A stretch of DNA of 63,956 nucleotides, the filler included, from Dugesia japonica (taxonomy: Eukaryota), in NCBI GenBank assembly GCA_001938525.1. It is 6 parts of 6 records of this genome, joined end to end, with 100 filler letters (N's around TTAATTAATTAA, not from the genome) between each part and the next. Parts side by side here need not be neighbours in the genome. Positions count along the whole stretch, not along the records: positions 1 to 12,449 come from MQRL01630514.1; positions 12,550 to 20,723 come from MQRL01294422.1; positions 20,824 to 34,127 come from MQRL01637876.1; positions 34,228 to 46,896 come from MQRL01645758.1; positions 46,997 to 55,663 come from MQRL01505143.1; 1 more part is not named here. One strand, given 5' to 3'. Made by a program: the position numbers and the translations under genes. Below, one piece after another: positions 1-63,956 of the stretch. Numbering within the stretch: position 1 is the stretch's first letter; each line of letters begins with the position of its first letter. Under the pieces are notes generated by a model, which saw nothing but the letters and a program-made list of their open reading frames with translations, did not search any database and was not told where the DNA came from.

Positions 1-999
1 GATGTGTCACTCGATATTATTTTTAAATACAAAAAAATAATAATCATAATTTTCCGAAAACAAAAAATTTCAAAAAAACTAAATAAAAAAAATACAATAA
101 TTTTGGTTTGTGATTTTATATAGTTTAGTTGGTAAATTCAAAAAAAATTTTTAATGTAACCAGATATTTTGTTTTCTTTAGTATTGTATCAAATTTTTAA
201 ATAAATATGACAAAAAAAACTAAAGAAAAAATTTTAAAATGAATATTTTAAAAAAACCATTTTACAAAAAAAAATTTTAAAAATTTTTAAAAAAAAATAA
301 AAAATATTAATAAAAAACAAAAAAAATTGCATTTAAAAAGAAAAAAATAATGTTACCCCTGCTTGCTCATTGCACGTACCCACGATAGAGTGCCTCCATT
401 GAAATTGATCCGGATTCATTTTTATTTTAATTCGAAAAAAAACAATGAAATGAGAATCGGTTTATTATTATTCATAATATTAATTATTCATATTATATTA
501 TCATTGGTTCGTCTTAATTTTGTTAAGATGTTTCATGTGTGTGTAGGGGNNNNNNNNNNNNNNNNNNNNNNNNNNNNNNNNNNNNNNNNNNNNNNNNNNN
601 NNNNNNNNNNNNNNNNNNNNNNNNNNNNNNNNNNNNNNNNNNNNNNNNNNNNNNNNNNNNNNNNNNNNNNNNNNNNNNNNNNNNNNNNNNNNNNNNNNNN
701 NNNNNNNNNNNNNNNNNNNNNNNNNNNNNNNNNNNNNNNNNNNNNNNNNNNNNNTTAAACAAAAAAAAGTTTATTAACACAAAATTAAATTATTAAAACA
801 AAGAAAAAAATTTATTTAAAACAAAAGTTAATTTTAAAAAAAAAATTATTTAATCGAAAAAAAAAATAATTAAACAAAAAAAATTTATTTAAACGAAAAA
901 AAATTTATTTAAACAAAAAAAAATTTATTAACACAAAATTAAATTATTAAAACTAAGAAAAATTTTATTTAAACAAAAAAAATTTTATTTAAACAAAAT

Positions 1000-1531
1000 A
1001 ATATTTTTTTAAAGTTATGTGTTTCCGTGAGGAGGGGGGTATGGTCTTTGTTCTGAAATAGAAAAAATTTCGAGAAAAAGTATGACTCATCACAAAAATA
1101 CTTTGGGTTAAAATGTCTTTGTTCTGACATAGAAAAATTTTCGAAAAAAAGTATGACTGATCACAAGAAAGTGGCGGAGAAAAAAGTGGGCGGGAAAAAA
1201 AAGTGGCGGAGAAAAAAGTGGGCGCAACAAAAAAGTGGGCGGAGCAAAAGATAAAAAGTGGGCGTGAATAAAAAAGTGAGCGGAGCAAAAAGATAAAAAG
1301 TGGGAGTGGCCAAAAAAGTGGGAGTGGCCAAAAAAGTGGGCGGTGCAAAAAGATAACAAGGTGGTCGTGGCCAAAAAAGTGGGCGGAGCAAAAGATAAAA
1401 AGTGGGCGGGCAAAGGATAAAAAGTGGGCGGAGTCCAAAAAGGGCGGAGTCCAAAAGTAGGCGGGGCTATGACTCATCGGGGGTACCATCCCTCGAGGGG
1501 CCCTGGTTTGGTGCGCTCATATCTACTTACT
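1000..1531 (-). mobile_element. Polinton/Maverick-type terminal repeat (right end) with GC-box (GGGCGG) array
   Basis: Ends ...GGTGCGCTCATATCTACTTACT (rc AGTAAGTAGATATGAGCGCACC). A related diverged copy at 47060-47453 ends at the same base. Tandem AAAAAGTGGGCGG units at 1165-1466. Confidence 0.7.
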
Positions 1532-1929
1532 GTCGCTGCCTTCAATTTTACAAATACTGACCCAGATCTGTGGTTGGAATCAAGCCAGTCAGGCGATCCA
1601 TAATTGTTGTATTAATAAAAATTTCAAAAATCATTGACTTAAATTTTGTGTAAGTTAAGTGAAAACTGTTGAACCTAAAGACAAAGGTTTATGGGTGCGC
1701 ACCTCCCATTAAGAGAGAGGTCAACCGCCATAAACTGAAGACCTGCCTTANNNNNNNNNNNNNNNNNNNNNNNNNNNNNNNNNNNNNNNNNNNNNNNNNN
1801 NNNNNNNNNNNNNNNNNNNNNNNNNNNNNNNNNNNNNNNNNNNNNNNNNNNNNNNNNNNNNNNNNNNNNNNNNNNNNAAAAAAATTTAATATGGTGCCTG
1901 ATGTAAACTCACTCTTAAATAAAAATTGA

Positions 1930-2345
1930 TATGGGTTGGAATCTATAAATTTAGGCTCTATAGAAAAGTTATAACAGACTTGCTTCAAACTTATTCATGC
2001 ACAGCAGTAAAAGCATCTATAATTATGGTACTTCAATTTTATATCTGAAGAAAAAAACATTTCGAATTCGGGAGACAAAAAGGAAAATTTATCCAAGTTT
2101 TTATGTAGCCCTCTTCTTAAAAAGATTTGGGACCACTGTTCTAAAGCATATGAATTATGCTCATGTGGAGATGTAAATGAAATATGAAATCTTGAAGCAA
2201 ACTCTTGTTAAACCTTTACTTCAAACACTGTTNTTTGATCAGAAACAATGCCTTTAGGTTTACCATATTTGTAAATCCAGTTATTTAACAATACACTTTT
2301 GATTGTGTTTTCGTTTTGATTTGTTGATACATTAAGACTGAATAC
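1930..2345 (-). pseudogene. Ty3/Gypsy integrase fragment
   Basis: Minus-strand translation NQNENTIKSVLLNNWIYKYGKPKGIVSDQ resembles the rve integrase core; the frame is disrupted. Confidence 0.65.
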
Positions 2346-2829
2346 CTAGCTGAATTGATAAATTTAGTTTAATTCAGAATCTCACAACTCTCCATGCATT
2401 TTTATTGAATATTACAAGATTTTATTAAAATGAAAATGCTGAAGAACAATTCACAGTATTCAAACAAATAATCTGAGAAATTTTAATAAAATATATTTTT
2501 TAAAAATATTGATTTTCCTTTTTAAAATATTTTATATATCATAATTTTATAAAACAAGTTTTATAATTTTAATATATTACATAATATAAAATATCGATCT
2601 TGATTTTTAAACACTTTAATATCATAAAACAATTTTTATAATTTTATAATTTTACCTATTATAAAATATCTATTTAGATTTTAAAATAATTAAGTTCATA
2701 AAACACTTAATAATTTTTAAAAATTTATCTTTACTTTTTTCAAAAATATTTGAAAGTTTCAGAAAAAACTTTTATAATAATATATATGTAATATATATAT
2801 ATAAATTAAAAAATCTCAGACATTTGAAA

Positions 2830-5800
2830 TCAATGAATCGTCCTTACAATTCTGAAAAAACACAACCGTAGGTGGATAACTGTAGGTGGACAAAAAACAA
2901 AACATGTTTTACATGTGATTAAAAAAGCCGTATAGCTAGAGACTGCAATATTACTAAATGCTCAGTTGTGGGGGCAACCATCTTATAAGAAACTGCAAAC
3001 AAACAAGAAATTTAAGATACTATCATGAAGAAGAAGAACAAACAGAATCCTTAATCAACGAGGAACCAGAAAAATAAGACTACAGCGATCAATGGAATAT
3101 GATAAGTGAAAATAAACCATCTTGAAACATTCAAAAATCTACTGAATTAATTAAAATGTTAAAACCGTCACACATAGATAAGTATGTTAATTTTATCGAA
3201 GGAAATGGAGCACGGCCAAGACAAACACTTAACAAATACCAACCAACACTAATATCATTGTCAAGTCCAGAAAAAGAAAGAAATGAACCCAGTTTTGAAT
3301 GTCAGGTTGCAGGGATACCAGTAAAAACTATGTTTGACACGGGTGCTGATTTGAATATTATAAGCCAGAAATTAGCCGAGCGTATCTGTAATCAGAACCT
3401 TGCTGTAAGAAATTTTAAATCTATGACAATTTACCAGAAAGCCGTTTGGATTATGCTCAGCAACAGCGACATTTCGGCGGCTTGTGAATATTGTATTGCG
3501 AAATGAAAATTGGAAAAAGTGTGTAATATATATAGACGATGTTTTAATATTCGGTAAAACTGTACTAGAGCCCAATGAAAGACTGGACCAAATATTAAGA
3601 AGAATAAGAGAAGCTGGATTTAAATTAGCAACAAATATATGTAAATTTTTAAAGGAAAAATACAATATCTCGGACATATAATAACTAAAAATGGAATGGC
3701 AAAAGATCCTGATAAGATAATCGCAATTCAAAAATAGGAGATTTCTGAATTTTGAAAAGAACTTCAAAAATATTTAGGGATTTGTAATTATTATAGACGA
3801 TTCATAAAAAATATGCAAATTTATCAGATCCTCTCAATTCGATGTAAAGAAAGAAAACAAATTTCAGTGGACAAATTAAAATATAGAATAGTTCGACAAG
3901 CTGCGTAAAAAGTGGAAAACAAAGAATGGGAAATATATCTTGTATACAGATGCTTCTCACGACCCAATTGGCGCTGTACTTTCTCTAGTACAAGATGGCG
4001 AGGAACGAGTATTATACTATGCATCGAAGACACTAACAAAAAGTCAGAGACAGTGCTACATCACAAGAAAAGAGCTTCTGGCAATATATGTATTTGACCT
4101 CAAGTTTAAGAACTATTTAATGGGATTATAATTAGTAGTGCGAACAGATCACCAAACATTTAAATGGATGCTTAATTGGGATAACCTAAATACGTCGCAA
4201 TACTGCATATAAAAAGCTGAATTTGAAATCTTTGATATAATCGTAGAATTTAGAAAAGGTCGTGAACATATTAATGCTGATGCGTTTTCACGATTACCAG
4301 ATTGCGAACAGTGTTTAATAAAACACGAGGATCCAAAAAGAAAAAGAAACGTTAAAATATACAAAACAACAGACAAAGATGAGGAAAAAAGTATACGCTC
4401 CGAAAAAATTATAAATAAAATATACTAGGAAGACAAATGGTAACAAAGAAAAGATATAAATTTACGAATAATACTACATGCTCTAGAAAGAGACGAGAAA
4501 ACACTTGGTGACGTAGAGGTTAATCAGGAAATACAATTGTATGGGAGAAAAAGAAAGAACTGCGAATACGAGGTGAGATTCTATACTTAGAATAAGATGA
4601 AAAATATCTTTTTATTGTGCCCAGACATAAAAGAGAAGATGTCATTTGGAAATTGCTTAAGTTATTGGGGCATCCAGGAGTAGAGAAAACAACAGGAGTT
4701 ATTAAAAATGAAAATTTTTGGTCGTGCATGGACAAAAGCATAAGAGAACAACTATCAAAATGTAAGCAGTGTAATGCGCATAAATATATTAACAGAAGAA
4801 TTAAAGCACCATTACAGAATATATCCGGAAAATAACAATTTCAAAGTATTGCAATAGATATTACANGACCATTTAAATCAACGCAATATGGTTATAAATA
4901 TATTCTTGGATTTGTGGTTTATTTTTCAAAGTTTATATGTTTAATTTCATTACGAACAATAACAACTGAAGATATATGTCAAGCTCTTTGGATACATTGG
5001 ATATCCAAGTTTGAAATACCTAGTCGAATTCACTTGGATTGTGATATTAATTTTAGTTCAAGTACATTTCAGAAATATTGCAAGCAATTGGGAATCGTGA
5101 AAACATTTTAATTTCAATATCACCTTCAAGGAAACGGATTAGTAGAAAGATTATTTAGAACCGCTAAAATTATGATTAGCATAGATTAGAAAACAGGCGA
5201 ATTCAAGATTGGAGTACGGTGCTACCAATAATATAATATATATTACGAACAACACCAAAAACGACTAAGTACTCTACGTATGAAATAGTATTTTGGAGGA
5301 AACCTAGAATAGATATGTGGAATTCTGGAAGGAGAGAAACAAACATCACAAATAATTCTGAAAAATATGTAGAACAATTAAAAAGAAATATTATGAATAT
5401 TCATGGCAATGTTAGAAAAAATATAGAAGAGCATAATGAANTTACAACAGCTAAATATGAAAAATATCGATGGAGAGATGAAATTAAAATTGATGTTAAA
5501 ATGCTGATAAAAAATAATGCACATGATAGTTTTAACAAGTGATATATTGGACAATTTTAAGTAATAAAGAAAATTAATGAATGGACTTACACTTTGCTTG
5601 ATAAAAATAGAAACACATTAATTCAAAGAAATNNNNNNNNNNNNNNNNNNNNNNNNNNNNNNNNNNNNNNNNNNNNNNNNNNTAGAACAATTAAAAAGAA
5701 ATATTATGAATATTCATGGCAATGTTAGAAAAAATATAGAAGAGCATAATGAAGTTACAACAGCTAAATATGAAAAATATCGATGGAGAGATGAAATTAA

Positions 5801-6340
5801 AATTGATGTTAAAATGCTGATAAAAAATAATGCACATGATAGTTTTAACAAGTGATATATTGGACAATTTTAAGTAATAAAGAAAATTAATGAATGGACT
5901 TACACTTTGCTTGATAAAAATAGAAACACATTAATTCAAAGAAATTACAACCAAATCAAAAGAATACCAAGAGACGAACTTTACTATGGAGCACACAGAT
6001 ATCAGTAAGAAGTAAACAAAAAACCGCCTTACCAGTACAGCCTGACCGACCAATTGAGAGCGATATCAGAAGACGTTATCCAGAAAGAATGANAAGGAAT
6101 CCGAATCCTCAATATCGATAAACCAAAGGGAGGAGTGTGATATATTTAAATTATAGTAATGTTTAAATATATCAAAATTCAAATTATTGAATATTTAAAA
6201 TTAAATATTCAAAATATTAAAATAAATTTTATTTGTTTTAATATTGATATTTTATTTGAATATAATTTTAACTTGTTAATCATCTTATTATTTAATATCC
6301 ATATTTATATAACATATATAAACAAAACTTCAAGGTCACA
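2830..6340 (+). mobile_element. Degenerate Ty3/Gypsy LTR retrotransposon (gag zinc knuckle, PR, partial RT, RNase H, IN, PPT, 3' LTR)
   Basis: FDTGADLNII (protease), PFGLCSATATF and YIDDVLIFG (RT), YTDASHDPIGAVL (RNase H), HPGV...CKQC and integrase core, in PR-RT-RH-IN order. Many stops and frameshifts; the RT N-terminus is deleted. Confidence 0.92.
6125..6340 (+). repeat. Polypurine tract (6125-6135) and putative 3' LTR (6136-6340, TGTGA...TCACA)
   Basis: AAAGGGAGGAG is directly followed by TGTGA, with complementary TCACA at 6336-6340. No 5' LTR was identified. Confidence 0.55.
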
Positions 6341-6629
6341 ACAATTTCCAACTCTTTATAAAATCAAATTATTATTAATATCTTATGTTCCCCGGTGGAA
6401 TATTAATATTTGAAATCAATGTTTTACTAAGTAATACGAATCAATTAGTAGGTTATGAAAATTGTCACTAAGAATTACAATTTTCCACAGTAATGATTAC
6501 CTTTCCTTGAATGATGCTAGAATGTCACGATAGTGACATTTATATTGCATCAATCTCTCGTTTGTCATGGATTCATCTTGTGTATGTAATACATCAAATT
6601 ATACTTTTATCACATATAATATATTATGA

Positions 6630-6775
6630 TTAAAAAGTTCATGTAAATTTTCAATGATATTTTAAAAGTTCATGTAATTTTAATATTATTTTCACATGAT
6701 TTTTGAAATTCAATAAAGTCCATGTAATTTTACAATGAGGTTATAGAAGTTTATGTAAATTTCAAATAATTTTCA
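6630..6775. repeat. Degenerate ~29-bp tandem repeat (AAAGTTCATGTAAATTTTCAAT...)
   Basis: Four recognisable units. Confidence 0.6.
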
Positions 6776-7249
6776 CATACCTTATGAATATTTCAGATAA
6801 AATTATTTGACTTCAAGTAAATTAAATCATGCTATCTCGTTATTTCTTGTTCTCTCGCACTTATCTTTTTTTACTCTTTTTCTAGCTTATTTATTCTCTA
6901 ACAATTATTGGCGTGTATTTGATTAAATATAAATGAGATTATAACGAAGTATTCCATTATTTTTATAGCAATAATTCAGTCTCCAAAATCATCGAAAATG
7001 TTGATTTATAAATAATTTCAAACGTTTGTAATTGATAATTTACTAGAAATTAATAAAAATATGGTTCGTCGAAATGTATATCTGAGCAAAGCCAGAAGTA
7101 TTAAAAAACATAAAAATTAATTATTATCACTTATAAATACAAAGAATAAGATATTAATAAAAAAAGTACTATATAAATAACATGGTTATTAAACAACACC
7201 ATTATTACCAATCACATCAGCTGCATTAAGTTTAACTTATTTGAAATAA

Positions 7250-7480
7250 ACAATGGGTGGATTACAATCATTATCTGATTTTCATTTGAAATTTTCATCT
7301 AATTATTGTAATTGGCAAACTCAAGACAATATTGACAGATTCTCAAGACCCCACAAGTTTTCGTCGCATAGAAAAATTGATGAAAGCAGCTCAAATCCAA
7401 AACCAAGACTAAAAATTGTTATCGGGTCAAGTAGTGTACAATCTGAACCAAGTAATGATGTAAGCCAATACCAAAAGAGA
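7250..7480 (+). pseudogene. Polinton integrase 5' remnant
   Basis: Aligns by eye with 12590-12800 and with the rc of 63300-63420 (KLMKAA...LSGQxxY). Confidence 0.6.
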
Positions 7481-7519
7481 TTGACTAGGCACAATGGTAC
7501 CTCCAAACTCCTGGACTTG

Positions 7520-8100
7520 GAATTGATGAATTTGTTGCAAAGATTAATGCACTACTATTATTCCTTGGCGTAGAGAAGGAGACTCTTGTTTTACAAGCTG
7601 ATGTCACAACCCGCAGAATCTGTAGTAAAATAGACCTCCCAATAGAGCAAAGAACCAGGAGAAAAAAGCGAATGTATGGCGAAGAATCACAAGATGTGGA
7701 ATTGACATTAGGAGAGGAGGTAAAACAAGAACTCTTGGATCGTGTCACTAATAAAAGTTCTTCACGCATGTAGCAGCTTTGCGACCTGAAAAACAACTTC
7801 AGTTTTCTAAAAGCCACCTAGCATTTGGAAGAGAAAAATACTAGACGCCATCAAAAAACAGGTGGAACGGATAACAAATGTCTACACCGAAATCAATGCA
7901 GCAGAATTGTTAGAGGAAACAAAACAATTTTAAAGGCCCACTGGGACATTTTTCGGCATCACCAGAGAAGAAATCTTACACTAATCAGCGTTAAAGATAT
8001 TGCAATGGTTCTTGACATGAGCGCTCATCGGAACTCTACTGAACCTCACAATTCTTTTTTGGATCTTCCTTATTATGGGCGTCTTTGTGGTAAGCTGTAA
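7520..8100 (+). pseudogene. Probable hAT transposase C-terminal remnant
   Basis: ICSKIDLPIEQRTRRKKRMYGEESQD...LLDRV resembles the basic RxRRKKR segment of hAT/ZMYM-type transposases; disrupted. Confidence 0.45.
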
Positions 8101-9485
8101 AACTAAAATTAAATCTACGAAGGAAATAAATCTATAAACATTGAAACTTAATTACACATCCGACAAAAGCTATTGAGTGACTAGAGGTATAGTTGAAAAC
8201 AATATTGAAAAATTAAAGTAGATATTTGTGGAGGAAACTAGGAAAAGGATCATATTTTAAGAGATATTTTCATGTCATAATATTTCTAGTCTTTCAAAAA
8301 TCCAATTTTATTTCTTTCCTCCGAATACGACGTGTATCTTGCAACCTATTGATTAATGAATTACCAGCATTTTTCAAATAATATTTCTTATCTTATATAA
8401 TAGCAAATGGTTTAGGAAACGTAAATTTTAATTTGAAAAATTACCATCGAGAATATTTTATTGGCTTGGATTAACACAAGTAAAAGTTGCATATCTAATT
8501 GTTTCCAAAAACAATATATTAATATTTTTAATTAATATTTTTTTGAAAAAGATAGTTTTAGAAATTACGAATAAGTTGATATATTTTATAAGAAAAACGG
8601 TCTTTTAAATGATGAAGTTGAACCCAATGATTATATTAAAAATGATAACAATATTTATAATAAAAGACTAAAAATTTCTGTAATTTTTAAAGATTTGCTG
8701 GGAAATGAACTAATTGTTTCACATTAAGAATAATCTGAAGGAATAATTGTAAAAAGGAATCGTATTCAAATACTCCTGAGATGGTTACATATTTAATGAT
8801 TTTAATGTGACAAATGACAGATCTGTGAATATGTATAATAAATAGAAACTTAAACTTTCTGGAAATTTCAAATTTGATTTTATTTATCAGGTAAAAGAAA
8901 AATAACTTAAATTAAGAAATTCATGATATTCATACTGTGGGGAAGTAAATACTTCCAAACTAGAATTAAAAGAATATTATAGAAAGTTGTTGGTTGATAA
9001 GAATTATTTATTGCTTGGCAGAAATAATTATTACTATAACAATTATTATTATCTTGATATTGTTAAAATTAACATTTTATATTATTTTTTATTTTATATT
9101 TTATATTATTATCAATGATTTTTTCGAATTTACGGATTTTATCTTTTCAGTAGGATCATGTAAGATTTATTACTTTATTTATTGTTGTAATTGTAAGGAT
9201 AACTCTTTGGTGTTAAATACTTTATTTGTTATTAATTTTCACGTTTTTGTTAAATTGTAATCTTCGTGTTCAAAAAATGTTATACGAATAATTTTTGTTG
9301 GTGACTTGTGAATGTCTTGAAAGAAAATAAACTTGACATCGCTAACAAATACTATTTCATTTGAAAACTTTATAAGATCCCGGGAATCGCCAAACTTTGT
9401 ATTATTGTGAGATATGATAGTGAATTATATAATATTCTTATATTGATTATTATATTTTAGATATAATTAATTGACATATGTATAT

Positions 9486-9623
9486 AGTAGATAGATAGTG
9501 GGAGTGAAGAACAGCACACATTCAGTAGACCCCCCCCCCGTGTGTAAACATTTATTACATAACTGTTTTTCATTTTTTCTAATGTAAATAGGCGGCAGCA
9601 CACATTTGTGTGCGTTACATAAT
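9486..9623 (+). mobile_element. Polinton-type left terminus (same family as 18580 and 20923)
   Basis: AGTAGATAGATAGTGGGAGTGAAGAACAGCACACATTCAGTAG... closely matches 18580-18720. Confidence 0.7.
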
Positions 9624-10234
9624 NNNNNNNNNNNNNNNNNNNNNNNNNNNNNNNNNNNNNNNNNNNNNNNNNNATATGATAGTGAATTATATAATATTCT
9701 TATATTGATTATTATATTTTAGATATAATTAATTGACATATGTATATGACAATGGATGAGTGTCTAATTGTTATATGATTGATACATATTTATTAGTGTC
9801 ATTTTGTGTTATTAATAAATATTATATGATTAATTAGATTGTTCAGTTCAGTGCTTCTTAAACATTTTACATTCATGACTACATTTTCATCATGAAATTT
9901 TTTACGACTCTAACAATAATTATTATATAATTATTTGAAATTGAAATATTGACATCAATTAATTAAAACAATAACGTGTTGTTGTCTATATAGTTATTAA
10001 GTCTTAATAATTAAGATAAACATAGTCCATCACTCATGTTGAAAATACATACATTGTCGATGCGATAATCCCAATTACGTATAAATTGAAATTCGATAAG
10101 TGCTCGAATTTAATGAGACTTCAACAATTTATTCTCGAACCCAAATGAGGTCGTTAGCCATAGTTTAATAAGCGCTGGTTTATGAAATAAGCAATATATT
10201 AAAACAAAATTAATTTAATTAAGATTTGTAAATA

Positions 10235-11375
10235 TCATTTTATTCGTAGATTACTCATTGCCAGCCGAAAATATGATAGTATACTAACAAAATTTCTTTA
10301 AAAATATTTTAGTCTCAATATTTATACAATTTTACTCACAAGGCATCCTTAAAATACTGTTGAAATACTGGAGAAAGACTAAATAAATAAATTATTCAGG
10401 CCTTTTAATGCCAATTTTACTTGTCTGTGTATTTATCGATAAATATACTATGGCAAGAATTTTCAATACGAAAAGATATATCCATGGAAAACAATGTAAA
10501 TGAATTAATAAATCCCGGTGGGAATTGAGATAAATCGATATTTAGTATTGTTGTATTTGATAAAACATTTCTGAAATAATTATTGATTTTCATCGTTATA
10601 ATTAATCAATCAAGAACTTGAATTCATTAATGAATTTCTTTAATTGATATTTTTTAATGTCATCATTATTTTCATCTCGAAAATTATCCCATCTAAACTG
10701 ATAAATAAATCATTTTCAATTATTGATTGATTATTGCCTTAAAAATTTATCCAATATGTATTTATGATAAATCTTCCGACATTTCTCAAAAGTGGAATTT
10801 TGATTTTCATGACTATCGTGANCACTTATAAAAATATTATTTTTATAACAAACTCATTTAACCTTATAATTAATTTGTAATTTTCATTCTCATCGATTTC
10901 AGCTACAGTTTGATTTTCTTTCAATTCTTTTCCTACAACATTCCAAATACTCATTATACTTGGAAAATAGTTTTTTATTATTGATTTTATGGTAAAAATA
11001 GAAGAGTTTTTCTTTGCAATCAACCAAATACAATGCACCTTGGGTCCAGCCAGAAACAAATCCATTATAACTTCATCACTGAAATCAAAGATATTCGTTA
11101 AAAAATATTAATTTCTCAATTAACCCATTCAAAATGTTCTCAATTTTACCAAATTTTATTTCATCATTTGAATGTAAATTGTAAAAGGTAATACATTTAT
11201 TGTTTATAAGAACAATATTTTTATGAACTAATCGATAGAAATATTTATCATAATTTCCATTTCCTACCAATTTTTTATCTAATTCTTTTTTAATTTCCTC
11301 AACATTCATATTTTCAGTGATATTCATCTTTACTCGTTCACCTGTTTTTTCATAATTTACAACAAAAACTTCCAT
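10235..11375 (-). CDS. Probable host gene, 7 exons, ~292 aa, two N-terminal ubiquitin-like domains
   Basis: Exons 11375-11125, 11078-10863, 10824-10738, 10692-10618, 10570-10421, 10378-10340 and 10295-10235 splice in frame across six 38-47 nt introns (five GT-AG, one GC-AG). Exons 1 and 2 have a UBL-like pattern (MEVFV...VEEIKKEL...YRLVHKNIVL...YNLHSNDEI). Splice sites were chosen manually. Confidence 0.55.
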
Positions 11376-11593
11376 TTTTTAAAGGAAAGATGAAATACAA
11401 GAATTACATTTCAGAAATAATCAAAATTCAATAATAATAAATAAACCAATAAAATTTTAAATAATAATAGTTAAATAATTAATTAATCAATTGACCTCAA
11501 GTGATTCAACCAAACAAATTAGTAATTGTACGACTATTACAATAATTGCGAAAGTAATTGTTGGACTTAACCATTGATCTTTTTTTCAGAACT

Positions 11594-11738
11594 CATTAAA
11601 ATAAAGGCTTCGGTGAATTTTTTTGTTTTTGATAATAAGTAGTATTTTCGATTTAGCCTTCGTCAGGAATTGACTTTTTTCGAATATTCTTATTATTAAC
11701 AAAAACAAAAAAATTGAACGAAACTTTTATTTTAATGA
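11594..11738. repeat. Hairpin/foldback Penelope-derived repeat with decayed hammerhead core
   Basis: ~47-bp imperfect inverted arms. The centre on the minus strand reads AATTC-CTGACGA-AGGCTAAATC-GAAA, the same family as 22446/22870. Confidence 0.6.
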
Positions 11739-12449
11739 AAAAAAATTATTAATATTTGGAAATTAACTAAATGCTCAATTTTTATTTAAATATATAATCA
11801 GTATTTTTATTCTTTATTTATATTTTAATTCATACCAAATTTTTGACATTCTTAACCCATTGTTCAGGTATCATTTTTCTTTATAATTATATTAAAAATG
11901 ATCTAATTCGAATATTTAATCGTTCATCATGTTAATCGTTAATTATGTTCGTTACAAAATTCAAATTTGAACAATTTCAAAAAAAACTGACAATATACAA
12001 AAGCAAGTATAATTTTTGGAATCAAGATTGTAACATAACAATGTAGAGTTCAAAACAAACATTACAAAAAATCAAACATATACATTCATACAAACAGCGA
12101 TTTCTAAAAAATGTTCCATTTAATACCAAAAATTGTTACGTAAATAATCTACGCAACAATTCATTAATAATTATCCCGTGACGAAAAAGTTAAGTCTTTT
12201 TCATTTTTTAACTAACAAATAAAATAAATTTATATGTACTGCATTATATATTCTTGTTTGTGAGTTAAATTGAAAATAAATTTTAGCAGGTTCTCGTGTA
12301 GAAATTGACACCAGTTACTTTATAGATTTTAGTAGATTTCAGATTTTTATTTTGTAAGTGTTGAAAAAATAATAATTCAGCGATTATCGTTTATAATTTC
12401 ATAGATTTTGTATTTAAACATGGTTTCTACAAATTTAGGTAATTTATTC

Positions 12450-12549
12450 NNNNNNNNNNNNNNNNNNNNNNNNNNNNNNNNNNNNNNNNNNNNTTAATTA
12501 ATTAANNNNNNNNNNNNNNNNNNNNNNNNNNNNNNNNNNNNNNNNNNNN
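12450..12549. other. Artificial scaffold linker (44N-TTAATTAATTAA-44N)
   Basis: The identical 100-bp construct occurs five times; the 12-mer has stops in all six frames. Confidence 0.95.
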
Positions 12550-12589
12550 ATAAACAATGGTTGAAATATAGCAATAACCTTAACTCGAA

Positions 12590-12900
12590 TGAACAATGTG
12601 TGGATTGCAATCATTACCTAATTCTGACTTAAAATTTGCATAAAATTGTTGTAATGGAGACAAAAATGAAGACAATATAGAAGGATCTGAAAAACCTGGC
12701 AAGTTTTAGAAGCATAAAAAAATAGATGAAAGCAGCTCAAAAATTGAAATGACTGACAACAGAGTGGTTATCTGGACAGCTAACATACAGTCGAAACAAG
12801 TCAATGTTGAAAATATTTCCAACAAGAGCATATAAAACATATGGTATTGATGATTTATGTTAAATGTATCTAATGGACATGGTTCCATATTCAAAAATTA
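12590..12900 (+). pseudogene. Polinton integrase remnant (internally deleted)
   Basis: WLSGQLTYS..SMLKIFPTRAYKTYGIDD; homologous to 63045-63420 (-). Confidence 0.75.
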
Positions 12901-13072
12901 ATAAAGTTTACAAGTTTTAATTTTTTTGTTATTTATCTCTGTTTTCAATAGATTTCCAAGAATTTCTCAGTTTAAAGGAAATGGGATGAATAAACAATAT
13001 TATATCAAATGTTATGGATAAAACAAAGTGAGATATAAGTAACACAAATAGTCAATCAAGACAAACATTCTG

Positions 13073-13699
13073 ATGAAATTAAATAATTTCTATGCACTTG
13101 TACCTAGTAATAGTAGTCCTTTAGTTCATCCAAATAATACTGCTAGTAATTACATTGTTGAACTTCAAAATCCAATATATATGAATGGTAGATGGGAAGT
13201 TGCCATGATGGTTTTCACCTTTGTATATTCAGCCATACCGATTTACGGTCAATCTAGGATTGATTATGAATTATTTACAATAATTGAGAAGGAACTAGTA
13301 CTTGATGTTAACAATAAAGAAAAGAAAGTTTTTTTAACTGTTAATTCTCAAGACAAATATAAAACTAACACGGAAACAGTTATACAATTATCGATAGAAA
13401 ATGTTTTAGTCTTTACTAGTGATATTACATACCACAGTTTATTATTTGAAAATCAGGAAACTATAAAGAGATTTTCACATTTTAGTGGTGAATATGAAAG
13501 TGCGGAAATTAAATTAGTTTTTGATACTAGTAAAAATTTTGGAGATAAAACATTTTTTCTTGGCTTTCAACATTTTAAAAACGACGAAACCATCGAAAAA
13601 ATAAAAATGAAATATTATTATCCGATTGTAACTAAACATTCTTTTCAATTCGAATCTGAACTTTATATAAAGGATTTAAATCAACTAATTTTATCATGA
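13073..13699 (+). CDS. Polinton minor capsid protein (PX/penton-like), 3'-truncated
   Basis: N-terminal motif FYALVPSNSS...PNNTASNYIVELQNPIYMNGRWEVAM is typical of Polinton minor capsid proteins. The ORF stops where a repeat element begins. Confidence 0.75.
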   Translation: MKLNNFYALVPSNSSPLVHPNNTASNYIVELQNPIYMNGRWEVAMMVFTFVYSAIPIYGQSRIDYELFTIIEKELVLDVNNKEKKVFLTVNSQDKYKTNTETVIQLSIENVLVFTSDITYHSLLFENQETIKRFSHFSGEYESAEIKLVFDTSKNFGDKTFFLGFQHFKNDETIEKIKMKYYYPIVTKHSFQFESELYIKDLNQLILS

Positions 13700-15838
13700 A
13701 AATATAACAAAGACTCTCCTCTTTGGTTATTTTTCAACAATTTTATCATGAAAATATCTCAAAGACAAGAAAATATCTCCTCTCTTTGAAGTATTTTGAT
13801 AGATATATTTTTTATCAAGTAAATATTGCAAAGATATATTTTTTGATATTTGACCTCTTTTGACCTTTTTGATATATTTTATCATGAAAATAAGCCAAAG
13901 TTCGTTAAAGTTTTTTCATATACTTTATCATGAAAATATCACAAAGACTCCCCTCTTTGAAGTTTTATTTTAATAGATATTTTAAAATATGCAACACAGC
14001 TACAACACACATACACTAAAAATCACGTGCCTGGAAAATTTTAATTAATACATACAATAGGTATGCAACTCATTTGCAACTCATATGCAACGAACTTACA
14101 CTGAAAATTACAATTCTCAGAATTTTTAAAACTCAATATAGCCGCCATTTTGATTTTTTTTAATAAATGCAATATGTACGCAACTCAGATGCAACTCAGA
14201 TGCAACACATATACACTGAAAATCACATGCCTGGGAAATTTTTTATTAACGAATGCAATATGTATGCAACTAAAATACAACTTAGATTCAACACACATAC
14301 ACCGAAAATCACATGCCTGGGAAATTTTTTATTAATAAATGCAATAGGTATGTGACTCAAATGCAACACACATAAACTGAATATTTTAATAATAAATGCA
14401 ACTCAGATGCATCACATGTACACTGAAAATCATGTGACTATGAATTTTTATTAAAAAAATGCAATAGGCATGCAACTCAGATGCAACTCAGATGCAACAC
14501 ACATACACTGAAAATTATGCGCTTATACATTTTAGACTGTCAATGTAAAATATAGANNNNNNNNNNNNNNNNNNNNNNNNNNNNNNNNNNNNNNNNNNNN
14601 NNNNNNNNNNNNNNNAATTATATTAAAAAGATTTTCCGCGATTAAAATGAAAAACTTTAAATTTCCAACCAAAATATTTTTTTGAATTTCCCGCCAAAAA
14701 TAATTTTTTGAATTTCCCGCCAAAAAGATTTTTTGAATTTCCTTCCAAAAAGATTTTTTTTGAATTTCCCACCAAAAATATTTTTTCGATTTTCCCACAA
14801 AAAAATATTTTATTTTGAAATTCCCGCTAAAAGTTTTTTGAATTTCTTGCTAAAAATATTTTTTGAATATCCCACCAAAAAATAACAAGACTATCCCCTT
14901 CCCCGTTCGAAAAATATGAAAATCCACGCTTCAAAAAAATACTCAGTCAAAAAATACTCAAAAATATATCATTTTTACAAAAATAACATTACTTTCATCA
15001 ATTTCATCAATTTAAGCAATATACAGCATTTTTACTCAAAATAAAGATTTCAACCCCTTATGACGTCACACACTCCCGTCAGAAAAATTTCAAATAAATA
15101 TTCAAAATTCCGATAATTAATTGTCTTTCTACACATACAACTCTCCCCGCCCAAAAACTTTTATACTACTTACAAATATCAACCAATCAAATAGTAGCCT
15201 TATAATTAAAAAATCAAAGCACATTCGACATACAAAATCTTCTCCATCACAATACCTCTCCAACAAACTATCAAACAACAAATTCAAACAAACCCATACA
15301 AACCTACAACCTTCTTAAAAAACGACCCACGATAACTCATACGAGTGGGCTGATGTGCTACCATAGTCGTAGGACAAACCATACATCCAATCTCATAAGT
15401 CCGTTAGACAATATATAGACAATATTTTCGTTCAACATCAACCAAATCATAAAAACTTTAAAAAAATTATTTCCAAGATCTCCAACTCCTCCTCCTCATT
15501 TCCCCACTCTTTCACACACACACACACAACCACACACACAAACTCAACTTGACCTACTTTTTAAAAACCACCTTANNNNNNNNAACACACACAAATTTTA
15601 AAATTTAAAAATACACACACACAAACCATCAGGATAAAAAAAACTGATCCGATCAAAAAAATTTGATCCGATCAAAGATTTTTTGATCCCGAAAATCTAA
15701 GAAAAAAAAACCAACCCAAAAATCATAGTTAAAAAAACGCAACTTAAGTGTAATGTATTTCTGAGCCCCCCCGGGGGGTGGGGGGTCCCCCTCGATAACT
15801 GCTTAAAAAATATTGCAGTGCGCTACTATCCCCTTACT
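13690..15838 (-). mobile_element. Polinton-type terminal/subterminal repeat, family B
   Basis: Terminus rc AGTAAGGGGATAGTAGCGCACT at 15838. Internal tandem arrays (ATGCAACTCAG... units; TTTCCCGCCAAAA units). Copies at 16904-18570 (+) and 43488-44150 (+). Confidence 0.65.
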
Positions 15839-16903
15839 AGAAGAGAATGAACAAGTAAAAATAAATTATCATAGATTGCAAGGTAGGCCAAGTTTGGAAG
15901 TTAGAATTCAAGGTCGATATATGAACTGCTTTTTGTATACAGATGCAAAGATAAACGTGATGAGCCTCAATATTCTTAGAAGTCTGACAAATGTGGAGCT
16001 GATAGGAACTGATGACATGTTAAAATATTCAAATAATAGCAGACTGAACATTGCGGGTAAGATATATGTAGAAGTGGAAATCGAAAACAATATGAGCGGT
16101 CCTATCACAAAATGATGATGATGGAAGAAAAAGAGTTATTGCTTACGGCTCACATGCAATGACATCACATGAGAATGGTTAATTACTAGCAATCTACTTC
16201 TTCTGCAACCACTTTAAACATTATTTATATGGAAAAAAAGTCATAACGAGAACACATCACAAACCCATCGTATTCATGAAAAAGACGAAAAAACCGATAA
16301 CACATCAATTCCAGATATGGATGAATTACCTTAGCAGCTTAGACATGGAACTAATATATAGACAAGGTGAAAAACAGACAAACGCAGATATGCTCTCAAG
16401 AATGAAATGCGGAACGTGTACTCAATGTCAAATGCAACATGAAGATCCAAAGATGACGAAGATGAAAAGAAGACATATAAATCAGATGGTAAAGATAGAG
16501 AGATGTAGATGGCAAGAAGAAATAGAGGAAATTAAACTAATTAAATAAGATTTTCAATAAAGAAAAGAATTCAAAGTAGAGAGTCGAAAGTAATATAGTG
16601 AAAACAAGTGATGGGAAAATTTGGATTCCAAAAGAGAAAAGAATATCAATGATCAAAGAGATACATACATTATTCAAGAATATGATGGAATTGATGAATA
16701 TAGAAATACACTTTTCAAGTCAGTACCATCACAATACAAACATAATTATAGAGAGACAATTACACAAAATTAGAGACTGTATTAACGCAGCCTCAGATGA
16801 AGATAGAAGAAAGGATTGGAGTAACAGGATACCGGAGATTGAATAGATGATGAATGTGACAAGGCAAAAGACATTGGGGATATCACCAGCAGAATTAGTA
16901 TTC
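15839..16903 (+). pseudogene. Ty3/Gypsy pol fragments (protease, RNase H end, integrase pieces)
   Basis: MNCFLYTDAKINVMSL; TNADMLSRMKCGTCTQCQMQH; SSQYHHNTNIIIERQL. Confidence 0.85.
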
Positions 16904-18570
16904 GGTGTGTGTGTATTTTTAAGTTTTCTGTGTGTTTGGGTTGTTAAGGTGGTTTTTAAAAAGTAGGTCAACTTGAGTTTGTGTGTGTGGTTGTGGGTGT
17001 GTAAAAGACAGGAAAAGACGAGGAGGAGTAGCTGGAGATCTTGGAGATATAATTTTTTTGTGTTTTTGAAAATTTGTTTGTTGTTGGACAAAAATTTAGT
17101 CTATATATTTTCTAAACAACTTATGAGTTTGGATGGATGGTTTTCACTACAAGAGTAGTGGCACACAGGCACAGGCGGATGAGTTATGGTGGGTAGTTTT
17201 TGTTTTGGTTGTAGATTTTCATGTTGTTGATGGAATTTGTTGGTTAATGGCTTGTTAGAGAGGTAATGTAACGAGGAAGATGTTGGTTCTCAAATGGGCT
17301 TTGATTTTCTATTTTAAAGGCTTGATTTTGATTGGTTTATTTTGAAAGTAGTATAAAAGTGTTAAAAAAAATTTTCGTGAGGTGGAGGTTGGTATGTGTG
17401 GAAAGAGAATTAATTATCGGATTTTATAAGATTTATTTGAAATTTTTCTGTCCGTTAGTTATGACGTCATAAATTTTTGAAATAATTAATTTGGTAAAAA
17501 ATGCTGTACATTGCTTAATTTGATGAATTTAATGAAAGTTATTTCATTTTTGAGTATGTGATGTGTTTTTCGTTATTTTTTCGATATTTTGATCAGGGAA
17601 GTGTTGTTTTATAAGATTTTCGACTGGGGAAGAAAGGAGTCTCGATATTTACTAAAACATTTTTGGCAAGAAATTTTAAAAATTCTTTTTGGGGGGAAAT
17701 TCAGAAAAAATCCTTTTAGGCGAAAAATTCAAAAAAAAATTTTTTTTGGCGAGGTAATTTAAAAAACTTATTTTTGGCAGGAAATTAAAAAAAATTATTT
17801 TGGGCGGGATATTCAAAAAAAAATTTTTGTGGGAAATTTAAAAACAATATTTTGCTTGGAAATTCTTCATTTCAATGGGGTGAAATGTTTTTTTATAATT
17901 TAATTAAATTTAATTACTTTTTCATGTTAGAGATGGGTTAGTCTCTATATTTTGCAAAATATGGGCAATCTTCATATTTTTTAAGATATTTCTTCATGGT
18001 ATGGGGAGACTTGATATTTGTTAAGATATTATTACGAGATATTTATGCATGTTATGGGCAGTCTTGATATTTTTTAAGATATTATTACAAGATATCGGAC
18101 AGTCCGGATTGAAGCATTATTGATTATTATTTTATATTTTATTTTAGATATTTTTTTTGTAAGAGATTGAGGCATTATTGATTTTTAAATAAAATATTTT
18201 TTCTTTAGATGAGCCAGTCTTGTTATTTTGCAAGGAATGAACAGTCTAAAATTCATAGACACGTGATTTTCCGTGTATCTGTGTTCCATCTTAGTTGCAT
18301 CTGAGTGGCATACCTATTTCATTTATTTAAATAATTCAAAATGGTGGCTAAATTGAATTTAAAAAATCAAAATGGCAAATATGGTGAGTTTTTATTTAAA
18401 ATTCAAAACCGTGGATACATTGAGTTTTAAAAATCAAAATGGTGGCTATGTTGAGTTTTTAAAATTCTCAGACTTTTGATTTTCAGTGTATGTGTAGCAG
18501 CTGTAATGCTTCTGAGCTGCATTTATGAAAATATATCTATCAAAAAACTTCAAAGAGGGAAGTCTTAAAA
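16904..18570 (+). mobile_element. Second, terminus-less copy of the family-B subterminal repeat (inverted relative to ~13940-15620)
   Basis: Reverse-complement matches such as GGTTTTTAAAAAGTAGGTCAA, TGACGTCA and TTTTGGCGGGA units. Confidence 0.65.
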
Positions 18571-18579
18571 AAGTTCATA

Positions 18580-20723
18580 AGTAGATGGATAGTGGCAGTG
18601 AAGAACAGCACACATTCAGTAGCTCCTCCCCACCCCTTTTACATAATCGGATTATTACATAACTGTTTTTAAATTTTTCTAATGTAAATAGGTGGCGGCA
18701 CACATTTGTGTGCGTTACATAATGTAATTAATCTTGTTGCGAGATTATTACATTACTGTTTTTGTATTTTTCTAATGTAAATAGGCGGCGAACAAATTTT
18801 GCACACAAACTAGTCATGAGATTAATTTCATCGGTGAAATTTTATGTAATAGGATTAACTGTTTTTAAATTTTTTTAATCTATTTAGTTGGGAAAATATT
18901 TTAGGTTTTTTAGGCGGTAAGTGTTTTTTAAATCTTCCAATGTATTTAGTTAGGAATTTGCTCAATGAGGTCGATGAGGTTGAATTTTAGTAATTTTAGA
19001 GTGATTTGGTAGAAAATTTCTTCGGTGAAGTCGAATATGGTCAATTTTTGATTGGTTTAGATGAATTTGGTATAATTTTTTCTCGGGGTTGGTTGGTTTG
19101 GGTAATTTTTTGATGTTTTAGTTACATTTTTCCTCAGGATTGATAATATGTGGGTGATTTAGGTGAAATTGGTTGCAATTTTTCTTGTTGAGGTTGAATT
19201 TGGTCGATTTTTTATTGGTTCAGGTGAATTTGGTTACTTATTTCCTCAGAATTGGTCAGTTTAGGTAATTTTTGGACGATTCGATCTATTATTTACTCGG
19301 TTTAGGTAATAATGGCAATATTTGTCCTCGGGATTGGTTAGTTTTGGTAATTTTTAGTCGAAAAAGTAGAATTTATTTAAATTTTCAAGTTTTCTAAAAT
19401 TACTTTAAACTTTTGTGGTAAATTTGTGAAATTAAGTCGTTTTTGTTTAAATTTTCAGATTTTTAAAATTTTTCAATCAAAATTTTATGGGAATCCGGGA
19501 GAACATTAGAAATTTCGAAAATTTTTGAAAAAATTTATTATTAAGATTTTTTTATCAATCGATGGAGAATTCAATGGAGATTATTTTTCACAAATAAAAA
19601 TTTTTCGAAAAAATTATTTCTCATCTTTACATAAAATAATCATATCTATTAGATAGAAAATTCTTTACTGATTTCCAATATATAAACCTAAAATTGCTAA
19701 AGTTAATACCCAATAAATTAATAGGGTTTTGTGGTGAAAAATCTCAAATTTTGAATTTTGGTGCTCAATTTTCTCTGCATACATAACTCGTATGGTTTAA
19801 AATTTTTGGTATCATTTTACTCAGGAGGAAACAGTGACTATGCAAAGTTAAAATATTGTCTTGGGAAAAATGCTTCCTAACGAAGATATTCAGTTGTCAT
19901 CTCGGATTTGGTAACTTTTTTCGAAAACTGAAAAATATCTCAAAATTCGTCAAAAAGGTATCAATTTGATAGAGAATCTTTTACTGATTCAAACTATGTA
20001 AGTATATACTCACCAAACCGTATAGATAAAACGTTATATTGAAAAAATATGTATTTCATTATTGGGAGCCCGGGAGGGAATTGTGAAATTCGGAAATGGT
20101 AACTCGAATTTGAACATCAATGTATCAATTAGATAGAACATTTAATGTTGTGTAGGAAAAACGTAGTTAAAAATCAACAAACCTTGTGCATAAAAAGTTA
20201 AATAGAAAAAACATGTACTTCATTTTTGGCAGTCCGGGAGGGAATTATGAATTTTGGAAAGGATAGCTGGAATGTAATTATAAATTATTCTATCCGATAG
20301 AGAAATTTATTTTGAGTCAGAAAAACATTGTTACAAATGACCAAGCTTTATAGATAAAAAGTTATAAAGAAAAAACAAAGTGTAAAATAAATTGACAATC
20401 ATAGGAATCGAACCACCACTGATGAACTGTAAAAAGGAAGTTCTTACCACTGAACTTATTCATCGAATAAGAAATTTTTGAAATATCAGTATTAATATTG
20501 ATAAAATACGTCAAACTTTATCATTAACGGAATAAAATTCAAAACATTACTTATTATGGGTTGTTATAATGGATAATTGTAATCTCTAATAAGAATGTCG
20601 AAAAATTAAAGGTCACTCAAATTTGAACACCAAGGTATCTTTTAGATAGTATTGTTGGGGTGAAACACCGGATTAAGGAAAAAATAATGGTGTAAGTAGA
20701 CACGGAATTCAAAAGATCTATAT
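18580..20723 (+). mobile_element. Polinton-type left terminus plus non-coding internal region (family A)
   Basis: Starts AGTAGATGGATAGTGGCAGTG; the segment 19780-19960 is shared with 38155-38340. Confidence 0.6.
20394..20464 (-). pseudogene. tRNA-like sequence (degenerate; TAC at anticodon position), A and B boxes retained
   Basis: 71 nt with D-arm GTTC-AGTGGTAA-GAAC and T-loop GGTTCGATTCC at tRNA spacing. The anticodon stem does not pair and the acceptor stem is weak. Confidence 0.55.
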
Positions 20724-20823
20724 NNNNNNNNNNNNNNNNNNNNNNNNNNNNNNNNNNNNNNNNNNNNTTAATTAATTAANNNNNNNNNNNNNNNNNNNNN
20801 NNNNNNNNNNNNNNNNNNNNNNN
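20724..20823. other. Artificial scaffold linker
   Basis: 44N-TTAATTAATTAA-44N. Confidence 0.95.
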
Positions 20824-20923
20824 TATTTACATTAGAAAAATACAACCTCAGTTATGTAATAATCCGATTACGTCGGGGGGGTACTGCATGTGTGCAGGGG
20901 TTGACTGCCACTATCTATATACT
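20824..20923 (-). mobile_element. Polinton-type right terminus (family A)
   Basis: rc AGTATATAGATAGTGGCAGTC...GTAATCGGATTATTACATAACT matches 18580-18690. Confidence 0.65.
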
Positions 20924-20984
20924 ATTATTATTATTATTTATAAATCAATTAACCTTGCTCTAACTAATAGTTTGATAACTAATA

Positions 20985-22208
20985 GTTTGATAAGCAATTA
21001 CGTGAAAAATAAAACAAGGAACGATATATTTATATTTAAAACAAACTTTATTTTTCAACATAATATTCATTGAGCCTTATACACTTATTCCAGCATTTCC
21101 TATTTTTTTTCTTTCTTTTAGTATAATTTATCCCAACCATCAAAATGGGCATCAATTACTTGGATAACTTTGTCATTTAATCTGAACTTTCGACCTACAA
21201 GTCATTATTTTAATTCTGGAAACAGAAAGAAATCATACAGAGCCAGGTCTGGAGAATATGATGGATTTAATAGCATTTGAAACTGTAGTTTGTGTGGTTT
21301 TGCTATTACAATAGTCAACCTGTGAGGGATGCATGGTCATGATGAAACAGAACCTTTTCTTCAATATATACGACCGTATATAAAAACTAATAATTAATTA
21401 TCCTTTGTAATTGTTTCTCCTTTTTCAAGATAATAGGCGAGAGTTACACCCTAAATATTTCAAAATATAGTAGCTATAACTTTTTCAGTAGATGCAATCA
21501 TCTTCACATTTTTGCAGCTTGGTTCGCCTAATTTTCTCTACTACTTTCATTAAGTTTTAGTTTCAGGCTTCTATGTTATATCCAAGTTTCATAAACAGTA
21601 ATAAAATGACAAAACATTTATTTTGATTGAATTTGAACAGTACCAAACATTGCTCCGAACAGTGCATACGCTCAGGTTACTAGTCAATTGTGAGTTAGCA
21701 CGGCACTCATCTTGCTTACAGTTTTTTCATTCCACATTTTTTGCAGATATTGAAAATACTGATCATATTGAATTGTCCCCAACCTTAGCTATCTCGCCCA
21801 CTTTTATTTCACGGTCATTTAGGATCCTTTGGATCATTTTGGGTGTTGTCGATTCATTTTGATGTCCAGAACGTTCAGTATCATATGGCATTGTAAGGCC
21901 ACAATACAATTCTGAAAACTACTTATGTATCATTCCGATTGATGGCGAAGAGTCTTTTTTAATATTTATCAAGCTTTTGTTTGGTTTCGGTAATCGTTTT
22001 ACCTCTTAAGAATTCATGTTTTTCCAATTTTGACAAAAATCTTCGGTATCGATAAGTTTAAACTGCGACTGAATTAAAACAAATTTATGTATTTTTTGGA
22101 AATTTTAGATTTCTAGTTTGCAATGTCCTTATTTGTTAATAAAAACGTTTCATGGCTTTAGTGTTGAGATTTGTTTCATTTTTCACGGAATTATTAAACT
22201 GCCTCGTA
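20985..22208 (-). mobile_element. Degenerate mariner transposon
   Basis: PSYSPDLALYDFFLFPELK motif (~21210-21270). TIR rc TACGAGGCAGTTTAATAATTCCGTGAAAAATGAAACAA at 22208, partly matched near 21000. Confidence 0.85.
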
Positions 22209-22445
22209 ATAGTAATCGGTTGTTGAAAATATTTAAAATTTGATAAAATTCATAAATTTACTTATTTTTACTTCAGCAGAAAATGTCCACAAAGAAATTC
22301 AAAAAAACAATTTATTATTACAGTTAGAAATGAAACCTCCTAACTCTCCTATGCAGGTTATTTTTCGATAATATATATTATTTGTTTTTTTTCATGCTTT
22401 CTTTAAAATAAAAGCTTCGATCAAATGTGTTTTGTTCTTGATAAT

Positions 22446-22480
22446 AATTCTAATTTTCGACTTTGTCTTCGTCAGGAATT
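22446..22480 (-). ncRNA. Minimal type I hammerhead ribozyme
   Basis: AAUUC-CUGACGA-A-GAC(AAA)GUC-GAAA-AU-UA-GAAUU: conserved core, 3-bp stem II, palindromic AAUU stem III, 5-bp stem I. Confidence 0.8.
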
Positions 22481-22869
22481 GACTGTTTTGATTTATTCAA
22501 GATTTATGTTTTTAATGGAAATATTTTTTTGAATTAATTTAATTTACTGAATTTTAATTGGTATATTTTTATTTTTTTTTAATTTTAATTATTACTTTTT
22601 ATAAACTACATATATTTTAGGATTATCTTCTTTAATTTGTAATTCTTTATGTTTTTTTATGAAGTGTGGAAATATATCCTGTTTCTAGTGTTTTCTATGT
22701 TATGTGATGTTCTGGGAAGTATTATGCATGTGTTGAAAGTGTTTGAAGACTTCACTTTCTTTTTGTTTGAGATGTTTATAAATTAAAATTCAGTAAATTA
22801 AATTAATTCATTAAATTAAATTAATATATTTCCATTAAAAATATGAATCTTTAATAAATCAAAAAAGTC

Positions 22870-22904
22870 AATTCCTGACGAAGACAAAGTCGAAAATTAG
22901 AATT
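22870..22904 (+). ncRNA. Minimal type I hammerhead ribozyme (inverted copy)
   Basis: aattcCTGACGAagacaaagtcGAAAattagaatt. Confidence 0.8.
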
Positions 22905-23042
22905 ATTATCTAAACCAAAAAAACGATCAATCATGAAGTCCAATAATTATTCTTGCAATAATTGTAATTGGAAAATTTTTCTTGCTCACTATNNNNNNNN
23001 NNNNNNNNNNNNNNNNNNNNNNNNNNNNNNNNNNNNNNNNNN

Positions 23043-23103
<61 letters not shown>
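23043..23103. repeat. (TAT)n microsatellite
   Basis: ~20 perfect units. Confidence 0.95.
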
Positions 23104-23105
<2 letters not shown>

Positions 23106-26100
23106 ATCTTTATAATAAATTCCAGTTGTATTATTTTTCCTTGCAAAATTAAGCATGTTGTTTTTATCCTGTCCATTTCAAAACATGTTGATTATTGAAT
23201 GTTTTTCAAATTTTATTATTCATAGATTTATTATTTGTATATAGAAAATATAAATAAAAAACAAAAACATAATTGGCAATTTTATTGACTATGTATTAAA
23301 ATGTTTTATAAAGCTACAAATTTGACAAGTAGTGGAATAGTTATACACTAACTCACTTCACCCGAGGAAAGAAAATTTTTGTACCTTAAATTTGATTGGT
23401 CGCACCAATGTTTCTAGCCATTTGATTGATTGATAATTTATTTGTGTGTTGATTACAAAATGATTACGTAATGACGACGTCATGGCAATGCAATGATTAC
23501 GTTATTATTAAGTAATAATTATTTATGTTTTAATTAATGCATTTTCATGGTTTTATTTTCAATGAGTTATAATTAATTATTTTTAATTTAAATTAAGTTT
23601 AATTAATTATTTTTGTTCAAGTTAAGGGAAATTAAAGATTTTTTGTTAAGTTCTTTCCGAGGAATATTAATATTAGTCTCACNNNNNNNNNNNNNNNNNN
23701 NNNNNNNNNNNNNNNNNNNNNNNNNNNNNNNNNNNNNNNNNNNNNNNNNNNNNNNNNNNNNNNNNNNNNNNNNNNNNNNNNNNNNNNNNNNNNNNNNNNN
23801 NNNNNNNNNNNNNNNNNNNNNNNNTGGAAAATCGATGGAAAAGCCTACTTATGTTTTAATTAACCAAAATTTTCAAATATTTAGATAGTTAAGCTAAGTT
23901 CTCTCGAGAGGCTTAAATATTAGATTTCCTTAGGTTCAAACTATGAGACGTCCGTTTTAAAAATTAGTTGTCAGGGTTCAAACTATTAGATATCTATGGG
24001 TTCGCATTCTTGACTGCACCCGACATTAGTTGCTTTCTGAACATACTATTCGATGCTCCCTGACTCATACTATTAAATTTTCTGATATTAGGTGATCCCT
24101 GACTTATTAATATTAGCAACTGTTACTATTTCGAGGGAAATCCTTTGTTAATTTTTTTATTTTTTGGTAAAATTATTAATAACATCATTAAAAATTATTT
24201 TCATACACTGTTTCAATAACAGTTTTGTTTTCATTCCCTACCAGTACATTATCTTCTCCGACACCTCAGTCTGATGTTGCGAATTCATCAAGGTCCGTTG
24301 GCATCCAATTAAATCCATTCATAGTTGAACTTATCGATCAGCTTGTGTAGTTTTAACTAGACTAAGCTCGAATACAGTATGTGCATCTCTAGCAGCAATG
24401 CTTCATACCGTTCATATCCTGTCTCAAATATACAGCGCTATAACTGTCTAATTTTTATAAGTTTAAAACAGTTAGTCGTCAACGTCAATCTTTGGCTAGA
24501 CACAGATCCGCAAAATGGTAAAGAATTCAAAGTCACTTGTTATCAATGTAATGTATGATATTAAATAAATATTTAAATTAAATCATTACTTATTATCGCT
24601 GAAGAAAAGCATTACTAAATTCATTAAGTTAAAGCATTACCATTCAATAAAGTATCTTTACAAAAATTATTACAAGAAAATCATTACCGTGTAATAAAGC
24701 ATTAAATAAAAATAAATACTTACTTATTGTCAAAGTCCATTAGAAATTCGTAATAAGTTTTTATATTTTCAATAACTTTAATCATATCATTAAGTATTTA
24801 TAACTTATAGGATTGTTCTGGTTAATCTGGTTTGTTGTCTCAAATGCTTTCGCGCATCGTCCAGGAGACGCGCTAATTTTCCCTCGCGTTCATCATGCCA
24901 CATTGTTATTTTCGCGAATGCCTTTTTGTGTTTTTGCTATTGTTGTTCAATTCTTTTCTTTAAGATCTCCAATTTATCTAACTTTTCGAGAAGCTTCTGC
25001 TCCTGTTCGAATATCTTTGCTTCCAACGCTAAAATCTGCAGGTCTTTCTGGTATAGTGGATCTTATACAATCCACCAGTGCTTGAAATCGGTCCTTTCGA
25101 GCCCTAACGAATACCAGAATATTATTAAATAATTAAAAATGTTAATAAATTCATGAAAGTGTTAGCATGATAACCACAAAAACATGATTATAAAATTTAT
25201 CAATTTAATTAATTGACAATAAAGATCGATCAATAAACTAGAATAATGTTAAGGTCAGTAATTGTAATCATGTAATTCATTAAATGAGAATTCAATATCA
25301 AACATATCATTGATATGATAATAAGTCAAAACCCAAAATCATAATTTAAAAACAAAACTTATTATTTTTTTGCAAAGGTACAAGGTCTCTCTCTAGACAT
25401 TTTTTNNNNNNNNNNNNNNNNNNNNNNNNNNNNNNNNNNNNNNNNNNNNNNNNNNNNNNNNNNNNNNNNNNNNNNNNNNNNNNNNNNNNNNNNNNNNNNN
25501 NNNNNNNNNNNNNNNNNNNNNNNNNNNNNNNNNNNNNNNNNNNNNNNNNNNNNNNNNNNNNNNNNNNNNNNNNNNNNNNNNNNNNNNNNNNNNNNNNNNN
25601 NNNNNNNNNNNNNNNNNNATGTCAACATTTTACATTTCACTTCCTCATTAATCTCATTGATTATCATTTACTTATCATTCGACTTTATCAACCTAAAGTT
25701 CTCTCTCTTTATTAATTGGCATCATACTTTAACATCTTATGATACACTCTCGTCATCACCTAATCTCATAACCTTCCGACCTCCATATTCTAAGACAATG
25801 CTTCATCTCGTGAATAAATAATGACGTTTCGTCTCATTTCAAAAAATAATTCGTGCTGCTTTAATAATTTGTCATTCCACGTTAATAATGTTGCTTTACT
25901 GTGGATGATCTCGTTGTTATTCTCTATTACAAAACTTTTGTAAGCATCACTTTTTTATTTAGATAACATATATAAACAATAAAGTTTACTTTTCTCTTTT
26001 CAAGCTTTTCAATTAATGATTAACGATTTTTAACGATAAATCAGTAAAAGCTTTTTTGCGTATTTTTTATGTTTCTCGTTGTTTTGTATACCCTACTGTA

Positions 26101-27249
26101 TCGTCAAATTTTGACAGATGCAGTTGGTTGTCACTTCAAATTTGCTGAAAAATCATTGAATCATACGATGCTCACTCTTAGATTCTCTATAAATTTCTAA
26201 ATTTGGACATGTTTTATTTTTCACTATTTTCTTTGCTGTTTGCATATATTTTGTTATTTTCATAATGTAATCTCTGCTAAAGAAGTTTTCTGAAATAACT
26301 TGATTTGGTGCTGATGAAATTTGTAATTCATTCAACTGGAACTAATCAATTTAGAAAATAATATTTTTGATTCAAAATGAATAATTTTGAAACTTTGTGA
26401 CATTATATAAATAGGGAATGTTATACAACTATATGTAAATATGTTTATATAATAATCAGATTCCTAAATAACCTTATTTCCTCTTTTTTTACAAATAAAT
26501 TTCTTTATCAAATTCCTTTTCTTTCATTATAAATAATAATATTTATTCAATAATAATAAATTTAATTATATTTAACTAGAAATAATAATAATTTATATTT
26601 TTAATATTTAATTAAATATTCAATAATACTACAATTTTTCTAACTAAATTATGCTAATAATATAATGAATTACTAATTACAATAATGATAACCACTTATT
26701 TAATTATTCTCTTTCATATAATATTTCCTAATTCCGATAAAACATTTCCCAATAATTATTTGTTCTAATTTCATATATATATTATATTTAGTTTATTATA
26801 TTCTACTTCTCTAAATATTAATATAAATATAAATAATATTATATTTTTCAATTTACTGTTCCGTTTTCTATACTCGATTTTCATTCTCGTTTCGGATTTT
26901 CTGGTACTTTTCTAATTAATTTATTAGCGAAGCATCTTTTTATCATTTAATTCCTTATAAAAGAATGAAATTTTCTAATAAANNNNAATTTTTCCTTACA
27001 CTGTTTTTGTCTTTTTTCTGTATTAATTATCTGAACTACATAAAATACTGATAGTTTGAATTTCGATTATAGTGTGTAAGAATAATATTTGAATTGTTTA
27101 ATTTCAAATTTATATGTGAAATTAAAATATTTATAAAATTTTTGAAATTTAAAATATTTCAAAATAATTAAAATAATTATTCGCATATATGTTTGAATAT
27201 TAAAACTTTTCTAATTCAGTTTTTCAATTCATAGTAACTTTGTCTTAAA

Positions 27250-28630
27250 TAAATGTTTGATGAGGATAGCGTTTTTCTTGCTATTATGGCAACCACACCA
27301 GGCTCAAAACTTAAAGCGGCCCAAATTCCCAGAGCTTTACAAGAGATTATATTCGATAAGATGATTGACCCGAAGCTTGAAGAAAGATATGAAGCATCAG
27401 AGAATAAAGCCAAGCTAGGCTACGACTACTAGTAGAAAAACCAAGAGACGTGTTTGAAGACCTAGAAGAATTCATTCGCTACAGGCAGGGTGATACTTAT
27501 AATGAGGTATTTTTCCACGATGTAGAAAAACTGGCAGATAAACTGCTTAGTCATAATCTGTCAAAAGAGTTGTTAATATTAGCACTCCTGATAAACGCAA
27601 CGGCACAGAAGATGGCAAAGAAAGAGATTCTGATGAAAAAGGTTTTCGAACCGGAAGAAATAAAAGAACTTATCAGAGACGTTTTAAAAACCGCCAAAAA
27701 TACAAAAGGAATAACCGTGATGCGTAGCTACAAGGAAGCATTATACACAGAACCAAAAAGAACTGTACCAAGGATGCAAGAATCAACCTGCAAAGGGCCA
27801 AATACCAGAGGGGAGTTCAGAACAGAGAAAGTAGAATGTTGGACCTGTCACATAAGCCGGGATACATAAGCCGGGAATGTCCAGGCAGAAAGCCTCATAC
27901 ATGCTACGCATGTGAAAGTATAGGGCTTATAAGAAGACAGTGCAACAAGGTAAAGTGCGGAAAATACAACAAGAACGGTCGTAAAACCAAAGACTGTTTC
28001 ATAAAGATGAAGTTCAAGAGATTTGAACGAATATCCTTTGGAATATAAGAGACATGAGGTTAAAAAAAAGCTTCCATTTTCGGGTAGGCATGTTAACATC
28101 AATGCAGTGAAAGATGATGAGATAAGTAACAAGGAATATGAGAACGACAGATATGAAGACGTTAGATATGGTAACAACAAATATGACGCAAGCGTATTTG
28201 AATCAAGGAGAAACCCAAACGGAGAGGCTCCGCCAACAGGGAGGTGGTAGGAGCTGTAGAACTCAAAATCTAATGGGTGATCTCCAAAATATCGATAGTT
28301 ATAGTAAAAGTAGTCATATCAATAATATAGATGTCAAAGAACGAGTTTGTAATTTTTTAAAGAAAGATATATCAGTAATCAATGGGAGAAACATCAGTGG
28401 AACCAACAATCGCAACAGTGGAAGAATGGGGAAAAATTGTGATTAGATATTATATAATGCAGGGTAGACCGAGTATTGCAATAAAGATCCAAAACATGGA
28501 GTTTGAATGTCTAATGGATTCCGGAGGAAGAATTAATGTTATGGGTATGGATGTGTTTAACAAATTCAAGGATATCCCGTTATTAACAACCAAGGACAGA
28601 CTTCGGTGCGCTAACTACAGTTCATTAAGT
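27250..28630 (+). mobile_element. Ty3/Gypsy gag-protease fragment
   Basis: Three CCHC-type knuckles (CWTCHKPGYISREC, CYAC..., CGKY...C) and protease FECLMDSGGRINVMG; frameshifted. Confidence 0.88.
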
Positions 28631-29133
28631 GCCATTTCTATGAGGAAAACATCCATGAGCGAACACATTCTACATATTACTACTAAATATTTTAGATCAA
28701 AAGTTTACATATTGTTGGTAATGAAAATTTTATAAAAATAAAAATAGTTCAAAGTTTAATGTCGAATGTAGAATGTTGAAAATTTAAGCAGTCATTAGGA
28801 TAAAATTTTCAAAATTAATCAAATTATGTAAAAAATTGTTTATTATTGAAAAATAATTTTTGTAAATGAAATTGTTATGTATTATATATTGTTATTATAG
28901 GAGTTTTTTTTTATAGTTTAGACGCAACCCATTTTGAGTTTCTTTGAACTCAACTTTATTGTTTTTTGAATTTAAGAGCTTAACCATAACTCTAAACATT
29001 TAATTTTGTTTGGTTTTAACAAAAGAAAGCCTTTATCACCATATCAAACATAAAATAAAATAATAGTTCAATTAATTTAAATTTAATTTTTAGTTTTGAC
29101 AATACCTCAAAATAATTATTGCTTTCTTATTAG

Positions 29134-29526
29134 ACTGATTCACAAGCATTCAACGAAATAAAATCAATAACTAAATCTAATTCAAATGAAAATTCACGAG
29201 GAGGAGATCAAAAACGAGCAGCATGGCTTCAAAAGGTTTCCCCTCGGTTATATAAGGCAACTTCAAACAATGCCAATAGTGAATTACCGTTTTCTGCCTT
29301 TAATTTTGATTTTTCCGGTGGTAGTTTAATATCGGGGTGTGGTTCAAGGACTTCTTCAGAAGGATGTGGCTCGATTAATTCTTCAATTACAGATGCACAA
29401 ATATTAAGTCCCGGTACAGAGAAAGTTTTATTTGAAACGATATTTCAGCACACTAATTCTGGATCGTCTATGGAAAATGACATATTTTCTTCAACAATGA
29501 ATATGGAAGATGTATCAAGTAATTGA
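29134..29526 (+). CDS. Probable terminal exon of an unidentified host gene (130 aa, Ser-rich)
   Basis: Acceptor TTTCTTATTAG, then 130 open codons (TDSQAFNEIK...QKRAAWLQKVSPRLYK...EDVSSN*) and AATAAA at 29538. Absent from the ORF track because it has no early start codon. Confidence 0.6.
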   Translation, partial: TDSQAFNEIKSITKSNSNENSRGGDQKRAAWLQKVSPRLYKATSNNANSELPFSAFNFDFSGGSLISGCGSRTSSEGCGSINSSITDAQILSPGTEKVLFETIFQHTNSGSSMENDIFSSTMNMEDVSSN

Positions 29527-32199
29527 AAACCTATCATAATAAATATCTATGTTTCTTTACGGAATGGTTGTGTTTATATAATTTAATTAATAAAGTAATT
29601 TGTACGATTTTCATTGCTATTATGAAATTTCCGTTAGTTTGAATTATAATAAAATTAATTTTTTACCACAAATTATTTATTTAAGTCTTGAATAGCTAAT
29701 TTTCCGATATTACAGAATAAGTACTTCTAATATTTTTTAAATGGAATTTAAGACTTTTTTAAAAAATATGTNTATAAAATTTCATAATCAAACTTTTATT
29801 CAATAAATTACTATACGGAAATAGTTAGTAATAATTTCAACCAATAGAAATTAAGATAAATTATTTTTATTAATTATTAGTTTCTATTTTAATTTGTTTT
29901 ATTTTTGAAAAATACAAATATGTGTGAAATTAATCGTTGTGATTTTGAAAATAAATTATCTTTTGAAGATGTACCTATCAATTACAATTGCAAGATTTCT
30001 GATACGGGCGAGGTCTTTTGAAGCCATTGGAGTTTTTTTTTGTCTTTTTACATTTAAACGTTAATTAGATTTTTCTATACTGGCAATAGATTTTCAGCTT
30101 TATTGAGTGACAATTTTAATTCGTTTGCTTTAATTCGCTTCGCTTTTAATTTTCTTTTCAAAGTACCGATAACTACTCTCTGTGCTTCTGCTTCACTATA
30201 ACTAAATAGTGAAAATTTTATTTATTAAACATTACAATTTTTAATACATTTTAATTCAATATAATTCAATATATTTAATAAATTTTAATTTCAACAATTT
30301 AGTTTTATATATATTCCAATATCAAAACCAAATGTCATTCAAAACCTTAAGACTTTTATTTAGAATTAGCTTGTTTCATTAAATGTATTTCCATGAACAC
30401 TTTCAGATCAGAAATAATGTGATCCTTATGTACTAGTAAGTCCTGAAGATACAGTACTAACTACATTTAATAGTTTATCCTTCTGGTTTATATAACATCT
30501 TTCACTATTCCGTATTCGGAGCTAAATTCATTTATAAATGTAACTATTAGTGAGTCTATTAAATAATTTTGAACCTCATCTGTTACGATACCTTAAAATA
30601 AACATTATGGTCATTCAGTTTTACTTTGAAAAAATATATAAGATTATTCGATCTCAATTTAACTCTTAACAATTATATAATTATTTTAATATTACTTTTT
30701 TCTTATTTATTCTCTTAAATATTTAATTTTGTTTCGTCCTTCTTAACTCTAATTTATTAAATAAAAAAAATTCATTAACGTATGAACATTATTATTCTGG
30801 TTTTAATGTTTTTATGAAGCGTGTCTAATATCCGATATAATTGGAATTTCGTTTAGTAAGTTCGATAAATTTACTAACGGATAACTCCAAATTTTGTCCG
30901 GGAAACTGTTAGATNNNNNNNNNNNNNNNNNNNNNNNNNNNNNNNNNNNNNNNNNNNNNNNNNNNNNNNNNNNNNNNNNNNNNTTTTTAATTAATTTGGG
31001 AATTCTAAATTTACTTTAATGGATATTGTTGCTGGATATTCTAATTTTTTCATCTAGTTCGGGATCGACTCCGGCTCGACTCCGGAGTATTCAGTGAAAC
31101 GCTACGGGTTTGAACCGAGTTCAGATTCTGGTTTGCAACACTGTATTGAATATATTTTGATCCGTATTTGATGTCTTTGGTATTGATATATCCGTTGTCA
31201 TTTTCAGCGGGATTAATTTAATATCTGTAATTTCTCCTGGTTTCATATCGTATGTGAAACGTGTTTTTCTTAACTTCCTCTATTGATAGTTGTAGGTCCG
31301 GCTTGTATTTATATTTCTTGAGAGATTTAGTCCAAATCCATTTATTAATTGATTTTATCAGGTGTTTTATTGTTAGTCCTTTGAGAGTTAACATGTCCAC
31401 TGGCTTTATCGTACATTTCTTGCTGAGGAGTCTGATTCTGACAAAGTAACCTTATATGGAAGAAGTATTTAGTACTTCTTCTTCATATAAGTTCTTTTCC
31501 ATCCACCATTTTGTTCTTGCAGTCAGACTGAACTAGCCATACTTGGTAAAAATCATTTGCCATTATGTTTTGATCTCTATCACTAGTCTAGTTTCTCTAG
31601 TAACCCTCAATAATTTGTTTAGACCTTGTAATGTTGCTGAGTTCTCTGTTACGGATTTGCTGATATTTCATCCTAATGTCTTGGATAGATGGGGATTCTT
31701 CTTGAAGTTTGACTACTTTTAGATACTTTGGTTAGAAACTTTGTTCGTTGAATTTCTTGATTTTCCGTTGCTTGATTCCTTTTTTTATGTCCGTTAACAC
31801 CTCATTTACATATAAATCCATTATTACCACCACTTTGTCTTCCAGTTCTGGTTGTTGTGTAGCTTGTTAGTCCTTTTAAGTATCCAGTTCACAAATTTCT
31901 CTTGGTTATGGGTGACAGTGAAATATGTGCTTTTCGTCGTTTTCTAACTTGGGTAATTTTTTATTTACATATAGTGGGTTTTCCGTTAATCCATATATTC
32001 CTCTTTTTGCTTAGATTTCGTTGATCAAATCCAACATTGTTATCCCTCTGGGTCATGTCCTATAAATTTTTTCCTGCATTGATGTATAGTGTATAATCCG
32101 GAATATTAGTAGTGGTGATTATTTCCTCTGTGTATTTTTGCTTGAATGTGAGCCATTGATTTTGTACCTCTGTGCTCAATTATATACGATCTTACATAT

Positions 32200-34100
32200 C
32201 ATATTCATAATCATCCAATAAGTTTCTCGTAGAAGTTTATTCTTATCTTCTTGAACCTTGCTGAGTATCTCATTTTCGAGAATAATATTATCCGGAAAAG
32301 CAACTTTCCTTGCTTTTATTCTCGAAAAGGTTTTGGATAGCTTCTTCAATTTTAGATTCTAAATTCATTGGTTACCTGTACGGTTTTACATTGATTGGTT
32401 CACCGCTTGTGATTTTTTTGTGTCTTGTCAGATGAGTCCGTTCTACATCCCATTTATCTGCCATAAAAGCATCTTCTTTACTTCCAAATTTTTTCAATAA
32501 TCACTGATCCTCTTTAATCTTCAAAGTATTTAAGGCTCTAGTCAATCCCTCTTTTTTTTAATTTGTCTTTCAAATTTTGCTTCAATATTACAAATGTAAT
32601 TTTCTACTTTTTTATACGTTTTGCTGTTAACATTTCGCATAAGTTAATATCCAAAAGTCTTCTGTATATCTATTCCTCTTATCAGATCTGGTGTTACTCT
32701 TTCAGCAACTAAGANNNNNNNNNNNNNNNNNNNNNNNNNNATTATCACTCCAATTCTAACTTTTCCAACAATTTCAAGTGTACTATTATTTGCACAACGC
32801 AATCTTTCATCACTTGTTTTTAAATGAACTTCTCGTAATTTATTAAAACAACCCAAACTCATAACGTTAACTCTTGCCCCTGTATCTAAAAGACATTCAA
32901 CTTTATTTCCTTGAATTGATATCGTAACATTCGGTCAGCTTTGCAATTTATGGTACGAAATATTGGTTTACTGTTCTGCTTCAACTGTTGCAACCCATTC
33001 TACTTTTCTATCATCCGCAAAATTTTCCCTCTTTAAGAATCTATATACTTTTTCTGAAACTATTCCGATATCANCCCATTNTTCGACCCCTTGAGGATAA
33101 TTACTAACTTCATTTAACAATGGATGGCTCCAACCAACTCCTCTACTGGTGGAGCCCTGTCTTTTGGGTACTGTCTTTCGGAATCACTTTCATATACTTC
33201 CTCATATCCATCGTTTGTATTGATATTTTCATCTTCAATCACATGTACTCAATTATATCGGTTTNTTGATCTTTCTGCAGTCATAAATTTCTCACTTGTT
33301 CTTTTCATTTTTAAATTTGTGTAGCACTCGTCTTCCCTATGTCCATCATTACCATATCGTTTACACCTCACTTCTTAATATAATCTTCTAATATGGCCAA
33401 CCTTTCGACACCCGATACATTTTGTTGGTTTTTTATTTGGACAATCTCGACCAAAATATGTCCTGTTTTATGACAAGTCCAACACTCTACCACTTTTTTG
33501 GTCGAACAATTTNNNNNNNNNNNNNNNNNNNNNNNNNNNNNNNNNNNNNNNGCATTTTGTTTTTCCTTTATTTGATCCACAAATCTATTCACGGTATGAT
33601 TTATAGGTTTCTAATAATTTTGACTTGAAACTCTTGCGTATCTTCTAACTGCATTAACTTGATCTCTGTTTTTTCTACTCGATCTACTAATGTCATTGTT
33701 TCNTTAATTTTTTCTATATTGTCTCGTTTCCGCAAAGTCACTTCTTCTTCAACTTTTTTGTTATCTGAACAATATACTAGCATCTTTGCTATCAATTTTT
33801 CCTCAGTAAAATCTTTGTGTAAATAATCTTTTTACTAAGTCTTTTACATGTTTAAAATAAACTTGAATCTCTTCACTTCCATGCCTGTAGTTAATGAAAT
33901 TTTTAAAATCTTTCTCTTTCTCAAATGCCATACGTAAACAAGCCTGAAAACCTTCAACTTTTTCGAACGTCTTTGCATATTCTTCCAACAAATTTTCATC
34001 TAACAAACAAGAGACTAATCTCTCCTGTTGTTTCACATGGATGATGTTTTTAGCTTCTGTGAGTATCGATTCATGAATTTCGGATGTCTGAGATTTTTTA
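32200..34100 (-). mobile_element. Ty3/Gypsy gag-protease-RT start, degenerate
   Basis: VVECWTCHKTGH; VECLLDTGARVNVMSL; MADKWDV...EPINVKPYR. Closely related to 55764-56540. Confidence 0.88.
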
Positions 34101-34127
34101 ATTTTTATATTTAATATTAAGATTGGT

Positions 34128-34227
34128 NNNNNNNNNNNNNNNNNNNNNNNNNNNNNNNNNNNNNNNNNNNNTTAATTAATTAANNNNNNNNNNNNNNNNN
34201 NNNNNNNNNNNNNNNNNNNNNNNNNNN
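34128..34227. other. Artificial scaffold linker
   Basis: 44N-TTAATTAATTAA-44N. Confidence 0.95.
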
Positions 34228-34429
34228 TATCACAAATAGTTGATTCAAACAAGTGATATTTATGACGCAACACTATGTAATTTTGAATGTATAAATTTAG
34301 GAGGTTTGATATATTTTTAAATAACTATNNNNNNNNNNNNNNNNNNNNNNNNNNNNNNNNNNNNNNNNNNNNNNNNNNNNNNNNNNNNNNNNNNNAAGAC
34401 ATAAAATCATAAACTTTATTTACCCAGAG

Positions 34430-34620
34430 ACCCTAAACACTCAAAAACCGTATACATTCATAAACCTAACACCATAATATCATTCACTCATAAACACTAT
34501 AAAACTTATAAACCCATACACTCATAAAGCCTATATACTCAAATACTCTATACATTCATAAACCTATACATTCATTAACACTATATACTCATAAAACCAA
34601 TACACCGATAAACCCTATAA
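34430..34620. repeat. ~18-bp minisatellite (TATACACTCATAAACCC-like)
   Basis: About ten degenerate units. Confidence 0.7.
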
Positions 34621-35319
34621 AATGTACACTAAACTAATGAAATATGATTAAAAATATATAGAAATGAAAGAAGAAGAGGAAATAGATTATGTTGAAAGAT
34701 TTAGCGATATACATGAACAAATTACAATCAAGAATGACATTCAGTTTCAAAGACAGTCAATATGGGGTTTCAAATATTGTTGTTTTCTTTTTTTATTATA
34801 TTTTATTCATTTTCTGAAGCGTAAATAGATCTGCTCGAGGTCAAAAGCCTGCTGGATGAAGATCGACAGCTGATGATACCAGAAATCTGTGTCAATGAAT
34901 ATATAGAAACAAAATACAGATTTCTACGTATCCTGCTATAGAGTAAACTTACAAATATGCATTGACAAAAACCAAGAGGCAGTAGAACAATATTTTCATA
35001 GTTTTGTTTTCAAGTGTTTTAGATAATTTTAAATAAATATATATTATTTAGTTTTATTATTTGTAATTAGTTTTGAAATTAAATTTTTTATTTTTAAATA
35101 AACAATAACAAGACATTTATTTTAAAAAGATCTATTTTGTCTTTAATGTAAGTAAGAAACGTTTATTAATGAAATATCTCGAAGGACCTCATGTAAGAAG
35201 TTAAAAGTTGACCCAGAAATTATTGTGATTGAACATGATATGATAAATGAGACAGATAATGTTAATGAACAAGAACTTACAGATAGTAATTATATTCTAA
35301 TATCAGAAAGTTTTAAAGT

Positions 35320-35780
35320 CAAAAAAAGCTATTGGTAACATTAAAAACAGTGATAATAAATGTTTCATATATAGCATTCTTGCTTTACTCAATAGTTAAA
35401 GAAAATAAGTGCTGAGCAGGAAAATATAATGAATACATGGCATAACCTGTATTTGGTGAAAGAAATATGCCTGTAAGGTTGGCAAATATTCCCAAGTTTG
35501 AAAAACAAAACCCTGGATACTTTACATTCAACTTAGTGTTAGAATCGTTAAAATACATAGAGCTATAAAGTTAGCACAGGACAATATTTTCAAGAAGTAT
35601 ATAAATAAAAATACAGAGTTAAGATCGAAAAGTACATCAGACCTAGACAAGAATTATTACAAGATTTTAAACAACATCTTCTACGGAAAATTAGTAGAAA
35701 ATCTAATGAATTTTAGATTATTTAATTCATCCAAAAAGCTCATAACATAAGCTTCGAAGTCGAGTTTTAAGAAAACAATC
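35320..35780 (+). pseudogene. Polinton protein-primed DNA polymerase B remnant, internally deleted
   Basis: KAIGNIKNSDNKCFIYSILA, then KIHRAIKLAQDNIFKKYINKNTELR...YYKILNNIFYGKLVEN (PolB motif B). Confidence 0.8.
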
Positions 35781-36781
35781 TAAATAGATCAGGATTTAAT
35801 TCCGATATTACTGAACAAGGATATTATTAATATTCATATTGTAATATTAAAGTCTGCCCAGGCAATATTTTACCTTTTTATTAGTTATGTTTACATTTTA
35901 TCAAGTTGTAACAATAAAATCCTTAATTGTCGTAAAATGTCGTTAAGAATGATGAGTTGTATTACATCATGAAAAAATATAAAATGTTTAATTTTAATTC
36001 TCGTGGCGAAATAAAAATTTAAATAAATAAATTAACTTAATTTGCATAAAAATCCAAAAAAATTTAAATGAAAATATTAAAAGTAAATAATTCGGTAAAT
36101 TAGAAAAAAAATACGAACAAAAGTAACGTAATTGCNCATATTTTCAAATCTACTAGAAACTCGAAAAATGTTTAAATCACCATATATTACGTAATCCGGG
36201 TTGATCCAGTGTGGACTTATCTATCTACTATTCATGAATTTTATCAATCAAGAAATACAAGAAAAATCCTTTCACTATTTGATCAATTTTTTGTGAAATT
36301 ATTTTTAAATCATCATAAAAATAAATTACTTNNNNNNNNNNNNNNNNNNNNNNNNNNNNNNNNNNNNNNNNNNNNNNNNNNNNNNNNNNNNNNNNNNNNN
36401 NNNNNNNNNNNNNNNNNNNNNNNNNNNNNNNNNNNNNNNNNNNNNNNNNNNNNNNNNNNNNNNNNNNNNNNNNNNNNNNNNNNNNNNNNNNNNNNNNNNN
36501 NNNNNATGATTAATTGTTAAAATTAACTAGGAACACAGGAAACCAACAACAATAGAAAGAAATCTTTTTCTTATTGTTTCCATAGAGTTTAATATTATTT
36601 TAAATACATAATTTAGTCTATTGATTTCATTATTTATGTATTAATATTTTCTAAAGAAAATGTGTAACTTTAATTTAATTAAAACCTTCAAATATATAAA
36701 TAATAATTAAGATAAATATAATCAATAAATTTATTATATATTACAATCAGAACATATTATTTTTTTATAATTATTTATAAT

Positions 36782-37680
36782 TATTAGATTGGTAAGAAAA
36801 TAATTGCGGTTTTTAACATATAAAAATAAAAGTAAAAATCTCGGAAAACAAAGATATTTTATTCAAGATATGAACCATCACAATCAATACATCTCTCCTA
36901 ACGAGAAATGAGTTTTTTTTATCACAATAGAATAGAAATCCGCTGTCCTGAATTCGATGAACTCGAGGAAGGCATTTTAAACATCGTCATTATGTAAGTC
37001 TTTCTCTTGAAGAAAATTGGAGAGAAGATAAAAAAATGATAGTCGGTTGGCGACAGGTCCGGGGAGTATGGTGGATGAGGCAGAATTTCAAATTGTATGG
37101 ACGGGGATTGTAGTGAAGAATAATGGGATGTTTTCTGTTAACTAATGCAGCGCACATAGATTTCAATTTGCGGTGCATTTCGTCCATTTCTCGACACTTT
37201 TTCTGCCGTCATAGTTTCACCTTGATATAATTATAAATAATTATAACNNNNNNNNNNNNNNNNNNNNNNNNNNNNNNNNNNNNNNNNNNNNNNNNNNAAC
37301 AAAGATATTTTATTCAAGATATGAACCATCACAATCAATACATCTCTCCTAACGAGAAATGAGTTTTTTTTTATCCCAATAGAATAGAAATTCACTGTCC
37401 TGAATTCGACGAACTCGGCGAAGGCATTTTAAACATCGTTGTCATTATGTAAGTCTTTCTCTTGAAGAAAATTGGAGAGAAGATAAAAAAATGATAGTCG
37501 GTTGGCGACAGGTCCGGGGAGTATGGTGGATGAGGCAGAATTTCAAATTGTATGGACGGGCATTGTAGTGAAGAATAATGGGATATTTTCTGTTAACTAA
37601 TGCAGCGCACATAGATTTCAATTTGCGGTGCATTTCGTCCATGTCTCGACACTTTTTCTGATATCATAGTTTCACCTTGA
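36782..37680 (-). mobile_element. mariner 3' fragment (assembled twice across a gap)
   Basis: TIR TATTAGATTGGTAAGAAAATAATTGCGGTTTTT (Hsmar1-like); HYNARP and PPYSPDLSPTDYHFF motifs. Confidence 0.85.
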
Positions 37681-37835
37681 TATAATTATAAATAATTATA
37701 ACAAATTAATTATTAATTATGCATAATATGCTCTGATTGTAATAGATAATAAAGTTATTGATTTGATGATTATATAAATGATTATCAATCATTATTTATT
37801 AATATTTTATTTAGAAATTTTAGAGTTGCCTGAAA

Positions 37836-38460
37836 AGTAGAAACATATGAGCGCACTATATTTTTTAAATCAAATTTTTATGAAATCCGGGTGAACAACC
37901 AAATATTTTTGAAAAATATTTTTATTCTCATATTTCAAAAATTTTTATACCAAACTGAAAATTTTAGGTGGGTCACTTTTAGATTTTCCAATATTATAAA
38001 CCGAATTTTTCGAAAACATTTTGTCTATTCGAAATTGGTCAACAAAATGTCCATTCTATAGAAAATGTTTTGCTGAGTAATAACTGAAAATCACTAAACC
38101 TTATCTTGGTTCAAATAAATGAGGATTTTTTTCTAATAAATTTTAATTTTCTCAGTGTACATAACTCTCATTGGCTCAAATTTAGTATCATTGAATTCAG
38201 GAATAAAAAGTAACTGGACAAACATATAGTATCATCTCGGCAAAAATATTTCCTAACGAAGATAGTCAGCCGNCCTCCTGGATTTGATAACTTTTTTCGC
38301 AAAAATAAAAACTAACTCAAATTTGAACATTAATGTTTCTATTCAATGTGAAATTTTACGGTGTGAATAATTATTTAATCATGCGTAAAAATTGACAAGC
38401 CTTAACCCTAATAAAATAAATTGAAAAACAAGTTCTTAATTTGGAAGTCTTCTTCGAGGA
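37836..38460 (+). mobile_element. Polinton-type left terminus and internal repeat
   Basis: AGTAGAAACATATGAGCGCACT; internal segment homologous to 19780-19960. Confidence 0.55.
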
Positions 38461-40807
38461 AAATAAAATAATAAAAATATTCTAATAATTTACTTGGTGT
38501 GGTCGATTCAGTTTATTTTTTGGGTGGTCTTTAAGTGAATATGAGTGACATTTTACTTGATCAAATCAAATCAATCTAAGCTAATTTCGGACATAAATTT
38601 ACTCGATGTCAAATCAGATTAATTTGAGTCTAGACTTTCTTCAGTATTGGTAATCATTATCAAATTATTTCATTAGTAAGGTTTAATTTTGTCTATTTGT
38701 TGAGTGGTTTTGACTCATTTTATGTGATAATTTATTCTTCATTAGTCTTTTCTCTCACTTATTGGTCTTCTTACTCTTGATTATTCTTATCTCTTCACTG
38801 AATTTCCACCCCTTACTAAATTTTTCACTCATTATTGGTCTTTCCACTTTACACAGGTCTTCGCTATTCACTGGTATTTCTATCACTTACTGGTTTTCTT
38901 CTACTATTTGTAGGTCATCACAATCATTTATTGTTTTTTCCGCTATCTAATGGTCTTTATTTTTCACTGGTGATAATATTTTTTTGCATTAAGGTTTGTA
39001 GTATTCCAAAATTTAAACTTTAATTATAAATGCTAATATCAATGTCAACCTTATTATCAATTACATCGTTAGTAAAATCAATCTTTTGACTACAACTTAT
39101 ACATTATTATATGATTTCGTTATTGAAAATATGAGGTTTACTATTGGAAATAAATATTTTATCATTGAAGAATAATAGACTTATCATTCGAAAATAATGG
39201 ACTTATTATTAGAAAATAATAGAGTAAATTTAGTTTTTAATTATATTACATTATTCTATACATACAGTCATTTAATCCATTTAATTTATACACTTTTTGT
39301 CACTATTTCACCTTATCTTTAGTCTTTTTCTGAAGTTCATCCTTATTTACGATATTTATCTTACTTTTCCCGGGTTTTCACTATTTTAATCTTTTCTTGA
39401 GCAATATATTTACCCTATTTCCTTCTATTTTCCAAAGTTTATTTCTACTTAGCTATATTTTCTATTAAATCTCAATGCATATTGTCTATCATTTGTATAG
39501 ACTTCTCTTCATTANNNNNNNNNNNNNNNNNNNNNNNNNNNNNNNNNNNNNNNNNNNNNNNNNNNNNNNNNNNNNNNNNNNNNNNNNNNNNNNNNNNNNN
39601 NNNNNNNNNNNNNNNNNNNNNNNNNNNNNNNNNNNNNNNNNNNNNNNNNNNNNNNNNNNNNNNNNNNNNNNNNNNNNNNNNNNNNNNNNNNNNNNNNNNN
39701 NNNNNNNNNNNNNATTCAGTAGTATTGATAAAAAATAATAAGAGTTTAACATAAAAAATACAATTCTAATCATTAGAAATACTTGTTTTAACAAATAAAG
39801 CAATGGCCTAATCCATGAAAATATAGTTGTTTCATGAAAATACGTTTTTAATGTCAATACTTAAGGTTAATACTTTTATGTTTGAATTTGATATATTTCT
39901 TATTTCTTCAAAACTCAGTGATTTAATTTTGCTCGGCGGAGACTTTAATTATTTGAATTTATTAATAATAATTATCTGGACTTAATTTTTGATGTACTTC
40001 ATGACGGCTAAGTTTTGAAGACTTTAAGTGATATTGTTTTTGATCAGCACAAAATTCTCCATCGAAATAAAATTAAAATTCTTTAAGTTATTCAGTTACT
40101 CAAAATATAATATATTATTCAGTTAGTGGGTTATTTAAACTATCATATATGTATGTTGAGTACTCCCGTGTGGCACCCGTAATAATATTTCTTATATTAT
40201 TAATTATCAGCTTCATTAATAAAAAAAACAAAAAGAAAAATTTCAAAAGAAAATAATTTAAAAGTAGCCGGAAAACTTTTCAACTAATCAAATTTTGCAC
40301 CAAAATAATTGTCAAAAAAAATAAAGTTCATCAGCTGTATCAATCACCACCTGATATCTATGTGGATTCTGTTGTTGGAATATTCTTGGAAGATTTCATA
40401 TTAATAGGATACCTGTAAGAAGGTAATATATTAAAGAAACTTTTGCCCATTTTTTTAAAAAACAAAATAGTAAACATCTGTCGAGTGTTTGTAAATGCAA
40501 ATTATATTTGTCAAACAACTAGGATGTTTATACTCGAGATCAATATTTATTTTATATTTACTTTTAATATAAACAATTTAATTTTTACATTTCACTTCAT
40601 ACTTTAGACTTCATCTTACTGAGGGAATTTAAATAAATTTTGACATTTTATTAATTATTTTTATGGCTGTAAAAATAATAAAAATCTAAAGTTTCCTGAA
40701 TTCATCAGATTTCATTTTTATTTTTTAATTACTGAATTTGGCGTTAATGATTATAATNNNNNNNNNNNNNNNNNNNNNNNNNNNNNNNNNNNNNNNNNNN
40801 NNNNNNN

Positions 40808-40868
<61 letters not shown>

Positions 40869-40879
40869 TAATAATAATA
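40808..40879. repeat. (TAA)n microsatellite
   Basis: Near-perfect trinucleotide run. Confidence 0.95.
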
Positions 40880-41855
40880 TAGGTTAAAAATAATTTTATT
40901 TTGAAATTAAAAAATTAGTGAATTCCATTTAAGAAATATTTAAAAAATGTGACTGCCTATTATTATTTATAATGTTATTTGTATAGTTTCTGTAAACCTT
41001 TAGTAATTTTGATTAACTTACAAAAATTGCACATAAGATCCTCGTGGGAGAAAATCATCCGAATATTTTTTGTAATAGAAAGAATTTAGCTGAAAGAAGA
41101 AGAATTTATCATTTTATAAATAAATTTTCAATGAATTTATATTTAATATTTATTATTTACAGCTACTAAACAATAGATAACAATTTTGTTTTCATCAAAC
41201 AAATATTTGTTTCACTTTTTGTTTGTTGATTAAGCCTTTCTGTCTTTTTAAACTTTGATTCATTTCCGTTTTCACTTATTAACCAATTAAGCTTTAAGTT
41301 CTTCGAAACATAATTGTCTATTTTGTTTTCAGCAGTTCCATTGCAAAGTTGGGTATCGTTCAAAAATAATCGCAAGAAATTTTACGTCTTTTGAATCTTG
41401 TACCAAACTCAATAAAAGTATTTGAGCTTGGTTTCTTTCAAGATCATCTTTGAGCTGCCTACATCTAGCAGAATTGAGAATCCAAACAAAGTTTTGTATA
41501 GTATTTTGCCGTCTTTTGTGGCATATATTGTACCGGAATGAAACAAGCTGATTATCTATTGTTACATTTGAAAAATATTATTTTATGTGAAATTTAGAAA
41601 CTCATTCTCACAAAGATTTGGAATTGGTGTTAATGTATGACTAGCTCTGCGTTCTAGTCGACTGGGTTTGTTAAATCGAATAACATGAGTTATTATTTTG
41701 AAGATTCTTCGACGTAGTCGCACGAAGAAATAAACGTTTTATGATGCCACAAATTATTAATAAGTTTACAAGGATACCAAAAAACTACAGCCAAAATTAA
41801 AATTATAATATACAGGTGCAGTTCAATATTTTGTTATATTTAATATTACCACACG

Positions 41856-42457
41856 AGTAGTGAGATATGTCCGCACTGCCGCACCCCCCCCAGCCAGAAA
41901 AAAAATTTTTCGTCAAATTTTTTTCGCGACAAATTTTTTTTGAGATATGGACTTGAAACTCCACACATGTGGAGTCGAAACGAAGCATTTTTCGAGCATA
42001 GTACTTTAGACAATGTATGTAGACAATGTAACTTTTAATTTTAAGACTAATGGTAATAGTTTCAAGTCCATATCTCAAAAATAAAATTTAAAATTTAAAT
42101 TCAAATTCAAATATTTTATTGATCCNNNNNNNNNNNNNNNNNNNNNNNNNNNNNNNNNNNNGACGCATACTAGCGCGCATCTTTTCCACTTTTCAAAACA
42201 TCGATAGCATACACACATTAACCTAGAATTACTTTTTTAAAACTTTTAATATTTTGAAAAAAAAAATTTTTTTCAAGAATTTTTTCTCAACAAAAAAATT
42301 TTAAAAAAAATTTTTGTCAAAAAAAATTTTCAAAAAAATTTTTCAAAAAAATTTTTCAAAAAAAAATTTTCTAAAAAATTTGTCTCGAAAAAAATTTGAC
42401 GAAAATTTTTTTTTCTGGCTTGGGGGGTGGGCAGCAGTGCGGACATATCTCACTACT
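41856..42457. mobile_element. Short Polinton-type element with ~85-bp TIRs and 6-bp TSD (CACACG)
   Basis: CACACG|AGTAGTGAGATATGTCCGCACTGC...GCAGTGCGGACATATCTCACTACT|CACACG; internal 36-N gap. Confidence 0.85.
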
Positions 42458-43487
42458 CACACGCATCGTCAAAGGTTTGTAAATCTTCAAAATTTGTATT
42501 ATCAGCAACTTTTTTGCAAAGATTTATTAAAACATGATTCAAATTCATCCATTATATTTTCGATTCGCGGACGTTTATACTATTTTCTTCTCTTGACCTT
42601 CCATAAGTTGTAAATATTACTGCTTTCTAATTTAAGATTTTGAAATTTGACACGTAAATATCTACGTAGTGATCTTCCACATTATTCGTAGTACTCCTTC
42701 TATTTTTCAAATCTGGCAATATATTCTACCATATTTGAAATAAAACCTTCTCACAAACCAAGATCTTTTTATAACCTCTGTATAAACTTTCTTCTTTAGA
42801 ATTATCTCGACAATACATAGCTTCATTATCATCATCAGTTTCTTATATTATTTCTACTTTAGCAGTTTAGCTCAGAAACGTTGAAGGTCAAAACTAAATA
42901 CCCAATATTTTTTTAAAACATGTTAACCTTACATCATGAATTCATTCTTATCTTTAAAAACAAATAACTGAAGTACACTTGGCAAACACCTGCAGTGATA
43001 ACTACTTTAAAATAATATGGTAAGCGTGTAAATGCTGTTGGTGAAATTTCTCTAGACTAACGCACGCGTTATTTATTTGAATGCATCTTTGGAATGCTAA
43101 CATTATNTATGTACAATATTGAAGAGATATTGAATGCATTACCGGATTTCATTTTTACATCTAAACATAAAGTCTACAATAAAGTCCCACAGAAATACTG
43201 TTTGCACATCAGTTGAGCAAAAAAAAGTGGTGGAAAAGCAAGAGATTTGGTTGATAGGTAAGGAAGTAATTTCAGTTACGAGAGACCAATAATTTAGAAA
43301 GACGTACAAAAACAAAGGTAATGATATATACCAAGGTTCTTATGATTTTAAATGATGCACAAAAGGCGCTATGTGTGCTTTTAAAAATATCTAAGTAAAT
43401 GCGGTATTTTAAAAATCCATGTGGTAACATTTTAATAAAGATTTTGTGAATTCTAACATGTTTTGATATTATAGGTTACATAAAAGG

Positions 43488-44150
43488 AGTAAGGAATAGT
43501 AGCACACGGTCACAACTTGAGAAAACCCTCCTCCTCCTCCCTCCCTCTGGGTTTACTCGACAACTGCTTACGATTTAAACAGACTTTTGTGACCGTATTA
43601 TTGTAATTGGGTTTTTTTCTAAGATTTTTTAAGATCAAAAACATTTTGATTGGATCAAATTTTTTTTAGATCAGATCATTTTTTTATACTGATGCGTGGT
43701 TTTATATTTTTAAATTTTAAATTTTGTGTGTGTTTGAGTTGCTAAAGGGATATTTAAAAATAGGGAAAGTTGAGTTTGTGTGTTTGGTTGTGTGTAAGTG
43801 TGAAAGAAGGAATTCGAAGGGGAGCTGAAGATCTTGGAAATAATTTTTCGGGGTATTTTAAGATTTGGTTGTGGTTGGACAAAAATTCGTTCTATATACT
43901 GTTTAAAGTACTTATGAGGTTGGATAAATGGTTTGTCCTAGAAGTGTGGTAGCGCACGGTCACAGTTGTATGAGTTATCATGGGGTATTTTATGGAGGGT
44001 GTATGTTTGTATAGGGTTGTTGGATTTTGTTGGTTTATGAGTTGTTGGAAAGGTAATGTGATGGAAAATATTTGGGAAGTCAATTGTGACTTAATTTATG
44101 ATTTTTAGTGCTTGAATTTGATTGGTCAATTTTTGTAAGTAGTATAAGTT
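43488..44150 (+). mobile_element. Family-B Polinton-type left terminus
   Basis: AGTAAGGAATAGTAGCACAC; colinear with the rc of 15150-15838. Confidence 0.65.
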
Positions 44151-44719
44151 TGTTAAAATAGATTAGTAATGGAGTATTGAGGGTACATCCCCTTTACCCT
44201 GCTGGATTTTGAAAGACCTGTTTTTTATAGCCCAAATGATCACTTTTAAGTCCTTTTCATCAATATTTACATAAATTAGATTAATAAAATTGTTCAAATT
44301 TTCAAAATTTTCAAATTTTTCAAATTTATAAAAATATTTTATTTGAGAAGTTTTGGAATTTATGGGTTTTTTCTCATTTTACCAAAATTTGATTTATTTC
44401 ATAAATTTAAAAAACAAATTTCCCTGGAGAAAAATTACATTTTTAGGTAAATTTTAAAATAAAATAAATTTAATTGAAAAAAGAATGGAAAATTTAATCA
44501 TTAATAATTGATCAGAAATAATTGATAAAAATATAATTTTATATACTAAATGTTACTTTAATTCTAAAAAACATGACGATTTTTCCATTAGTTGTTTTTC
44601 AGAAAATTATCAATATATTTATTCTTTACTTGCTTATATTAAAACAAGAATAGGAACGATTTGAAAGACAATGTATTGGAATTGATTTTAAATGCGAAAA
44701 AAGAAAATTAGGGTTAGAA

Positions 44720-45007
44720 TTGAAATATTCAATATTTTCATCTTGCTGGGATTCTTATAAAAATATTTACAGAAAACTTCATAAATTTAAAATTTTATAC
44801 CCAAACTATCAAGTTGTTTATGGTTGCTTGAAAGATCGAATACCAAAGAATTTTAAAGATAAAAATGAAATTTGGACAATTTCTGGCGAAAATTTATGGT
44901 ACTTTTTATTTAAAAAACAAGGAAAAGAATTAAATAATTTAATTGAAGAAGAAATAAAATTAAAAATAAATCAAATATTGAAAGAAGATGAAAATTTGAT
45001 AAAATAA
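44720..45007 (+). CDS. Hypothetical protein upstream of pPolB (probably Polinton accessory gene remnant)
   Basis: 95-aa open frame just upstream of the pPolB 5' fragment; no recognisable motif. Confidence 0.35.
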   Translation: MKYSIFSSCWDSYKNIYRKLHKFKILYPNYQVVYGCLKDRIPKNFKDKNEIWTISGENLWYFLFKKQGKELNNLIEEEIKLKINQILKEDENLIK

Positions 45008-45054
45008 TAGAAAATTATTAATTAAAATAAAATAAAATTTTTAAAAATAGCGAA

Positions 45055-45190
45055 ATGCAAGTACAAACTAATGAACTTTATTGTAATGTATGTAACTCAT
45101 TTTAGATCTATGCAAGGATTAAGAGGACATGAAACTTCTTCAAATCGACATAGAAATGTTCTTTTAAATCAAAATAATCAAAATAATCAA
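45055..45190 (+). pseudogene. pPolB extreme N-terminus (C2H2 zinc finger, frameshifted)
   Basis: MQVQTNELYCNVCNS/RSMQGLRGHETSSNRHRNVLLNQNNQNNQ is paralogous to the start of the minus-strand ORF (HRNNLLNQNNQ). Confidence 0.6.
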
Positions 45191-45192
45191 TT

Positions 45193-46668
45193 TTATTGTT
45201 CAATTTTAGTCATTACTATTGGATAATTAGTTCCTAATATACATTTAAAATTAAATTCTAATTCTTCAAATAATTTTACAAATTCTGTTACTGCAGTTTC
45301 TCCAAAGAATTCATAATATCTTGATTCTATTAATTCTGGATAACCAAAAACTATTTGCATGCCAAAAGACATTGCTTCTTGTTTAAATAATTTATTACTA
45401 GTTGAATTTTGATTAATTTTATTAAATGCTTCAAAATCCGCATAAATTCTAAATGGAACTTTATTTTTATAATGAAATTTATCAAATTCGAAATATTGTT
45501 TAGTTGGGAATGTATTTTCGGCAGGACTATTTCCTCTACAATCCAAAACATAATGTTTATTTAATGTTCCCATTGATCTAAAAGAACATAAACAATTTAA
45601 ACATGGAAAAGCTCTATGTGTACTTGAGTGCCTTAAAAAAGTTGAAACATCTTTACATAAAACATAATTTCCTTTTAAATTTTCATCAGAATCATTATGT
45701 GAATAGAAAAACAAATTTGTATAATGAATTTCATTAATTGTAATTGGTTTCCAATATCTATGTTCAACATGTATTTGTTTTATTGTTTTATGTCTATCAA
45801 TTTCAAAAACATTTATTTTAAAAGACGAATTTAATGAAAAAAACGTTGTAATGTCTTTTAAAGATAAAGGAAATGTTAAATTATTATTAAGATTAATTTC
45901 ATTAGGATATTTATAATAAGATTCAGGTTTTAAAGGATTAATTTCGTTTGGATGTAAAGAAGCTAAAATTGACCAAATAAAACAATAATCGTCATTATTT
46001 TCAATATTTAATAAATTAGTTTCATTAAATGGTAATTTAATATATGATCCTGCAAAAGAAGTTCTGTATTCACAAATTGTTAAAGAAATTTGAATTAAAC
46101 TAGTTATATTTAATCCTCTTACTTGAAAATCATCCATTTGAGTTCTAAATTGATTATAGATTTCAATTAAATTATTTTCGATATCATTTAATGAAACGAC
46201 TACTTTTGCTTGATGTGAAATACCATAATCAATAATTGTTTCATTTGGTGTTAAATATTTACAAACTAGATTAATTCTCATTTTAAAAGCATTATTGTTT
46301 GGAAAATAATAATTAGTTATTAATTCTTTGAAAATATTAAAATAATCAATTGGAATTTCTCTTCTATTATTATTTTCTTCAAGATTTCTAGTAATTGAAA
46401 CTAATTCATTTCTATTAAATAAATTAAATCTTTCTAATCCATTAATGTTTAGAAAATTGATTAATCGTTGATTATTTGCTAAACCTGAAAATCTTTGAAT
46501 ATTTTGAATTTGTCTTAATTTATTTAAATGATCTCTTCCATTTAAATGTCTATCAATTTCATATTGATATTGAAAATTTCTACTACAAATTTCACAATGT
46601 AATTGACTATTTTGATTATTTTGCTGAATTTGGTTATTTTGATTTAAAAGATTATTTCTATGTTTCAT
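45193..46668 (-). CDS. Polinton protein-primed DNA polymerase B, N-terminal part (zinc finger, terminal-protein region, ExoI), truncated
   Basis: CEIC...HLNGRDH finger; GSYIKLP...NIENNDDYCFIWSILASLHP; CLNC...H...C; PFRIYADFEAF (ExoI). Polymerase motifs are absent. Confidence 0.88.
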   Translation of the reverse strand: MKHRNNLLNQNNQIQQNNQNSQLHCEICSRNFQYQYEIDRHLNGRDHLNKLRQIQNIQRFSGLANNQRLINFLNINGLERFNLFNRNELVSITRNLEENNNRREIPIDYFNIFKELITNYYFPNNNAFKMRINLVCKYLTPNETIIDYGISHQAKVVVSLNDIENNLIEIYNQFRTQMDDFQVRGLNITSLIQISLTICEYRTSFAGSYIKLPFNETNLLNIENNDDYCFIWSILASLHPNEINPLKPESYYKYPNEINLNNNLTFPLSLKDITTFFSLNSSFKINVFEIDRHKTIKQIHVEHRYWKPITINEIHYTNLFFYSHNDSDENLKGNYVLCKDVSTFLRHSSTHRAFPCLNCLCSFRSMGTLNKHYVLDCRGNSPAENTFPTKQYFEFDKFHYKNKVPFRIYADFEAFNKINQNSTSNKLFKQEAMSFGMQIVFGYPELIESRYYEFFGETAVTEFVKLFEELEFNFKCILGTNYPIVMTKIEQ

Positions 46669-46712
46669 AAATATAAGATAAAGCTTCGNTCAAAACAAAA
46701 TTTATTTGTAAA

Positions 46713-46750
46713 ATGTTCAAATTTTCGACAATAGTCTTCTTCAGGAACAT
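46713..46750 (-). ncRNA. Minimal type I hammerhead ribozyme in Penelope-like pLTR fragment
   Basis: AUGUUC-CUGAAGA-A-GAC(UAUU)GUC-GAAA-AU-UU-GAACAU; stem I covaries relative to the 22870 copy. Confidence 0.82.
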
Positions 46751-46896
46751 GTTGGCTTCTTGAGATATTCAATGCAACAGACCATTGTTACTAAATTCTT
46801 TAAATTTTATCAAAATTTTATCGGTTTATTTTTTTAAAATTTATTGATTTTAATTTTTTTTATTTTTTTTAAAATTTAATAATTTTAATTTTTTAT

Positions 46897-46996
46897 NNNN
46901 NNNNNNNNNNNNNNNNNNNNNNNNNNNNNNNNNNNNNNNNTTAATTAATTAANNNNNNNNNNNNNNNNNNNNNNNNNNNNNNNNNNNNNNNNNNNN
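46897..46996. other. Artificial scaffold linker
   Basis: 44N-TTAATTAATTAA-44N. Confidence 0.95.
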
Positions 46997-47453
46997 AAAA
47001 AAATATTAAAACAAAAAAAAACGATTAAAACAAAACAAAAAAAATTCTTTATTAAAACAAAATTTTTAAATTTATGTATTTCCGTGAGAGAGGGATGAGG
47101 TATGTCTTTGTTCTGACATTGAAAAATTTTTGAAAAATAGTATGACTCAAAAAAATTCCAAAATGGTCGGATGGTGGGGGGTAGTTGTAGGGGGAGGGGG
47201 GTAAGGGTAAGAGGTAAGGGGTACCTAAATTTCTTTGTTCTGACATTGAAAATTTTTTGAAAAATATGAGTCATCAAAAAGTGGGCGGGCAAAAAATTGG
47301 GCGTGGAGAAAAAAATGTAGGCGGAGAAAAAGATAAAAAGTGGGCGTGACCAAAAAAGTAGGCGGGTTCCAAAAAAGAGGCGGGCAAAATATCGGGATGT
47401 GGGGTACCCCTTCCTCGAGGGGCTCCGGTTAGGTGCGCTCATATTTACTTACT
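46997..47453 (-). mobile_element. Polinton-type right terminus (family of 1000-1531)
   Basis: rc AGTAAGTAAATATGAGCGCACC; GGGCGG array at 47280-47385. Confidence 0.7.
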
Positions 47454-47530
47454 TCATGCGTTCATTAGTATTTAGATAGTAGCGCACTAGATCACCCCCT
47501 CCCCCGCCGACAAAGAACTAATAGAGTAGT

Positions 47531-48134
47531 GATGATGAGTCATAGGTATGAGTCATCGTTGACTCGAGACAAAGACGATGAGTCATCGATGAGTCATCGG
47601 TANNNNNNNNNNNNNNNNNNNNNNNNNNNNNNNNNNNNNNNNNNNNNNNNNNNNNNNNNNNNNNNNNNNNNNNNNNNNNNNNNNNNNNNNNNNNNTTTTT
47701 TCTTTCAAAAATTTTTCTATGTCCATTTTAACAAAGAACGACATTCATAGATCAGGAGTCATACTTTTTTTCGAAAATTTTTCTATGTTCATTTTAACAA
47801 AGAACGAAAATCATAGATCAGGAGTCATACTTTTTATCGAAAATTTTTCTAAATCCATTTAAACAAAGAAAAATTTTATAGATTTTTTTTTAATTTATTT
47901 TTTTTTAATCTTTTTTTTTAAATTCAATTATTTTCTTTTAATAGAGGATATACTTTTGAACCTCAGAGGGTAGGCTAAACCCTATAAAGAGACCTCTTAT
48001 GATTGGTGTCACGTGATTTTACTATACCGGAAAGTATCACGTGACTTTTTTTGCATGCGAATTTTCGCATTTAATTTTTCACATTTAATTTTTCGCATTT
48101 AAAATATAAAATTATTAAATTTTTTCTATAGAAA
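47531..48134 (+). promoter_or_regulatory. Putative enhancer/promoter of the rightward gene block
   Basis: 4x ATGAGTCAT (AP-1 consensus), ~68-bp tandem repeats at 47700-47870, ATTGG at 48002, 2x TCACGTGA, 3x TTTTC(G/A)CATTTAA, and TATAAA ~28 nt before ATG 48135. Confidence 0.5.
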
Positions 48135-48470
48135 ATGAGTACAGAGAATAAAGTTGTTTCAGAGAAAATGACTATTGAGAAAAAACCATTACAAGGAATG
48201 GGTTTAGAATCTATTATGAATATTATAAATACTATTATTGATATGGAAAAAATAAATATAGATGAGATAATATCTTATACAAAATGTGAACTTACACAAA
48301 AAGTTTCTAAGCGTAATTTAAAAAATCTTTATAACTTACATGCTTGGGTAGATCAACTTAATACATTCGATGAAAATAAAGAATTTATTAAAAAAGTTTC
48401 GACTTATTTTATGGTTATATATACAGGTGATCAATCTAAAGGTTTATTAATTAATTTTTATGAAAGGTAA
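48135..48470 (+). CDS. Polinton hypothetical protein (111 aa)
   Basis: First ORF after the promoter; overlaps the next ORF. Confidence 0.6.
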   Translation: MSTENKVVSEKMTIEKKPLQGMGLESIMNIINTIIDMEKINIDEIISYTKCELTQKVSKRNLKNLYNLHAWVDQLNTFDENKEFIKKVSTYFMVIYTGDQSKGLLINFYER

Positions 48471-48804
48471 AATTGAACATTGTGAAAAAATTATTGAAGA
48501 ATATAAAGTATTGTATCAAAAAGAGAGAGATGAACATAATGCTGTTTTAAAGAAATATAATGAATTATCAAAACCGAAACTTGTTGATTTTATTTGTATT
48601 AAATTTGATCCAAAAAAAATAAATGGTAATCCTGTAAGTGTAAATGCTGTTGATGTTATTAATTTATATAATAATTTAAATAAAAATCATAAAGAACTTG
48701 ATTCCCTTTCTATAAATGAATATACTCCAATATCAATAGAAGGAACTAAAACAATTGCATCTGCAAAAGCTATAATAGACTATTTAGAAATAGCAAATGG
48801 ATAA
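48460..48804 (+). CDS. Polinton hypothetical protein (114 aa, N-terminal coiled coil)
   Basis: Open frame overlapping its neighbours by 11 and 8 nt. Confidence 0.6.
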   Translation: MKGKIEHCEKIIEEYKVLYQKERDEHNAVLKKYNELSKPKLVDFICIKFDPKKINGNPVSVNAVDVINLYNNLNKNHKELDSLSINEYTPISIEGTKTIASAKAIIDYLEIANG

Positions 48805-49162
48805 AACCGATAAAACAACAACAGTTTTTTATAGAATGTTAAATAATTATAATTTTAAAAATAACTCTATAATAAATTTTTGTAAAATAAATAATCTCAA
48901 TGAAAAAACTGTAAAGAAATATTTAAAACAATGGAATATTGANNNNNNNNNNAGAACATGGAATCCATCTAGAAATAATCAAAGAAATTCAAATGGTAGT
49001 TTTATATCTGCAATTGATAGATTTGAAAATAGAGTGGAAAATAGAGATGAAAATAAAAAATCTATTGTTATTTCTATAGATAAAAACTCTAATAGTAAAA
49101 TTAATTATGATGAATTCGGAGAAGAGTTAAAAAAACTCATACAGTATGATAAGATAACGTAA
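48797..49162 (+). CDS. Polinton hypothetical protein, possible HTH
   Basis: SIINFCKINNLNEKTVKKYLKQW has an HTH-like pattern. Confidence 0.55.
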   Translation: MDKTDKTTTVFYRMLNNYNFKNNSIINFCKINNLNEKTVKKYLKQWNIXXXXRTWNPSRNNQRNSNGSFISAIDRFENRVENRDENKKSIVISIDKNSNSKINYDEFGEELKKLIQYDKIT

Positions 49163-49228
49163 GATAATAGTAACACAATAGTATCATAAAAAAAATAACA
49201 CACTAAAATATTACTATAAGAAACAGAC

Positions 49229-49366
49229 ATGGAAAATAAAATTAAATCAGATTATTATGAAAAAAGAAATAATGAAAGAATAATGGTTGAATATGTATTA
49301 AGAAGACCATATGTTAAAGTTCCAGATGAAATAAAATTTATGCAAAAATCTATCTTTAAGAAATGA
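49229..49366 (+). CDS. 45-aa ORF coupled to the MCP start by an ATGA overlap
   Basis: MENKIKSDYYEKRNNERIMVEYVLRRPYVKVPDEIKFMQKSIFKK*; TGA overlaps ATG 49363. Confidence 0.45.
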   Translation: MENKIKSDYYEKRNNERIMVEYVLRRPYVKVPDEIKFMQKSIFKK

Positions 49367-50715
49367 TAGATTTAGATTATAATATTGAATTTCAACATAC
49401 AGCAATTAAAAATGACATACTTAAAATCTCACCGTCATCCGGGTCAATTAATAATTTAAATGCAAATGGCGATATTGTATTTCAATCTCTGCAATCTACA
49501 AATCCATTAGACATTTGCAATGCATTATTATATTTCAGAATTGAAATTAAAGATGCAACAAAAGACAAAATTACATTAGAAAATAATTTCTTTCCAAGTT
49601 TATTTAAATTAATGAGATTAACACTAGGATCTACTCATATAGAAACTATAAACGATCCAGGTGTAATTTCAACAATGTTAAATTTTATATCTACAACTGA
49701 AACCTATAAAAGATAATACGGACAATTATCAGGTTAGATTCCAGATATTAACAAAGGAGATACTGAAGTAAAATCATGGGAAAATAATCTTGGATATTAT
49801 AAAAGAAAAAAATTTTATTCATCAAATAAATTTGAAGGTTATTTTCAATTAAGAAATTTATTTGGATTCATGCAAAATTATAATCGTCTTTTATATAATA
49901 CAATGATAGAATTTACATGTAACCGTCAACTAGAAGATAAATTAATATTTTATGATGAAAAAGATTCAACTGCAAAATTAACATTATTAACACTAGAACT
50001 TCACATTCCGGAACAAAGATTATTACCAAGAAAAGAATTAATTCTACTAGAAAGAATTTCAACAAATAAACCAATTAAAGTTTCATTTTTAAATNNNNNN
50101 NNNNNNAAATCAAATCTTGACACTGGAGGTTATTATTCAATCAAAATTAGCTCTCTAGCATATCAACCTAGATATATTTTAATTTGCATAAAAGATCCTA
50201 ATATTTCACATCAAATTAATAATAATTTATTTATTCAAAGTACATATACAACAACTAAAGAAAAAGTTAAAGAAACCACAAAAGTTGGTGATAAAGAAGA
50301 AACAAAAGATGTTGAAAAAGAAGTTAAAAAATATTCATGTTTAAAAGGTATCCAATTACAATTAAATAATACCTATTATCCAATCAACGAATTAAAATTT
50401 GATATGACAAAGAATGAAATGGCTTATCCATATATGCAATACATAAAATGTTGTCATGAATTTTTAACAGAACCACAATTATCATTAATGGATTTCACTA
50501 ATTTATATCCAATGTTTTGTTTTGATGTCAGTGCACATGATGATAAAATGAATATTAATAATGTTGATGTCACATTACATATATCAAAAGATCCAGATTT
50601 CAAAGGAACTCTTTACTGGTGTATCCTCGAAGAAAAACATGTTGAAATGAAACTTGCAAATAATAAAATTGTTTTAATTGAAAATGTAAGAGGTATTGAT
50701 ATAACATCTAAATAA
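49363..50715 (+). pseudogene. Polinton major capsid protein (double jelly roll), ~450 codons, two in-frame stops
   Basis: Single frame with TAA at 49714 and TAG at 49735. Motifs NNFFPSLF, LFGFMQNYNRLLYN, QPRYILI, LQLNNTYYP, LSLMDFTNLYPMFCFDVS. Confidence 0.82.
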
Positions 50716-50716
50716 A

Positions 50717-61709: not shown

Positions 61710-62420
61710 TGGATTTCTATCGCCTTGTATTACTTCATTCTTCATATCTGCAACTGAATAATGGTCTTTTTCTAAACCCAATGTCCTTGCCAAGACTTTA
61801 TCAAATGTAAGAGCTTTGATATCATCTTGTAGAATTGAAATAGATTTTATGCTTTGAGTGAAATCGTATTAAATAGTCCAGAACCGTTTTCTGTTAAATA
61901 TTTATGTAATAATTCATCTTTTAACAGTATAGTATGATAACATACTTGTGAATAAGCCATTTTAATTTTACATTTTCTATTAAAGAATCATTTTTAAATA
62001 ATCAATAATCAATCTGAAGATATCTATCTTTCTCTTTGTTAGTCTTATATGGGTATCCGAAGTTATGCGCGATTTTTTCATCTTCAAATATAATAACATA
62101 TGGATATTTACAATAAATAGTTAATATCCTCCTATCTCGTATCCAAATATTATCATTTTGAATGACTTTTAAGTATTTTCCTCTGTGCTTAATTTTAACA
62201 GAAATTTCATTTGATATAGTTTTCGATCTCATGTATTGAATTTTAGAAGTGCTATATTACGGAGATATTTGATATACAAAGGTAAAATCTAACAATGCTA
62301 CTTCCCACTGCCTATCCATATAAATTGGATTTTGAAGCTCAACACTGAATTTACTAGCATTATTATCCTGATAAGAAGACAGCTATTACTTGGTAAAAGT
62401 GAATAGAAATTACTTGATTT
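61710..62420 (-). pseudogene. Polinton minor capsid protein pseudogene
   Basis: NFYSLLPSNS / ELQNPIYMDRQWEVALLDFTFVY; homologue of 13073-13699. Confidence 0.75.
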
Positions 62421-62449
62421 TATCTGAATTTTCTTCTTGATTGACTATT

Positions 62450-63480
62450 TCTGATGCCAATATCCAACTTCGTTTTTCGTATTCATGCTACTTTACATAG
62501 TATTGTTTATTCTTTCCGGTTACCTTTGATTTAATGATTTATTTCTATTCTATATTTCTTTGATGGTGGAATGACTTTTAATTCTTGTTCATTGACTTTT
62601 CTTTGCACCATATAATCTTCATAATCTTAAATAACATACATCACCAATTTCGTTTAGTGTTTATTTTTGTTATTTGATACACTTCATTACTTCAATTACT
62701 ATTGAAATTCTTAATAAATGGTGAAGCTGATATTTTTGAAATTATCACATGGTCACCAACTTTATATTTTTATTTGCTTTTGGATGTTTTAGCGATAACC
62801 ATAACTTCAAATGATTGTTTGAACTTACATCAATTGGTCTTGCTCTAGTTGATTCTTTATGACCAGAATGATGATAACTATGAATAACTTTTGTTAAAAC
62901 ATTTACCCAAGTCTTATTACCAACATGTAAAAAGTATGTTTTCAATTCATCTCTCAATGTACGGTTAAATTTTTCTACATGTGCAGCTTTATACTGTGAG
63001 AATACACTATAATGATTTATTTTTAGATTATTTATATTTATGTTTTAATTAAGAATAGTAACTTTCCTTACCCAAATCAGTTTGTAAATTATCTGGGTGT
63101 CTATTTTTAAACATTGACTTAATTGCTGGTTCCAAATCATAAGCAGATTTTGATTAACCGGAACAGCTCTTGCAAATCTACTGAATACATCTATGCATAT
63201 TAAAATATACTTGTAACCTATATTATTTTCTAAAAATGAAATCATCTTCATTAGATCCATTTGCCTTAAATTATCAATATTATATGTTTTATATGCTCTT
63301 GTTGGAAATCTATTCAACATTGGCTTGCTTAGACTGTACGCAAGTTGACTCGATAACCACTTTTTTGTCTGTCTTTTCGCTTTTTAATCTGCTTTCATCA
63401 ATTTATTTACGCCTTACTTACAAACAAACGTTTTCCGCTATCACTAGGCCCAAGAATTTGATAGACTGCGTCTTTTCCTA
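62450..63480 (-). pseudogene. Polinton integrase with C-terminal chromodomain, pseudogene
   Basis: KWLSSQLAY; YILICIDVFSRFARAVP; LQTDLGKE; KAAHVEKFNRTLR; QYYVK*HEYEKRSWI (chromodomain-like). Confidence 0.85.
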
Positions 63481-63956
63481 ATTTCTCCGTCATCCTTTTT
63501 CTTTAATTTATTCATAATTTATTACATTGTTTATAATTTTTTTAACGGATCAATTAAATTAATTCCATTAAAACCTAAATGTTCCTCTTTAATTTATTAA
63601 TTATGATTACCAATATTAATTACATATATCTGACTCAAGAATTAACAAAGAAAATGAGCTTTTCTATAGGTAAACCATGTCAATTCAAAGTCAAAAGTGA
63701 CAAAATTACAATTATTTTCTCCAGATCAAGAAAATGTAGAATAATGGGTTGTAAGAAACTACTAGAACCATTTGATTTGAAGCCCTGTGATATGGAAAAT
63801 TTGCAATAACGATCACTAACAATTGTCTTCAATAAATATGTATAAATTAGCAAGAATAGTCAACTGTTGGTTCGAATCAAAGTTTTTTCTTGCTCTATGA
63901 CTTCTAAAATATGACGCTTTATGTGTAAATGTGTTCTTAACAAGAAAACTAGTAAT

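Follow-up and report, generated by a model that had tools for sequence, protein, structure and literature searches.

A 21-nt motif shared by repeat ends of Dugesia japonica may be a cis-acting signal of diverged Polinton/Maverick families

The window analysed here is a stretch of 63,956 nt from Dugesia japonica (GCA_001938525.1; 26% GC) that joins six parts from six records with 100-N fillers between them; five of the parts are 1-12,449 (MQRL01630514.1), 12,550-20,723 (MQRL01294422.1), 20,824-34,127 (MQRL01637876.1), 34,228-46,896 (MQRL01645758.1) and 46,997-55,663 (MQRL01505143.1). Parts that adjoin across a filler, as at 46897-46996, need not be genomic neighbours, and the evidence is that of this single window in a single genome. 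An earlier note on this DNA had assigned a set of repeat ends to Polintons, and four motif-bearing ends, one of which (36229) is additional to the earlier list, do lead into Polinton genes (Table 1). Capsid, integrase and packaging-ATPase genes lie inward of 47467, the N-half of a protein-primed family B polymerase (pPolB) that matches PF03175 protein P0121 at 35% lies inward of 47453, an integrase fragment lies inward of 15838, and a pPolB fragment is found 320 nt inside the end at 36229. The gene links of 47453, 47467 and 15838 cross scaffold gaps, the pPolB ORF being separated from 47453 by the gap at 46897-46996, and the two polymerase pieces are both partial and sit in elements other than the integrase-bearing one. 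The integrase is an rve/IS481-like DDE enzyme, and its core shares one frame with the PLA2-like domain, as is the case in most of the listed homologues. The ORF at 13052-13699 gave no usable match in Pfam, NCBIfam, a homologue search or Atlas; it may resemble a Polinton minor capsid protein. No Pfam match to an adenovirus-like cysteine protease was found in 36 ORF stretches, and a gap at 55664 interrupts the element that carries the genes. A complete Polinton is one element of 13-25 kb with all core genes. In this fragmented scaffold the elements with genes have no second end inside the window, and no full-length one with both ends is present. Together with one pair of terminal inverted repeats (TIRs) lying between the copies of a 6-bp target site duplication (TSD), the four gene-linked ends bear out the assignment, and the motif-bearing ends described below are very probably Polinton/Maverick ends.

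Table 1. Repeat ends and Polinton-type genes in the window, in order of position.
Feature	Position	Strand	Remarks
Family A end, terminus 1531	941..1531	-	GGGCGG-containing repeats in subterminal arrays; unpaired end whose inner side faces a gap
Family B end	9486..9623	+	Boundary is the A of AGTAG: preceding 74 nt recur element-free at 9674-9747
Decayed Polinton-type integrase fragment, inward of 15838	12741..12947	+	51% aa to ORF 63048-63383, E 1.4e-14
ORF after integrase fragment behind 15838	13052-13699		Function putative
Family C end, terminus 15838	13944..15838	-	About 1.9 kb of repeat, inverted copy at 16905-18566
Family B end	18580..18799	+	Adjoins truncated family C repeat
Family B end, terminus 20923	20824..20923	-	76% like 18580; gap of unknown size between them
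Candidate further end	23328..23348	+	Absent from the earlier list; profile score 13.0, weak
Decayed pPolB C-terminal fragment, inward of 36229	35520..35906	+	tblastn P0121 aa 955-1094, E 1.5e-10
Twelfth end, terminus 36229	36209..36229	-	Missed in the earlier list; profile score 21.7
Family E end	37836..38500	+	Interior repeated in genome, related to 19767-19947; inner limit approximate
Family D element	41856..42457	.	602 nt; TIRs 93% over 86 nt; perfect 6-bp TSD CACACG; (AGT)2 start
Family C end, 4-nt spacer	43488..44164	+	Diverged over the first ~120 nt; 74-76% like other family C copies thereafter
Protein-primed family B polymerase, N-half	45193..46689	-	C2H2-like zinc finger to ~aa 490 of 1248; terminates at stop
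Family A end, terminus 47453	47000..47453	-	Back to back with 47467, 13 nt between
Family F end	47467..47900	+	TGAGTCA repeats, subterminal blocks common with family A; 93-N gap 47603-47695
Double jelly-roll capsid-like frames, two ORFs	49360..50715	+	PF21738, E 0.0086 and 1.8e-14
Integrase ORF	50705..52102	+	Parvovirus-type PLA2-like domain fused to rve core; PF00665 E 1.9e-9 at 50705-52099
A32-like packaging ATPase	52459..53295	+	PF04665, E 5.4e-10

A 21-nt motif of fixed spacing recurs at twelve or more repeat ends of the window, with AGTA at nt 1-4, ATA at nt 10-12 and, usually, (G)CGCAC at about nt 16-21, and a C-rich tract follows the motif in 10 of 11 ends. The eleven sequences listed previously, labelled here by family as A (1531/47453), B (9486/18580/20923), C (15838/43488), D (41856/42457), E (37836) and F (47467), are exact in coordinate and strand, letter for letter. 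All eleven start 5'-AG(T) by selection of sites, and the invariance of nt 1-4 and nt 10-12 among them is likewise partly a matter of selection. With the shuffled window as the chance baseline, the strict pattern has five matches where 0.00 are expected (100 shuffles), AGTA-N11-SCGCAC has seven against a shuffle mean of 0.01 (maximum 1), and AGTA-N5-ATA followed by TG or GT has 13 against 1.67 (maximum 5). The looser pattern first proposed for the ends also exceeds the shuffles, but with 18 matches against 9.0 (maximum 16) about half of what it finds is chance; the matches at 31445, 32972, 34981, 49169, 54353 and 61602 were set aside as such, none of them being among the top 22 profile scores. 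In a non-circular test that starts from the distal block, AGTA lies exactly 15 nt upstream of 7 of the 16 SCGCAC hexamers in the window, and nt 4 is A at all seven SCGCAC sites that have AGT 15 nt upstream.

Motif profiles built without one family and scored over 121,242 positions still rank the omitted family's ends first for five of the six families. Among the 10 ungapped ends, the seven from families A, C, D, E and F outscore all unlisted sites, and the three of family B fail, with 3, 10 and 73 sites scoring higher. Profile scoring is also what brought out the unlisted end at 36229 with its nearby pPolB fragment. A fixed inner block kept across diverged TIRs thus stands for five of the six groups but not for family B, whose three ends lack GCGCAC. 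The positions between the two blocks had been described as varying freely from nt 5 to nt 9, which is too broad: nt 5-6 do vary, but 8 of 10 ends have A at nt 8 and G at nt 9. A hairpin common to the ends was considered and rejected, as six of seven ends fold no better than shuffles and only 41856 stands out, at z -2.4.

That all eleven sequences are termini is confirmed in part. The boundary is exact for three ends: 41856 and 42457, by the TSD and contig breaks, and 9486, by the flank copy that lacks the element. In contrast, 43488 lies off the depth boundary, since read depth there does not depart from that of the flank until about 120 nt inside the end. Paired TIRs with a 6-bp TSD were found for 41856/42457 and for no other pair (one of 35 end combinations), and seven further combinations with the end at 36229 gave no TSD. 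The pairing of 18580 with 20923 as two ends of one element was rejected for want of a TSD, as was that of 43488 with 47453, whose TIRs are also unrelated. The highly repeated 602-nt family D element could be longer, since a 36-N gap at 42126-42161, bridged by none of the contigs listed, lies inside it. Over 36506-45000, where contig depth and joints were examined, summed contig depth rises from 0-55 in the flanking bins to 4,000-26,000 across the element; in three of four runs the flank contigs end 29 nt inside its left end. Runs X8-X12 contain almost none of the sequence words and do not enter these depths. None of the joints listed skips the element, though 188 more exist and contigs cannot prove absence. 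Pfam and tblastn searches of the window found no Polinton gene inside families B, D and E.

What, then, is the role of the motif? It is probably a functional signal. On balance, we favor the explanation that it marks where diverged TIR families of Polintons/Mavericks end and is likely a selected cis signal at which the copying and integrating enzymes would dock, so that small gene-less copies could use those enzymes too. In this scheme the integrase would cut, and protein-primed synthesis begin, at nt 1-4, the terminal-protein-polymerase would bind at nt 10-21, and both enzymes would be supplied in trans to copies without genes, the 602-nt element among them. The Polinton pPolB carries a TP domain (PMC11071308), and Polinton end repeats are expected from the literature to permit jump-back initiation. 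From the constancy of A4 beside the variation at nt 5-6, we infer that priming would take place opposite template position 4 and be followed by a single-nucleotide step back to position 1, for which the full (AGT)2 would be unneeded. For family B, with its different inner block, another variant of the enzyme would be needed. The case for nt 10-21 as an origin for pPolB, which draws on analogy, is evenly poised, and mobilisation of some families by the enzymes of another, as the earlier note had proposed, is possible but somewhat doubtful.

An alternative explanation assigns the full motif to the integrase, as a two-part site with an outer cleavage block, a tolerant spacer and an inner binding block, and has the polymerase need the first few bases only. 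Two-part ends with separate cleavage and binding blocks occur in many DDE transposons, and the integrase of the window belongs to the DDE enzymes. The motif is retained in the gene-less 602-nt element, whose 6-bp TSD requires integrase, and the link between nt 10-21 and the polymerase is a positional analogy. Such a site accounts for the same data nearly as well as a pPolB origin would; we nevertheless regard it as rather unlikely, in that most ends lack (AGT)2 and yet keep A4, which would fit a priming constraint, and the inner block lies at a distance from the terminus like that of the adenovirus core origin, both of these being indirect arguments.

The families had been described as unrelated, which is overstated. 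Beyond nt 22 the listed ends form five or six partly related groups: 47467 (family F) and 1531 (family A) share a subterminal block (76% over 104 nt), and 37836 (family E) aligns with the interior of 18580 (family B; z 9.2). Since A is related to F and B to E, part of the motif sharing would come from common ancestry. It could even be proposed that the motif is the remnant of one ancestral Polinton, or of end exchange by recombination, with no role beyond nt 1-4, and the family C ends, which are alike at nt 1-21, unlike for about 110 nt and then alike again, could also have arisen by recombination. A mere remnant is improbable, however, given that conservation is blockwise (nt 10-12 and nt 16-21 are kept, nt 5-6 are variable, and there is a drop after nt 22) and that GCGCAC, which contains CpG, has survived beside sequence that can no longer be aligned, in a window of 26% GC. 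Most TIRs and interiors of different groups are not alignable beyond nt 22.

That the gene-less families B, D and E come from another DNA-transposon superfamily, with Polinton-like ends acquired by convergence, is very improbable, for although they lack a detected Polinton gene and the inner block of family B differs, families D and E are each recovered when the profile omits them, the (AGT)2 ends and 6-bp TSD of family D are a vertebrate Maverick signature (PMC8097293), and the Ginger transposons, the nearest integrase relatives, differ in having TGT ends and a 4-5-bp TSD (PMC2836005). Ginger membership was rejected on the same grounds, as the ends described here start with AGT and the TSD is 6 bp.

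The reading of the motif as a docking signal of Polinton/Maverick ends can be compared with known systems. Vertebrate Mavericks have a 6-bp TSD and AGT/AG end repeats, among which (AGT)2 and (AG)3 are common but not the sole end motif (PMC8097293). The elements in the window are like them in the 5'-AGT start, the 6-bp TSD, the TIRs and the links to pPolB, integrase, ATPase and capsid genes, and unlike them in that nt 5-6 are variable and (AGT)2 is present in 2 of the 11 listed ends, both of family D, and in none of the four gene-linked ends. The vertebrate motif is 6 bp long with information falling inward, and no fixed inner block is named in the available portion of that account.

In adenovirus, the origin core lies near nt 9-18 and is bound by pTP-polymerase. 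The core origin is followed in the ITR by NFI, Oct-1, Sp1 and ATF sites (PMC2685984). The position-fixed block just within the terminus, and the GGGCGG arrays deeper in the family A TIRs, resemble this arrangement, and the octamer ATGCAAAT is not enriched in the window (9 against 7.4 expected). It would be a larger claim, and an unlikely one, that an adenovirus-like modular origin, with priming at nt 4, docking at nt 10-21, a C-rich tract and host-factor arrays, is common to many diverged families. If true, a single enzyme set could replicate and integrate all of the families, including MITE-sized satellites at very high copy number. Unlike adenovirus, the D. japonica elements sit integrated in the genome and have an rve integrase gene, and the likeness is one of position alone.

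Short non-autonomous Polinton families exist in Repbase. Butterfly polintons that lack polB appear to be mobile (10.1101/2025.02.07.637071), and Tlr1 is sometimes viewed as a non-autonomous polinton (PMC5499653). Family D is like these in being a TIR-bounded Polinton derivative that apparently moves without a polymerase of its own, but they have several genes and span kilobases, whereas family D is about 600 nt long with no detected gene. The PLA2-like domain recalls the PLA2X of alpha-class adintovirus virion modules (PMC8502044), in that a parvovirus-type PLA2 domain is again found in an integrase-bearing Polinton; in contrast to the virion-module domain, as far as that source describes it, the one in the window is in frame with the integrase core.

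Motif scans beyond the window yielded 5 loci in viral_contigs and 119 of an estimated ~230 in metagenome_contigs. None of these 124 loci, 39 of which are about 600 nt or shorter, had a tblastn match to the five Polinton ORF stretches of the window, and they look like chance, as ~1.9 chance matches per Gb are expected. The two collections hold hardly any animal genomes, and the scan says little about those. Three outside loci (L125, L126 and L127) do have Polinton genes; no established terminus was found in them, and the AGTAGT end of L126, a provisional candidate, lacks the inner block. A further locus, L128, is a weak match. An ATPase scan for related outside loci found nothing. Such an inner block was found neither outside the D. 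japonica genome, in viral_contigs, metagenome_contigs and loci L125-L127, nor in print in the portions of the literature available, the first Polinton descriptions (Kapitonov and Jurka 2006; Pritham 2007) excepted.

In the accessible parts of the literature, Polintons are treated as known chiefly from in silico work, and what they need in cis is given only as a 6-bp end motif. A fixed signal of 21 nt, together with its natural variants (family B and the 4-nt spacer of 43488) and a 600-nt gene-less carrier, would pinpoint the bases that may matter for polymerase as opposed to integrase recognition. As a probe, the motif may also bring to light Polinton derivatives that have no genes and so escape protein-based annotation.

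Since nt 1-4 and 10-12, counted inward from the terminus, were the criterion by which the 11 listed ends had been chosen, we also ran a search outward from the distal part of the motif, SCGCAC at nt 16-21. AGTA lies exactly 15 nt upstream of seven of the 16 SCGCAC hexamers in the window, and AGT occurs at that distance in none of the nine others. Set against 100 dinucleotide shuffles of the window, which is 26% GC and has numerous scaffold gaps, AGTA-N11-SCGCAC had 7 matches (0.01 expected), AGTA-N5-ATA-(TG or GT) had 13 (1.67) and the loose pattern of the earlier note had 18 (9.0); a strict pattern had 5 matches versus 0.00 in 100 shuffles. All 11 sequences quoted in that note were found where it had placed them.

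The ends had been ascribed to several unrelated TIR families. Of 55 pairs of ends aligned locally past nt 22, over at most 1.2 kb and no further than the first gap, seven scored above z 6, namely 1531/47453 (family A), three within 9486/18580/20923 (family B), 15838/43488 (family C), 41856/42457 (family D) and 18580/37836, which ties family B to family E. Beyond its gap, 47467 (family F) has subterminal blocks in common with family A (76% over 104 nt). Thus, the 11 ends form five to six groups, and these are partly related. Base counts at the 10 ungapped ends (43488, with its 4-nt spacer, was omitted) revealed variation at nt 5-6, but the free variation claimed for all of nt 5-9 does not extend to nt 8 and nt 9, which are A and G, respectively, in eight of the 10. 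At every position of nt 16-21, the commonest base in the same ends was matched by five of six families. When a 21-position profile was built with one family left out and 121,242 positions were scored, seven ends of families A, C, D, E and F outranked all unlisted sites, while the family B ends were not recovered (3, 10 and 73 unlisted sites scored higher). Taken with the grouping, these results indicate that the inner block (nt 10-21) is common to TIRs that mostly do not align otherwise, and that family B has a variant of it.

The motif sites are real Polinton/Maverick ends, and several have Polinton genes behind them (see table). The full profile recovered an unlisted end at 36229(-), which was not among the sites that built it, with a score of 21.7 (listed ends, 17.7-32.2), and a weaker candidate at 23328 (13.0). 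Over 97% of its length, the 498-codon ORF behind 47453 shows 35% identity with P0121, a protein-primed family B polymerase (pPolB) homologue of 1248 aa (PF03175; E 1.7e-54), and it stops near residue 490 of that protein. At the start of this ORF is a zinc finger of C2H2-like type, which corresponds to PF12171 in P0121. The window integrase has 480 homologues; its PLA2-like domain is in frame with the integrase core, and most homologues listed have the same fusion. No Polinton gene was found within families B, D and E, no motif end was found for the decayed piece at 61957-63412(-), and no host gene was recognised in the 36 ORF stretches scanned.

Features of the window; counts of array sites are inflated, being post hoc and tandem
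Feature	Coordinates	Location	Evidence or remark
Double jelly-roll domain		inward of 47467, past 93-N gap	PF21738, E 1.8e-14
PLA2-like and rve domains, one ORF	50705-52102	inward of 47467, past 93-N gap	E 5.3e-9, 1.9e-9
A32 ATPase		inward of 47467, past 93-N gap	E 5.4e-10
pPolB N-half, 498-codon ORF	45193-46689	inward of 47453, past gap of unsized length	PF03175 homologue
Integrase fragment		inward of 15838, past 59-N gap	gap sides colinear with second copy
Polymerase C-terminal fragment	35520-35906	320 nt inside 36229, no sized gap between	E 1.5e-10
Further decayed Polinton piece	61957-63412(-)		integrase fragment, then homologue of ORF 13052
Duplicated distal motif part	43937-43970, 17146-17175	~450 nt inside family C TIRs	AGTA block not at right distance
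Very abundant repeat	43606-44173	family C TIR interior	summed contig depth 40,000-132,000
Very abundant repeat	39062-39345		summed contig depth 55,000-91,000
GC box GGGCGG-like arrays			10 found, 1.6 expected; 8 of them in family A
AP-1-like TGASTCA			8/14 sites in families A/F
E2F-like TTCCCGCC		inside 26-nt repeat, family C	
PAR-bZIP-like TTAYGTAA		family B	
Tandem site-like arrays	1083-1476, 47143-47596, 14651-14889, 9562-9622, 18646-18842	TIR interiors	
Decayed Gypsy-like retrotransposon pieces and Tc1/mariner fragment	3126-5600, 15839-16904, 27408-28735, 32497-33288, 55764-57659; 60615-61280		
Related small palindromic or inverted-repeat elements	11593-11738, 22430-22920		without motif

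That the sites are termini was best borne out at 41856/42457, where the TIRs are 93% alike over 86 nt and flanked by a perfect 6-bp duplication, the sole one among 35 +/- end combinations (36229 paired with other ends gave none in seven). Contigs from four runs were placed on 36506-45000 at 85% likeness, and their summed depth, which is not copy number and may include the assembly's source among the runs, was 4,000-26,000 across the family D element versus 0-55 in adjoining bins. Flank contigs stop at 41884 (three of four runs) and begin at 42434 (two of four), which is 24-29 nt within the ends. The 602-nt length of the element is the assembly's estimate only, since its 36-N gap is bridged by none of the listed contig pieces. 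The claim fares less well at 43488, where depth is 9-18 as far as ~43605 and rises only after, indicating that the first 120 nt of this end have diverged; at 37836 the depth bins are too coarse to place a boundary.

By what mechanism might such ends work? The pPolB of polintons bears a terminal-protein (TP) domain for protein priming (PMC11071308), and adenovirus ITRs combine a core origin bound by TP-polymerase with host-factor sites (PMC2685984). In vertebrate Mavericks the TSDs are 6 bp long, the ends carry (AGT)2 or (AG)3, which should permit jump-back initiation, and the information in the end motif drops inward (PMC8097293). Among the listed families only D has (AGT)2, whereas A4 is constant; priming may therefore start opposite position 4 and be followed by a one-nucleotide step back. 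The extended end signal is probably functional. In the proposed scheme, nt 1-4 would serve both the integrase and priming, nt 10-21 would dock TP-pPolB, and the N-terminal zinc finger of pPolB may be what reads this inner block. An alternative is that the motif is a two-part integrase site, which fits nearly as well; such sites are known from other DDE elements. Common ancestry or exchange of ends explains part of the motif sharing. A shared hairpin was rejected, as none is common to the ends.

Short non-autonomous Polintons are present in Repbase. Family D would depend on enzymes acting in trans for both its copying and its insertion. Polintons lacking polB apparently remain mobile (10.1101/2025.02.07.637071). 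In the literature covered, we found described neither a MITE-sized Polinton derivative nor a position-fixed inner block common to Polinton families; the founding papers and Repbase entries lie outside that scope and may show either, as may the terminal logos of PMC8097293 for the block. Exact motif scans outside this genome gave five viral and at least 119 metagenomic loci, a number consistent with chance, and none of these 124 matches the window Polinton ORFs. Three related Polinton loci outside the genome have no established ends, and the motif may thus extend beyond this genome. The public runs containing the window yield 280-930 million letters of contigs, which suggests a large, repeat-rich eukaryotic genome.

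Further inward, a C-rich tract (at least 6 C in 10 nt of the inward strand, nt 22-70) occurs in 10 of the 11 listed ends and one of the two new ends versus 3.6% of random 49-mers, although it was noticed post hoc and the ends are not independent. TIR interiors also have arrays that resemble host-factor sites, namely GC boxes and AP-1, E2F and PAR-bZIP sites.

Two Polinton ends stand back to back with 13 nt between them (47454-47466), and the family B end at 18580 adjoins a family C repeat. It is possible that insertion favours the neighbourhood of other ends. The boundary at 9486 is fixed by its flank, as the 74 nt preceding it (9412-9485) recur at 9674-9747 and then continue without the element. 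The filled and empty versions of this site lie side by side over a 50-N gap and may represent a heterozygous insertion, which, if true, would mean that family B has been active recently.
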